Shown in pieces: positions 1 through 64,000 of a stretch of DNA of 64,000 bases (positions are counted from its first letter, which is position 1; each line of letters opens with the position of its first letter). The DNA is from Flectonema sp. DT1601 (Eukaryota), in the NCBI GenBank assembly GCA_964019425.1, contig OZ025798.1, positions 992,001-1,056,000 of the forward strand. Reading direction: 5' to 3'. Made by a program: the position numbers and the translations under genes. The notes below the pieces were generated by a model. The model was given only the letters and a program-made list of their open reading frames with translations, was not told the origin of the DNA and did no database searches.

Positions 1-2229
1 GGTCTTCGTGGGTTGAATTGGGTGCTGAACAAATTGAAATTACAGCAATCTGTAGTGATGTCATTAGAAGAACGTATGGAAGAACAAAATCAATTACCTG
101 ATGAGAAGGAGGTTTCGATAATAAAAGAGATTATGACGACTGATAAATCTACAGAAACAGAACCGGAATTACCTCCATCTCCATCTCCACCTCCATCTCC
201 ACCTCCACCAGAGCAATTGGAGCCATCACCACCAGATATTAATACTGTATGTGTTGGTGTTCAGACGTCTCCTCTTAGTAGACATTCGTCAACAAAAAAA
301 ATCACCGTTTTGGGTGACATCATCAACAGCTGCACAAGTGCAAATGTTCCTCCTCCTCAGTATTCACCCCCGGAGGGGAAGCCAGTTTTTTACGTAGAGC
401 CCACCGCTGAGTTTACGTTCAACACCCCACCCACGACTGATTTAGAAATAAATAACACCGATGTTGCTGAAATCACAGCAAAACATAACTCTGAAATGGA
501 ACATGCGCGTAAAAAGATTAATGATGTGGAATGGAAACTCTCAAAGTTAGCAACGTTCTGCATCGTTCAGATGTGTGAAGAAGAAATCCAACAAAGAGAA
601 ACTGTTGTGGGACTCTACGAAGAAATCATTTCGAACTTGTATCTTCTTCATATCCAAACAAAATCAAGTATTACGACAACTATGTCAGCGACTGAAGCAG
701 AGCGAAGTATCAACAGAAAATTAAAAAACCAAATTGCAGAAGATCAGCAAACAAAAGAATCTCTAACAAGGCAAATAGCGCTACTAAAAGAGACGAATTC
801 AACGACAGTCGAGGAAGAACAGCTAGTTCCGCTTGAGGAGACTGTTTGTTCTAAACCTGTGGTCTGCTCAACCAGTTCAGGATCGACACCCCCAAGGACA
901 ACACTTGTTCAGGCTGCTTCTCTTTTGTCGGCATCGAAGCAAATGCCGCTGCTGAGTGTCGGCGTCGATGACGGTTCTGTAAAGAAAATCGCAAAACCGA
1001 TGGACTTAAAAAATATTATTAAAAAGGCAGTCGATTCTAAAACTATGCAACCCGTCTTTCGTGAACACGACGGCTCACAACAAATGGCTGGAATTCTATC
1101 CAAACATTTATTGAACAAGACGAGGAAAAAAGCTCCTCCTGCAACTAAAAAAGATGACAACTCAACAACCAAGGGAGACAAATTACCTCCCATTGGTCCT
1201 GGTCCGCAGTTTAACCTTGGACTTATGCAGGAGGGTCTTGCGGCTAAAGTCACGACATCAGATCAGTCGACACTGCCGCCATTAAAAAGTCCGACTAAAA
1301 CAGCTCTTGCCAACACTGATCCTCTCTCAAATACTACCGAAGATGATAAGACTTTTGACAGTTTGGAGAAGACTTGCGAGGCTTACGAGTTTGTTGAAGT
1401 TTCTTCATTACCGTTCTTAGATATTCCCAAAGAAGAACTTCTTGAGAAAGTTAACTCAGCTGGGAAACACTTACAAAGTATTCTGGTGAACGAGCGAAGC
1501 AATCAAGAGAAGCGAAAGCAACGACTCGTAGCCGAACTTCGACTTAAAAAAGCATCCGAAAGATCAAAGCGAATTATGGATGATGAACCTTATGATGTTC
1601 AGTACCAACTTACTACAGTTCTGAATACTTTACAAAAGGAAATCGAGTGCTGGGCTAAGAAAGAGGTTAGTCAAAAACCATCTGCGAATGTTATGTTTGG
1701 ACAATTCGGATCTCCTGCAGGTGGGTTGCAGTCTCCAAAATCGGAAAGTACGAACGCCATAGACATTACACTTCCACCTCAAGTACCAGCAATACGCACA
1801 AAAGGAAAAGAACTATCAGCGACTAAAGGAAACCGTCGTGATCACTTCACACTTGAGGATGCTATTAAGAATCGTGTGAGGTCCTCATCTCCAAAATCTG
1901 CGGCAGTTTCTCTTTCAGCTGCTGCCTCACCACTGGAAACGTCTCTCGGGAAAGTGGATTTCGAAAGTGCTGAAAAACTTCAGCCGCCTCCGGATGCCGT
2001 TCCACTCACAAACCTCATTGCTTCCCCTGAAGATCGGGTGATACAAAAGATGAAGAAAGAGGTAACTGTTTCCAGTGAAAAACCGAAACCCCTCGCGAAA
2101 CAAAAGCTGGGACCCAATCCCAACTTGAGCACCTCTCTCGCAAAACAACTGTGTGCAGCACAAGTTGGGGCGAAAAGCAAATTCGTTGTTAAATCGAAAG
2201 CTGTTATTTTTGGAGTTGGAAAAGGCTAG
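1..2229 (+). CDS. 3' part of an uncharacterised protein (Pro-rich tract, coiled coil, low-complexity C-terminus); probably 5'-truncated by the window edge
   Basis: Frame 1 is open from base 1 to TAG at 2227-2229 (>740 codons); PSPPP repeat near 170-230; no domain recognised. Confidence 0.8.
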   Translation, partial: GLRGLNWVLNKLKLQQSVVMSLEERMEEQNQLPDEKEVSIIKEIMTTDKSTETEPELPPSPSPPPSPPPPEQLEPSPPDINTVCVGVQTSPLSRHSSTKKITVLGDIINSCTSANVPPPQYSPPEGKPVFYVEPTAEFTFNTPPTTDLEINNTDVAEITAKHNSEMEHARKKINDVEWKLSKLATFCIVQMCEEEIQQRETVVGLYEEIISNLYLLHIQTKSSITTTMSATEAERSINRKLKNQIAEDQQTKESLTRQIALLKETNSTTVEEEQLVPLEETVCSKPVVCSTSSGSTPPRTTLVQAASLLSASKQMPLLSVGVDDGSVKKIAKPMDLKNIIKKAVDSKTMQPVFREHDGSQQMAGILSKHLLNKTRKKAPPATKKDDNSTTKGDKLPPIGPGPQFNLGLMQEGLAAKVTTSDQSTLPPLKSPTKTALANTDPLSNTTEDDKTFDSLEKTCEAYEFVEVSSLPFLDIPKEELLEKVNSAGKHLQSILVNERSNQEKRKQRLVAELRLKKASERSKRIMDDEPYDVQYQLTTVLNTLQKEIECWAKKEVSQKPSANVMFGQFGSPAGGLQSPKSESTNAIDITLPPQVPAIRTKGKELSATKGNRRDHFTLEDAIKNRVRSSSPKSAAVSLSAAASPLETSLGKVDFESAEKLQPPPDAVPLTNLIASPEDRVIQKMKKEVTVSSEKPKPLAKQKLGPNPNLSTSLAKQLCAAQVGAKSKFVVKSKAVIFGVGKG

Positions 2230-2574
2230 CAGCCGTACCTCAACATATCTGTAATTTTGTTCCGTTCCGCTGATTATTTTTTGTTCCATTTATTCTTTGC
2301 GTTTACACGTTGCCAACCTCTGTTTTTATATTTTATTGATATTGAATACGATATCAATCGCCATTTACCCCCTGAAAGACTTATTCGTTTACACGAACTT
2401 TCTGTCCCAGCTGCGGGCCATCGTTAGCGCTATTGACTCTTTGCAGGCACGTTTTTCGTTTTATTTATTTATTTATATCAACATGACGGAATACTGTTGC
2501 CTTAACAAGATTACTATAACAGTTACACAACCAGATCACAATAATTTATCATATTCTCTTTAATCAGATATCAC

Positions 2575-5034
2575 ATGTTGAAATTCACAGTAATCCTATT
2601 GCTCTGTGCAGTAGGCGTGTTTGGTGCACCTTTTTCTCTAAATGTGACCAAAGCAGCTGGATGTGGTAAACAATCTCCTTATAAAATAGGAGAGAAGGTA
2701 AAGAGTAAAATAAAAATCCACGATCCTGTTACCGGTGAAGACATGGACAGAGAGTACATGATCTACATCCCTACGGGATACGATGAAACTGCTGAGTTGC
2801 CAGTGATGTTGGTATGTAGAATTTACATAGTAACTAAATAATACAAATATTTGTAATATTCAAAACAAAAACAGGTTTATCATGGATGGGGTTCACATTG
2901 GACGACTTCTCGTCAGGGATATCATCCCGTTGGGGAACCAGGTATGGAATTTAAAAATTAAATCATCACATTCAATTCTTATTCACACTTCTCTTTGTTT
3001 TCTCCTTTCTTAAATTAAAAGTTGGTTTGACTTATCCTAACTTGCTCGACCAGATTGAAGAACTGATGTCAATTATTCGAATTAATCATCGATTATGTGG
3101 AAGAATCTCCGAATAACAAAGAGAGTTGTAAAACTAAGTCACCTTCACAAGAATGATGGCGAGGCATGCACACTACTAAAAGAACGATTGCCTGCAGCAT
3201 TCTGTACCCGCGGAAGACATCGAGAACAAGAACGGTTTCAAGAGGTTAGCAAACTACCACAAGAAATAGAGAAATTAGTGAACGAAGGCTACGAAGTTGG
3301 AGAAATGACGCTGAGCTGTGCCATAGCACAGTGCAAACGTTCTAAAGTGGGGCAAACTACTGGGTTGGAACAAGCTTTTAAAATATTAGATAAAGCATCG
3401 AGTCTAAAGATCCCCCACGACTCTGAAAGAATAAAGACTTCAATTATATCTGTGGCGTCATCAATTGGTAATTTAGAAACCTTTTACATCACCGTTAAGA
3501 AACTTGGTATTAATATGTCGAAACCATCAATTGTAGTAATAGGAGATCTGTTGAAAACTCTTTCTATTTGTAAAGCTCCATGGGAAGATATTCAGAATGT
3601 CTGGAAAGATATTGAAGAAGCGAAACTTCAACCAACAATGCAAATTTTCCACGCGATGATGAAATGCTCTCGTACGATATCTCAAATGACGTGGGTATTT
3701 AACACCCTGACTAAGTATGACTACGAACCTGACGTTAACATTATCGGAGCTGCTATTGCAACAGCTGGTGTTGCAAAACGTTTTGACGTCGCTGGAATGT
3801 TATACAACAAATGCTTGTCTGATAATCATCTTCAACCCAACATGTACGTTCGAACATCACTGCTATACGCTTCAATAAGTTGTAAGGGTGAGAGTGGTAT
3901 TGACTTCGCTATTGAACAGATTGAAAAGAACTTCGAAATTACACCATCGACACTACAGCTTATTATCTCTTCTCACCCATCATTAAAATCTGCATCATCT
4001 TTGCTAAAAAAATATAATAGTATCGCTGATGACAAGGTGCGAAGAACACTTGAATGTCGCAAATCAAAAGATAAACATATTAAAGCTAACCGAAGAGTTA
4101 CTTTACAACAATTGCGTTCTAAAAGTAGTTTAAGAAAAAGCATCTCAACTAATGAAAGCAAATCTAAAAAGAAAACCTCCTCCTCGATGACTCTACTCTT
4201 CAACATGACAGCTCCAGATTAAATTAGGGAAGGCGGAAAAAGCAGCGATCACAACAACTGAAAACAAGAAAAAGAATAAAATAAAAAATAAAAAAAATAA
4301 AAAGAAGACAGAGCTAACAATACAAAACATAAACAGATAAATACATGACCATCTACGTCAAGGGTATGGATGATATGTCTGGATTCGGTTCAAAGGTTTC
4401 TTGGAACTGTGGTAATGCAGGAGACTTAGTTTCGTGCACATCAGAAGCAAATGGAGATTGCTACGACAGTTGTAACAAGATTGGTAAATGTAGTCGATGC
4501 AACAGTTACACTTGTGTTGACGATGTTCACTTTACAAAACTACTACTGGAAAGGATCCTTAGTGAACTTTGCATTGATACCAAGCGTTTGTACGCAACTG
4601 GATACTCAAATGGAGGTCAATTCATGTATGACCTCGCTTGGGGTCTTCCAGTTTTCGCAGCGATTGCACCACTTTGTGGAACTCCTTTTGCAGGTAATGT
4701 CAGAGTACCAAATCAAATTGAAGAGACGGCATTAGTTCACCTTCACACTACTGGTGATAAAACTATTCCGTACAACGGAGGTGTTTCATACGAACACTGG
4801 ACATACACCGCTGTTAAAGATATTACAAGAATGTGGGCTGATGTCCATTCCTGTTCCGATAAAGAAAAACCACTTCAAACACCTTGGGATGGTAAGGATG
4901 AACTCTCATGTCACGCCTACATGTGTCCAAGAGACAGTGTTGTTCATTGCAGTATGTCAGGAGGACACACTCACTTCCCTTCTTGGGGATATGCGTTTAA
5001 CTGGTGGGCTCTCAGTAAGTACGTTAGAAAATAA
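2575..5034 (+). CDS. Secreted alpha/beta-hydrolase of the LpqC / PHB-depolymerase-like esterase family, 333 aa, 3 exons
   Basis: Exons 2575-2811, 2875-2941, 4337-5034 join in frame (phase 0, then phase 1 G|AT=Asp), giving LPVMLVYHGWG and GEPDKYMTIYVKG. Signal peptide MLKFTVILLLCAVGVFG; nucleophile GYSNG; Asp motif HTTGDKTIP; His in GGHT. Confidence 0.85.
2812..2874 (+). other. Spliceosomal intron 1 of esterase (63 nt)
   Basis: GTATGT ... CAAAACAAAAACAG; removal restores the xxHG motif. Confidence 0.9.
2942..4336 (+). other. Spliceosomal intron 2 of esterase (1395 nt), hosting a nested same-strand ORF
   Basis: GTATGG ... ACAAAACATAAACAG; phase-1 junction keeps the frame into the 4345 ORF. 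Confidence 0.8.
3095..4222 (+). CDS. Pentatricopeptide-repeat-like protein (375 aa), intronless, nested in esterase intron 2; possible mitochondrial presequence
   Basis: ~35-aa periodic helical motifs (KPSIVVIGDLLK, LQPTMQIFHAMMK, YEPDVNIIGAAIA, LQPNMYVRTSLL); basic N-terminus MWKNLRITKRVVKL; pyrimidine tract ~2975-3011 upstream. Confidence 0.7.
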   Translation: MWKNLRITKRVVKLSHLHKNDGEACTLLKERLPAAFCTRGRHREQERFQEVSKLPQEIEKLVNEGYEVGEMTLSCAIAQCKRSKVGQTTGLEQAFKILDKASSLKIPHDSERIKTSIISVASSIGNLETFYITVKKLGINMSKPSIVVIGDLLKTLSICKAPWEDIQNVWKDIEEAKLQPTMQIFHAMMKCSRTISQMTWVFNTLTKYDYEPDVNIIGAAIATAGVAKRFDVAGMLYNKCLSDNHLQPNMYVRTSLLYASISCKGESGIDFAIEQIEKNFEITPSTLQLIISSHPSLKSASSLLKKYNSIADDKVRRTLECRKSKDKHIKANRRVTLQQLRSKSSLRKSISTNESKSKKKTSSSMTLLFNMTAPD

Positions 5035-5568
5035 ATAATTCAAATTCTGATTTCTTTTTTTCAAATTGATATCCCATCGGCTTTTTTTAAAGTTGAAAAA
5101 AAATTTTCTTTCAAACAATAAATTGTAGTTTTTTCTCCTTTTATATGTTGTTTTTGAAAGTTTTCAAAAAAAAAAAAAAAAAATTAACCGATCTTTTGGG
5201 ATGACCAAAAAGCGTTAATATCTTCACGTGCTGACATACTAGTTATTTATACCTGGTCGTGTTTTGAATATTTTTGTCCTCTTCTTCGTATGGTGGCTTA
5301 TAATTACATCTGTCTTATGTACTTTTTGTTAATTTTATTTTATTTCGACCGAATTTTATCATTCGGGGAGGGTGACTAATATATCTCTGATTTGTGGTAT
5401 TGTAATCGTTTTATAGCTGACGCTTCGAAAAGACCGAAAAAAAAAAAAAAAAAAAAAACGGATGGGAAGAAGAAGAAGAAAAAACATAATCCCATCTGAT
5501 ATTACTATGCTTTAATGAATGGTAAAACTTTTTATTACATCGTCTTTTTCCTTAACAGAATATTTACC

Positions 5569-7830
5569 ATGGCTCTCTTAACAGGAGAGTGGATTGATGA
5601 TGTGTATAGAAAGATTCATGCTACTCTCACTGGAGATAAAGGTGAGCCGGATGAAGATTTAAACGGCTCTCCTGATGAAGAAGAAAAAACAATAAAACCA
5701 TGTCCTAATTCAGTATGGTCTGAAACTGAGTACGAAGAGTTAGGATGCGCATTGTGGGAGATGAAAGACTTATTAGGAAATAATATCGCATACTTCTCTG
5801 GCATCGATGAGGTAGAAATGACAAGAGTTCTGGCTCTGATCGCAACTGAGTGGGCGTTGTTAGAGGAAGGGTGCTTATCAGTCGCACGCGCTGCATCCCG
5901 TCACGACGCCGACCCAACAATGCCTGGAAACGGATATCGCTCACTGTTATCAATAATGCTTGCAGCAGTGTATAAAACTATACCTCGATTAAAAGATTGC
6001 TGTCGACAGAGAGAGAGTCTTCTATTTAATAAAAATGTTCACATTACCGACCTAGACGACTACGGACAAATCCTATCCCTTCTTCGTAAGATGGTACAAT
6101 ACGCTGTAATGGCAGATAGTATTAGTTGCCGTAATCATTTGTTCTTACCAGAATCAGAAGCTGAGTTAGAGAAGCAATCGATTCAACAATTTGGTGAGTT
6201 CGACTGCAGCTGTTTTTACGGTCGAAGAGCTGCATTCTACTGCGATCCTAAAATAAGAGCTGCTCTGTCTGTAATTATAACAGCAATGGCAGGATACGAT
6301 GCCGGGTTTCACTCAAGTGCGAATACTGATCAACAACAGCAGCACCAACAAGAAGACGAAGTTATTGAAGAAGACGACGATGACGACACTGAATTGCCGG
6401 TTCAGCAACAGCCAACAGAAGTTGACATTCAAATAAAAACAACAAAAGACGGAGCGAAAGCAGTCATGAAGGGAGTCGGATATTGGATAAATCCAAAATC
6501 ACGAGCAGAAAGTTTAATAAAACGATTCCGATCATGTGACATACCATTTGCTAAAGGGTTTTGGGGACTAACAGAAAGTGCACCTTTAGCTCAACACACT
6601 GGTTCTCTTATCAGTCCATGGATGGCAGTAAACAGAGATATTAAGATTCCAATTACAGAAGAAGATATCTTAACATGTTTTGATGATGGTCCCTTTGGAC
6701 CATTACTCGCAGAGGCAGTCTCGTCGCCACTTGACCAACTCCCTTCAGTTGAAAGACGTGTCTCTGCTGCTATCGATAAAGATTTACTAAGTGAGATTGA
6801 GATAAAACAATTTAATCAAATTATTTCAAAAAGAAAAGGAATCTGTACGACCGTAACACCTCTAGACACTCCGCTACGTGAGTTTACTAAATTAGTACTG
6901 AAATCGGTTGGTGATCCGTTTCCGTTTGTTGATAGTGGACTCGGTTATGTACAGGCACAGTTACTGAATCATAATGGTGATACACAGACGACACCTAGAA
7001 CACCAGGTATTATTATTCATTTTCATGGAGGTGGATTCGTTGCTCAGTCTCCCAAAAGTCATGAGATATATCTCAGGCGATGGACTAAAGAACTTGGAGT
7101 TCCCATTATATCTGTTGACTATTCACTTGCTCCTGAAGCGTGGTTTCCAAGAGCTGTTCAAGAATGTTTTTTTGTATACAAGTGGGTCATTGCTAACAGA
7201 GCCGCCCTCGGTGCTGGTCCTAAGGGTAGAATCATTCTAACAGGAGACAGCGCTGGTGGTAATCTCGCTGTAGGCGTTGCTTTAAAATCTGTTATCAGCG
7301 GCATACGTAAACCAGATGAAGTTGTAGTGTCATATCCAGTATTAAATGTGAAATTAGCTGCTTCACCAAGCCGGCTTATGGCAATGTTAGACGCATTGTT
7401 ACCGATGGGATTACTTGAGTGTTGTTTAAAGGCTTATACAGGTAATCGACCTTCTTCTGAATATTCTCCTTTGATGTCACCGTTGATAGCATCGGATGAT
7501 CTTTTGAAGCAATTTCCTCCAATTAGAATTGTTGCTAGTGAGTTCGATCCGCTACTTGATGACTCAGTTGTCTTTATTCGAAAACTTCGTAGTATGGGAC
7601 TCGATGCTACCATTGATATCGCACCAAAAATGCCTCATGGGTTTCTAAATTTAGCATACCTGGGAGGAGGTACTGACAGCATATCTGCTGTTGGACTTGT
7701 GGTGAATCACTTAAGCAAAGCTCTTCAGGGCAACACTAGTAATGATGACGTCGATATAATTGATCCTCCATCAGTTCTTACGGCAGGGGGTTCAGTTGTG
7801 TCAACCAACAGCGGTTGGTTCGCACCGTGA
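5569..7830 (+). CDS. Hormone-sensitive lipase-like hydrolase (HSL N-terminal region plus abhydrolase_3 domain), intronless
   Basis: HFHGGGF, GDSAGGNL, DPLLDDS, PHGFL motifs; GNGYRSL and FYGR in the HSL N region; ATG 5569 follows pyrimidine-AG at 5558. Confidence 0.9.
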   Translation: MALLTGEWIDDVYRKIHATLTGDKGEPDEDLNGSPDEEEKTIKPCPNSVWSETEYEELGCALWEMKDLLGNNIAYFSGIDEVEMTRVLALIATEWALLEEGCLSVARAASRHDADPTMPGNGYRSLLSIMLAAVYKTIPRLKDCCRQRESLLFNKNVHITDLDDYGQILSLLRKMVQYAVMADSISCRNHLFLPESEAELEKQSIQQFGEFDCSCFYGRRAAFYCDPKIRAALSVIITAMAGYDAGFHSSANTDQQQQHQQEDEVIEEDDDDDTELPVQQQPTEVDIQIKTTKDGAKAVMKGVGYWINPKSRAESLIKRFRSCDIPFAKGFWGLTESAPLAQHTGSLISPWMAVNRDIKIPITEEDILTCFDDGPFGPLLAEAVSSPLDQLPSVERRVSAAIDKDLLSEIEIKQFNQIISKRKGICTTVTPLDTPLREFTKLVLKSVGDPFPFVDSGLGYVQAQLLNHNGDTQTTPRTPGIIIHFHGGGFVAQSPKSHEIYLRRWTKELGVPIISVDYSLAPEAWFPRAVQECFFVYKWVIANRAALGAGPKGRIILTGDSAGGNLAVGVALKSVISGIRKPDEVVVSYPVLNVKLAASPSRLMAMLDALLPMGLLECCLKAYTGNRPSSEYSPLMSPLIASDDLLKQFPPIRIVASEFDPLLDDSVVFIRKLRSMGLDATIDIAPKMPHGFLNLAYLGGGTDSISAVGLVVNHLSKALQGNTSNDDVDIIDPPSVLTAGGSVVSTNSGWFAP

Positions 7831-8204
7831 TATACATTCCCGTCTGGGAGAGGACGATTTAAATATGTTTTTATTTTCCCCCCAAAAGCTGACGGAAAGG
7901 CACATTCATAAGTAAATTCCGATTTTTTTTTTTTTTTTTTTTAAAATTTGTTCTAAAAACCTGAACTGAAAAAAAAAAAAAAAAGAAAAAAAATAATAAT
8001 AATGTGTTCAGCTTGTGTTTCGCTCATGGTTAATGTACGACGTTAACGATTTTGCAATTTCATTTTTTTATTAAATTTATCCCTACAACACAGATTGTGT
8101 GTACTAGCTTCAGCACTGTTGACATTCAGTCATAATTGATTTCATCAAGTGAACTGATGTGTGTTAGTTTATTTATCAATCAGGAGAAGGGGAAAAAAAA
8201 AAAA

Positions 8205-9905
8205 ATGAAATCGTTTCACCATCTAACAGAGGGACAACTAGACATTCTTCCTTATACCGAAGGCAGGCTGTGTCCCTTGTATTGTGGTAGTGATGAAGAA
8301 AAAAGTGAATCTTATGAACTATTTTGCTCGTTTTTAAAGAAGGAAAAGGCGAGGTCAGTTACTATAGGAAGTTGGCATCCGAACCCTACTGAGCATAGAT
8401 CTAACTTAGGTAAGGAAGATTTTATATATTTAACAACAGACGGACAATTGAGAGAACTTCCAGAAGCAATCGTTAGAGAGATAGTAACTGACAAGATTAA
8501 TAACCACCTAACAGTTTCTATTTATCAACTGTCCTATCCAGATGTTTTAAAGAGCGAGAGTGAATGGATTTCTGAAGTTGTATCATCGTCACTTCCTGGA
8601 AGGAGATACAGTATTTGTCACTTAATGATGAAAACTGATGCGACAGATCCACTGTGTTGTGATCCATTGTACAGTAGAGTCTCAACACCTCCTTTAGAAC
8701 CGATTACTGACAAGATACCTGTCCCAACTCCCATGAGTAGAAAATTATCAAGTGAATTTAGTGATGTGACGAGTGTGCCGACATTACCAACACCGTCATT
8801 GCAGGAACTAAAACTAAATAAACAGGATGATGTAGCGGAAGTATCTCAACCTGTCTCAGTTGTAACTTGTAATCACGAATCTGAAATAACTTCTCTTAAA
8901 AACATAATCGAGACATTTCAAGAAGAAAAAGACAAGCTCACCAAAGACATTGAGGAACTTCTTATAAATCTCCAATCACGTCCAAATGTAACATCAGCTG
9001 AGTACACAGCTCTTCAAGAAAACTTTGGTAGCATGGCCAACAAGCTATCCGAAACTGAGGGAAGTCTTGAGATTGCAAACAAAGACAACGAACGCCTTCA
9101 AATTGAAATCGCCAAGTTGAAAACTGAGTTAAGTGAGTCTAAAAGATCTGAGGAAGCGAACCTCGAAAAGATAAATCTGATGGTACAAGAACATACAGAA
9201 GAAAAGGATGAAATGGCTGGAAAGCAAAATGAGGATTTAGAAAAAGCGAAAGCGGAGATAAGTTCAATTAAAAAAGTTTTAAACGCCAGGAATGTTGCGA
9301 GATCTCGAGCGGCTAGCACGAAGCGTTCGAAATCAAGAAAGCAATTCTCAGTAACTCCTTCGATATCAGCCACTTCAATTACTGCTACTCACCAAGAACA
9401 ACAGAATCCAACATCTTCCTTATCAACTCCAATATGTCCAGTTTGTGGTGATGAGGATAGGATTACTAATGAAACAGCTTTTCATGTTCAGCGATTCGAA
9501 GGCAAGTCAGCTGTCCTTCAGAAATGCCTCCACATGTTGTACGGTACGGAAGATCAATATCGACGCGAATTGGCAGCGGAAGAAAAGATTTCAAATGACT
9601 ACGAAAACGAAATACGAACTCTCCAGGATTCGGGACAACAGCTTTTTGCGAAACTCAGAGAAGCTGAAAACTTTGAGAAAGTTCAGGATGAGGAAATTGC
9701 TCAGCTTAGAAGTGATTTAGTCGCCACCAGAGCTGATGCTTCCCTCGTAAGTACTGAACTGTCGACACTGAAGTCTATGATGTCACCGTCGGTATCTCAC
9801 TTTGTCACCCATCCAATTTCGACACCATTTGTACCAGCTACACCTTTGCCAGTAAACCCTCGTGTTAAATTTGGAGCAGGGATGTTTTCACCTCCTCCAC
9901 TCTGA
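8205..9905 (+). CDS. Uncharacterised coiled-coil protein
   Basis: Long ORF with E/K-rich heptad segments; ATG after A-run, AG at 8183. Confidence 0.8.
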   Translation: MKSFHHLTEGQLDILPYTEGRLCPLYCGSDEEKSESYELFCSFLKKEKARSVTIGSWHPNPTEHRSNLGKEDFIYLTTDGQLRELPEAIVREIVTDKINNHLTVSIYQLSYPDVLKSESEWISEVVSSSLPGRRYSICHLMMKTDATDPLCCDPLYSRVSTPPLEPITDKIPVPTPMSRKLSSEFSDVTSVPTLPTPSLQELKLNKQDDVAEVSQPVSVVTCNHESEITSLKNIIETFQEEKDKLTKDIEELLINLQSRPNVTSAEYTALQENFGSMANKLSETEGSLEIANKDNERLQIEIAKLKTELSESKRSEEANLEKINLMVQEHTEEKDEMAGKQNEDLEKAKAEISSIKKVLNARNVARSRAASTKRSKSRKQFSVTPSISATSITATHQEQQNPTSSLSTPICPVCGDEDRITNETAFHVQRFEGKSAVLQKCLHMLYGTEDQYRRELAAEEKISNDYENEIRTLQDSGQQLFAKLREAENFEKVQDEEIAQLRSDLVATRADASLVSTELSTLKSMMSPSVSHFVTHPISTPFVPATPLPVNPRVKFGAGMFSPPPL

Positions 9906-10341
9906 CAATCTGTAAAAGCGAGTTAAACCATAAAAGTATACATAGAGAACTGACTAAAGAAAATATAAAGACTTCCACAACCTACTCTACTGTTATATTA
10001 TAACACTTTTTTTAGGGATGTTGGAAGTCAATTAATTTATGTGTCGTTCTCAATTCGGTAGCTTTCCCTCATTGTTTTTGATTAGTTTTGTACCCCAAAA
10101 CCTCAGTTCGAGAGACGTATCTGTTTCTGCTACTGTTTTACTGTATTTATTTTTAATTTTCTTTTTTTTTTTTTGTTGTTGTTTTTTTTTATTATTTTAT
10201 TCATTTGCCTGTTTTAGGCAATGTCATATCTCCCTATTTAGAAACGTGTTCGTGCAGCTAATAATTGTTGTTGTTCTGATTGGTTTATGTGTACTTTTTT
10301 TTTTCAACAGAGATATTTACAAAAGAGTAAATAAAAAAAAA

Positions 10342-10974
10342 ATGGGAAAAGGGTGCTCCGCCAAGGTCACAATTGACGTTGATGTTAGAGACGTATTGTT
10401 CTCAGGGTTTGTGAGGGAGATTGAGGGAATGGCTGATAAGGGAGACCGTCTTGCATGTGATGAGGAAATATCTGTTTACGATGCACGTTCTGAAAACGGA
10501 CCAGAAATATCACTTGAAGCATATCTACTACGATGGGTTAGATACGCTGGATGCAGTACCAATGCTATTCCAATTGCAGCATCTTTATTAACTAGATCAG
10601 GTGTGCAACTAACCAGAAGAAATAAACATCGATTGGTATTTGCATGTCTCGCCCTAGCAACTAAAACACACGATGATATCTACTACTCTAACACTATGTA
10701 TGCCGGTATCGGTGGATTATCACTTAAGGAGTTCAATAGACTCGAGACTGATTTAATAAACCGTGTTGACTGGAATACCTTTGTATCTCCCCATGAGCAC
10801 AAACGTACTGTAGAACGTCTGACTGAAGAAGCAAATAAAATAATAGGAATTCTGTCCAACACTAACTCTGCTCCGAATGATTTTCAACCACACACACCTA
10901 TCCAAACGCAGTCATGTGTTGATAAGTTTTTCAGCTTCTTTGGTATCAGCGATCTTGCGTCTCCGTTTAACTAA
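10342..10974 (+). CDS. PHO80/U(P)-type cyclin, 210 aa
   Basis: PEISLEAYLLRW, NKHRL, LATKTHDDIYYSNTMYAGIGGLSLKEFNRLE cyclin box; ATG 10342 after AG 10310; the upstream in-frame extension is poly-T UTR. Confidence 0.9.
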   Translation: MGKGCSAKVTIDVDVRDVLFSGFVREIEGMADKGDRLACDEEISVYDARSENGPEISLEAYLLRWVRYAGCSTNAIPIAASLLTRSGVQLTRRNKHRLVFACLALATKTHDDIYYSNTMYAGIGGLSLKEFNRLETDLINRVDWNTFVSPHEHKRTVERLTEEANKIIGILSNTNSAPNDFQPHTPIQTQSCVDKFFSFFGISDLASPFN

Positions 10975-13027
10975 TAATCTAAAAAAATGGAAAAAAAAAA
11001 AAAAAACAAACTTTGAAAAAAAAAAAGGAAATTTTTTTTTTTTTTTTTTTTCTCGACGGGTTTCACTTTGTCATTTTATTTTATTATACAAAGTATGCGA
11101 AAATAAGAAGTAAATGTAACACCATTCGAGAGTATTTTCTTGAAGCACGCTGCTGCCTATTTTTTTTTTTTTTTTTTTTTAAAAAAAAGGAAGTGATGCA
11201 ATTTCGCTTTTTATTGGCTGGCAGTGTTGATTTCTTAGGATTGTTTTTTTTCTATATTTTTTTTCATTATTTATCTAAAACCGACAAAGTGTATCGTACA
11301 CACAATTAAGCTGTGTTACTGAATACTCGTTATCAATTTTTTTTTTTTTTTTTTCTCTTCCAAGTATGTAAGGCAACTCGAAGGTCTGTAGTTCACTGTC
11401 AGACTTTGGTACTCACTGTGATTTCGATTTCGAAGAAAAAGAAGTTTTGTTACCACTTTGTGGTTCCTTCATCAGATTGGAAGCTTTCTGAGTTTGGGAA
11501 ATACAATTATGAAAAAAGTAAAAAAAAAAGAATGTTATCGCACCTCATCGCACCTCATTCCAAAAACGTGGGTGTTGGAATTAATACTAGACACTGCGTA
11601 AGTTGTCTATTTTTTTTCATTTACGGGTTCATAACATCATTAGTCCATACATACACATAGTTGTTACCATCTCTCTCTCTCTCTTTTCTTTTTTATTCTT
11701 CCTGGTTTCTTATATTAATTCCGAAAGTGAGTAAATAAAAATATAAAAAATTAAAAAATAAATAAATTTGATACATCACGACCTTACCTGTTTTATTATT
11801 CTGGTTCAATGTGCGGAATGTTCAGTATATTTAAAAAGGAGGTTAGTTTTTCCAATCGTTGTTTTCGATTACTTAAATCCGTAAGTCATTTTGTGATTTC
11901 CGTTTTTTCTTTTTTTTTTCTTTTTTTTGATATTGTTTCTTTGATTGCGCAGAGAGGAAAAGAAAAAAAAAGGTATATCCCCCAGTAGCCAAAATCCCCT
12001 CTCCCCCCTCATCCAAGTCCCCCCTTTTTTTTTGTTTTTTTTTAACCTTCACTGCTAAGTGTGTTTAATCTCCGTTTTAAAAAGAAAAAAAAAAAAAAAA
12101 AAAAAAAGAACCAAAATCGAATCTAAGCCGGGATGATATTTGTCGTTCCGGTTATTTTGGTTTAATCCGATTTTAGCAAAGACTTTGTTTAAAATAACGC
12201 TCTTCATTCATTGCATAAGTGAATTTTCATAGTGAGGTATATTGCTTCACACCCCCCCACACGTCATTATTTGACTCTCCACTCTCTGCAAGCTACCCCT
12301 GTAGGATGATATCGTCGTTCTTCAGTTGCGCAGCTGCAGATATAATTTTAATTACTAGGCATTTTGCTTGGTCCTTTTGTTCGTGTATCCCTTCTCCCTC
12401 CCATGGTGTTTTCACTCTCCGTAAGTTACATTGGACAATCTTGTTTATTGTGCAGCTTTGGATTACTGAGCATTCTATAAGAATGCTTCATCGATTGGGA
12501 GGGAGTGCTGATGGGGAAAATTTCTTTCTTTTTCAGTTTTGAGACAATTCTAATATTCTGAAGTCTAGAACTTATGTTTATTTATTTATTTATTTTTAAG
12601 CCTCAAAAAAGATATTCGGTGAAGGCAAAAGACGATTTTTCTTTTTGTAAGGGTGCAATTATTTTTATGGGTTTTTTCAAACGATCCGTTCTGTGTCGCA
12701 GATATTTTGCGATTTCATACTCGTAGATTGGAAGAATAAATCTCAGCACCGTTTGTCTTTGTCAGTTTACCAAGTCTTAAGAAAGGAACGACACAGTCTC
12801 AGACTCAAACTGATAACTTCTACTTCTGTAGTTGCTGTGCTTCCTGACATTATTTATCATTTTTCTTTTTTTTTTCAATTAAGCCTCCCATCCCAGTTCT
12901 TTAACAAGAGGGAATGGAAAAGCCTTCGTTCTCATCTAGGAGACTTGTGATGTGCCTATTGCGTTACAGGCTGATGCGCACGACTCTTGGAGAAGGAGTT
13001 ATAGCGAGGGTGTTAAATTTCCTTCTC

Positions 13028-13060
<33 letters not shown>

Positions 13061-15364
13061 AATGCAATAAAGCCACTGGCAAAAGCAGATTTTTTTTTTA
13101 TTTTCCAAGCAACTTAAATTTATTTATATTTTTTTATATTGTAAGCACTTCTCAGTTGCAGCGGTTAGACAGTCACAGAGGCGCAAAAGGAAAAATTAAT
13201 CCTCAGACCTAATAAACTATGTGCGTGTGTGATACCTGACTTATATAAGACATCATTATTTATCCTACATACCTAACCATGACGTAACTTGAGATGAGAA
13301 TGCCGACATTTCTATCAACAGAAGCAAAAATCCTTCTCCTTGAAAAAAAAAAAAAAAACCAAAAAAAAAATTTCAACCAACTTAATTTTCTTTTTTCTTC
13401 TTTTTTTTTTATTCTTGACCAGCTATTGCTTGTTTAATCAGCTACGCCTTTATTTAATCATGGCTAGCGGTGGAGTATGTTTATTAGAGAGGATTACAAG
13501 TGCTAAAGATTGCACAGTTGTTTATTACCGAAACATATCATGCTGGTGAAGAAAATACATTAAAATTACTGAAATTCTTTTTTTTTCTTTTTCTTTTTTT
13601 TTTTCCCCACAGAATGTTTTTGTTGTTATTTTTATCATTATTTTCTGTGCTGTAGATGCGCTCAAGACACCTGTTGTCTGAGCATAAACCCGACACTCAG
13701 AGGAAGTCTTTTTGCTCATTTTTGTAGACTGCCTGAGAGTCACACTGGTGGTGTTAGGAAGAATCATGAAATACTTCGGAGGAAAAAAAAAAAAAAAAAA
13801 AAAAAAAACAACTGTAGAAAACTCCCGTGGTAGATTAAGCAACGGCTCTTTTTACGAGCGGGTACTTATGCTTTCCCCCCTTGGTACTCTTTCACATAGT
13901 GATGGTCTTTCTTTGGACCTGAAACTGTCAACAGATGTTGACGGACACATCAAGCAACATAATGAATGGACAAGTAAAGATTTAAGATAACATTTTTCCC
14001 GCCATTCGAGCAACGTCTTTTTACGACTTGATTCTGTTTTTTTTTATTTACTATTTTTTTTTTTTTTTTTTTTAAATATTTCATTCTAATTATGAGGCGT
14101 ATTTCAGTCTACGCGCAGATCTTTGTAGCTTTTAAGTTTCTTACTTTTTGGGGAAAAAAAAGATTCGCTATCAAAAGCTGAAAACGTCGATTTATACGCA
14201 ACCAATCTCGTCCTTTTGTTAGTACTACAGTCTTATTCTTATTTTGGTACTGTACGCAATTTAGTTGCTTTCTAGATGTCGGATATTGAACTGTATCACG
14301 CATCACACGTAGTTTTATTAGAAGGAATACATTGCTTTTGCTCGCATTATTGAACAGCATCAATATTGCTAACCTCACACCTCCTCATTTCACATCGCAC
14401 ACCCCTATAAGTTACTGTTATCATAAAATACTAACGTTAAATTTAGTTAAATCTGATACAATACATGTATTTATGTCTTTATAAATATGCTCAAACATTT
14501 TTTTTTTTTTTTTTTTACTTCCCTTTTTAAAGGCTGAAGTTTACCCGCTACTGGGATGAGACCAATTTTTTTTTTTTTTTTTTTTTTGAAATGCGCAATC
14601 AAAAGAAATAATGAAAAAAAAAAAAAAAAAGAAAAGAAACGATGGAGAAAAAAAAAAAAAAAAAAAAAGAAAAAAAAAACCCCTTGAAATGGTGTTGTGC
14701 ACTATTTCTTGGTCAAAAAGGAATAAGAAATTTACGTAGTGACTGACTCTATAATGGTACTGTGTAGCTGACTGATTGATTCCAGTACATAGTTCGTACG
14801 TATTTTAAAATGACAACAAGAGTAACAGAGACTGCCGGTGTTCTCAGTAAATCTGGTTGATGTAACCGGTATCTGTTTTTTATTTTTGTTGTTGTGTTTT
14901 TCATTATTCTGATTTCAGGTTTTTTTTTTTGTCGGTGGTTTTTCTTTTGTGTTCCCAGATTCGCTTCAAATTAATAATTAAAAAAAAAAAAAAAGCATTC
15001 TTCGTATCGAAATGTAATTCGTAAATCGTCTTACATATCAAATCAACATCAATATCACCCCTCTAGGTGGGTTCCTTCTTTTCAGAATGTTACTTATCTT
15101 TTGTCTATTCATCAGACGCACGATACATATTACTGTTTTACGAAAGTGTGATTCTGATTTTTCGAATCACGCTTTTTACGTATTTTTACTGATTGTATGT
15201 TTCTCCCTTTTCGACTCGCTACCACTAAAGCAATCGCAACTACCCTTTATGTTTGTTTTAAAAGGGAATAGTGGTAGTAATTATAGTTGGATTAACTTTG
15301 GGGATATACATTTTTGTAAAAACCTACCATCGTATGATGGATGTAATATGAAGTATCGTGAATG

Positions 15365-15404
<40 letters not shown>

Positions 15405-18400
15405 GATTTTCTCCCTGTGCTGATTTTCTAATTAGCACTTTTTGAATTTCGGATGTGATGTACTACTACAAGCCTACGTGGATTCGCTAGATGAAATACT
15501 CGTAGAGTTGAGCCCACCTACATGACGTTCGTTCAAATCGTGTAGTGTTTTTTTTTTTTTTTTTTTTTTTTGACCCCCCCTTTTTTTTTTGTTATGATGA
15601 ATATTGCTTGTTGCTGATATTGTTTTTGAAACGAAGATTGTCTTTTATTTTATATGGACGAACTGCCCCCAATTGGAACCAGAATTGAAAACATCTTATT
15701 ATCTCTACACTTCACATCCCCAATTCAGTTTCGTATGCCTGTCCCAACTCGGACTTTGCATCACTAAGACCAGTGGTAGTGGATTGCTTGCTGAGTCGGA
15801 TGCAAATACTGTGTTGCTGTGCAGGCAATTATTGCTATTTTGTGTTACTGCTGCCCTTGCGCGCTCTTTGAGTCCCCAGCTATTGGGACACAGACGTTGA
15901 AGGAGATGCTAGCGTGCAAGGGTTTCGTATTTTGTATTTTTTTTGCTTTGTTCATTTTTCTTTATTTTCTCCCTTTTGTTCTTGCTCTGCGCTGATAACT
16001 ATTCACCCCTCCCACTTTTTTTTTTTTTTTTTCATTCCATTATTTTATTATCCCCATCTTTTGTTGTCTTTTGCTTTTTATTCCATTTACTCTGACAAAA
16101 GGCATTTATTCTTTAAGCCATGGCTAAGGTCATGGCTGCCTATTGCGGTCATGTGTGAATTGTGTTCATCCCTCTTTGATAAAAAGCAGATTTCTTTTCT
16201 TTTTTTTGCTTCATTCCCTAGAACAAACTCCCTGCGAACAACTACATAAACTTCTTTTTTTTACTCCTGCCTTAAGACGACAAAGGAAAAAAAAAAAGAA
16301 GTACAAAAATAAAAAATGAAATGAAATGAAAATGAACATTATTATTTTTTTCCCCCTTTTTTTTTTCTCTCTATATTATTCTTTCTTTAAGTTAACCATC
16401 ACGCGCTGCATCGCCTGTTGGTTGTGTCATTGCGGGTTGCTTTATTCGAAAACTGTTAGTTTCTTCTTCTTTAGTAAATGGTTACTCCCTTATAAAATGA
16501 AGACGGGGGTAGTTTATTTATTTATATTTATAAGTCGATTATCGAATCTTCCTTGTGAAGATACTCCAATCTTTTTATTCGCTAGCTCTCTGACACTTGT
16601 TTTGTTATTATTAAAAAAAAAAAGAAAAGTTATATTTGATAATCATTTTACGTTCTGGTAGTCGAACATTTTTCCAATCACTGGTCAAGCATTTTCCCCG
16701 TAGTTCGACTTCCCTCGCATGCAATTGCTGCGGGCTTATGGAGGTAATTTTTTTTAAATTGAAGAGGAATAAAATAAATATCAAAATTTTTAAAGTAATT
16801 TTTTTTTTTTTTTTTTAGTATAGTAACAAGCTCAAAGTGCTGAGAGGCAGCCCCGAGTAGACTTTCTTATTACTGCAGTAGATAACAATTTTTTTTTTTT
16901 TTTTTTTTAAAGTTTGTGAGCTCCAGTTCAGTTAAGTACCTGACCTGCGAATTTCTAAGTGCGAACTGCCATGACTATTACAATCTTTGTGAAAACTGTT
17001 ATTTGTTTTAATCAATAGCGAAAATAATGAACACTCGCAGAGTGTCTATCAATGTTCACTTATGTATACAGTCAAAATCTGGCAACTTAAAGGTAACTAC
17101 TATTCTCTTCTAGTGAATATTTAGAATCAGATACTTTTGGAAATGTTAATTCCATGTCTTCCCTAATCCCGTACTCCACGGTAGTGGTGTCGGTTCTTGT
17201 TAGTTACCCAACTATGGAGGTGGGTGTTTTAATGGCAATCACCGCATGCAAATTGGAAAAAGAAAGAAAGAAACCTTTACGAATTCCCTCTTCCCGCGAT
17301 TTCTTTTTTTGCGGATTCCCTATTACCACTCTATCTTTTTTAGGAAATGCTCAACAGAATAAAATCACTTATTAAGTTTTTTCCAGTCTGATTTTTTCCC
17401 CCCCTTCTCAGCAAGCTTTGCTTGTGTTTTATCAGCTATTGTGAATTAGCATATCACGGTGATTAATTTATTCCTTATTTATCGCTATCCTAATCTTGAG
17501 ACCCGATATTTTAACAATTGTTACTCGGGTACTTCTTCTAGATCAAGTTGTGTCGTTTTTTTATTTTATTTTTTTTTATAATCTTTTTTTTTTTTTTTGC
17601 TTCTTAAGGTTTAATCTTGGAAGCTGTCGTCGTTGTTGATTTAATAAGTTGAAAACAAAACCTTAAGGTCTACTTCGTTTCCAACCAACGCAGCTGTTTT
17701 TAGGTAAAAATACAGCGCTTGCTGTAGAGGTTGTCCTACCACATCTGCATATGTTAGTCGTTTCCACTCTTTTATTTTTATTTTTACTCTTTTACTTAAC
17801 CCTAAAAAACCAGGTAACGTAGGAAAGATAAAAGTTATTGTCCTTTTTGATTTGTAAGGGAAAAGTAGTGTGTATGACTTAAAAATGACAGGGTAAACAG
17901 CCCCTGTCCACACTAAATTTCGCACCCAATGTTAGTTGAAAACCTGCTGTTGTATGCAGAGGACGTCGTTGTAACTTTCTTTGTGAGAGTTTTGGGTGTA
18001 GAATCATATTTTCCCTTTACCAATTTGGTGATTCCTGATTTTAGGGTTAATTAAGAATATTTTTTCTTTTTTTATAAAGCACGTTTATCACTGAGTCTTT
18101 GCGGATGCAACTTTCCCAGCAAAGGTCTTCTAGCAAATCACATTCTGCTGTGAAATAATTCCAGCTTCTATTCCACCCTTATTGGCCAGTCCAAATTCCC
18201 AAGAAAGTGCTACTCAAACAGCAAAAAAAAAGATGCCTTATTCACCCTTTTAAACCGCCTTTGAGTGAGTTTTTTTTCCTCCTCTAAAAGTGCTTTGTAA
18301 AGCAGACATCCAAGGGTGAAAAGGTTTTTTTTTCTTTTTTTTCTTATCACAGGAAGACACACGTAGTGATATTATAAAATTATAGTCACTCTTGACAACT

Positions 18401-20131
18401 CTTTGTCTTGTTTATGTCCTCCATATTATTGTTTATCAGCCAAGTACAGAAATCCGAAGGTTTCGTGTTTTTGGAATTTTCTTTTAAATAGTGTTCGTAA
18501 TTTACCCCCTTTTTTTTTCTTTCAATCACTTCCCTCCGGCCCGTTTTTCCTATTGTTTCAGCTTATTACATCTCTCGCGTTTTCAAGCTGGCAGTTCCAC
18601 AACTATGTGGTGTGTGCTTTGGTGGTGACGGTACACGTACTGTTGCTTGTAGTTACAGACTGGTAGACTTAGTATTTAGCCTGCAAGTAGCAAATTCACG
18701 CTTTATACCCGCAGTGGCAATGCCTTCGGTCTCGAAGCTCACATAGAAAAAGACATAACGAAATGAACATCATAAGCGGCAATTCTTAATCATCGTTGTT
18801 GAGCATTGATGATGGTGATCAACTTTAATTAGTATGGCAATGTTTTTTTTTTCTTTCTTTTTCCTTCCTCGAAAAACTATATTATTTTGCCTTCTTTATT
18901 ACTCGATTGGTTGCAAAACCGACCTGTTCCTTACAACGATTGTTGTATTTTTTGATTTCATTATTTTCTCTCCCAACCTTACTTTTTTTCACCCAACCCA
19001 CCCACTCCGCCCTCTGTTGTTTTGCGCACAACACAAAAGCAAAAGTGTGAGAAAAAAAGCATTTCATTTGATTCTGTTGGCCGTTCTTTTTTAGCACACT
19101 GGTGTGCTTGCTTGCGATACTTTGCCTATAATTATCCTCCCAAGTGGGTGGTGTGATGTTTTCTATGTTGTTAACAGAAAATAGGATCAAGAGTAGTTAC
19201 AACCCTCTCGGATAGTTATGGGAAATCACTTGCGACAGTAGTGTCCTTCATATCACTGGAAAAAAAAAAAACTTTTGATTACTTTTAAGTCTTTTTTTTT
19301 TAATTTTTTTTTTTTTATTCTTTCCTCCCCCCACCTCTTATTTTATTACAGTTTTCCAACCCAAAACTCCAGGAGATTGGTTTGCAGACAAGCGTGCACC
19401 TTTCTGAAAAAGATTTGATACGATTTCAGAAGCTGACTTTTAAAGTAAGACAGTAAAGCGGTGTCGATAACTTACCATCCCCGAAAGTGAAAACATTTAT
19501 TGCAGTGGTCTTTGAGAATTTTATTTCTTATCTCAAGGTTGCATCAATGTTTTTTTTTTTTTAAATTTTTTTTTTGGTTTTTTTTACTTGCAAAAAAAAC
19601 TAGTCTCTACTTCAACTCGTCGTAGTTGATATTTTAGTAATGTTTTTTTTTTCCTTTTTCTTTTCGTTTCTCCTCTTATTCTTTCTTTTCAGGGTTAGAC
19701 GCTAGCAGAGCCATACTTAATCGTATTACCGTTTGTGAAGATAGACGGCGAATACCTTTTTTTTTCTTTCTCGTTTTTTCCCCCCTTCATTGTTACAATT
19801 TCTACAATGTTGTGACCACATAATTTACTAAAAAACAACAACAAAAACTAAAGTGTTGCTTTTACATATGAGAAATGGTATGGTAGTGTCAAGCTTTATC
19901 TCCGAATGGTACACTCTATTGAAATTTAAAATAATATAATGCATGTAGTCTAACTGACTTTGTATGACTCTTACTTAGCTGATCAGTATTTTCGTAGATG
20001 TGCTCATTTTTTTTATTTTTTATGTTGTTTTTTCCCTCTTTGTAAAAAAGAACGAAAAAAAAAAAAAAAAAAACTAGAACTAAAAAAAAAATTTAGGTAT
20101 TCGTCACCACCATAAAAAAAATCAGTTTTTC

Positions 20132-20162
<31 letters not shown>

Positions 20163-21528
20163 ACGGAAGTGATTTTACTTTTATTTTTTGTTAAGTTAAT
20201 GCTCTTTCGGTTAAGATTTTCATGCTTTTAAATTGATTTAAAAAGGGAAGGTACAAAATACTTCCTAAAGTAGACTCTATCGTTTGTTTGGATTGTTAAG
20301 CAGGTACTGTGTTTGATGTCTTGTGCCGTACATTATTTTCCTTGACTCGTTAGCCTCTATGAGCGATTGTTATTGCAGGCGTTTTTCGATACATTTCGAG
20401 TCAGAAAAAAAAAATTAAAAAGTACAGTTTTTTCATTGTGAAATTAGTTCGTTCTTGTTAGTAAATTAAAACCAGAAAATGATACTTTTCATCGTCGTCT
20501 CATTCGAACTAACACTTCCATTAGTAGTTTATTATAGTTGATGAAGTGTCAACCCTCTATTCGTTTCCCCTTCAGATAATTAGATCACTCTAATACTCAA
20601 TTATTAGAGTGATGTTATTCCATAGACTATTCGTTGCTGCTGCGCATGTACCGTTCAAGAACGTCGGCAGCTTGAAGTCTTGGTCACTATCAGACTTAAG
20701 TTTTTACCGATTAACGAAGTCTACGGTGTTACTTTTCCCTTTTATGTTTCTTCTTCTTGCAATTGCCTTAAAAAGCTATTTATGGACCAGTCTTTCGTGT
20801 TGTAGCGTGAACTGTGTTGGGTTTTCCTTGCTATTGTACTGTAGACTTAGTAGGGTCGGTCGCATAAACAACGAATTTCAGGAATCCATCGTTCTGTTTT
20901 TAATGGCAATCCATTTTTGGCACTTTTTTTTTTTTTTTTTTTTTCATTTTTTTTTTCAATAATCTTAGAGAGACTTTAATTTAACTTTTTTGTCTTACAT
21001 TTATTTCGACAGTTCTCGTTTTTTTTTTTTTTTTTTTTTTTCGTATAAGGTTTTCACAGACTGTTTTGTCGCCACGGTAGTGTACTACTGCCGTTTGAGA
21101 CGGAGCGAGGATATTAGGGAAGACAGTTTCTCGCAATCCACATCTGATTGTTTTGCGCTATTGTGGCGCTTCACGACAGGTTTTTCTGCAATCAGCTCAT
21201 TTAGTGCCTTCCCCCTAGTTTTTTTTCTTTCTCCTTTTCAATATTATTTTTTTTCCTCGTTTTCTTTGCCAGCCATTGCTTGCCATCTCATTACCTCATC
21301 AAAATATAGCCTCCTTCCCTTCCCCCCTGTCCTGTCTTCTCTATACTGCGTAGGGTTGTAGCAGTCCTAACTTTTGCGGGACAATGTGAATGACTTAGTA
21401 AAGTGACGTCAAGTAATTGTTTTTTTCTTCTTACAGTCTTCATTGAAATAGCGGCCAGTTCGTTTGTTTTTTACTGTTTAGAAGTGTCATTAAGATAAAC
21501 TGTTTTTGTCCTCTCTCAGTTTCAAATA

Positions 21529-24500
21529 ATGTCTAGTAAGGATCCTCACCACTGGACCAGCCTGGAGGTCGCTGCTTACCTCAGAAGTATCAACTTAGCA
21601 GAGAAATATGTCGACGTGTTTATTAGAGAAGAAATTAATGGAATTATTTTAGTAAACCTTACGAAGGAAGAACTAAAAGACGAGCCTTTCTGTTTGAGAG
21701 CGTTTGCGCCGTTGAAAACAGTACTGGGAGGAATAGATGCGTTAAAGAAAGATGTTAATATAGGGGCAGAAGTTCCTCAGTATCAGCAACCTGAACCGCA
21801 ACCGAATATATCACCGAGTCTCATGCAACTTCCACAAATGCAAATCCCTCAGGATCAAGACTTTGGGTTTCATTCTGTTAGGTCGTACCCTGATCCTGGA
21901 CCATTAAATATTCCTGTGGGACATATTTTCCCTCAGATGCCTCCACCACCTATGTTTGAGAATGGATTCAATCCAGATCTAATCCCAAAATATCAACACC
22001 TTGAAGAAGAACATGTTGATCCTCTTACAGCAATGTATGCAGGAATGGATATGGGAATCCCAATCAATCATAAACCTATTCCAATGCCAGTCCCTGAAGA
22101 GTCTCAACAAGTTGCTGCACATGACTCGTGGCCTTTAATTCCATTGTCATCTGGTGGTAGTAACGTTGCGATTCCTTCAGCTGCTATTATTTCAGAAGAA
22201 GATCAAGACGAACCAGAGCGATCACTCATTACTATTCCGCAGTCTTCGACTGACTCTACTACGAGCTTTCCGGGACCAACGATGCCTCTTCCTCTTTCAG
22301 AATTCTCGTTATCAGAAGTCCTGAGGAATGTTGGAATTGATCAAAAGAAAAAGAAAAAAGAGAAGGCTGGAGGTGTAGCAGTCGAACCAGTTGGTGAAGT
22401 GAAATCGAATCCTAAGTACGTTGAAGTTAGCGGAGGTACGGACCTGAGTGTTCCACCAACGAATTGGTTAGATGATGATGAACGAGTTCATAGACCATAT
22501 AACCCTGGTGTCGTAGAGTTACCAAGTGGTGAATTTAAAACCTCTGCGCTTACAGTTGCTCTTGCTGAAGACATTACAAGAAATGGAGGAGAAGCAGCTG
22601 AAGGAATCGATTTTATATCACCTGCTGAGAACCTCAGATCTCTGTTCACCGCTCCATACACGGATGAGAATTTCTCTCTCTCAATTCACAGAGTTGGACA
22701 GTCGCTGGTTATCGAAAGCTTTCCTGGTACTGATGAAGCAAAGAAAGCATCAGAAGAGATAATGATGTCTAAATTATTATACTATTCAATCTTAGCAGAA
22801 GATCAGAAGTCATCAGAAGCTCAAGGAGAAATGGTTGATGGCAGTGAACCAGAAATAACCAGTCCAAAGACGCCCATAATTCTCAACTCACAAGGTGCGG
22901 AATCTCAATCATTTGGTGGGGGCTCAACTTCTTCAGTGATAAATACTTTACCGGGAGCAGTTGCACCTCCATCGTTCTACAGAAACTTAAAGTGGCATTT
23001 CCAAGATTTGAAAATCTTATTGGGTTCTGATCAACTGCTAATGCAACGTGACAACGGTAGTGAAATCGCTTTGAAGCTACAAGATGCTAGTCAGTCTCTT
23101 GCTCCTATCGATGCTTTGGAATATTGGGTAGACAATGTAATGAACAATGTACCACAGGTTGCTATTTGTTATCACAAAGATGGCATTACTCAAGGATATC
23201 AATTAATTAATACTTCTGATCTTCCAAGTATTAGTAAAGAAGCATCATTTGAACCACAAATAGTTCAAGAGTACGCTGGTAACGTATTGCACTGGCTGAA
23301 AGATAATTGTACAAGGGAAGCTGGTAGTTATATTCTTGTGAGGGAACATGGGCAATTAAAACTTTTTGATCTGTCTCCAATGTATGAAGACATGGAAGCG
23401 GAGGAATCGAAGGCTGAAACTGCAATTGTCCCTTACGCCAGAGCTGTCGGACCTGCAAGAAAACACAAACGCGAACGACCATTTGCCTACCCAGTAGCTA
23501 TGCTTTGCCTTCGAATGGGTTCTAAGTTAGCTGAGAGCGGACACGCTGATTCCGCTGCTAAGGCACTCAGACTTCTCCAAAAAGCATACGACCTCCTTCC
23601 TGCAGGATCAGCGAAATTGAAATCTCAGGCGAAAGCTCACATGGCAACAGCTCATATTGTAAGCAGAGGAAGAAAGAAGGACACTAACCCGAAAAAGAAA
23701 AAGGCTACAAACCTTGAAAGCAATCCAGCTGTAGACACTGACGAAAGAGAACAGAAAATGCACGATGATGAACAGCGAGAATTGGGATATTCTCTGGCAT
23801 CAAACGAGCTTGAAGCAGCCCTACGAGAACTACGTGAAGAACAACAGGAAGATACTTCTGAAGAACAACTTCTAATAAGAGAAAGACTAACTCATTGTTA
23901 TATCGAATTAATATTCGTTACCGCTGCGTGTGATGACATTATCTCTTGTTTAGAATGGGCGAGAAAGGCTGAACTTTTAATTGAAGAGAGTCGATCTATT
24001 GAACTAAGAGGATCCTCGAGGGTACTCAAAGCTCCACCTGGGATGGAAGGATCGCCATCAAAGCAACCAGAAAGTAGTGGACTACCAGATTCTCCTCGAC
24101 TAGCTCATGCGATGATTAGACTTTTGGAGTCGTTAGGTGATCTTCATCAAAGTATATGTTGGAGATTAACTCGTAAAGATGAACAACCGTCTAATATTAT
24201 CGCTCCACTTCAAGAAGCTCTTGATCGAGTCTTACAATCTGATCACAGTAAGTCCTCACTACTGTGGAAGAACAATCCTCTCTCTGACGTCGTCGACAAG
24301 CAGTTCGATAGCGCTCTGAACTTCTATTACAGTGCTGCCAAACATGAAGCAAAAGTTAATACTGAAAAAGTAGTTCCGGGTGGAATAGAAGTCGACTACG
24401 TATCAAGAAAAGAATTAATGCAAAAATTAGGACGAACCTACAACCTATGGGCCTCAACATTAATGAGAGGTCAGATTCGATTAAGCAAAGCAAGCCAATA

Positions 24501-25722
24501 CCTCTCACAAGCACTTCATTGTTTCAGTTCGATGCCGGACGATCCAGCAGCAGATATGAACAAAGCAGCGATTACGATGAATTTGGGTAATCTGATGCAA
24601 AAACTCGCCGCTGAAGAGGCCGATAAAAAGAAAAAAGACGAAATTGTATCATCAAGAGAAGAAGGATTCGTCAACAAGGCAATTTCTTATTACACAGATG
24701 CGGTTAAGTTACTGGCAAGCCAATCGGAAAAAACAGTTCTATACAATGACGCCTTGAAGAACAGTGCGAAGGCACAGGCACAGCTTGCAATTCGATACAA
24801 ACACCATTTCAAAGAATTGGTTAGAGAACAGCCAGAGATTGATTACGAAAAGAGAACTTCTGATCTTCTTTTGTCAGCACTCAAAACCTTTTCGGTATGT
24901 ATTATATCATTTTATGTGATATCTGAAATTAATAATCACTTTATCAAACCACACACACAGAGCATCCACGATACAGCAGACGAAGCCTCTGCATATGCGC
25001 ACCTTGCACAACTTCACAGAATAACTCTTTCCTTGGACTACGAACCACCTAGTTCTGACTCTGAAGGACTAGCTAAACGTAATGAGCAACGATTTCGATT
25101 ATCTGAAATGTATTTTGGAAAAGCTAACTCATACTATTCAAACATAAGAACCGATCCGATGTTTTTAAAGCTGAGAATGGAAGTCACTCGACTACATATG
25201 GATCAGCGTATGTTAATCCTTTTCATTTAACTTGTTTGGTTCTTTTTACATTTAAAAAAAAAAAAAAAACAGTTGCTCGCTCTAACAGAAAAGAACAGTA
25301 TCTCAAAGTGGTGATCCGTACCTTGTTAGGTATGCTGCCGTTCTTGCAGGCATCGAAGGCTAAATTTAGCGAAGATGAAGTGTTCAAGAATGAATTGAGT
25401 TTGGTATGTATTTCTTATGTAGAAAAAAGAAGAAAATAGTTTAATTTCAATGAAACAAAACAAAACAAAACAAAACAAAACAAAACAGCTTCACACCCTC
25501 CTACAAGACATTCTTAAGAACTCGTTACTGATTCACTCAGAGAAGGAGAGCAATTCATCTCCTGCGAAAAACTCTCACAAGTTAACAAAGCAATCTGCTG
25601 CAAGACTAAAGCCTTTTGAAGAGGCTAAGGACTTGTATTCGAAGGCATTGCAATCAGAGACGACGTTTGATACCGTGGTTGACCTTATTGACTCAATTAG
25701 TAAATTATTTATTCGAGAATAG
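21529..25722 (+). CDS. EDRF1: EDRF1 (erythroid differentiation-related factor 1)-like protein with N-terminal SAM domain and TPR-like C-terminus, 4 exons
   Basis: Exons 21529-24894, 24961-25207, 25273-25403, 25489-25722. SAM: WTSLEVAAYL...FIREEINGIILVNLTKEELK. EDRF1 motif LEYWVDNVMNNVPQVAICYHKDGITQGYQL. Confidence 0.8.
25454..25488 (+). repeat. (AAAAC)n microsatellite forming the 3' end of an intron
   Basis: aacaaaacaaaacaaaacaaaacaaaacaaaacag. Confidence 0.9.
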
Positions 25723-26537
25723 CTGAGTTGGTTATGGTAAGGTAATAGAAACCATTTCAATGATGTGTTTACTTGCAGGTTATCGATAAGTGAATTCTCT
25801 TTTCTATCCACACGGAGGACGTCTCTGGTTCACTATTTACCAGTCAAGTTGTTCACTGTTTTAGTTAGTTGGGTACATTTTATCATATTTTGAAAATATG
25901 ATTGCGTACATATCGGTAGTTCGATCTTTTCGAGAGGGGGAAAAAAAAAAAAAATAAATAAATAGTTTAAACCCGCATGATTCTTGGGGTTATAATTCTC
26001 TTTCTTCTCCTTCTTCACAAAGCTCTGTCATTTGTTATCTAACCTCGTTACTTGCTCAAGCTTGATGGACTTTGTTGACCTCCCCTGGATTCTTTGGAAA
26101 AAATAATAATAATTGTCCACAAGGCGGCTGACCTTTAAAAGCAAAATTGTAATTTAGGTTATGTATTAAAGGTTGCAACCGTTTTGGTGGGTTTTATTTT
26201 ATTTTATTTAAAAAAAAAAAAAAAAAAAAAAATACATATTTTAGGTTATTATTGTTTTGGATCTTGACAATGCAAGAACAAAGTTGTATCTAGTTTGTTT
26301 TGTTTCTGCATAAAAGTTACATTACAACAGAAAGATTTTAAAAAAAAAAAAAAAAAAAAAAATTCCCAGCGATATTAGTATCTATTATCTTGCTTCGGTT
26401 TTGATCGTTATATTTGTGTTTTTTTTTTTTTTTTGGGCCGATTCGTAGCTATGCGAGCCTATGCAAGGTGACACCATTAAAACTCGATATTCGTGTTTAT
26501 TTCACTCTCTTTCAGCTATAAATATTGGTAATGGAAC

Positions 26538-28990
26538 ATGGCCGTTACATCCCTACCGACTCCTTCTGGACGGAGTCTCTCATCAATCGCACAAGAAGTA
26601 CAAGGAGGACGTCCTCCATGGATTTATCATGCATTCCAACATGCACCTAACGATCTTCTCTGTTTTCGAATTGCTCAAAAAACAAACAGCGGATTTGGTA
26701 AAAGCGACAGATGTGTTCTTCTGACAGCATCGACTCTTCTTCTTTGTAAGATGAATGGAGGTACTGTACTAACAATTCCGATATCATGTATAAAAAAAGG
26801 TATAATGTCGAGAACTAATCATTTATTAATAGAAACGGTTATTCAACTTCCCGACCTGCTTGTCGACTTGGGAAGCGATAAGAGGAATGAGGAACCAGTT
26901 GTAACATTCCCTCAGAAGTTGGAACAGGTAAAAAAACTTCGAGGAGAATGGAGTGGCGGTGAGATTGAATACGACGCTGAGGGAGGAGAAAGCGCTCTAA
27001 AAAAAAGAGGAAACTTGAGGAAACCTGCGGGGTTTCAACGGCCGGAAAGTGCGAAGCAGATAGTTGAAATGGAGAAATGGATTTTGAAAGCGAATAAACC
27101 TCAGCAACAACCACCCCCCGAGCAGCAACCACAACAACAGCCACCACAACAGCAACAAGATCATAACCAGCCATATCTTCAAGGTACGACTTCGCAATCT
27201 GATCCTCTCTTGCCGGCACCTATTCCAAATAAAATTATAATTCCTTCGAATACTCCACAGCCAGTACACGACCCAGGCTTTGCGCAGAAACCACAATTTA
27301 GTAGTCCTGGCCAAGCGAATACTGCACCCAACCCCTTTGTTCATTCTGGTAATCAACCTTTTGGTTATCAACATAATCCAATGACAAATACTCCAGGTTA
27401 TCGACCTCCAGAACAGTCAAGTCAATCTCATGGAGTTCGTAATTATGGTCAACATCCTATGAGCGGTATGGGGATGTCACCTTTACATCCACAAGATCGT
27501 GTCACTACACATACTTCTATGGTAGGGTCGATGGCCATTGAGATCGTTGATGAGCCTTTGCGACCGAGAATTCCTCAGATGCCATGGGTTGAACCTTGTG
27601 ACTACAATTCTGGTACTAAAGCTACACTACTCGCTGATACGTATGCGGAAGGTGATTCCGTCACATTTCCAAGTGACAAACACTTTTGGGAGAATCTCAT
27701 GATTCATCTCTCAATCAACGACGATGCTGAATCTCAACCTCATTTCGAATTGAAGGCTGAACATCTTAGAGAACCTGTTTCTGTTAATCAAAACTTCTTC
27801 AGACATTTTGTTGCTGGATGGGAGTTAGCGAACCCTCACCTGATAACCATTACTACTAGTTTGGGTAGTGAGCTGTTTCATTCTTCAACAGAGTTTTGGG
27901 CTTTTTACCTCGACCACAGACGTAATCTATCCGGTATTCTCGATGCAATAGTTCAGTGTGATGATGGTCCTCACTACGACACTAATGTTGAGGAATGGAA
28001 TCGAATTTGTACACTTTGGGAGGAATACAGAGGAGTTACCCCAGCTGATAAGTATGTTATTATTGTTACCTATCATCTTGTTATAAAATTAAGTGTTTTT
28101 TTTATGCTGCTTCTGCTCTCAAAGTTGTGTATAATAACGTTACAATAAACAGGCGACGTATTCTAGAAGAGATGAACGCTGCTGCCCAGAAAAGACGAGA
28201 AGAAATAGCTGCTCGTAAACAGCTACTGGATCAGTTGAGGTCTGCAGAAATTCAGAGGAAGAAACTACGAGATGGAAGAATGATTGCAACACCGAAACCA
28301 GGAGCTGCACCCATCACTGCAGTAGAAACTCCGACAACTGACGATATTTGTACGGCAGATACCTTGTCACCTGAAGAGAAAAAGGAAAAGTTAAAACCTG
28401 TCAAAGCTTCCTGTGAGATGAGTACTCAGACAGAATCTACAGGTGATCTCTGCAGTGATTGTAGTGGTGTTCCAAACCTATCTCATCCTTCAAAGAAGGC
28501 ATCATCACCATCCAAAGTATCAGTGACGCATGCGATGCCTCCTTCTGCGATACAATCAAAACCACCATATACAGCTATTCAGACACCAATATCTGTTACA
28601 TCGTTTGTACCTCCACCTACGCTTGTTTCACCTCGGGGGGCACCTCCTGGGAGAGTGTTTGTTGCCCCTGTTGGAATGCCTCTTAATGTTGTCACTGGTG
28701 CTCCTCCGATGTCGTCGTATCCACATATTGGATTACCTCGACATACTTCTGTATCGACTGCTTTGAATAATCAAAATAGTAAATCGAAACCTAATGGTGT
28801 ATTCTGGACTGCTTTTATGCAAGAATGGGAGTCTGCTAGATCTATTTCTCCTGCAAAGCGTCCGACAACTCCCTTGTTGAAGAGACCTCCACCTGGACAT
28901 GTACACGTGTCCAGCGGATCTGTTGGAGAACTGGGATCACAATATCGAGTAAGCCCTCCAAGAACTGGTTTTACAATGAGCTTGCTTTAG
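26538..28990 (+). CDS. Uncharacterised Pro/Gln-rich protein with possible N-terminal PH-like region, 2 exons
   Basis: Exons 26538-28051 and 28153-28990 joined by a 101-nt phase-2 intron (GTATGT...AATAAACAG); KTNSGFGKSDRCVLLT resembles PH beta1-beta2 (tentative). Confidence 0.75.
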
Positions 28991-29574
28991 TCTTATCGAA
29001 ACGAGGGTTTAAGCTTTATGGTCAGGTCTTATTCGTATCTTGCTTCTTATTATTATTGTAGATGATTTTCGTATTATAGATACTTCATGACCGTCGTTGA
29101 GAAGATGACGTTTCTTGTACCCTTTTTTTTCTTATTGTATTGCGTGATTCTAACTTTCCAATAGGAATTAATGTCATGTAAAAATAATTTTTTTTAATTT
29201 TTTTTTAAAATTTTTTTTTTGATAAAACAAAGCGGCTAAAAAAAAAAAAGTTATTTTGAAAAGCTACCGTTTTTTTTGATGGAAGTTATATTTCTTCTGT
29301 TTCTGTGAGTCACCCACACTATTCTAACGTTGGTTGAATTGATCGCAGAATTCAGTTCAGGTAGAGTACTGTTATTAGTTGTTTTCAGCACTAATTGTGT
29401 TTGAATGGAACGGAATTTTTTATTTTATTTTTTTGTACTCCATCCCCATCCCCAGTTTCTGTACCTTTATTTAGCATTTTATGATAGACAGTTGAAGCAC
29501 TGATAAGGTTAACTCATTTCTTGAATAAAATTTGCAGCCTTTTTTTTTAAAAAAAAACAACAACAACAACAACA

Positions 29575-30657
29575 ATGCAATACGGAGGACATCAGGCTCC
29601 AATGCAACAGCAATACCAACACACGCAGCAAGTGCAGCAACAAATGTGGCAATGGTATTCACATGTTGATAGAGACAGAAGTGGAAAAATTGATTACAAA
29701 GAATTGAAGGCCGCACTTGCACAGGCTGGACTTGCTTTCTCATTGATGAGCACCCAAATGATGTTGAGGCTATTCGACGCGACGAAGACTGATAACTTAG
29801 ACTTTCAAGAATTCCAGAACCTCTATGGATGGGTTCAACAGAAACAACAATCATTCTTCCACTTCGACAGAGATAGGTCTGGTTTTTTGGATACTGCTGA
29901 AGTCTTCAATGCTCTCAAGCACGCTGGATATGGATTAGATCAGCACGCATTCTACGCTTGTATAAAGGTATGCTATTACTGTTATCACATTGTATCTGAA
30001 TCTGAATCTATCACATGATGACAAACTACTTTCTATATTTCACCTCTGACGCTTTGAGGAGTTGGGCAACCTTCTCTTTTGATACGAATAACCTTTTTAA
30101 CGTCTAAATATCTGATTTTCAATTGCCTGGCAGCTGCTGTTATAATTCTTTAGCTGATTTATACATGATGACACACTACTTTCTATATTTCACCTCTGAC
30201 GCTTTGAGGAGTTGGGCAACCTTCTCTTTTGATACGAATAACCTTTTTAACGTCTAAATATCTGATTTTCAATTGCCTGGCAGCTGCTGTTATAATTCTT
30301 TAGCTGGTTTATACATGATGACACACTACTTTCTATATTTCACCTCTGACGCTTTGAGGAGTTGGGTAACCTTCTCCTTTGATACGAATAACCTTTTTAA
30401 ACGTCTATTTGACTGATTATCTTGCAAACTCGACTATGGATTTGTCACAACTCTCCTTTCTATTTATTAACACCAATATATCAAATCAGACTTACGATCC
30501 TGACCGTAACGGAAAACTAAGCATGTCAGAATACGTTGGTCTTTGTGCCTTCCTTCAAATCACATACAACACGTTCGCTGCTTTTGATACACAAAGAAGT
30601 GGACGGGTCAATCTTGATCTCAACCAGTTCGTGTATTCCGTTGCGCAGTGTAAATAA
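29575..30657 (+). CDS. Penta-EF-hand protein (ALG-2/PDCD6-peflin-sorcin family), 2 exons
   Basis: Exons 29575-29967 and 30490-30657; EF loops DRDRSGKIDYKE, DRDRSGFLDTAE, DPDRNGKLSMSE, DTQRSGRV; Gln-rich N-terminus. Confidence 0.9.
30015..30115 (+). ncRNA. Box C/D snoRNA candidate, copy 1
   Basis: C ATGATGA 30015-30021; D' CTGA 30046-30049; C'-like TGAGGA 30055-30060; D CTGA 30112-30115; D' guide complementary to the conserved SSU rRNA motif AGGUGAAAU. Confidence 0.65.
30165..30265 (+). ncRNA. Box C/D snoRNA candidate, copy 2
   Basis: Same boxes shifted by +150. Confidence 0.65.
30315..30416 (+). ncRNA. Box C/D snoRNA candidate, copy 3 (diverged next to box D)
   Basis: C 30315-30321, D' 30346-30349; D CTGA kept at 30413-30416 although adjacent bases differ. 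Confidence 0.6.
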
Positions 30658-30832
30658 TTATTGTTATAAGTTTCTATTTGTATTTGTGTTGTAGTCTGGT
30701 AAAATATGCTAGAAATCATCTCCCCTCAGATTTGTTGAGTGAATGTTCGCTCAACCAGATGCACTAGGCAGCTGGTAAACACTTCCAGAGAGAGATGAGA
30801 TGCTCTTGAAACTATTATTAAAATTTTTTTCA

Positions 30833-30866
<34 letters not shown>

Positions 30867-31379
30867 CCACAAAAGTGGGAAATAAAGGGAAAAAAAAAAA
30901 AAAAGAACAGAAAAAGGAAGTTTAAAAAAAGACGAAAAAAAACGCATACGCATTTTCGGACTTTCGCATGAATTAGTCAGTTTGATTATTTTTCTTTAAA
31001 CAATAGGGGTATGCAAAGTCAATATTTCTCTTACTTGCCTACCGAGTCGACCTCTTTCGATGTTTCCTTGCTCAACATTTCGAAACCTGAACAGTTTTCA
31101 CCCAATCCCGTGAAAAATCCAATTTCAGATTTGCCAAAAAAAAAAAAAAAAAGAAAAAAGAAAATTGGTCTTTCTTCCTCACAACTCTTCACGGATTACC
31201 TTTTTTGTTAATGTAAGTAACTTACTCAGGTTTGTTTATATTTCTAATTTCTTAATAACATTGGCATCACTAGATAGACAGGTTCTTTTCTTCATGTCGG
31301 GGATCGCAAAGTGTAGTATTTTGTTCTAATATTACTGGTTATTTGTTTTATTTTAATTACCTATTCTACTTCAGCCAAA

Positions 31380-34300
31380 ATGAGTGTTTTTGGCAGTCAT
31401 CTTGTACCAGTACCTCCATCCCGAGAAGAAAGAAACGACAGCTATGCGTCAAATCGAAAAGTATCTGTTGTCAGCTTTACTGATAATAATAATAATCACA
31501 ATCTCTCTAAAAATCGATCATCAATCGTCAACTCTGAAGGTGCTACATCACGAGCTGCATACGCAAGATCTAGAGCAAGGAGAAAAGAAATAAAACGGAG
31601 TTTAAGTGAAGGCGGAGGTGAGGGAGAACGAAGGCTCAGAAAATACGTAACGGGTAAGAAAAATTTCCCAGAAAGTATAGTTGATCAGAAAATAGTTGAA
31701 CTACTTGGAAGGTCGTGTTCCTTAGAAACAGGAGCGAGGTCATCAATATCTGCAGCGACAGTTGTAACTGAAATCCATCACTTACTATCGCGGCAAGTAT
31801 CTTCAATGGCTCAGCTTTGTTCTGAAGTATGGGACCCAGTTTATGAAATCCTTCGTATAAATGACACGGTAACCGATCTGGATCCAAATAGCACTATTCC
31901 TGCTCCAAAGAATGTTACTTTTTGTTTCCTCGATCTGTTCTTTACCCAATTCTTCAAACATCATTTCAGTGACTTGCCAGCACATTCCAGTGGTCATTTA
32001 GGACTACTAACAGAAGTACTACTAAAGGAACAGAGAAATAAAGATCTCCTTCAGGAGGGTATTGAAGAGGTTCAAAGAGAACGAGAACAAACCGACACAT
32101 TAAAATGTTTAAACGAACTACTAGTAGAACAGAGCGGAATTATGAAGAAGAAGATTGTAATTGAAACATCAGAGGTAGAGATACAGACTGATCCAACTCC
32201 TCCAGATCCGACTTTGAAGAAAACGATTGACTCTCTGAATGTTCAGCTAATGGTGCAAAGGACGAGATTCAAAATTCAGTCTGAAAAGCTTCACAACGAA
32301 ATATGGGAACGGGATGCGGAGCTTGCGAAGTTAGAGACGAAATGTGTTAAACTACAAACACAAGTTGAAACGATTGCTAAGGATACTCTGACAATGAGAT
32401 TAGAGAACACTACTAACGTATCAGTGCAGACCTTACCAATGCAATCACAGTTCAAAGGTAACGAAACAGAAGTTTTTGAAGACATCATGAACTTCTCAAT
32501 GCCTTCTGACATTGATGACTTCTCAAAAGCAGAATCAGAAGTAGTTTCTTCTCAAATCGACATCTACAACGACCCAGATTTAGTTCGTCTACAAGCTCAA
32601 ATCCTAGCAATTAGACAAGTAGCTCCGAGTGGTTCTGTTGCTTTAGTTTTTACAGACGTCCAGTCTTCCACATTCCTCTGGAACCTCTCACCAACTGCAA
32701 TGCGAATAGCCATCAGAGATCACAACAAGATGATGAGGGCTAATATAAAAGCATATCGAGGCTATGAAGTAAAAACTGAAGGAGACGCCTTCATGGTGTC
32801 ATTTCACACAGCTCTGGATGCCTGCAGATGGTGTTGTGAAACGCAAAAGGAACTTCTAGACCTTCCATGGCCTGAAGAAATACTTGGAGCTGAAGACACA
32901 ACAGATGAAGTATATGATGAGGAAGGTGTTATTGTCTTTAGAGGAATTAGAGTTCGAATGGGAATCCATGTTGATGAACCTCTTTGTGAGGAAGATCCAA
33001 CAACCTTGAGAACTGACTATTTCGGTCCGGTGGTCAACTTCGCTGCTAGAGTTTCATCAAAAGGACGAGGTGGTGAAATTGTTATCTCCCGCGAAGCATA
33101 CGACGACCTGAAAGACTATTTGGGTGACGAGTCTCACAAATACATCGACTGCGGCGCTCACATCTTCGAACTGGGTGTCTTCGAATTAAAGGGATTTTCA
33201 GATGGGGTGCTACTTTGGCATATCTTCCCAACTTGTCTCGTCACTCGTAGATTTCACTTCAAAAAAGAAGAAGCACCAGCCCCAGTGATGATGACGAGCA
33301 AAGTACCAGCTCCAATAGGTGAGATATCACTAGTTTTTACTGACGTCCAGAGCAGTACTTACTTGTGGAATGAAGCGACCGACGGGATGATAACTGGACT
33401 TGAAGTGCACAACGTTAGCTTGAGAGCTCTTATGATTGAAACTAATGGTTATGAAGTAAAGACTGAAGGAGATGCTTTTATGATTGCTTTTGAAAATGCT
33501 GACGACGCAGCGAGGTGGTGCATGCAAGCTCAGTTGATACTTTTATCTCTCAATTGGGATGAACACTTACTAACATTAGACGTTACGAAACCGAGAGATA
33601 GATCTGACGGAGGAGGATACATGTGGCGTGGGCTCAGAGTTAGAATGGGGATTCACGTTGGAGTTCCACTTTGTCAAACAGATCCAACGACTGGTAGGAT
33701 GGACTACTTTGGTCCAGTTGTAAATAAAGCAGCGAGAGTATCAGGTTGTGGACACGGAGGAGAAACTGTGGTCTCTCGTGGTGTTATTGATTTATTAGAA
33801 CATCTGTTCCACACAGATGATATTTGTGATGGTGGTATCACAACTAACATCCTCCCTCCTCGTAATTTAAAAGGTTTTGCTGATGATGAAGTTCTTACTG
33901 CCATGGTCCCTACTGTTCTCGCAGAGCGATACGATGAGTTCGTTCACGTAAAGCCAGAACCTAAAGTAGTAGAGTCTCAAGAGTTAACAGCTGAACAAAA
34001 ACAAAAACTTGAAGAAATCGAACAAAAACTAAAACTCGCCGACATGAATGCACCGAAAGGCACCGTAACACTAGTATGCTCAGCTGTAACAACTGGTGGG
34101 TTATGGAACAGTGCACCAGAAGCCATGACAGAAGCAATTGATTTACTTGTGTCATTATATCACTCGTTATTATCAAAGTACAATGGATACATCGTTAGAA
34201 TAGATGGCGATGCCTTAGTGGCTGCTTTCCACGACGCCTTGCCTGCTGCGCGCTTTTGCATCGAATTGCAAGTATCTGCTCTGGAAGTAGATTGGCCAAA

Positions 34301-37300
34301 GAGTATTCTAAACCACGCTGGTATCACTGATACTATTTTAGATGAATCAGGTAATGTTACTTTATGGCATGGATTACAAGTGAAGGCTGCAATGTTTAAG
34401 GGGAAACCATTGACTAAGAAAGACCCAGTAACATTGCGAGTAGACTATTACGGACCAGCAATGCAAGCAGCAACTGAATTAACTAAAGTAACCAGAGCAG
34501 GTGAAATTCTAACACTTGGACAGACTGCTGAGGAGATTATGAACGAAGATCCGGAACTTGATGTGCAAATAACATCTCTTGGGGAGTTGAGCCTTCCAAC
34601 TGAGAAGTCAGCACAGCAGATGGTCAGAATATTACCATCATCCTTAGTAGGTAGAGCTGCTCACTTACAACAGATTGAAGCAATAGATGACGGGAGGTTT
34701 GACTCAAAAACTAGCGGGAAAATAATGAAACTACCGAGTGGTGATGTTACCATCGTATTCGTTGACATCGAAGGATCTTTAATACTTTGGGAGGAATTCC
34801 CTCGAGAAATGGAACTAATATCTTCGACTAAAAATAAAATATTCACAGAGTGTGCAAGACTCTACCAGGGCTACCAAGCTGTTAACGAAGGCGATGGGTC
34901 TATGTTAGTATTCGCAACAGCAAAGGATGCCTGTAGATGGTGTTTAAACGTTCAGTTAAGAATGATGAAGGCTGAGTACCCGGATGAGATCCTTGAACAA
35001 CCATCAATATTATTCACTCAAACACTTCACGATGACAATGATGTTATCCTACTACGAGGTATTAGACTTCGAATGGCTATTCACGGAGGTATCGTCATAT
35101 CATCCCACGACGATACGACAAACAAAATGACGTATAAGGGAATCTGTATAAGTAAAACAGCTGACATTCTTGATCGGGCTTTGGGAGGTCAAATACTTTG
35201 TCTAAAATCATTTTCAGAAAGAATCGAATCATTTCTTCCGATATTAGTAACTGGAGGGGTAACAGCATCACCTATTCCAACACAGACAATCGGTGATGAG
35301 ATGTTGGTCTCTCTCATCCCAACACCTCTCTTAGGACGTGAAGCCGCATTGCAAGATGCACCCAAAGCAAGTCTTCCCAAAGTTGAAAGGAGGTTCTTTA
35401 GATCAGAAATGACTCCTCAGCAGTTAAAAATCCTCGAAGACATAGAACTAAACCTCGCCTTATCTAATGATAACGCTATTAGTTCAAAGAAACTTGTATT
35501 GTGTTGTATCGACATCGCAAATTCGAGACATCTTTGGAACACGGATGCGTCAAAAATGAGAATCGCTTCTACCCAGTACTGCTCACTTGTCAGAACTCTT
35601 GTTAAAAAACACGGAGGGAAAATAGGTCGAGTTTTTGGATGTGCGTTCTTAGTTCTTTTTGACAAGGCTCAACCAGCTTTGGAACTGTGCTTAGCTTTGC
35701 AAACTAACAGCGTGGGGATGAAATGGCCTGACCAGTTTGGAGACGAGCCTGTAATTCAAAATGCAGAGACAATATGGAACGGCCCTCGACTTCGTACGGC
35801 TGTTGGCATTGGGGAACCAATTATAGAATGTACAGAACATGGAATCAGCTTTGCCATGGGATCGGATATGGGAAATATAATCGATATTTCCTGTAGGGCT
35901 CGAGGTGGTGAAATTATAGCCAGGCGTGAGATTTGGCAACACTTTTCAACATCGATGATGTCTTTAATAGCGATTGCTCAGAAAGATGATGTTGTGATTC
36001 TACTACCGGCAGCATTGAAGGGTCGACAGGGACAATTAGAACCACTCATATCAAATGAAAATCCATTCGAGAGATTCATTTATCGACCAGCAAAAATACC
36101 AACAACACCATCGGTTCTTGTCGCAATTAAAATATGCAGTTCAATCCCAGACCCATCTCTTCATATGGAAACAGCCTTGGAATTCTTATCAGCTACAGAA
36201 AACCGTCAACACACAGTAGTCTATGAGGGGAGTTGTGTTGTTCAAATTTGGTCGGATGCAAATAAACTGATGGAGTGGATTAGAAGTTTTCAAACCGAAA
36301 ATATAAAATTCAAAGTTGGGATTAACTTCCTGGGGATCCCACCTGGGCCGTCAGGTGAGGACAAGGTGTGTAGTCCTGGAGGGGAATTCTTAAAGACAGC
36401 TTCAAAACTGTGTGGATACGCTCACTCTGGTGAAGTTCTCTGTTCGTCTGATTCCCTAAACTTTTTATCTCAATCTTTAAAAGAATATCAATTTCACTGT
36501 ACAGATACCGAGATCGAATATTGTCACCGGATAACAGAGTCTGAAGAAAGATCCTCAGCCTTCATCGATATTCCCCGTAAAAAAGAAGCTCCTTGGTTTG
36601 CTTTTCACACCAAGGATATGATCCGCAAGAAACCGAAAAAGAACAAAGAGCAAAGCGTTCTTTCAAAAATAGTTGGCGCGACATACAACCAACGCTTTAC
36701 TATAATGTGTGGGACGCTGGTAGTCCTGAGGAGCTTAGAAAGTGATTGCATGGCGTGTTGTGATCATGAATTATTAAAGAAACCTCCTCGTTCTAATGAA
36801 GCGTTTCATTTACTGTCGACTCATTATCGAGCAATTGATCAAATGTTAGAAGGTCCAACTTCTATACATTTTATAGAAGATATGAAGGTAAAGTCTCGTC
36901 GATTAAACGCAATCGTACAAGACCGCAGCCTCGCCAAAGCAGTTCACAATTATAAGAAGTCCGCTGAACTCCGTGCGACCAAACTCTGGTTGTCATTTTT
37001 ACAACTTCGAAAGAGCACTTCCGACAAGGTCCGACCTCCTCATGAAGTTCTTCTATTCTTACATAAAAAGATTCACAGATTTGTAGATGTTGCGAAGGGA
37101 CTTGCTCAACTACCACCAGAAGGTCAGAATGTTGAAGAACATCAGACTAAATTTATTAAAATGTGGCTTCCTGAAATAGAAGGACCACAACCTGAAGAAC
37201 TAATTCGTCAACAAAGTGAAGAGAAGGCTTGGGATTCAAACTTATCAGCGCTTCGTGAGAATAGAGGTACATCAAAGTCTATGATGGATGTGATCGATGA

Positions 37301-37640
37301 AGAAGAGCGTGAAAGAGAAGAAAAAGAGAAAAAGAGAATTCAAAAAGAAGAGGAAAATCGAGCGGCTTTCAAAAAAAGAATTTCTAACGCTCTCTCAGGC
37401 ATCTGCTGTGGAACGGTACCCGACGACAAAGCTACTTCAGATTGTGTTTTCGCAATGTTGTTAAAGATTCTCACTAATTCTGAGACTAAGCAACCTGTTG
37501 TCGAAAACAACTTCTTACCACCACCCTCACCACAAGCAGAGAAAGCAAAGTTAAAAATTGACCTCAACAAAATGTTAATGGGCGCTGTCTTACCAGGCGC
37601 AAAGAAAGGTGACGGAAGCTCGAAGCGAATAAAACCGTAA
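31380..37640 (+). CDS. Soluble multi-domain class III adenylate cyclase-like protein (2086 aa; about six tandem cyclase domains), intronless
   Basis: Two complete FTDVQSST...EVKTEGDAFM...RVRMGIH...DYFGPVVN-x-AARV units followed by four increasingly degenerate copies; N-terminal coiled coil; no obvious TM helix. Confidence 0.9.
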   Translation: MSVFGSHLVPVPPSREERNDSYASNRKVSVVSFTDNNNNHNLSKNRSSIVNSEGATSRAAYARSRARRKEIKRSLSEGGGEGERRLRKYVTGKKNFPESIVDQKIVELLGRSCSLETGARSSISAATVVTEIHHLLSRQVSSMAQLCSEVWDPVYEILRINDTVTDLDPNSTIPAPKNVTFCFLDLFFTQFFKHHFSDLPAHSSGHLGLLTEVLLKEQRNKDLLQEGIEEVQREREQTDTLKCLNELLVEQSGIMKKKIVIETSEVEIQTDPTPPDPTLKKTIDSLNVQLMVQRTRFKIQSEKLHNEIWERDAELAKLETKCVKLQTQVETIAKDTLTMRLENTTNVSVQTLPMQSQFKGNETEVFEDIMNFSMPSDIDDFSKAESEVVSSQIDIYNDPDLVRLQAQILAIRQVAPSGSVALVFTDVQSSTFLWNLSPTAMRIAIRDHNKMMRANIKAYRGYEVKTEGDAFMVSFHTALDACRWCCETQKELLDLPWPEEILGAEDTTDEVYDEEGVIVFRGIRVRMGIHVDEPLCEEDPTTLRTDYFGPVVNFAARVSSKGRGGEIVISREAYDDLKDYLGDESHKYIDCGAHIFELGVFELKGFSDGVLLWHIFPTCLVTRRFHFKKEEAPAPVMMTSKVPAPIGEISLVFTDVQSSTYLWNEATDGMITGLEVHNVSLRALMIETNGYEVKTEGDAFMIAFENADDAARWCMQAQLILLSLNWDEHLLTLDVTKPRDRSDGGGYMWRGLRVRMGIHVGVPLCQTDPTTGRMDYFGPVVNKAARVSGCGHGGETVVSRGVIDLLEHLFHTDDICDGGITTNILPPRNLKGFADDEVLTAMVPTVLAERYDEFVHVKPEPKVVESQELTAEQKQKLEEIEQKLKLADMNAPKGTVTLVCSAVTTGGLWNSAPEAMTEAIDLLVSLYHSLLSKYNGYIVRIDGDALVAAFHDALPAARFCIELQVSALEVDWPKSILNHAGITDTILDESGNVTLWHGLQVKAAMFKGKPLTKKDPVTLRVDYYGPAMQAATELTKVTRAGEILTLGQTAEEIMNEDPELDVQITSLGELSLPTEKSAQQMVRILPSSLVGRAAHLQQIEAIDDGRFDSKTSGKIMKLPSGDVTIVFVDIEGSLILWEEFPREMELISSTKNKIFTECARLYQGYQAVNEGDGSMLVFATAKDACRWCLNVQLRMMKAEYPDEILEQPSILFTQTLHDDNDVILLRGIRLRMAIHGGIVISSHDDTTNKMTYKGICISKTADILDRALGGQILCLKSFSERIESFLPILVTGGVTASPIPTQTIGDEMLVSLIPTPLLGREAALQDAPKASLPKVERRFFRSEMTPQQLKILEDIELNLALSNDNAISSKKLVLCCIDIANSRHLWNTDASKMRIASTQYCSLVRTLVKKHGGKIGRVFGCAFLVLFDKAQPALELCLALQTNSVGMKWPDQFGDEPVIQNAETIWNGPRLRTAVGIGEPIIECTEHGISFAMGSDMGNIIDISCRARGGEIIARREIWQHFSTSMMSLIAIAQKDDVVILLPAALKGRQGQLEPLISNENPFERFIYRPAKIPTTPSVLVAIKICSSIPDPSLHMETALEFLSATENRQHTVVYEGSCVVQIWSDANKLMEWIRSFQTENIKFKVGINFLGIPPGPSGEDKVCSPGGEFLKTASKLCGYAHSGEVLCSSDSLNFLSQSLKEYQFHCTDTEIEYCHRITESEERSSAFIDIPRKKEAPWFAFHTKDMIRKKPKKNKEQSVLSKIVGATYNQRFTIMCGTLVVLRSLESDCMACCDHELLKKPPRSNEAFHLLSTHYRAIDQMLEGPTSIHFIEDMKVKSRRLNAIVQDRSLAKAVHNYKKSAELRATKLWLSFLQLRKSTSDKVRPPHEVLLFLHKKIHRFVDVAKGLAQLPPEGQNVEEHQTKFIKMWLPEIEGPQPEELIRQQSEEKAWDSNLSALRENRGTSKSMMDVIDEEEREREEKEKKRIQKEEENRAAFKKRISNALSGICCGTVPDDKATSDCVFAMLLKILTNSETKQPVVENNFLPPPSPQAEKAKLKIDLNKMLMGAVLPGAKKGDGSSKRIKP

Positions 37641-37953
37641 CCGTTTTTTATACATTTTTATTTATTTACCCAAATTTAAGTATTTTGTTATGTTAAAAAT
37701 AACCAAAACACGTATCGTTTCAAAACTTCAGGTAGTTCAGGTAGTTGTGATCTTTTCAGATGACCAACACACCAAACAAAAAGATCGTCATGTTCTATAA
37801 TAAATTTAATATATCTTACCCCCCATCAGTAGAAACACTTATCCCTCTAAGAAGTACACAGGTAAGACCCCAAAACTGACGATAGGAACTGACAGGGTAT
37901 TGAAGTAATAGTTTTATGGTTTCTTTTTTTTTTATATAGAAACAGCTACAAAT

Positions 37954-39792
37954 ATGCCTCCTAAAAAGAAAATCATAAAAAAGAAAATCGTAGTGAGAAA
38001 GGTAAAGCGTATTAAAGGATATACTGATGAGAAGCCTGCAGTCGATGAGCCTCACAGTGACATTGACAGAGACTCTGATAGTGATGTTGAAGACACTCAC
38101 ATGAAGAAGAGATCAAAACTTGTTAATCAAAATATGTTGGATAGATTTTCAGAAAAGCAAACTGGAATGTTCATCGAAGCAGATGCAGCACCTGCGAGAG
38201 AGACACCATTAATAAGCCAAGACTTAATGGATAAGATGAAAAACAGACGTGTCAAAATGGCTGCAGCAGCATCAGAAGCAAACAACAACTCACCTCTAAC
38301 TCGATTCGATTCTGAAATGTCTGTAGCGTCGGGTTCACCGCCACCAGAGCAAGTATCGACACCTTTGTTGGGTGAAATGATATCTTTTTCATCAGACAAA
38401 GAAGAAGTTCCACATCACAGAATGCCAATGTGGTGTAATGGAGAATACACTCACGATAATAGATACATTCGTATGCATGACGAGGCCATTGATTTGGTGA
38501 AATACTTAAAACCGACACACGAAGAAGATGTAATGCGAAAACGTGTTGTTCTCGACATGTCAGACTTAGCCTCATCACTGTTTGATGGATCGCGAGTTGT
38601 GACATTCGGATCCATAATCACAGGTCTTATACTTCCTGTTTCTGATGTTGATATGACGATAGTCTGGTCAGGTATCCCTGATACTGAAGAACTATCTTAT
38701 GAACAATGTCTGTACTCAGCAATGGATAAGCTCGCTGATCATATTGCTAAGAATGGAATTTGTGAAGAAGCCTATCCGCAGGTAATTAAACAAACAAAAG
38801 TACCAATCGTTAAATTCACGCACAAAGATACCTGGATTGACGTTGATATTTCTTTTAATTCTCCCAATGGACGAATTAATTCAGAAATGGTTGTTACCTA
38901 CTGCAAACAACACCCTGTTGCTACTCCACTTGTTACTCTTGTGAAGTATTTCTTACAACAACGTTCCATGAATGAACCTTTTACCGGGGGTCTTGGATCC
39001 TACGCTGTAGCACTGATGGTGATATCTTTCTTACAGCATCACGGTGGATTCCAACCAGGAAGTGATCCTGCTACTGTGGGGTTGGGAGGATTATTAATGG
39101 ATTTCTTTAGGTTTTATGTATTATTTGACTACCAAGGTGTTGGTGTTTCCGTCAAAGACAGATCGTTTTTTCGTAAAACTCGCGAACAACAAAACGACAG
39201 AGCTGCCTTCCTTCTTCAAGATCCACAAAATGATCAAAATAACGTTGCTTCGTCTACTCGACAGCTAAGCTCAATCAGATCTGCTTTCCATCATGCATTT
39301 TTAGCTCTTGATTGTGACTTTCCGTATGTGCCTGAAGCTGAACAGAGTGCTGAACACCCGAATATTAAGAACAGAGTATGATCATTTATTTCCTTCTTTT
39401 TTTTTTCTTCTCTCGTATGAAAAATAATTTTTGAGCCTTTTTAATAACAAAAACAGCCAACAATGCTATCACGAATCATCCATATTGATCATGCGATGTT
39501 AGACCGTCGGAACAAAGTATCTCAAGCCTATGATATGTGGGCTGAGAAGAACCCAACGCTTTCAGCCACTGATTTCATAACTAGATTCGAAGAGCAACAA
39601 GTATGTGTATATTGTGGTGAAACTGTCATTCTCCGTTTTTTTTTTTTTTTAAATCATTTTTTAAACCAAACAATAATACCTCAGGTATCTGGTCCTGACA
39701 TGAAAGGGTACTTACAAGATTTGGGTGCCTTTCCTGACGAAGAAGAAATAATCGAAATAGACGCCGACGACGACGACGTGTATGTTTTGTAG
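37954..39792 (+). CDS. TRF4: Non-canonical poly(A) polymerase, TRF4/5-PAPD5/7 type, 3 exons
   Basis: FGSIITGLILPVSDVD, KVPIVKF, DVDISFN, NEPFTGGLGSY, LLQDP; exons 37954-39375, 39457-39600, 39685-39792. Confidence 0.9.
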
Positions 39793-40150
39793 GATTGCAC
39801 ACAGTTTTGTTGTGTTTTCTACGTTAGTACAGTCCAAGTCTGCAAGTATATGAGCTGTTTCGTTATGTTAAGATTTCGTACAGGACGAAAGTTGATTTTT
39901 CAAAAATTCTAGACAGTCTGGTTCTGGTTGAGATCAGAAACTCAAAGTGTTCATTAGGTTAACACAACTTACAGTCAATGGCTGATCAACATTTATGATG
40001 TATTTATTATTGTGGGACATATACTCTTTCTTAACACAACAGATGGAAGTCAATGATGAAAATATTCTGAAAGAAATAGTAGACAATATAGTTGTGTTTT
40101 CTTTGAGTAATAAAATAATATTTTACAGCGATCACAAATATCCAACAGAA

Positions 40151-43100
40151 ATGGCTGTCGGGGCGGCAGCTGTTTTTGTAATGATCGCGTTAGCTGGGTT
40201 GCCTCATAAGAGAATCGATCATTTACACGAGCAAGCAATCAGCATGAAGCTCAGCGGGATTATGGGCGTTGCGGAAAGAGCTAAGGAAGCATCCTATAGA
40301 CAGATAGCTACTCAACAGTTATTGTTACCAGGACACTTTGAAGGTCTTCGGATGTTATTAGTTGATGTCTGGTTAGATGATCCAAAGCACACCTGTCAGG
40401 GAGGCGTTCGGAGAGGAGGAAATAACAAAGACCCATTACAGTATTACACTCCACAGAATCCATCAACAATTGAAATATTTAACCGTGACATAGCAGGTGG
40501 TGGGACTCACACGCTAACTTGTGAGGAAAGCTACACAGTTGACGCTGCGAAAAAAGCATACATCAGAAACAGACTAATACCACGTGTTGTATCACAACTT
40601 TCGTTAACGCTGGCACCGCGTTTTCGCGGTTCTGGAGGGAGTGCTCCTATAACAGGAAATGATGCGACTTCGTCACCCTCATGTGCAGGTTATCATTGTA
40701 TTAAGTGTGGAACTGGTTCTCATTTCGTATTTAAACTTCCATATCCGTATGCCTTCCCATCATCTGATGTGTTGATATTATTATCAGCAGAACCAGACGT
40801 GACAGCAGCCACAGCATTTCCCTGTACTTTCGGATCTGATGGAAGACCTACTTCTGTTGTATTAAATGTCGCTCCCAATAAGATATCTGACATTGGGAAG
40901 ATACCTCGCGGACCTATGAAAATGCATTCAAGAACATTACAGGCAATGTTGCATGGGTTGGGATTTGATGTTTCGTTATTTTCAACATGGAAACAGGGAG
41001 CTTCCCCTAACTACACTATCCCTGCCTTGCATACACCTGGAGCGGTTATTAATGTTGTTGGATCTCCGAGTGTGAAAACTTGGATTGAAAACGTTCAATT
41101 TCGTTGTACTGGTCATCCAAAAGGTGGTTCCGGAACTATTGACGGAGCTGAGTTAGAAAATGCTCTCACAGAAGGTATAACACTGCCATATTGGGAAAAG
41201 AGACTTTTCAAAGGAGATATTTTAACAATGCTACCTGACATATCACTTGACTACTCTCAATCTATTCCTGTTGTTTCTGGACTTACATTATCAGCTTTTA
41301 AAGATATGGGATGGTATGAAGTGAATATGAAAATGGAACAACCACTTCCATGGCTAAGAGAACAACCATGTAACATCCCAAGTATTCCCTGCAGTAGTTG
41401 GCCAGATCGTTATAAATGTTCAAAGAATGAATTACAACCCATGTGTAGTCCAGACTTGCTATCAACTGCGACGTGTGCAGGATTTGAATGGCCAAGTGGT
41501 ATGATTCCAAATAAATTCCGAAGGGACGCACTGAATGTTAATTGGGGAGGAGGTGATCCACTAATGGACTTCTGTCCATTCCGCGACTCACGAGATTCTA
41601 TTCAATCTTCTTGTTTGATTCCATCGAATGATCCTTCTGAACAGAATTGTCAGACAGAGAGATGCCCATCATTCCAACTTCGTTCTCCATCAAGCAGATG
41701 TTTTATATCAAATCTTCACTACACTGCATATGGTGAAGAGTCTAATATCACGAGAGGTACTTGTATTCCTCATTATTGTCAAAAGGTTGGTATTCCAGCA
41801 CCTGGTCAACCCCAAGAATGGAGAGCATACCTTCAAATAGGAGGTAAAGAATACATGTGTGACTCTACAACAACAACAGTAGGTCCTGGAGACACAAATG
41901 GAGAAAAGGTTTGTAGTGGAGCAACAATTAAAGGAACTGTTCGGTGTCCTGATCTTAGAGAGCTTTGTGAAGAGGCAGGTCCTCAAGCGTATGTTAAGTC
42001 TTGTGATCCAATTGAAGACTGTAATGCTCGTGGATCTTGTGACGAAAACGGGAATTGCGTTTGCTTCACAGAAGTTGACCCAAAGGGAAATCCTCTCTAC
42101 GGAATGTTTGCTGGTGAACGCTGCACAAAGTGTCACGAGGACTACTACGGCCTGCAGTGCAAACAAAAGAAATGTCCGGTTGAACCAGAAACAGGAGCAA
42201 TGTGTTATAATCACGGTCAGTGTCTAGGTAATGGGATATGTGAATGTTACTCAAATGTAACACATGGTTACTGGTCTAATACAACTGGTTGTTCAACATG
42301 TACAACAGGTATAACTGGTGGCTCATGTAAGTTAGCTGAATGTAATCCAGCAGGAGGTTCAACTGGAGGATGTGTAAAAGGTATTTGTAATCCAACTACT
42401 CTAAGATGTAATTGTTATGCATCAGCTGCACAGGGGTATTGGGATGTGGGTACACTTGGAACTTGTGACCGGTGCAAGTCTGGTTATGATTTCCATCAAT
42501 CGTGTAAAGTTAGAATTCAAAACTACTATGCCTGCGACAATCCATCTAACCCTGACATCTTAAAGATTGATGTTTGTTTAGCAACCTGTCGACCTGGTGA
42601 AGAAGTCCCTCGAAGAGTATCAATGGTTGATTATCACGGATGTACTTTTGATAAACCAAGTCCAAGATGTGGAACAAAAGTTTGTGAACATCCATCTTCG
42701 AGGAATAGCAGCGTCCCATCTCCAAGAGCTGGAGCACCTTCAGGGTGTCCGACTCCAACATTTGTACCGTACGACTGTAAAGGTTTCCCGAATCCATATC
42801 ATGATTGCTGGTTAGAGAATGAGTGTAGTTGTGTAAGTCCAAGAAAGCCTCAATGTATTGCAGGGACAGATGCTATCCTCTCACCAGATGCTTATCCAGT
42901 CGCCTCTAATTTACGAGATGCTGGAGGCTCTAGTGACTTACGACCAATAAGTTTCCCAACTTCTAAGAAACAATGTAAATGTCCAAAACCCGGATTCAGA
43001 CCATCAATCAACTGTTGGAGTACTTGGGTTGAAAAGAGTCCTGATTTCCCGGGGGGTGTTCAACCTCGGAAACCCTACAAGAGAGGGGTTGTCGTATTGT

Positions 43101-46100
43101 TTGAACCACAGCAGCTATTTTATGAAGACTTTTGTCATTGTACGTCACCTCCAATAGCGAAGTGCTCTGATGAGACTAAATCAGAGTGGTTGATGCAAAG
43201 GAAACAAGGGCTGCGATTAGACTGCAATGTCCTGCTCTCGGACTTCGGTTGTCCTAATTGGGACTTCATTCTCAACGTTGGGGGTGTCGCAAACTCTTCA
43301 GCACCGGACTTGTCGCTCATCGACTGCGATGGATGGCCTGCACCAAAGCTTTTGAAAGAAGCAGACCCGTGTGGTTGCCCGTTCCCTCAATTTAAATGCC
43401 TTCCCGGAACTTTGGGGAAGTGTAACGATCCTCCGAAGTGCCCTGACTGGGATCCGCTACCGGCGATCAATTGTTTGGGTCAAATGCCTCCCGTTTTGAC
43501 TTTTCATGGGGCGCATCCCTGCGGATGTAGACCACCCCCGACACCCACATGTATACCTGGAACTGAAAGAACAAAATGTCAATGTGAACCTTCTGGTTAT
43601 AATGATTTAGATTCTGAACCATGTAGTCCTGATACTGTTGAATGGATTGAGTGTTTAGGTACTCCACTTGAACCACCACCTTGGGATCCACACACATATT
43701 ATCCAACAGGTGATCCTTTTATTAATGTTTGTGATCCTTGTCCGCAGTGCCGTAAACACATTCCAACTCGTCGTTGCCTTCCCGGAACTGCATCACCGAC
43801 TCCGCTGCTGGATAACAAAGTTCCTCGTCTGTGTTTGTCACATTCTTTTAATAAGACGAATTGTATTTCATTTCCAGCACCCTGTCCTGTTGATTGTAAA
43901 GGGAACCCGAAGCCACCAGAGACAGATTACGATCCTAATTGTGAATGCCCTCCTGTTATACCAGTACCTTCATGTTTACCAGGTACGGATGGATCTCCTC
44001 CAGATGCTGATTTGAGGGGAACACCGTGTGAGGCGACACCACAGCTATGCGAAGAGTATGCTTGTGGAGGAGGTGACAGAGATGTGCAAGGTATCGCTGC
44101 GGACCTCGGGCTGAATGGCGACTACTCTGCAAAGGCAAGAGAATCACTCCTGGCTGCCTTGACTGGAAACCGTTACTGTGTTCAAGAAGGTCAATGTAGT
44201 AGCCACTACCACTGTGCTGCAGGATATTATTGTGGTGTTTGCGGGTTATGTCTCTACGGTGAAGTAAATGTAGCAGCCTCAGGATGCCTCGCAGACAGGG
44301 GTATGAGTTGCGGTAACTTCAAGTGCGAAGTTTCGTGTGATGAGGATGGACTTCGACAAATAAAATCTGGTTTACGAGATGCGAAGTGTAAGATGCAATG
44401 TTTAACTGATGCTGACTGTAGGAATGGTGCTATCTGTTCACTTGGTGTTTACACTCCACCTCCAGATGCTGGTGCAGCTTACAGAGGTGATGTGCGTGTT
44501 GTTGGAAAGGCAGCAAAGCCGAAAACGCAACCCATTCCACAGGGTATACCAGGTATTAATCCTCAAGCAACTCCTCCTTATCTTGGACTTACTGAAGAAC
44601 CCTTTGAGTTTGTCCCCCTTCGTAACTTTGGTGAATGTATTATGCCAGAGCACTCTGATCAGAGTGCAGTTGAGTATTGTACTACTCATGATCAGTGTGA
44701 TGGGTATGCTTGTGGAACTCATAACAAGCAGTTCATCTTTTCAAATAGCAGATGTATGGGAAGCTGTCACGTTAATAGTCACTGCCATCCAGACTATAGA
44801 TGCATTAGATACAGTGGAAGATGTGTTCCAACAACAATGAGTGGTTCAGGTCAGATTGGAGGAGATACCCTACCAGATGGTCCAAGTTGTTCATTGCAAG
44901 ACTCTTCATTTTGTTCACCATATTGGTGTGGAGGTGATAGAAGTGCTCAGATAAAAGACTCTTCAATATGTCCAATGAGTTGTGTTGATGACAACAGCTG
45001 TCAACCTTTTTATGAATGTCAATTTCCTACAATCGAAGACCTAGACAACGATGAAGACGAGGTCGAGCAATGCAATCCCGAAACAGGTGTTGCCAATACA
45101 AATATAAAGCGGCAAAAGTCATCTGCTGTACTCAACTCCGACCCCAATGCAAACTACGCTAGTAAGGGGAAATGTGTTCCGACAATCGCTATTATTAGAC
45201 GTGGTCAGAGTCAAGAAGATTTACAACTTGAATTGCAATCAAATCCATTTGTTACCGACAAAGAAAGATTTAGAATGCATCCGTTACTTAAAGAATATCC
45301 ATCTTTAGTTTATGTTGTTGGTAATCACGGTGGGTATCAAGATGATCCGAATACTGTTAGACTTCGACACAGTCCATTTGTACCTGGAACTCCATTAGCT
45401 GTTCCATCACCTGGTACTGTTATCGAAACAAATGTTGCAGAATGTTTTCCATACGCAGCAGTAATGCGAGGAATTACTACTCGTCAGCTTGAAAAAATGA
45501 AAGTAACATCCGGTAGTGGAAACATTGATGTCAACACAGGAACCTTTTTAACCCTTCCATCTTGTAAGTCATATTGCATGGATGACGCTGACTGTGCTGG
45601 TGGATTCTTCTGTACGAAACCTCCAGAAACGCCGATCTACACATCTTCAGGAGGGAAAAAAGTTATTTCCCGAGGAAACGGCGATCCATCCAAAAATGAT
45701 CTCGGTCTTCAGGGAGCTGATGAAGACATCTCGTCAGACTCAAACAAACCCCGTGATCCTGGATACACTCACCTGAAGGGAAAATGTCAAGTAAAACGGG
45801 GATTGGGAACTGCTTGTAACGTTAATGGAGAGTGCGGTAGCAGTCACTGCTGGTTTGGAATCTGTTGTAATGTTGCCTGTTCTTCTCCGTGTCAGACATG
45901 TGAGAGGATGGGTGTTTGTGGATGGGTTGTCCCTCACACTGCTCCGAACTCGAGATGTCCTAAATGTCAATGGTGTGAATATGATGGAGACAATCCTGGA
46001 CCTGCATCTCGACTTGAATGTGCTCCGATACCTGAAGGACAAGATCCGAATGATAACTGTGGACCTCATGCAACTTGTAATGGTGAAGGTGGGTGTGTCT

Positions 46101-49100
46101 CTGACGATGGCTGGGGTGGTGGTGGCGACACCTGCTCGTCTGGTAGATCCGGTCCAAACTGTGACGATGAAAATATTCATTTCAGAACTGTTGTAACTGA
46201 AGAAGTGTATTCGATGTGTTCTCCAGACCTGGCTGCCAGACTGTCTTCTTCACCAGCAATACCACCACCTGCTGGTGCGATTAGAGTATCAAAAAGATCT
46301 AATGCTGGTTTTGATCCTATCACTACACTCCCATCAACATACCTTAGAAGACAGAATGTGATTGATAGACGACCTAGACAATGGGCGTCTCAGGTGTTGG
46401 GAGTGTCATCGCATTCAATGTTCGGATGCTCAAATATATTATATGAGCCGTCAGCACCTCGTAAGCAAAGAATTCACAAACCTTCAGATAAATCCTGGGC
46501 TCCAGGACAATACGTCAAGAGTGCTCCTGGAGGCCAAGACGAAAACCCACAAAAACGCTACGCTCCATGGGTTAATTGTAAGCTGCTAGCTACCGCAGGT
46601 GCGTGTGGCGCCATCACCGGCTGCAAGTGGTATACGTCCCCAACACCTGGTTTCTGTAATGGAGATCCTAACGTGAACGTTGTGAAACCTAATACAGTTA
46701 TATTATCACATGATGGTATCAATTATGATCCTAAAACGATACCAACTCCTCAACCTTATGAGTGGATTGAATTATCATTTGATTCTCCAATTGTTATAGA
46801 GTCTATTATTATACACGAGAATTATAATCCAGGAAGTATCGTAAAGATAGAATCACAACCTGCGCCGGCTGGTTCATTCGCATTGGCGCAATCTGGCGGA
46901 GGAGCACCACAGACTGACCCGATTACTGGATTACAGGTTCCTTTTGGGAGTGGAATACCTCCAAGAAGTGGGAAGTCAACTTCTCCCGTATCAACATGTG
47001 GTGCATTAACAAAGCTTGGTATGGATACTTGTGTATCGGATATTTCTTGTTATTGGATCACTGGTGAGTGTCGTGCTGCTACAGGAACGTGTAATCAAAT
47101 CGGTAAAGAAAGCTGTGCCATCCGAGAACAAAATGGTGTCTGTCACTGGGATGCCTTACAATCTGAATGCATGCCTGGCAGGCGATCCGGTTGTTACGAA
47201 AGACGTGATTTCGACGATACTCAACACGTCATCTACTGTGAGACCTTTAATGATATTACTGTTTATGATGCTACTACTAGTCCTGAGGTTGATTGTATTG
47301 CTGCACAACCACTCAAGAAATGTGTTTGGGGTTCATTCAAAGCTGATTCTTGCATTGCTGGCACTCTTCACTGCAGTGAAGCAAATGGAAAACCAGATCT
47401 TTGTATTGGTACGTGCATCTATGATACTACAACTGCTGTTTGTACTGATGGGTCTTTTCCAAACTCTTGGACACGACAACAATACTGCAGCACTTTGAAG
47501 AGCGCTCAGTTGTGTGGATCTGAAATTAGGTGTTCGTGGGTTCCAAACAAAGATGTGACAGGATGTATGCCACTTGTTAGATCACATTGTGTTTTTGAAA
47601 CTCCTGAAGGAGATTGCAGAGGAATGGCATCATGTGAATGGGTTGGACCTCCGACAGTAACACCAGCACCAACAACATTCTCTCAGGGATGTCCAGACTT
47701 GGGAACTTATCAACACTCATCATCTGCTAAGTATGTCAGAACTAATTCAGGTTATGTCGTATCCTTAGCCTGTCAGACTGGGTATGCTCAAAGTACTTCT
47801 GTCGCTAGTTGTAAAGGGTCTTCTAATTCAACTGTTGAGCTTCAGGGAAACACTTCCTGCATTCCAAGGACATGTCCTGACTATCAACCTGCTGATTCTG
47901 TTATGATAGTCTCGGGTTACACAACTTCAAGTGGATTCTTGGAAAAACAACAAGGATCTACTCCGATATTAAGTTGTTCAAATGGTAACCTAACAGGTAC
48001 ATCACCAGTATGTGAAAATGGTCATTGGGTTGGTGGATCTGCTTCTTGTAGTAGCACAGGGAGAAGAGGTGTTCATATTTTAGAACATCCGTCGACAAGA
48101 CAAACACAACGATTGCGAGAGATGGGCACAGAACGTAATGAGAATTGGTGGGTTCCCGATCACGACTACGAAGGACTAACTGAAGCTTTTAAAGAACTAC
48201 AAGAAAGATGGTCAATGGGATACAACTACCTACATAATGAACATAGACATCACAGAATGATGAAAATATTAGCAACAGAGACAACTGGCACAGCAACTGC
48301 AGCGTTGGTTGGTAGCTGTGGATTGAATCCATCTTTTGAACCAGACCCGACAGTGAAAGGAGATATGTTAGACTGGAGTACTCTCTGTCCTCAACAAACA
48401 TCTGAAGGTGTTTGTATTAATAGTGATACCAATGCTGAGAAAGGTTCTCCTCAAGACCGCTCTGGTAAGTGTAAGTGGTCGCTTCCTTCTAAAGTAGACG
48501 GCGAAGTAATACTACCTAGCGAGCCAAAGTCACCTTCAGAAACCGGAACGTTTGGTACTGCTAGTGAAGCAAAGCCTTTCAGACTTAAAAACATGGCACC
48601 TGAATTCGATAGCGACAAACCCATGCCAACGAAAGATGAGACAAAACCAACACCAACTAACATACGTTGTGAAGACCTCCCTGCAAATGTTTCAATAAAT
48701 CAAAACAAAGCAAACTATGAAGTCATTTGGGAAAGACCATTTCCTAACTTTGTAGAACCCAAACGATACAGAGAATTATCGATAGACGTTGGACAGGTTG
48801 CCTACAGAAGTCAAGTAATTAGAATAACAATGTCACCTACTAGTGATACAAGAAGTATGATTGATGCTGTAGCTATTGTTGGATATCAGAATGGTGATAA
48901 TAATGCAGCATCTACAGTTGGATTAAAATGTAAAGGTGAGATCTGGGTATCACCTGTCAGAGATGGAACTCGATCCAGTGCTAACATTCAAACAGCATCA
49001 GTTCAAGCTGTTCCATGTAATGGAAGAGGGAAGTGTGGACCTCGTGGATGTGAGTGTTTTGGGAATTTCTACGGAGAGGGTTGTGAGACTTGTAAATTTG

Positions 49101-50178
49101 GCTGGTCAGGCACTGGTTGTGACACTCCAATTAAAATAGGTTGCGAGGTCGTTGCCTTCGAAGATCTTTCTCAGTTCAGCAGCGAAGCAGAAGTTCGCGC
49201 TCGTTGGAAGTTTGACAACTATCACAATTTCCGTTCTTCAGGTCTTCGTTGGCAACACTTTGGATCAAAATTAACCTCTCCTCAATACAATCTCGGTGAC
49301 CACACTCATATAAAATTAGATATTGGTACCCTGATGGTTGACGTACCTAAGAGTGATGATTGTGGAATAGTGGTACGTATTATTACTTTACATCTGGCGA
49401 CAAATATTATTTATAAAATCTCTGCAATCTCACTTGTTCTCAAACACGCGAGACATATTCATTAGATCTCCCCTCTTACCGTATCGTCACTCCTGTAAAA
49501 TGATTATTCTTTGAAGAATGCTTCAGGAGCCTTCCTCGTCGACCTTTTCTCCTTTTGACAATAAACTCATTATATTAGAAATCGATACCGTATCGATACC
49601 CTTTTTACTCAATGAGCTGAGCATCCTTGTTCCACAAAGCATCGATACTCTTGTCAAACTTACAAAGTTTCCCAACTTCTATATTCCAATCCTTGGGCAA
49701 TATCGAATGTTAAAACTCTCTTTGTGACTACCCACCTGGACATTCATTCCTTTATCAAAAACAACAAATCAGATTGGAGTTTCCAGCGGTATTGGAACGT
49801 CGGACTACGAAATAATATACGCCACAGGATGTGAATTGTATGTGTTATATTGTTTCTTTTTTTAAACACCAGCTATTTGGGAAAAAAAAACAAAAAACAA
49901 ACAAAGCTTCTCTGGTTTAAACGTAATTGGACAAGAACGCGGAGATAAGATAGGATTTTTCTCCGTACAAAGAAGATGGTTACCGTCAACGGCTGTAATT
50001 TCTGTTGAGGTTTGGTGGGGAGGATCAAATACGGGTTCATACGTATTTACTATACTAAACTTTCAGTTACAGGTATGTCAAGTTATAAGTACTACCCAAA
50101 CAAATAATAAAACGTTTGTGTTGTCATCAAATCAAAACAAAATTACAGACATGTTCCTGGACTGATATTTCTGCTTAA
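40151..50178 (+). CDS. Giant secreted Cys-rich protein (~3160 aa): inactive leishmanolysin/GP63 (peptidase M8)-like domain, EGF/laminin-like repeats, Pro/Cys repeats, galactose-binding-like jelly-roll, sushi-like units; 4 exons
   Basis: Exons 40151-49372, 49773-49837, 49907-50072, 50149-50178 (third acceptor is AAG). Signal peptide MAVGAAAVFVMIALAG; M8 motifs HGLGF, GAELEN, WEKR, DMGWY, GGDPLMDFCP; EGF motifs such as CNARGSCDENGNCVC. Confidence 0.85.
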
Positions 50179-51747
50179 AAACTGAACCAGAGTAGAGGTA
50201 GTTGTTATTTTTGATATTCCGTTTAGTTTATTTTTACACGACTGTTTTTTGGGCTAAAATTCTTGCTTTACAGCGATTAAGCCAATCGTACTTTAACCTT
50301 CTGTTAGTAATTATATTATTAGAGCTTTATTGTGATTTAGTGTAGGTTTTTTTTTTTTTTTTAATGAAATTCATTTCTAACAACAGGTTTATAATTTATG
50401 TCTACATTCAGACAAAGTAAAATAGAGTCTGCTTATGTTGATACGCTTATTACTTCTATTTTCCATATAAAGTTCATCCTAATAAACAACAATGCTAGGA
50501 CAATGCTTGATGGAATGTTTCTGTGAGATTTTTGGAAGAGCTTTCTTTGCGACAGTTCCGATAAAATGTTGGGCGCCTACCTTAGTAGTAATTTGTTTTG
50601 TAATGGGAATCCATACGTTTTTAAAAAATCAAGCGATGACACCTGTACCGATAATGCATTAGCGCTCCTTCCGATATTCCTTTAACTAATATATATATTC
50701 GCTCACTTGTTTTAATTCAATTTCGCGCTACTGCAGAGTGATGCCATTCTTCTCACTCAAATCATGAAGGCATCTGTCAACAGTCCCGTTACTAATATAT
50801 GCCTTGAAAACTCACAATAAAGAAGATTAGCTATTTTATTTTGTCTTGTTAATTTTTCAAAAAAAAAAAAAAAAAAAGGAAAAAAAGAAATAAATAAAAC
50901 TTTCTTATTTATTTGTCAGTGACAGTCTCTTTCTAACTAAACCTTAACTGAGGAACCTTTGGAGTTGTCGCGTTCACATTATAAAATAGCTTTTTGTTGA
51001 TGTTGTTGTTGATGTTTTTATACCACTCCTCTCGCTTCCGATATCTCACCTTGATCCGACCTTGATCCGTCGCAGTCGTGACCATAAACTGACTGTTATC
51101 TTACTTGATCCTTTTGTTCTCAATTCTTACTGAGTGATACGGCCAGGTGCTGCCCAATAGGTAAGCCCACAGTACAATTATAATGTTGTGGACAACTGGG
51201 GGTGAACGATCCTCGGTACTGTTCCGGGACATAAAGCACATGTGGTCGTATTATAAAGAAAGATGCTGTACATGGAACGAAAAGGATTTATTATTATTTT
51301 TCACCCTCCCCCCTCACTCCCATATCATTTTTCTTTTATTTCCTTTAGTTGTTTTCAACCTGTTAGCCTCTGGAAATGGGAGCTGGAAATCGATTACTTC
51401 TAGCCGAAGCTACAAAACTACAATCTTTACGATTGGATCCTTACTGATGAAGGCTACGCAGACCTCTCGTAGTCATCAGTTCTGTATTTTTCCAACTAGC
51501 TAACACTAACTCATCCTTAACTAGCTTTATGGGTAGTGATTACTGCTATTTTAAACAGCTGTAACTTGGTTACTGTCAGTCGTATTAATTATTTCTTAAT
51601 TCGTAGGGAACAATGATGAACCTAGTGAGGAAATTGTCCTCCGGGGGGGATCGCGGATTGAAATGCTGCCTCGATCGACCTCTGAACTTCTAATGTTGAC
51701 TGTACACAAGTTACACAAAGAAGGGTAATTTTCTTTAAATCAGTTTC
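49965..51747 (+). repeat. Tandem segmental duplication, copy A
   Basis: Near-identical to 51756-53696 over ~49965-50140 and ~50365-51747. Confidence 0.9.
51613..51685 (+). ncRNA. Possible box C/D RNA (second copy at 53573-53645)
   Basis: ATGATGA ... CTGA spanning 73 nt, GC-rich internal hairpins, identical in both duplicated units; no target identified. Confidence 0.3.
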
Positions 51748-51755
51748 TCTTTTCT

Positions 51756-53696
51756 GTACAAAGAAGATGGTTACCGTCAACGGCTGTAATTTCTGTTGAG
51801 GTTTGGTGGGGAGGATCAAATACGGGTTCATACGTATTTACTATACTAAACTTTCAGTTACAGGTATGTCACGTTATAAGTACTACCCAAACAAATAATA
51901 AGACGTTTGTGTTGTCAAATCAAAACAAAATAACACTGAGTCGGGGAGTCTGGTTTCGTGCACAAACAAAAAGTCACAGTGTTATATTATTATTTTCTGT
52001 ATAGTTGAAGATAAAGCCAATTTTTTTAGTGAAATTTATTTCTAACAACAGGTTTATAATTTATTGTCTACATTCAGACAAAATAAGATAGAGTCTGCTT
52101 ATGTTGATACGCTTATTACTTCTATTTTCCATATAAAGTTCATCCTAATAAACAACAATGCTAGGACAATGCTTGATGGAATGTTTCTGTGAGACTTTTG
52201 GAAGAGCTTTCTTTGAGGCAGTTCCGATAAAATTTTGGGCGCCTCCTTTAGCAATAATTTGTTTTGTAATGGGAATCCATACGTTTTTACAAAATCAAGC
52301 GATGACACCTGTACCGATAATGCATTAGCGCTCCTTCCGATATTCCTTTAACTAATATATATATTCGCTCACTTGTTTTAATTCAATTTCGCGCTACTGC
52401 AGAGTGATGCCATTCTTCTCACTCAAATCATGAAGGCATCTGTCAACAGTCCCGTTACTAATATATGCCTTGAAAACTCACAATAAGGAAGATTAGCTAT
52501 TTTATTTTGTCTTGTTACATTTTTTTTTTTTTTTTACTTGGAGTAACGATCAGATGCTATCGTTTCAAAAAAAAAAAAAAAAAAAGGAAAAAAAGAAATA
52601 AATAAAACTTTCTTATTTATTTGTCAGTGACAGTCTCTTTCTAACTAAACCTTAACTGAGGAACCTTTGGAGTTGTCGCGTTCACATTATAAAATAGCTT
52701 TTTGTTGATGTTGTTGTTGATGTTTTTAAACCACTCCCGCTTCCGATATCTCACCTTGATCCGACCTTGATCCGTCGCAGTCGTGACCATAAACTGACTG
52801 TCATCTTACTTGATGCTTTTGTTCTCATTTCTTACTGAGTGATACGGCCAGGTGCTGCTCAATAGGTAAGCCCACAGTACAATTATAATGTTGTGGACAA
52901 CTGGGGGTGAACGATCCTCGGTACTGTTCCGGGGCATAAAGCACATGTGGTCGTATTATAAAGAAAGATGCTGTACATGGAACGAAAAGGATTTATTATC
53001 TTTTTTCACCTTCCCCCCTCACTCCCATATTATACCCTGGTTTTGGTTTCCCAGAGCTCGCGATTAATTCGTAATTGAATAACTCGATTCCGTACTGCAC
53101 TGAATGACAACACGGAAAAAGAGATGTGTATGCAGATAAGTTAGAAACATTTATTATAATGTAGAGCAAGTACGTCAATTGCAGAGTGTTAGCCTGTATT
53201 AATATTTTACTCACTGTATCATGAGTTTTTTATTATTGAGTTCTGATACAATACAGAGATTTATATTCGTATGTCACTCCCATATCATTTTTCTTTTATT
53301 TCCTTTAGTTGTTTTCAACCTGTTAGCCTCTGGAAATGGGAACTGGAAATCGATCACTTCTAGCCGAAGCTACAAAACTACAATCTTTACGATTGGATCC
53401 TTACTGATGAAGGCTACGCAGACCTCTCGTAGTCATCAGTTCTGTATTTTTCCAACTAGCTAACACTAACTCATCCCTAACTAGCTTTATAGGTAGTGAT
53501 TACTGCTATTTTAAACAGCTGTAACTTGGTTACTGTCAGTCATATTAATTATTTTTTAATTCGTACAGAACAATGATGAACCTAGTGAGGAAATTGTCCT
53601 CCGGGGGGGATCGCGGATTGAAATGCTGCCTCGATCGACCTCTGAACTTCTAATGTTGACTGTACCTTTGCAGTTAATTTTCTTTAAATCAGTTTC
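51756..53696 (+). repeat. Tandem segmental duplication, copy B (starts with a duplicated fragment of the penultimate M8-gene exon and its donor)
   Basis: gtacaaagaagatggttaccgtc at 49965 and 51756; last exon absent; extra ~45-bp and 243-bp segments. Confidence 0.9.
53019..53285. mobile_element. 243-bp segment flanked by 12-bp direct repeats (possible small insertion with TSD)
   Basis: TCACTCCCATAT at 53019-53030 and 53274-53285; copy A has a single TCACTCCCATAT at ~51314. Confidence 0.45.
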
Positions 53697-54112
53697 ACAC
53701 ATGCCACAAGAAAAACGAATATTTATGTCCAGTTGTAATTATTATTGTTTTTACTATTAAAGTAGGTTTACGATAGCTATATTATGCTTGGAGAGTTTGC
53801 TGTGAGGGTTTTAGCAAAGATTTTCTTCGAGTCAGTTCCATCGAAATATTGGGGTCCTCCACTGACGATATTTGTTGTTATTGTCATGCTGTACAAAATT
53901 ATACGAAATCAGATCGCGACTCCCACCCTGATGTCACTTGTGCCATCTGCTTAGAAGATTGCTAACTTCAATTTGGAAATGTATTATGGAACAGTAGAAC
54001 AATGTGTTTTCATAGTTTTTCTTGTTTATATTTTAATTTAGTGCACTTTTTTATAGCAAATATGTGTTTCCCCCCTCTCAGTTATTACGATTTAACACAA
54101 TTTTATCTAAAA

Positions 54113-54721
54113 ATGCCTGTTGCATTCGAAAGGGGATCAAGGCTTGCTAGCCGACCACCAAGGGAGGTTTCGGTCTACAAGAGGGAGAGGGAGAGATGTC
54201 AGCCAGAGCGCAGGGTATACCGTGAGATCAGGTCTTGCTCACTTCCAGCTGTCTCAAAGAGAATGACCAGCGAGTTCATATCCCTTCAGGAGTTCCCTGG
54301 AAACCTTGCGTTCATCATCGAACAGGGATGCATTGTTCAGAGAAACAACCCAATCGCAGTTCCAGTTAAGATGGAGACTCCGGCACCAGTTCCAGTACTG
54401 AAGGAGATCCCTGCTGCAAACTGGACTCCACCAGTTCCATTCAGATATGGAATGTCATTCTTCGCTTCTCAGCCAGCTCCAGCACCAGTCGAGTGCGTTG
54501 CTGGTCCAAGCCAGTGCATGTGTGTAAGCTGCTACCCGCAATACATGGTCGCAGCTTTCCCTGAAGGCGAAATGCTCCTTCCATTCCCTCCTATGCAGAA
54601 GAAGCGCAGAAGGAGGGGTCGCCGTGGTAGGGGTGCACGTGGTCGTAAGAAGGCTGCTGCTGAGGCAGAGCGTCTTGCGAACCTTGACGAAGACTCGGAG
54701 TCTGACTCTGAATCCAGCTGA
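54113..54721 (+). CDS. Small orphan protein (202 aa) with Arg/Gly-rich basic patch and acidic C-terminal tail
   Basis: GC-richer ORF with strong codon bias; pyrimidine-AG at 54081; KKRRRRGRRGRGARGRKK then DEDSESDSESS. Confidence 0.75.
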   Translation: MPVAFERGSRLASRPPREVSVYKRERERCQPERRVYREIRSCSLPAVSKRMTSEFISLQEFPGNLAFIIEQGCIVQRNNPIAVPVKMETPAPVPVLKEIPAANWTPPVPFRYGMSFFASQPAPAPVECVAGPSQCMCVSCYPQYMVAAFPEGEMLLPFPPMQKKRRRRGRRGRGARGRKKAAAEAERLANLDEDSESDSESS

Positions 54722-56014
54722 CCCTCAAATCTCTCTCTTTTTTATTGCCGTTATCCTCTAGCTTGGGCATTGCCCTTCTTCATTATTCTTGTTTACCTCT
54801 TTTTCCTGTCGACATATTTTCTTCGATGGGAAATGGAGTTTTTATTATTCAAATTAAGACAAATTGAAACGTGTGTGAAAACAAAAAAAAACAAAGACGT
54901 TAGGCATACGACAACTCGGCTTTGGTACACCTATATGACTTCTTGTCTGTTGGTGAAACTCGGTTCTTCGAATTTTTATAAATCCTTAGTACTACACGAA
55001 GCATGTGGCCACTGTTGCTCTCATATCGAGTGATATGCACCAACCTTTGGGGCCGCGCTTTGGGGCGCGTTGTCCTCTGTGTTTTCCGTCGAAAAAAAAT
55101 CCGTTTAAAAAAAAATCATCTATTCGTATTATTCTATCTCTACTTATTAGTTGCATATGTTTATCATCGCCAGCCGAGCGAAGAAGGTTTCGCTATATAT
55201 CTTTTTATAGCGTTGTACATTGTTTTTCTTGTTACAGAAAAGTACTTTTGTAAGTTTTAATTACATTTTTCTATCTATTCGTTTTTTTCATTTTTTTTTT
55301 TCATTTATTGTTATTTTTTGACCACGCCTAAAAAATAGTAGTCAATACTCCACTTATTTTCAATGTGGACTGCAGACCTTGTTGTTGCTTTGCTGGCGGC
55401 CTCAAGTCAGTCTTTTTCACTCTCATATTGGGGGTGAGCTGGTTATAACCGGTTAGACATCAGGGCTTGAGCTTTCAACTTTAATAGCCCTATCGGCTTT
55501 GATGGACCGCGCTTTGCTCGAGGGATGTATGTCAGTTGGAAAAAAAAAAAAAAAAAAAAAAAACGATTATTAAACAAAAATCCCCTCTCAATTCCTCTTA
55601 TACGTAAAATGGAATGCATGAGAAAAAAAATAGAGCCAAGTCTCTTAATGCAAACTTACAGAAGAATTATCTGTCGTGTTTTCCTCCCAATTTCTCACTA
55701 ATTACCTGGGCCCGGGTTGAGATCCTTTTCCTCTCTGACAACGCCTCTGTCGTTGTCTTTTTTATTTTAGCTTTTTCGCTCTCGATTCTTTATTTTATTA
55801 TTATTTTTTATTTTATTTTCCTCGCTATTAGTGGGGCTTTCGGATGGCTGGTCCACAGCAAATCATTTTATAGTATCTGTTTTAAATCATCGTTGTGATA
55901 ATTTTAGTTGACAATTCCAGGTAGTAAAAAAATGACGAAAAGGAAAACCAAAGCTTTTGATTGCTAATTATTATTATTTTATAAAAAAAAAAAAAAGGTT
56001 TTTATCATAAAAAT

Positions 56015-57418
56015 ATGAAGAAACGAATCGGTTTAATAGGGATTGCAGGTGTTGGTGTTGCTTTACAGGCTAAAGGAGTGAGTTCCCCTGACACAATCGA
56101 ACCTCAAGAAGGAAATGGAAAAAGTGTTGCAATAGTAGGCTCAGGTGCTGTTGGACTCCTTCAGGGATATGAAATGGCTAAAAAGGGATACAACGTAACA
56201 ATAATTGATGCACGAAGTGATGTTTCACAGTCATGCACTGGTGTTGCCGCAGGTGCTTTTAGCACTGATCGTAGACTACCCGACTGGGGAACAGTCTTAC
56301 CCAATATGGACAGCGACGCGATGGTTATCAACAAAAGATTCGAATTGACACAAATATTGACTCCAGAATTTTGGAAATTCTTCCCGCAGTTTACAATTCA
56401 AACACTTCAGCTGTTGATGTGGCCAACAGGACCACTAAAACAGTCAACAGAATCATGTAATGAATTAATGAGACAGGCTCCAGGCATTTATGATAAGTTA
56501 GCATCAGAAGTACCAGAGATCATGAAATACACTCGTAAGGGATGGTTAAAAATCTATCGAACCCAATCAACGTTTGACGCAGCAGTAGACAAGGCTAGTG
56601 ATGACTGTGTAGTTCTGAATGGACATGATGCAGTGCGACAGTTTGATCCAATTGCTGCTCCCAACTTGAAAAGTAGTGTCAGAGTTATTGGAGGTTTGTA
56701 CTTTCCTAACAATTATTGGGCATTTCCTGAGTCTGTCTGCAAAGAACTGGCATCCTACATGAAAACACAACTCGGCGTACGATTCCTCTTCTCAACTACT
56801 GTAACCAAACTATCACTTAATTCAATTGAAGACAAATACTCACTCTTAATGGGTAAAAATAACAGTACTGAAAATTATGATTTAATAGTACTCTGTGGTG
56901 GTGTAGGCAGCAGCGCACTAGCAAAGGAAATTGGTAAAAGAGTACCTGTATACCCTTTACGAGGGAACACAATGACAATAAACGGTTCAAGATCACCAGC
57001 ACTTACTAAAGATGGAATGTTATTATGGGATGTTGAGAACCATTGTATATTAAGTAGAATGGGAAACACTGTGAGAGTCTCCGCGCAGGGTGAATTTTCT
57101 GCAATGCCCAAAGGACCTGCCTATCAGGAATATACAGACATTGGATTGAGAAAGTCTTTACAACAATACGTCTCAATTATGTTGCCTCTTGAACAAGAAT
57201 ATCAAGCAGTACTTAGAAGTGGTGATCGTCCTATCACACCTGATTGGGCACCTATAGTTGGTCACCTTGACAAGAATGTGTGGGTAAATACAGGTCATGG
57301 CACAGCTGGTTGGACTATGAGCTTTGCTTCTGCCTCAGCTCTTGCGGAATACATCTGTTCAGGAAAAGCTCCTGAAGTACTCGACGCATTGTCACCAGAA
57401 AGGTTTCAATGGTTTTGA
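56015..57418 (+). CDS. FAD-dependent D-amino-acid dehydrogenase (DadA/DAO family)-like, intronless
   Basis: VAIVGSGAVG Rossmann motif, VYPLRG, RPITPDWAPIVG, NTGHGTAGWT, LSPERF. Confidence 0.9.
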   Translation: MKKRIGLIGIAGVGVALQAKGVSSPDTIEPQEGNGKSVAIVGSGAVGLLQGYEMAKKGYNVTIIDARSDVSQSCTGVAAGAFSTDRRLPDWGTVLPNMDSDAMVINKRFELTQILTPEFWKFFPQFTIQTLQLLMWPTGPLKQSTESCNELMRQAPGIYDKLASEVPEIMKYTRKGWLKIYRTQSTFDAAVDKASDDCVVLNGHDAVRQFDPIAAPNLKSSVRVIGGLYFPNNYWAFPESVCKELASYMKTQLGVRFLFSTTVTKLSLNSIEDKYSLLMGKNNSTENYDLIVLCGGVGSSALAKEIGKRVPVYPLRGNTMTINGSRSPALTKDGMLLWDVENHCILSRMGNTVRVSAQGEFSAMPKGPAYQEYTDIGLRKSLQQYVSIMLPLEQEYQAVLRSGDRPITPDWAPIVGHLDKNVWVNTGHGTAGWTMSFASASALAEYICSGKAPEVLDALSPERFQWF

Positions 57419-57676
57419 GGTGTACATTATTATAACATAGCGGAACTTTAATAAATAAAAATTTATGCGTACGTTACCAACCTACTGTTTAGGATTTTAT
57501 ATACAGGTTGTCCAAACAACGCGATTGCTAACAGCTTCTCAAAAATAAAAATAAAATATATTTATTATATTATTTCAAGTAGAATTACTTAATGAAGTGA
57601 GAGAGCTGTTTCTTGAAAAGAATGAGGTGAATCCTCTTCATAGCATTACTTCTCCTCAGAACTCAAAAAAAAAAAA

Positions 57677-58393
57677 ATGCTCTCAGCGGAAAGTAACATC
57701 CCGACATTCGCTGTATTTACGGCAATTGGACTGTTTTTGAATGAAGTTTATGAAAGGACCTTTTCAAGGGAGTTGTTACTAGGAAATCCGAGATGGTCTT
57801 GGCTTCTGAGCTTAACATACGCGACAGTGATATATATTCCTTATGTTATTTTAATGTTTTGGTCAAAACCTGTCGATCCTATATGGCCAAGAGGTATACT
57901 GTTATGCTCAATAGGAGACCATACAGAATGTGGGGATATGAAATATGAACAAACCTTTACTACGATTATGCTAAGTTATTTCGTTAGGGATTCCTTTGTT
58001 ATGTTAAGAAACCCTAAAGAAAATGGTTTATTTCTCATTCATCACGTTGCATGTAGTGTTGGTATATATTTGATGGTGCAGCTACCTCCGAGAAGTGGAG
58101 GTTTTGGATTCATAATAGGAACTGGGATACTAGAAATTGGATCTGCTTGTATGAACATTGGCCAACTATGGCCAGCCTTCTCAATTATTTTTTATGTTGG
58201 AATGACAATTTCAAATATTATTTGCATTGGTTTAATGATAAACCTCATGGTGTCAATTACCCTAACTCCTATACTAACCCTGCTATTAACCATATCTGGT
58301 ATTCTCATCTTCCTCAGACAAAAAGAATCCAACGCTGAAGCAACTAAACGTTTCAGTAGCATTGAAACTTGGAAAACAAAAAAAATTGCCTAG
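57677..58393 (+). CDS. Multi-pass membrane protein, TLC (TRAM/LAG1/CLN8) domain-like
   Basis: Several hydrophobic helices; SYFVRD, FLIHH and LEIGS motifs; C-terminal KKxx (KKIA). Confidence 0.7.
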   Translation: MLSAESNIPTFAVFTAIGLFLNEVYERTFSRELLLGNPRWSWLLSLTYATVIYIPYVILMFWSKPVDPIWPRGILLCSIGDHTECGDMKYEQTFTTIMLSYFVRDSFVMLRNPKENGLFLIHHVACSVGIYLMVQLPPRSGGFGFIIGTGILEIGSACMNIGQLWPAFSIIFYVGMTISNIICIGLMINLMVSITLTPILTLLLTISGILIFLRQKESNAEATKRFSSIETWKTKKIA

Positions 58394-58779
58394 TCGATTT
58401 GTCTGGGTTCTATTCTATGTGCGTTTTTTGTCGTCTATATATTTCATTTTTTCATTCTAAACGTTCAAAAACATAAAAATTTGTAAAGTTTTTGATTAAT
58501 TCACCAGCCATAACTAAAGTTATGTATTTTAACACTTTTATTTATTTAAATTGAAAACCGCAATTGGCAGCAATGAACAGCTATTTTCTGAATTGGCTGC
58601 AACACATGTGATCTGGCGTGCATAAACATTATTTTCGCATATGGATGTCGTCGCTGTGAAGCAAACTCCGCATTCTGACGACCATCCGTAGTGCTTGTGA
58701 TTCCAATCGCATCTTTTTAGTGTTGTTTTTTGTAATTTTGTTTTTGCTCAGCTACATCACCTCCACAAATACATAATAA

Positions 58780-60894
58780 ATGCCAACAGTAGATAAGAAA
58801 GCTTCTATTGTAGAGTTGAAAAAACTTCTTCAGGCTGAGGAAGAAAAACTCGCAAAAGTTAAAAAAGAAATAATTTCACGAAAGAAGGAAACCGAAAAAG
58901 GGATTAAATACGAAATGAACAACCAAGGACAAACAGTAAGAATATTTAATAACAAAGAGTTGAAAGAGTTGAGAAGGTGTTTTAAAGAAGTTGTTGAAAA
59001 GAGTTGTAAGTCAGAGAAGATAACCAAATCAGACTACGAACAGTTCACTGGAGATGACTCAAAAGAAGAATTCGATCTTCTCGATACAAACCATGACGGG
59101 TTTATCTCATCAAATGATTTCATTGCGTTCTTACAACAAGACCCATCCTCTTACCCATCCTCTGCTGGTCAATATCTTCAACAGGAGGTTGTTTCTAAAA
59201 GTACCTACTTGCAAGCACGTTTCGCAGATTCGTTTAATCGTTTCTCCAAACCATACTTAAGTGATGAAAGCTTAAAGGCAAACACAAACATCACTTACGG
59301 TTCATACAACGACAGTAACCCTACTGAAATGCAAGTAAAGGTCAGACCATGTACTCTACAACAACATCACAAGTTTGTAAAAGTATTAGATACTGACATA
59401 TGCAAATGGCAATCAGACAACATTATCCGTGCGGGAATAATGCTCAAAAGCAACAAAGATTTTGACACTATTGCTGCACGGAGTGTGTTCGAGGTCAAAG
59501 ACGAGACATCAGCAAAAGCACTGGTGGAGTTTTTAAACGAGTGGCTATCTGAAATTGTTATGGACAAGGACATGTATTATCGTAAAAACCCGTACAAAGG
59601 ATACGATTTCGAAGAAGAACTCAAACACTCTTCAGAACAAGAGGAAATTGAAAAAATCTTAAACGAGATGGGAATCATAGACGAAGGAAAACATGTTATA
59701 AACAAACCTTTATTCTTAAAGCATGCACGCATGTTATTAAATACTGAAATGTTTGTTGAAAAGGACGGTGATATTGAAACCAGGAAGGGCAAAACTTCAC
59801 AAGACGATAAAATAGCAAAAGGTATCCTGAACTGTCAACACTCTCCCCGTGACGTATGTAAACTCGTAAGAGCTCACTCAGAAGGAAAAAATATCATCAT
59901 TGACGGAAAACTACTACTCAAAAGTGGTGAAAATAATTCAAATAAATTAACATATATTCTCCGCCGTCTACATTCAGAGACCGACTTAAACATTGGAATC
60001 GGAGGGGACTTATACTCACATTTAAAAGACGTGCTTAACTGTGATGCGAAGATGTTTGAGGCCACCAAATGGGGAATAAAGATAAGAGGAAATGTAAAGA
60101 AAAGTTCTCATACAACAAGAATACCGATTAAACATCATAAATACGGAGGATTCAATAGAAGTAATGCCTTGGGTTGGTTTATAAAAGATTTATCTATCGA
60201 TGTGGAGTTCCAAAACTTACTGTCGACGGTCGATGAATTAGTAAACTTTCACGTTGAAGAAACTCGTCACACACTCGAAGCAAATTCCGGAACAGCATAC
60301 GAGTGGGGAGATTATGAAAATAACCAATTAAATTACGTAGCTGATTGGGCAAAGTTTATCATCCGAGCTGTTGAGGAGAGACTCCGACTTTCAAATAAAA
60401 TATTCCATCGCCCACTATCAAAATTTCTCCGTTTAATTGAAGATGTTGGATTGGATAAGATGAGCGACACTATCTCCGGTGCGAAGCTCACTTCAATTAA
60501 CATATCAACTGAAAGCTGTATATTCACGTCTTCATTTAGTAGCAACGTTGCTCCTTTTGCGGCACTCCCTTCTAAGGAAATGAGAGAAAACTTCAAACTT
60601 GGTAAAACTCTTTGTAATGTCCCTCAAGAGTTCATCAATGAACGCAAAGAGAGAGAAGAAGAGTTGAAAGATGAGGCAAAAATGAGAGCCTTGGCAGAAT
60701 CATTTGCTCCGGCAATGGATTATCTTGAGTCTGAGAAGGGAACTACAGCGATGGCTAAGAAGGAAGGGTTGGTATCTTTGTCAATGTTAGTAAAGGAAAT
60801 GACTGGGAGGGGTAAAGGTTGGCTCACTTCATTCTTATTTGATACTCCTGCTGAGGTAGACGACCTAAATTATGATACAGACAGCAGTAGTTAG
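58780..60894 (+). CDS. EF-hand-containing uncharacterised protein (704 aa)
   Basis: EF loop DTNHDGFISSNDF; N-terminal coiled coil; pyrimidine-AG at 58751. Confidence 0.8.
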   Translation: MPTVDKKASIVELKKLLQAEEEKLAKVKKEIISRKKETEKGIKYEMNNQGQTVRIFNNKELKELRRCFKEVVEKSCKSEKITKSDYEQFTGDDSKEEFDLLDTNHDGFISSNDFIAFLQQDPSSYPSSAGQYLQQEVVSKSTYLQARFADSFNRFSKPYLSDESLKANTNITYGSYNDSNPTEMQVKVRPCTLQQHHKFVKVLDTDICKWQSDNIIRAGIMLKSNKDFDTIAARSVFEVKDETSAKALVEFLNEWLSEIVMDKDMYYRKNPYKGYDFEEELKHSSEQEEIEKILNEMGIIDEGKHVINKPLFLKHARMLLNTEMFVEKDGDIETRKGKTSQDDKIAKGILNCQHSPRDVCKLVRAHSEGKNIIIDGKLLLKSGENNSNKLTYILRRLHSETDLNIGIGGDLYSHLKDVLNCDAKMFEATKWGIKIRGNVKKSSHTTRIPIKHHKYGGFNRSNALGWFIKDLSIDVEFQNLLSTVDELVNFHVEETRHTLEANSGTAYEWGDYENNQLNYVADWAKFIIRAVEERLRLSNKIFHRPLSKFLRLIEDVGLDKMSDTISGAKLTSINISTESCIFTSSFSSNVAPFAALPSKEMRENFKLGKTLCNVPQEFINERKEREEELKDEAKMRALAESFAPAMDYLESEKGTTAMAKKEGLVSLSMLVKEMTGRGKGWLTSFLFDTPAEVDDLNYDTDSSS

Positions 60895-61433
60895 ACTGCT
60901 ACCTGATGACAATATTTCGACTGCTGATTTACTTCCAGATCCTCACTTTAGATTTACTAATCTGTAGTACTTGTGGTGTAAAGACTATTCAGTTAGACAT
61001 TTGAAGGCAACCGTTAAGCGTTGGTTTAGTTTGTGTGTGTTGTGTTGTGCTATTCTTGTCCTTTAACCCAATAACCTTGAGGAAGGTACTTGCTATTTAT
61101 GTCTGTAAGATTTCCTCTGACAATGTTTTATTATTTTTATTTTCTCTCATTGTAATTTTTAACAACATTTAGTGTTGTTTTATTACTCTCTTTTTTTTTT
61201 TTTTGACCTCTCTTTTTTTTTGCAATTTACGTGAGCTGTATATTATCTCACCACAAACTGGGGGTGACAGGGTTTCTTCTATTCTTGGTTGTTGTTAGAA
61301 ACCTTTTTTTGTATCTTCTTAACGCCTCGTTATCACAACAACTGGTTGATGATCTGCTAACGAAATGTTGAACTGTGAACTTTGTATTAATAAACCTTCT
61401 CTTCCTCAGGTATACGTCGGTACACATAAGAAA

Positions 61434-61948
61434 ATGCCGCGTAGAATTGTAAAAGAGGCAACACCGCCACCAGATCAGGTGTGATATTAATTAATTATTC
61501 GGTTTAATATTCATCTCGAAAAACATAAAATAACAATCTAAAAAACAGGAGGAACTTGAAAAGAAGGAAGAAGAATCGTTTAAAACTGGTCCGTTCTCAC
61601 TTCTCACAGAGGCAGTGAAAGAACAGTGCCAAGTTTTAATAAATTGCAGGAATAATAAAAAGATTATCGCCAGAGTGAAGGCATTTGACAGGCATATGAA
61701 TCTGGTATTGGAAGGAGTGCAGGAAATATGGACTGAGGTGTGTATCTTTTTTTTTTTTTAAATTTTTTTTGTATCCCTTCCAATCAAAAATAAGTTCACT
61801 GAGCTCTAACAAAACAACAATACCACAGTTACCAAAACCTGGTAAAGGGAAGAAAAAATCGAAACCGAGAAATAAATTTCGATTTATGCAAAAGATGTTT
61901 CTGAGAGGAGATTCTGTAATTCTAGTCGTTAAGAACAGAGAGGGATAG
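61434..61948 (+). CDS. SNRPD2: Small nuclear ribonucleoprotein Sm D2 (117 aa), 3 exons; absent from the ORF track
   Basis: Exons 61434-61478, 61549-61737, 61829-61948 translate to ...[60 protein letters not shown]...[13 protein letters not shown]. Confidence 0.95.
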
Positions 61949-62004
61949 TCTGTACCGCAAGACTTATAAGACGATAGTCACTAAGCGCCCATCGTAAGGC
62001 AGAC

Positions 62005-62090
62005 ATAATGACAGCAGAAAGGAAATCAGATGAAATAATACCATCGTGAGGGTTTAAGTTATCCTTTAGTTATTCTGCCAACCTGATTTG
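62005..62090 (+). ncRNA. Box C/D snoRNA candidate downstream of SmD2
   Basis: D box CTGA 62083-62086, preceded after 1 nt by ATTCTGCCAA, complementary to LSU rRNA UUGGCAGAAU; C box imperfect (ATAATGA 62005 or CAGATGA 62027). Confidence 0.35.
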
Positions 62091-62368
62091 ATAGGTCAGC
62101 AATACCGATTTGCTGACGTTATTGAGTGTACCCTACTGCAGATACTTGTTGCTGACATTATTTCTTTAATAGGATATAATCATATTAAATAATTTGTCAT
62201 ATATTTTACAGGTGAGCTTTGTATTGTTGGATGCTGCTGTTGGAGAGTTTTTTTGTAAATGTTTTTTTATTACACATGTTTGTTTTCTCGCAGGAGCTCT
62301 CCCAACCAAAACCGGCCCCCGTAGCCTAAACACAGTTTCTGTGTTTTATTTAAAAAAAGTAAGAAAAG

Positions 62369-64000
62369 ATGTCAAACGCCGTGGAAAGTCTATTGCAGAG
62401 GCTCAACCTGCAGCAGTACACGTCGGTGTTTGAGGAGCAGAACATCACTAACCCGAAGATTTTGAAAAGTCTTTCTGATGAGGATTATGAAAAGATGATC
62501 CCAGATAATAGAGACAGAGAAATTCTTATCAAAGCGGTCAGCAGTGATTCTCACCAGAAAGGCGGAGGATTCCGTGAAGACCGTCGCGATTACTCCTACG
62601 GCGGGGGAGGTAAGGGAAAGGGCTTCGGAAAGGGAGGAAAGAAGGGCAAGAAGGGAGGAAAGAAGTACGGTGGAGGGTACAACAATGACATGTACGACAA
62701 CTTCAGTGGAGGAAAGGACTACGGCGGTAAAGGTTACGGAAAGGGAGGAGGTTACAAGGGTAACAGAGACAGACAGGACTTCAACAACTACGACGACGTC
62801 CCTACTGATGACGACCTCATGAAGGACGGAAAGGTATGTTCTTATTAATAAATTATAAATCATAATTATAATCTCTTAATATACTTCTTAATAATAAACA
62901 GGGAGGACCACAAGTACTTGAAGTTACCGTCACAATCCCATCATTCACTGTTCCATTCTTGTTAGCAAACAAGGCACAGAAGCTGAACAGTATCCATCAC
63001 AAGTACAGCACTACTAACAGTAGAATGAACAAACCTGAAAAGCCAAACACCTCAAAGGATGAAGATACCACATTCAGCTTATACGGACCAGTATGTCATT
63101 TTTTATTTAAATAGAACAAAGTGTTTAGGTTTCTGAGATGAAATATAAATTACAAACAGCCTGGTGATGTTGAACAAGCTAAGGCAGAAATTGAAAGACT
63201 TGTTGGTATTGAACGTCGTAACAAGTCTGAGATGAGATTTCAGGAAGCGTTGTTGGGAAGAACAAAGACAATCACTTCATTGTTGTACGCTCTTAACGAA
63301 CGTCGTGCAAACTTGGGGCTTGACACTGCACTTGCTTCAGAAACCATCCCAGAACACGTTTCCAAATATCTATTCTGTAACCCGTACGGACACATTAGAC
63401 AGTTTGTTATTAAGGTTCCAGAGAGATCAAGATCAAAGGTTGACATCATGGGTAAGATGCTTCACAAGGTTGCAAGTTGTCAAACTCTTGTGTTCTGCAG
63501 TAACGCTGAGCACATTGAGGACATTCTGTTGAAGAGAATTAAGCCTGAGCAATTGAGTGGATTACAACCACAGTTCGTGTACCCTGATTTACCAAAGGAC
63601 AAGAGAGCCAAGGTACTCGAAGAATTCGCAAAGGGTAAAGGTCCATTAGATAAGATTACTTACGTTAAGCGGAAGAACGAGGATGAGAAGGAGAAGACTG
63701 ACAGAAAGAACCTTGAGGACGAGTACGACATACAAGAAACCAACGTTGGAGGTTACGCTTCGGATAAGAACAGATTCTTAATCTCGACTGACGACTACGC
63801 GAGATTTGCGAGAAAGAATCCTATTCCTTACGTCAACCTCGTCTTCTGTTACGATTGTCCAAAGACTAAGGTATTTAATTTTAATGTTTTCTGTTCCAAT
63901 ACAAGTTAATAAATTGTCGACTTTCTAAAAACAACAACTACAGGAATCATACCTTCACAGAATTGCTTGCTGTGGAAGAGGAGGAAAGGCGGGTGTTGCA
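62369..64000 (+). CDS. SAM + Gly/Lys/Tyr-rich + degenerate KH + DEAD-box helicase C-terminal (RecA2) domain protein; 3'-truncated
   Basis: Exons 62369-62833, 62902-63090, 63160-63870, 63944->64000. SAM LQRLNLQQYTSVFEEQNI; KH VTIPSFTVPFLLANKA...LYGPPGDVEQAKAEIERL; QTLVFC, FLISTD, YLHRIACCGR. Confidence 0.8.

Follow-up and report, generated by a model that had tools for sequence, protein, structure and literature searches.

Genes and introns of the window

The window, the 64-kb stretch of DNA analysed here, comes from a diplonemid, and its closest named proteins are from Flectonema neradi. Its poly(A) polymerase matched that of F. neradi at 83%, those of D. ambulator and D. japonicum at 57%, that of D. 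papillatum at 54%, and those of trypanosomatids at about 40%. Every ORF longer than 160 aa lies on the + strand, which indicates a co-oriented gene cluster. According to PMC10161547, essentially all diplonemid mRNAs receive a spliced leader and arise from polycistronic precursors; an earlier note on this DNA had rightly assumed such a setting.

Seventeen introns were rebuilt, each joining exons into an open frame. This reproduced the count of the earlier note, and the eight intron ends and eleven gene-front AGs that it had quoted all lie where it placed them. Seven junctions were backed by homologues and ten by the open frame only. The introns and the nested gene are as follows (A, fraction of adenine at the intron end):

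2812..2874, + strand: esterase gene intron 1; A 0.71; frame and GT-AG ends, family support weak
2942..4336, + strand: esterase gene intron 2, 1395 nt, containing the nested gene; A 0.71
3095..4222, + strand: nested same-strand gene, 375 aa, possibly PPR-like
24895..24960, + strand: EDRF1-like gene intron 1; A/C-rich end; homologue alignment confirms the junction
25208..25272, + strand: EDRF1-like gene intron 2; A 0.94, poly-A end; homologue alignment confirms the junction, with a gap of one residue close by
25404..25488, + strand: EDRF1-like gene intron 3; A-rich end resembling a repeat, A 0.82; junction confirmed
28052..28152, + strand: intron of the 783-aa gene; A 0.59; frame and GT-AG ends only
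29968..30489, + strand: ALG-2/PEF-family gene intron, 522 nt; A 0.53; 150-nt tandem repeat inside
39376..39456, + strand: Cid14/TRF4-type poly(A) polymerase intron 1; A-rich end, with a 26-nt pyrimidine run ending at -43
39601..39684, + strand: poly(A) polymerase intron 2; A 0.53; 28-codon gap against P0002
49373..49772, + strand: leishmanolysin-like gene intron 1, 400 nt; A 0.65; frame and ends; rank 1 of 4 YAGs
49838..49906, + strand: leishmanolysin-like gene intron 2; ends AAG; A 0.82; frame and ends only
50073..50148, + strand: leishmanolysin-like gene intron 3; A 0.71; frame and ends only
61479..61548, + strand: SmD2 intron 1; A 0.71; frame; alignment of exon 2 with human SmD2 begins at residue 14
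61738..61828, + strand: SmD2 intron 2; A 0.65; the boundary of exons 2 and 3 falls between residues 76 and 77 of human SmD2
62834..62901, + strand: SAM/helicase-like gene intron 1; A 0.47 and T 0.41, the weakest of the set; frame and ends only
63091..63159, + strand: SAM/helicase-like gene intron 2; A 0.65; frame and ends only
63871..63943, + strand: SAM/helicase-like gene intron 3; A 0.59; frame and ends only

All 17 introns have GT-AG termini, and non-canonical introns of the euglenid/hemistasiid kind were rejected on that ground. The donors follow the U1-type consensus (13 GTATG, 2 GTGTG, 1 GTACG, and 1 GTATT), the acceptors comprise 16 CAG and one AAG, and 14 introns are 63-101 nt long with strong donors. 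Branch-point-like YTRAY occurred in eight introns against 6.9 expected from shuffles, and no branch-point motif was enriched in the set (p 0.3-0.8). The ALG-2/PEF-family exons abut on the Leishmania ALG-2 chain 1y1x, and their intron bypasses four YAGs that are more pyrimidine-rich. Poly(A) polymerase intron 1 corresponds to a 27-codon gap against diplonemid homologues, with which the spliced form aligns throughout. Esterase intron 2 bypasses 82 AGs, none of which yields an open in-frame join. When YAGs were ranked by A minus T, the frame-restoring site of the long introns came 1st of 5, 1st of 4, and, in esterase intron 2, 2nd of 23.

Base composition before the AG

The earlier note had proposed that introns end in A/C-rich sequence and avoid pyrimidine tracts, that AGs in front of genes follow T/C-rich tracts, and that this difference sorts the two kinds of acceptor. 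At positions -20..-4 of the introns, mean composition was A 0.65, C 0.17, G 0.01, and T 0.17 (n = 17). A exceeded T in 17 of 17, which counts in favour of such sorting, and a pyrimidine tract adjoining the AG, a hallmark of U2-type introns, was found in none of the 17. The remainder of the same introns differed from this last stretch (A 0.35, T 0.42; p = 3e-5). For T, the intron body had 0.42 and the final 17 bases 0.17 (p = 3e-5), so the fall is local and not a matter of general intron composition. The shift starts sharply near -20, and the A bias runs against a T-rich sense strand (intergenic T 0.38); upstream of 203 intergenic CAGs, A was 0.28 and T 0.37 (p = 9e-10 versus intron ends). The avoidance of pyrimidine tracts held next to the AG and failed farther upstream, where eight of the 17 introns (the three long introns of the set being scanned in their last 100 nt only) contain pyrimidine runs, 8-26 nt in length, whose ends lie 29-70 nt upstream of the AG. 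In a trypanosome such runs might act as leader signals, and they count against the sorting.

For the gene fronts, the nearest CAG upstream of the ATG was taken blindly for all 17 genes, giving the following sites (for the SAM/helicase-like gene, the CAG picked by the earlier note is listed as well):

2548..2567, + strand: candidate leader acceptor, esterase; pyrimidine 0.71; 7 nt separate this nearest CAG from the ATG
3034..3053, + strand: candidate leader acceptor, nested gene; pyrimidine 0.65; 14-nt run ending at -43
5539..5558, + strand: candidate leader acceptor, lipase gene; pyrimidine 0.77
8164..8183, + strand: candidate leader acceptor, gene at 8205; pyrimidine 0.65, T-rich
10291..10310, + strand: candidate leader acceptor, cyclin gene; pyrimidine 0.77
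21500..21519, + strand: candidate leader acceptor, EDRF1-like gene; pyrimidine 0.88
26496..26515, + strand: candidate leader acceptor, gene at 26538; pyrimidine 0.89
29518..29537, + strand: candidate leader acceptor, ALG-2 gene; pyrimidine 0.53, not above background
31355..31374, + strand: candidate leader acceptor, adenylate cyclase gene; pyrimidine 0.71
37926..37945, + strand: candidate leader acceptor, poly(A) polymerase; T 0.59
40129..40148, + strand: closest CAG upstream of the leishmanolysin-like signal peptide; exceptional in being A/C-rich; start codon uncertain, frame open from 39995
54062..54081, + strand: candidate leader acceptor, gene at 54113; pyrimidine 0.82
55901..55920, + strand: nearest CAG before the FAD oxidoreductase gene, doubtful; 94 nt away, upstream ATG
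57640..57659, + strand: candidate leader acceptor, gene at 57677; pyrimidine 0.70
58732..58751, + strand: candidate leader acceptor, gene at 58780; pyrimidine 0.71
61390..61409, + strand: candidate leader acceptor, SmD2; pyrimidine 0.76
62274..62335, + strand: SAM/helicase-like gene front; T-rich CAG 62293 (the earlier note's pick), nearer CAG 62335 in a leader-like relic

These CAGs were preceded by 24% A and 47% T (p = 1.5e-6 versus intron ends), with A exceeding T at only two of 17, and the contrast persisted with the seven homology-confirmed introns alone (p = 3e-4). The C fraction was alike in both classes (introns 0.17, gene fronts 0.22; p = 0.28); since C does not separate them, the contrast is one of A versus T, and the A part of the proposed A/C-rich class stands without its C part. 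A pyrimidine run of at least 8 nt ending no more than 15 nt from the AG was present at 0 of 17 intron ends versus 9 of 17 gene-front CAGs (p = 9e-4). The blind-rule set had a pyrimidine content of 0.69 versus 0.54 at intergenic CAGs (p = 1e-4), and 0.7 or more was reached at ten gene fronts. Taking the nearest AG of any kind gave no pyrimidine enrichment over background (p = 0.17), and the seven blind-rule sites outside the earlier note's list equalled the intergenic background (p = 0.38) but still differed from intron ends (p = 5e-4). The list had covered 11 of the 17 genes, all pyrimidine-rich, and the proposed T/C-rich class is softer than it suggests. Two blind-rule sites (40148 and 62335) are A/C-rich and count against the sorting, as does the scope of the comparison, 17 intron ends and 17 gene-front sites from one window. 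Among the 203 intergenic CAGs away from genes, 16% are equally pyrimidine-rich (0.7 or more), so the tract is not sufficient.

The nearest AG before the start codon was a CAG in 11 of 17 genes versus 0.23 expected (p = 3e-4), an excess to be expected if these are real acceptors. Judged from their sequence and position, the gene-front CAGs are putative leader-addition sites. In two gene fronts, a T-rich CAG has a donor-like AG|GTRAG 55-110 nt upstream of it (0.17 expected; noticed post hoc), and these would break the rule if they mark 5'UTR introns; CAG 37945 of the poly(A) polymerase may alternatively end a 5'UTR intron starting at 37862. The 5'UTRs are 50% A and contain AGs.

Other diplonemids and known splicing systems

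A-rich intron ends have already been published for Diplonema japonicum (Thakur et al. 2025, PMC12621601). The window shares with that species GT-AG termini, CAG acceptors, donors of the GTATG type, and an A tract where pyrimidines would be expected; a weak A signal is also seen in L. lanifica and R. humris. The diplonemid logos of that paper have C- or A-rich tracts and CA-rich motifs, the latter in several species. C, not A, dominates in five of its six diplonemids, among which the Flectonema-like genus of the window is not included, and D. japonicum has normal U2AF1/2; both points count against the sorting. The parts of the paper available to us contain no leader-acceptor analysis and explain the A tract by a flexible spliceosome rather than by cis/trans sorting. 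What appears new here is the contrast of A-rich intron ends with leader-site candidates; a literature search that left out one key supplement found no such contrast.

In another diplonemid, the corresponding intron of the poly(A) polymerase gene, deduced from genomic protein P0006, measures 52 nt. The repeat at its end has A or C fixed at 11 of 17 positions and T fixed at none; the spliced form is seen in R. humris P0236. Two comparisons count against the sorting: the genomic protein P0218 of a close relative has an A-rich stretch leading to a possible CAG four codons before the presumed start, and P0096 has a mixed tract at its presumed intron end. File 5 of PMC10161547 tabulates a diplonemid-gained family annotated as U2AF large subunit in three of four diplonemids (annotation only) and an expanded PTB-like family. 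The former would fit the duplicated or divergent U2AF65/SF1 that the earlier note had suggested looking for.

Trypanosomes share with the window polycistronic same-strand genes and the danger of leader addition within introns, and their pyrimidine tract and AG just upstream of the start codon have a putative counterpart in the candidate leader acceptors (PMC9639853, PMC12592628). In T. brucei reporters, U20 performed best, C17 was inactive, and purines did harm, with polyadenylation taking place some 100 nt upstream (PMC9639853); at the few introns of this species, cis-splicing and trans-splicing are in competition (PMC12592628). The three trypanosome introns keep their pyrimidine tracts (PMC11613528) and need the PTB-like DRBD3, whereas the intron ends of the window lack a tract. 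Trans sites of Schistosoma mansoni are likewise more U-rich than cis sites and sequence biases the choice, but the difference there is graded within pyrimidine tracts, whereas in the window the dominant base flips from T to A (PMC5832876). Euglena gracilis, also a euglenozoan with many introns, leader addition, and CAG ends, uses one C-rich tract for conventional introns and outrons, the opposite of the window (PMC11170887).

Proposed sorting of 3' splice sites and its alternatives

We give an even chance to the reading that this diplonemid relies on the bases immediately preceding the AG to sort its 3' splice sites into two kinds. Where these bases form a U-rich tract, they would attract spliced-leader addition, together with polyadenylation of the RNA upstream, with U as the trigger by analogy with trypanosomes. 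Introns would carry some 17-20 bases rich in A, poor in U, and free of G ahead of the AG, and their removal would depend on pairing with a GTATG-type donor close by; by holding U away from the AG they would prevent genes from being cut in two. Selection against internal leader addition would then be why introns lost U near the AG. The A tract may be read by a divergent U2AF65, by another RNA-binding protein, or by none, the As serving as branch points. Separate recognition routes, one in which U2AF65 serves U-rich leader sites and one in which another factor (the diplonemid-specific U2AF65-like family being a candidate) reads A/CA-rich introns, seem unlikely to us.

Donor pairing alone might instead set cis versus trans, as in animals with spliced leaders, where the unpaired-acceptor rule is the standard model (PMC1488885); the A-rich end would have evolved independently as a positive element of short-intron recognition or a branch-point-rich zone, and its contrast with leader sites would be a by-product. 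This is possible, if rather less probable. It fits the short introns with strong donors (14 of 17, with GTATG in 13 of 17), their tolerance of long U runs farther upstream, and the lack of an enriched branch-point motif, which would suit the use of any nearby A; GTATG 55-110 nt before candidate leader sites was seen 0 times versus 0.72 expected, which is not significant. Yet donor 2942 skips a pyrimidine-leaning CAG 112 nt downstream, ahead of the nested gene, and the host esterase gene needs the A-rich site 1.4 kb on. Schistosoma, moreover, trans-splices within donor-containing introns with U-rich sites preferred (PMC5832876), so donor pairing alone does not protect.

Neutral drift, by which the pyrimidine tract became dispensable in short introns and A/CA microsatellites spread within the limits of new-AG avoidance, would account for ends that are simple repeats (25272, 25488, and 24960), for the 49 A runs and 69 T runs (at least 8 nt) in intergenic DNA, and for the scarcity of G, expected from AG exclusion. 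It is nevertheless improbable, since 17 of 17 ends prefer A while sense-strand non-coding DNA prefers T, the onset near -20 is sharp with the rest of the same introns T-rich, and an A/C intron end recurs in another genus. That the gene-front class is mostly an artefact of T-rich intergenic DNA and hand-picking, with true leader sites elsewhere and maybe intron-end-like, we regard as very unlikely: the any-AG rule, the seven unlisted sites, and the A-rich, AG-containing 5'UTRs speak for it, but the blind CAG rule still gave enrichment, CAG is over-represented as the nearest AG, and the leader sites of trypanosomes and Euglena have pyrimidine tracts as a rule (PMC9639853, PMC11170887).

The problem of telling an intron AG from a leader-addition AG under polycistronic transcription is most acute in the intron-rich diplonemids. 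If genome-wide, the contrast would give the published A-rich intron ends a functional explanation and would improve gene prediction in abundant marine protists. If both routes operate, a whole same-strand gene inside an intron could be expressed through a cis-or-trans choice on one precursor, and the nested gene in the esterase intron offers a ready test case. The earlier note's suggestion that the tract marks this gene found weak support: its candidate site, 3053, is moderately pyrimidine-rich, and this nearest CAG lies 41 nt before the ATG with one upstream ATG in between. A PPR_3 match, weak and below cut-off, was obtained in P0079, a transcript-derived F. neradi protein to which the nested gene product is 56% identical.

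Intron reconstruction in the window

The analysis was based on the window, protein homologues, and published papers. Window G+C content is 39%, and one strand carries all long reading frames. Its Cid14-type poly(A) polymerase shares 83% identity with Flectonema neradi, 57% with Diplonema ambulator and D. japonicum, 54% with D. papillatum, and about 40% with trypanosomatids, which places this eukaryotic sequence within Diplonemidae, near Flectonema. In D. papillatum, the accessible text of PMC10161547 describes co-transcribed clusters of genes and a spliced leader on essentially all mRNAs.

Seventeen GT-AG introns were rebuilt across eight genes, with a single open frame after each join. Ten were placed by frame and splice-site consensus, and seven junctions were set by homologues, independently of base composition:

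Poly(A) polymerase, two introns
EDRF1-like gene, three introns
SmD2, intron 2 (on the human chain, the flanking exons align up to residue 76 and from residue 77)
ALG-2, one intron (containing at 30013-30407 a 150-nt tandem repeat, 2.6 copies, 97% matches)

Esterase exon 3 matched feruloyl esterases (E=7e-9), and the sole two matches of exon 1 at E<=10, giving weak support, were ferulic acid esterases (E=1.1); a separate search with exon 3 recovered only itself among 57 candidates, and exon 1 had no atlas match above 0.80. A search for hidden introns found an A-rich AG 45-130 nt downstream at one of 17 intergenic GTATG sites, and thus no further intron set. Before the FAD oxidoreductase gene, 55921-55997 may be a 5'UTR intron of 77 nt whose end is A-rich and reads AAG; its excision would remove an upstream ATG.

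Base composition at intron ends and candidate leader acceptors

The earlier note had described intron ends as A/C-rich, with no pyrimidine tract by the AG. The A-richness was borne out: A exceeded T in 17 of 17 introns, with mean values at -20..-4 of A 0.65, C 0.17, G 0.01, and T 0.17. These ends differed from the remainder of the same introns (A 0.35, T 0.42; p=3e-5) and from the sequence ahead of other CAGs, both in exons (n=714; p=2e-9) and in intergenic DNA (n=203; A 0.28, T 0.37; p=9e-10). Taken separately, the seven homologue-confirmed introns gave A 0.64 and T 0.15. The label "A/C-rich" was dropped because C content was equal in intron ends and gene fronts (p=0.28). The shift begins near -20, and none of five branch-point patterns was enriched in either class. 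When the YAGs of the 522-, 400-, and 1395-nt introns were ranked by A minus T, the frame-restoring one came first of 5, first of 4, and second of 23, respectively. The claim that introns avoid pyrimidine tracts held for the position adjoining the AG but not farther upstream, where 8 of 17 introns (the three long ones covered over their last 100 nt) contain runs of 8-26 nt; these always end 29-70 nt before the AG, so that the clearing is limited to the adjoining position.

Because hand-picking had to be avoided, candidate leader acceptors were defined blindly as the nearest CAG upstream of the start codon in all 17 genes. These gene-front CAGs had mean values of A 0.24, C 0.22, G 0.07, and T 0.47 (p=1.5e-6 versus introns), and their pyrimidine content was 0.69, compared with 0.54 for intergenic CAGs (p=1e-4). 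The CAG was also the nearest AG in 11 of 17 genes, against an expectation of 0.23 (p=3e-4). Pyrimidine runs of at least 8 nt ending within 15 nt of the AG were present at 9/17 gene-front CAGs versus 0/17 introns (p=9e-4), and A occupied position -4 in 5/17 versus 14/17 (p=0.005). T/C-rich AGs had previously been reported before 11 of the 17 genes; the enrichment was recovered under the nearest-CAG rule, but the seven blind-rule sites outside that list equaled background in pyrimidine (p=0.38), and an any-AG rule gave no enrichment over background (p=0.17). Two blind-rule sites were A/C-rich: one at 40148, before an uncertain start codon, and one at 62335, inside a leader-like relic. The figure of 16 of 17 CAGs lying within 41 nt (0.38 expected) was set aside since its cut-off was derived from the data. 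Donor-like AG|GTRAG sequences at 37862 and 62212, spotted post hoc, lie 55-110 nt upstream of a T-rich CAG (0.17 expected), and these two gene fronts may contain 5'UTR introns that end in U-rich sequence.

The 420 bases between the candidate leader sites and the start codons, the 17 presumed 5'UTRs, are 50% A. Sense-strand likeness to the 3' end of the euglenozoan spliced leader was seen at 29453-29471, 122 nt before the ALG-2 start, and at 62332-62352, 36 nt before the SAM/helicase-like start. Both stretches share a 10-mer (two occurrences, 0.28 expected), and 12 bases at 29453 are identical to the leader core printed in PMC7859406. They are possible relics of mRNA retroposition; both genes have introns today.

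The nested gene and other diplonemid genomes

Esterase intron 2 encloses an intronless gene of 375 codons on the same strand:

2942..4336, + strand, esterase intron 2 (1395 nt)
3053, + strand, end of the candidate leader acceptor of the nested gene
3095..4222, + strand, nested gene

The only relative found for the nested gene was a transcript-derived F. neradi protein (56% identity). None of the 82 skipped AGs gave an open, in-frame esterase. The candidate leader site lies 112 nt past the host donor, where short introns span 63-101 nt; its pyrimidine content is moderate (0.65), and a 14-nt run ends at -43. Only about 115 bases, A-rich, separate the nested stop codon from the host acceptor.

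P0006, a genomic protein from another diplonemid that shares a 90% cluster with a protein of R. humris, reads through the corresponding intron of the poly(A) polymerase. When the frame is shifted by +1 after 17 codons, the next exon is restored (14/14 residues) and the intron measures 52 nt; of its last 17 scored bases, 6 are fixed as A, 5 as C, and none as T or G. The position of poly(A) polymerase intron 1 (39376-39456) is common to P0006 and P0009, both diplonemid genomic proteins, similarity ending at the same codon. Five further read-through ends look A/C-rich (P0089, P0093), C-rich (P0090), mixed (P0096), or A-rich (P0218); they carry little weight because they are only presumed. The A-rich stretch of P0218 directly precedes the presumed start codon and, if a leader site, would count against a U-based leader signal. 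Comparison of the poly(A) polymerase alignment with metagenome contigs gave 558 pattern matches and 0 confirmed relatives. A scan with P0232 was discarded and its 19 loci excluded, this protein being unrelated to the gene of its listed cluster.

Published systems and possible sorting of the sites

The two-class observation is real, and its intron side is stronger than its gene-front side. Half of it is already published: in the accessible text of Thakur et al. 2025 (PMC12621601), A is the most abundant base of the D. japonicum intron tract, L. lanifica and R. humris show weak A, other species prefer C, CA-rich motifs occur, U2AF1/2 are present, and leader acceptors are left untreated. The cis/trans contrast and its proposed purpose appear to be unpublished, and a quick test is possible with existing data. 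Our literature search found no comparison of both classes in diplonemids, though it may already be shown in PMC10161547, in Additional file 1, which deals with introns and UTRs in sections 4 and 5; the available portions of PMC6053224 and PMC1297651 contain nothing on cis versus trans sorting.

We put at about even chances the likeliest model, in which U next to the AG would signal leader addition. In an intron-rich polycistronic genome, selection would then clear U next to intron AGs, with A used here and A or C elsewhere, and a close donor would commit introns to cis-splicing. According to the parts consulted of the following sources, leader addition in T. brucei is driven by U-rich tracts, C17 being inactive and purines harmful, and is coupled to upstream polyadenylation (PMC9639853); its introns retain pyrimidine tracts (PMC11613528) and require PTB-like DRBD3 against competing trans-splicing (PMC12592628). 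Schistosoma has higher U content at trans than at cis sites (PMC5832876), and Euglena uses a single C-rich tract common to introns and outrons (PMC11170887). By annotation only, PMC10161547 tabulates an expanded PTB-like family and a diplonemid-gained U2AF large-subunit family in 3/4 diplonemids, beside the universal one.

The main rival, which we hold to be possible though rather doubtful, is that donor pairing alone decides, as in the textbook rule that the leader goes solely to acceptors without an upstream donor (PMC1488885, as excerpted), the A tract serving short-intron recognition. Drift is unlikely, fitting poorly with an A bias in 17/17 introns on a T-rich strand, and a gene-front class created purely by picking is more improbable still, since the blind nearest-CAG rule mostly excludes it.

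An Rfam search of the window returned 0 families, also in 10975-21520, about 10.5 kb with a T-rich sense strand and no convincing gene, which may be spacer, a long 3'UTR, or non-coding RNA. A leishmanolysin (peptidase M8) family protein of 3160 aa with a long extension past the protease domain is encoded at 40151-50178. At 49950-53660, a duplication in four blocks of 191-504 nt (96-98% identity) takes in the end of this gene and the sequence downstream of it, the copy retaining the donor at 51864 and apparently having lost the acceptor.

Follow-up and report, generated by a model that had tools for sequence, protein, structure and literature searches.

Introduction

How can a complete gene that sits inside an intron of another gene, on the same strand, be expressed when both are transcribed together? 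In D. papillatum, genes are described as lying in co-transcribed one-way clusters, with essentially all mRNAs carrying a spliced leader (PMC10161547). Because euglenozoans have no gene-by-gene promoters, an intron-nested gene cannot be switched on alone, and each precursor molecule confronts the spliceosome with a choice between cis- and trans-splicing. Such an arrangement was noticed in a stretch of 64,000 nucleotides from Flectonema sp. DT1601 (contig OZ025798.1, positions 992,001 to 1,056,000 of the forward strand; hereafter the window, numbered from its first letter), where the initial annotation described a PPR-like gene nested in an intron of a secreted esterase gene. The present analysis finds that the same-strand nesting of two apparently intact genes is a real arrangement in the DNA.

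The orientation itself had been singled out, on the grounds that most nested genes are antisense to their hosts. Sharing a strand is no anomaly here, as all 17 stop-free frames of at least 200 codons in the window lie on the plus strand, forming a one-way gene cluster, and even among human nested pairs 75 are parallel, against 152 antiparallel (PMC2330155). Same-strand orientation is expected within a one-way polycistronic cluster, and the surprise is thus the processing conflict; the interest of the locus resides in this clash of cis- and trans-splicing and in its two types of acceptor, not in the orientation. In 2.5 kb with two unrelated products, the locus is a compact natural reporter for how one spliceosome tells cis and trans acceptors apart, and the window suggests a testable answer in the form of A/C-rich versus U-rich 3′ splice sites.

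Organization of the locus

The features of the locus are as follows.

2545 to 2567, plus strand: predicted spliced-leader acceptor of the esterase gene; U-rich, with 15 of 20 pyrimidines upstream; its AG ends at 2567, 8 nt before the ATG
2575 to 2811, plus strand: esterase exon 1 (79 aa), with the hydrophobic N-terminus and first core strands; aligns with the N-terminal part of P0004 to P0006
2812 to 2874, plus strand: predicted intron 1 (63 nt), GTATG to an A/C-rich ACAG
2875 to 2941, plus strand: esterase exon 2 (22 codons plus 1 nt), with the conserved HG motif
2942 to 4336, plus strand: predicted intron 2, of 1395 nt and phase 1, which harbours the PPR gene; its donor is the best in 2875 to 3100
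2971 to 3060, plus strand: pyrimidine tract (19 of 20 pyrimidines at 2992 to 3011) and candidate spliced-leader AGs at 3021, 3053 and 3060
3066 to 3116, plus strand: out-of-frame upstream ORF (16 codons) with C at −3, overlapping the PPR start
3095 to 4222, plus strand: PPR gene without introns, whose 375-aa degenerate product has a basic N-terminus and is predicted to be mitochondrial
4223 to 4336, plus strand: A-rich stretch (71 of 114 nt are A, 62%), ending with CTAAC (near 4314) and a cis-type acceptor
4337 to 5034, plus strand: esterase exon 3, with GxSxG (Ser codon 4606 to 4608), Asp and GGH motif; predicted to double as the 3′ UTR of the PPR mRNA

The anatomy given by the initial annotation holds at every coordinate. 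The three exons join into 1002 nt that encode 333 amino acids and a stop, with zero internal stops, and both predicted introns run from GTATG to ACAG. The 1128-nt PPR ORF, from the ATG at 3095 to the stop ending at 4222, falls wholly inside predicted intron 2. Upstream of this ATG, AG dinucleotides end at 3021, 3053 and 3060, with none in 3061 to 3100. Misassembly, with a PPR locus wrongly placed in the esterase intron, is very improbable: the window is rich in homopolymer runs, but no repeat flanking the insert is long enough for a misjoin, the insert lies on a 320-kb contig, and nearby ORFs of more than 2000 and more than 3000 codons are unbroken.

The host gene

The reading of the host as an intact esterase is supported, and its product has a hydrophobic N-terminal stretch that, judged by eye, looks like a signal peptide. 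The joined 333-aa protein matches P0004 over residues 35 to 313 (30%, E = 8e-36), an alignment that spans both exon junctions, and exons 1 and 2 alone match the N-terminal region in three of five homologs (E ≤ 3e-4). The HG motif, which we take to be part of the oxyanion hole, is supplied by exons 1 and 2, and the GxSxG, Asp and GGH motifs by exon 3. Exon 3 also matched the feruloyl esterases 8jh8 and 9j07 in the PDB (E = 7e-9 and 3e-8), the PHB depolymerase-type model NF050058 (E = 2.5e-12; 46.8 bits against a cut-off of 150) and TIGR01840 (21.8 bits against a cut-off of 107.85); the protein atlas agrees on the esterase group (PHB-depolymerase-type, PF10503 / feruloyl esterase). These matches, which stay below the cut-offs of the named families, point to an alpha/beta-hydrolase with Ser-Asp-His motifs from the PHB depolymerase / feruloyl esterase group. 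The window esterase shares GxSxG, Asp and GGH with those enzymes and adds a Cys-rich insert common to P0004. Besides the window's own fragment P0003, no diplonemid relative of the esterase was present among the six matches, and a metagenome scan with exon 3 gave 23 matches, of which none was confirmed.

Annotators should be aware that the protein collection holds this locus as the 375-aa ORF and a 229-aa fragment (P0003) and not as the 333-aa esterase. The P0003 entry would suit an account of three separate genes, in which exons 1 and 2 give a 107-aa product, the PPR gene stands alone, and exon 3 makes the 229-aa fragment from an mRNA with its own leader at 4336. An in-frame ATG does follow that acceptor, and isoforms with the leader joined to exon 2 exist for intron-containing trypanosomatid genes (PMC11613528). 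We nonetheless give this account very little credence: exon 3 lacks the N-terminal strands and the HG motif present in homologs, both of which are supplied in order and in frame by exons 1 and 2, and only 9 of the 42 positions upstream of 4336 are pyrimidines, unlike the gene fronts of the window.

The inner gene

A stop-free run of 375 codons has a chance probability of about 6e-9 at the local composition. Codon bias of the two ORFs was 0.180 and 0.122, compared with 0.068 to 0.183 in ten other genes of the window; shifted frames of both ORFs gave −0.076 to 0.002, unlike the window genes, and esterase exons 1 and 2 alone gave an imprecise 0.078 ± 0.062. The closest relative of the inner protein was found in the transcriptome of Flectonema neradi (EP01060 P003277; 56% over 95%), with further relatives in the Rhynchopus humris transcriptome (E = 5e-11) and in the assembly protein P0032, which is close to the R. 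humris one and encoded on a 339-kb contig. These affinities point to a diplonemid as the likely source of the window. In all three relatives a Met lies within 2 residues of the position of ATG 3095. Given the length probability, the codon bias and the relatives in two diplonemid transcriptomes, the inner ORF is not a product of chance; its status as a real, conserved gene is supported, and the lack of conservation that would have undone the original reading did not materialize.

Assigning this protein to a family was less straightforward. The search against PPR models that had been proposed as a check did not bear out the PPR-like repeats directly: zero Pfam PPR families matched the ORF at E ≤ 1, and NCBIfam likewise yielded no PPR match. 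A custom 35-residue PPR model (23 motifs) gave the ORF 1.0 bit versus 5.9 for the best shuffle, with 107 of 200 shuffles reported. The F. neradi relative reached 22.1 bits with PPR_3 (cut-off 25), and the R. humris relative had no Pfam PPR match. The PPR assignment instead stands on profile and fold. All six non-diplonemid phmmer matches of the inner protein carry Pfam PPR domains, and a four-sequence profile searched against the PDB matched a designer PPR protein (E = 8e-14) and maize PPR10 (6e-8). The predicted structure is all-helical (mean pLDDT 78.7) with helix pairs 32 to 36 residues apart, the first helices of the pairs falling at residues 111, 146, 182, 214, 250 and 284, and a Foldseek search with this model placed PPR proteins on top (E = 5e-7). 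On profile matches and modelled fold, the inner protein is best called a degenerate PPR protein.

In D. papillatum, 121 PPR proteins have been identified, partly by use of relaxed and lineage-specific profiles; 108 of them are predicted to be mitochondrial, and they are regarded as candidates for guiding RNA joining and editing (PMC12699882). Residues 1 to 20 of the inner protein include six K/R and no D/E. This basic N-terminus, together with the predicted location of 108 of the 121 D. papillatum proteins, makes a mitochondrial RNA-binding role likely. The inner protein shares its type with other diplonemid PPR proteins; it differs in that no D. papillatum ortholog was found, either by homology searches or in three supplements of PMC12699882, in which no identifier or motif for it appeared.

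Signs of mobility were also sought. A mobile element or twintron-like passenger would be expected to encode a transposase, reverse transcriptase or endonuclease, or to have terminal repeats, whereas this ORF encodes a PPR-type protein; the insert shows no conspicuous terminal or target-site repeats, and Rfam gave zero matches in the window. A metagenome scan with the PPR alignment returned 496 pattern matches, of which none was confirmed, and so provided no locus for synteny.

Two types of acceptor

To describe cis-splicing in the window, 15 candidate donor regions were tested for frame continuity, and one (near 49377) was dropped for want of a clear acceptor. The cis-acceptor model was built from the 13 other introns of the window, themselves predicted from frame continuity; 12 of these are 63 to 101 nt long, and the remaining one is 522 nt long with a 150-nt tandem repeat. 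Their acceptors are A-rich, with means of 11.8 A and 4.5 T per 20 nt, and GTATG is the conserved kinetoplastid donor (PMC11613528). With this model, acceptor 4336 scored 19.0 bits, ranking first of 85 AGs in 2942 to 4400 and third of 3836 on the plus strand; 1 of 3919 minus-strand AGs reached 19 bits. The AGs at 3021, 3053 and 3060 scored −6.3, −6.4 and −21.4.

Those at 3021 and 3053 (15 and 14 of 20 pyrimidines) instead resemble the pyrimidine-rich AGs that front 15 genes, a contrast with the cis acceptors that is partly circular, the gene-front AGs having been chosen for their pyrimidine content. The pyrimidine tract and AGs that the initial annotation ascribed to the inner ORF look like the other gene fronts of the window. 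Several short introns also contain pyrimidine runs, with 20 to 25 pyrimidines in 25 nt. Judged by sequence, the predicted cis-introns of the window use A/C-rich acceptors, and the inner gene appears to have a U-rich acceptor of the gene-front type.

Seven AGs were tried with donor 2942, and only 4336 gave a long frame (333 aa), whereas the other six gave 102 to 132 aa. An esterase-PPR fusion made by cis-splicing to 3021, 3053 or 3060 was rejected, as all three joins stop early. Two GT sites within the PPR ORF, at 3715 and 3695, score above donor 2942 (8.2 and 6.5 versus 5.3). At its 5′ end, intron 2 has less structure than shuffled sequences do (z = +1.9), which indicates that no RNA structure conceals the inner acceptor.

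Proposed processing and origin

We consider it probable that one of two outcomes is realized on each precursor: cis-splicing would yield the esterase, and leader addition inside the intron would yield a PPR mRNA whose 3′ UTR is probably exon 3. The precursor is taken to be polycistronic and to be processed by either of two mutually exclusive routes. In the first, donor 2942 would be cis-spliced to the A/C-rich acceptor 4336, and the PPR gene would be discarded with the intron. In the second, the spliced leader would be joined to the U-rich acceptor, either 3021 or 3053, severing exons 1 and 2 from exon 3. The difference in composition between the two kinds of 3′ splice site would allow cis-splicing to pass over the inner AGs.

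The ends of the messages are modelled on trypanosomes, in which poly(A) sites have been measured upstream of the active pyrimidine tract, at about 100 nt in T. brucei (PMC6597758); this rule is borrowed from a sister group, with diplonemid placement assumed to be alike. Applied to leader addition at 3021 or 3053, it would place the cut of the upstream piece within or close to exon 2, and that piece would be lost. Downstream of the PPR stop, no pyrimidine tract occurs before 4336 (8 of 20 at most), and the PPR mRNA would thus carry exon 3, running to the pyrimidine tracts found after 5034 (16 to 17 of 20).

The initial annotation proposed that one precursor could be cis-spliced or leader-spliced, possibly giving two mRNAs. 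The dual-processing part fits the leader trans-splicing of polycistronic mRNAs in diplonemids and the front-like inner tract; the production of two mRNAs from one precursor is disfavoured. For both to arise, the excised intron would have to receive the leader at 3021 or 3053 and acquire its poly(A) tail within the A-rich stretch that follows 4222. The donor and the CTAAC near 4314 do enclose the whole PPR unit, and trypanosome cleavage sites favour strings of A (PMC6597758), as would be offered by the 62% A of positions 4223 to 4336. The missing in-intron tract, however, means that the coupling rule would place no poly(A) site there, making an mRNA from the excised intron less likely than an exclusive choice. 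Excised introns are usually degraded fast. Processing is moreover co-transcriptional in trypanosomes (PMC6597758), and here the inner acceptor would become available 1.3 kb before the outer one. On balance, rescue of the excised intron is distinctly unlikely. A broader form of the idea, in which diplonemid acceptors written in two codes (A/C-rich for cis, U-rich for trans) let whole genes ride in the introns of a polycistron and leader splicing and polyadenylation of the excised intron deliver two unrelated mRNAs from one piece of precursor, is equally doubtful. If true, it would represent an expression route not found in the literature searched and a protein-coding counterpart of intron-encoded small RNAs.

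A different possibility is that the esterase was recently disabled, the cassette having entered its intron such that trans-splicing always wins and the PPR gene alone is expressed. A strong pyrimidine tract lies 30 to 70 nt past the donor, longer tracts are spliced more efficiently in trypanosomes (PMC6597758), intron 2 is 14 to 22 times as long as 12 of the 13 other introns, and the six esterase matches include no diplonemid relative. Yet the 333-codon frame is unbroken, it retains the Ser, Asp and His motifs, and acceptor 4336 is among the best in the window. Neither gene has a second close copy among the matches listed; the absence of a PPR parent copy there hints that the move was not very recent, even if a cut-and-paste move would leave no parent. 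We regard a disabled esterase as unlikely, though worth entertaining beside the exclusive choice.

The arrangement probably came about through insertion of a PPR cassette into an intron of ordinary size, about 70 nt. With the cassette removed at boundaries of our choosing, stubs of about 34 and 36 nt are left, which sum to an ordinary intron size and thereby suggest insertion into an existing intron.

Comparison with known nested genes

Nested genes in animals are generally driven by promoters of their own. Were this true of the PPR gene, no choice of route would be needed. Nested genes are common elsewhere: 75 human pairs are parallel (PMC2330155), and 25% of the genes of the dinoflagellate Amphidinium carterae are nested (PMC12584245). 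As at this locus, the animal and Amphidinium cases place a whole protein-coding gene in one intron of an unrelated host, and dinoflagellates, like the diplonemid relatives of the window, use a spliced leader. Nevertheless, diplonemid genes lie in co-transcribed one-way clusters (PMC10161547), an organization also seen in the window, and the first candidate acceptor comes only about 80 nt after the donor; a promoter of its own for the PPR gene is therefore hard to credit. Unlike animal nested genes, the esterase and PPR genes likely share one polycistronic precursor and so compete.

Parallels also come from the trypanosomatid PAP1, RBP20 and DBP2B introns, in which an interplay of cis- and trans-splicing has been described in T. 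brucei and L. mexicana (PMC11613528). These introns have the GTATG donor in common with the locus, and the leader is joined at the intron acceptor or, as documented for PAP1 of L. mexicana, within the intron itself (PMC11613528). In the cases that this source describes, the outcome is a truncated host isoform, and the sole passenger is a non-coding RNA (PMC11613528); here, by contrast, use of the inner acceptor would give rise to a complete protein, conserved and unrelated to the host. The literature searched contained no complete protein gene in a euglenozoan intron except for the transposable-element ORFs of long D. papillatum introns.

A nematode arrangement may also be relevant. Morton and Blumenthal reportedly described, in 2011, a C. 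elegans operon gene located inside an intron of another, where cis-splicing and the combination of 3′-end formation and trans-splicing decide which is made. Promoters, AAUAAA signals and SL2 are features of nematode operons that euglenozoans are not known to have.

Start codons of the inner gene

The short out-of-frame ATG at 3066, raised at the outset as a caveat, is present and opens 16 codons that overlap the PPR main start. It has C at −3, as does the esterase start, and ATG 3095 has A at −3, as in 13 of 14 other picked starts. About one-tenth of T. brucei 5′ UTRs contain translated upstream ORFs, which lower output (PMC6597758); by analogy, the ATG at 3066 would be a damper at most. Every candidate leader site lies 5′ of it. 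The notion that this upstream ATG is the true start, moved out of frame by a one-base error, was rejected, as the three relatives have their Met no more than 2 residues from ATG 3095. The upstream ATG precedes a Trp codon by 32 nt; in the F. neradi protein, a Met stands 33 nt before that point.

Splice Acceptor Composition

Two classes of AG can be told apart by composition in the window: those preceding genes, which are candidate spliced-leader acceptors, lie in U-rich sequence, whereas the acceptors of predicted cis-introns are A/C-rich. The latter (n = 13, window 2812 to 63943) carry scant pyrimidine tract, averaging 11.8 A and 4.5 T over 20 nt. One predicted cis-intron acceptor (25453–25487) is a pure AAACA repeat.

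Start Region of the Nested PPR-Type ORF

The out-of-frame upstream ATG at 3066 lies 32 nt upstream of the aligned Trp, and the upstream Met of P0002, a Flectonema neradi transcriptome protein related to the nested ORF, lies 33 nt upstream of it. The ATG falls short of the position of the P0002 Met by one base. This offset may be coincidental, or it may stem from an ancient frameshift or from an assembly error of a single base. The N-terminal extension of P0002 (residues 1–42) resembles a translation of T-rich upstream sequence; judging from this likeness, the F. neradi transcript may include unprocessed precursor.

Neighboring Genes and Repeats

Other coding frames in the window include the following:

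5569–7830, alpha/beta hydrolase, hormone-sensitive lipase (HSL) homolog with an HSL N-terminal domain
31380–37640, 2086-aa protein encoded without introns and carrying several adenylate/guanylate cyclase domains (three stretches pass)
39986–49465, Cys-rich frame of more than 3000 codons

The first of these, which follows the esterase locus, is a second alpha/beta hydrolase. The Cys-rich frame is without a clear acceptor or stop arrangement at its 3′ end, possibly reflecting further splicing or a broken frame. Although the surrounding one-way cluster is dense, no 200-codon frame was found across approximately 10 kb (11000–21400), a region with many poly(A) and poly(T) runs.

A block of approximately 1.7 kb is duplicated at 49940–53700, with copies that appear near-identical by eye and start near 49960 and 51760 (also by eye); it is without a long ORF and includes an intron-like GTATG...A/C-rich CAG segment. 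At 29968–30489, the intron of an EF-hand protein gene has grown to 522 nt through a tandem 150-nt unit (2.6 copies, 97% identity).
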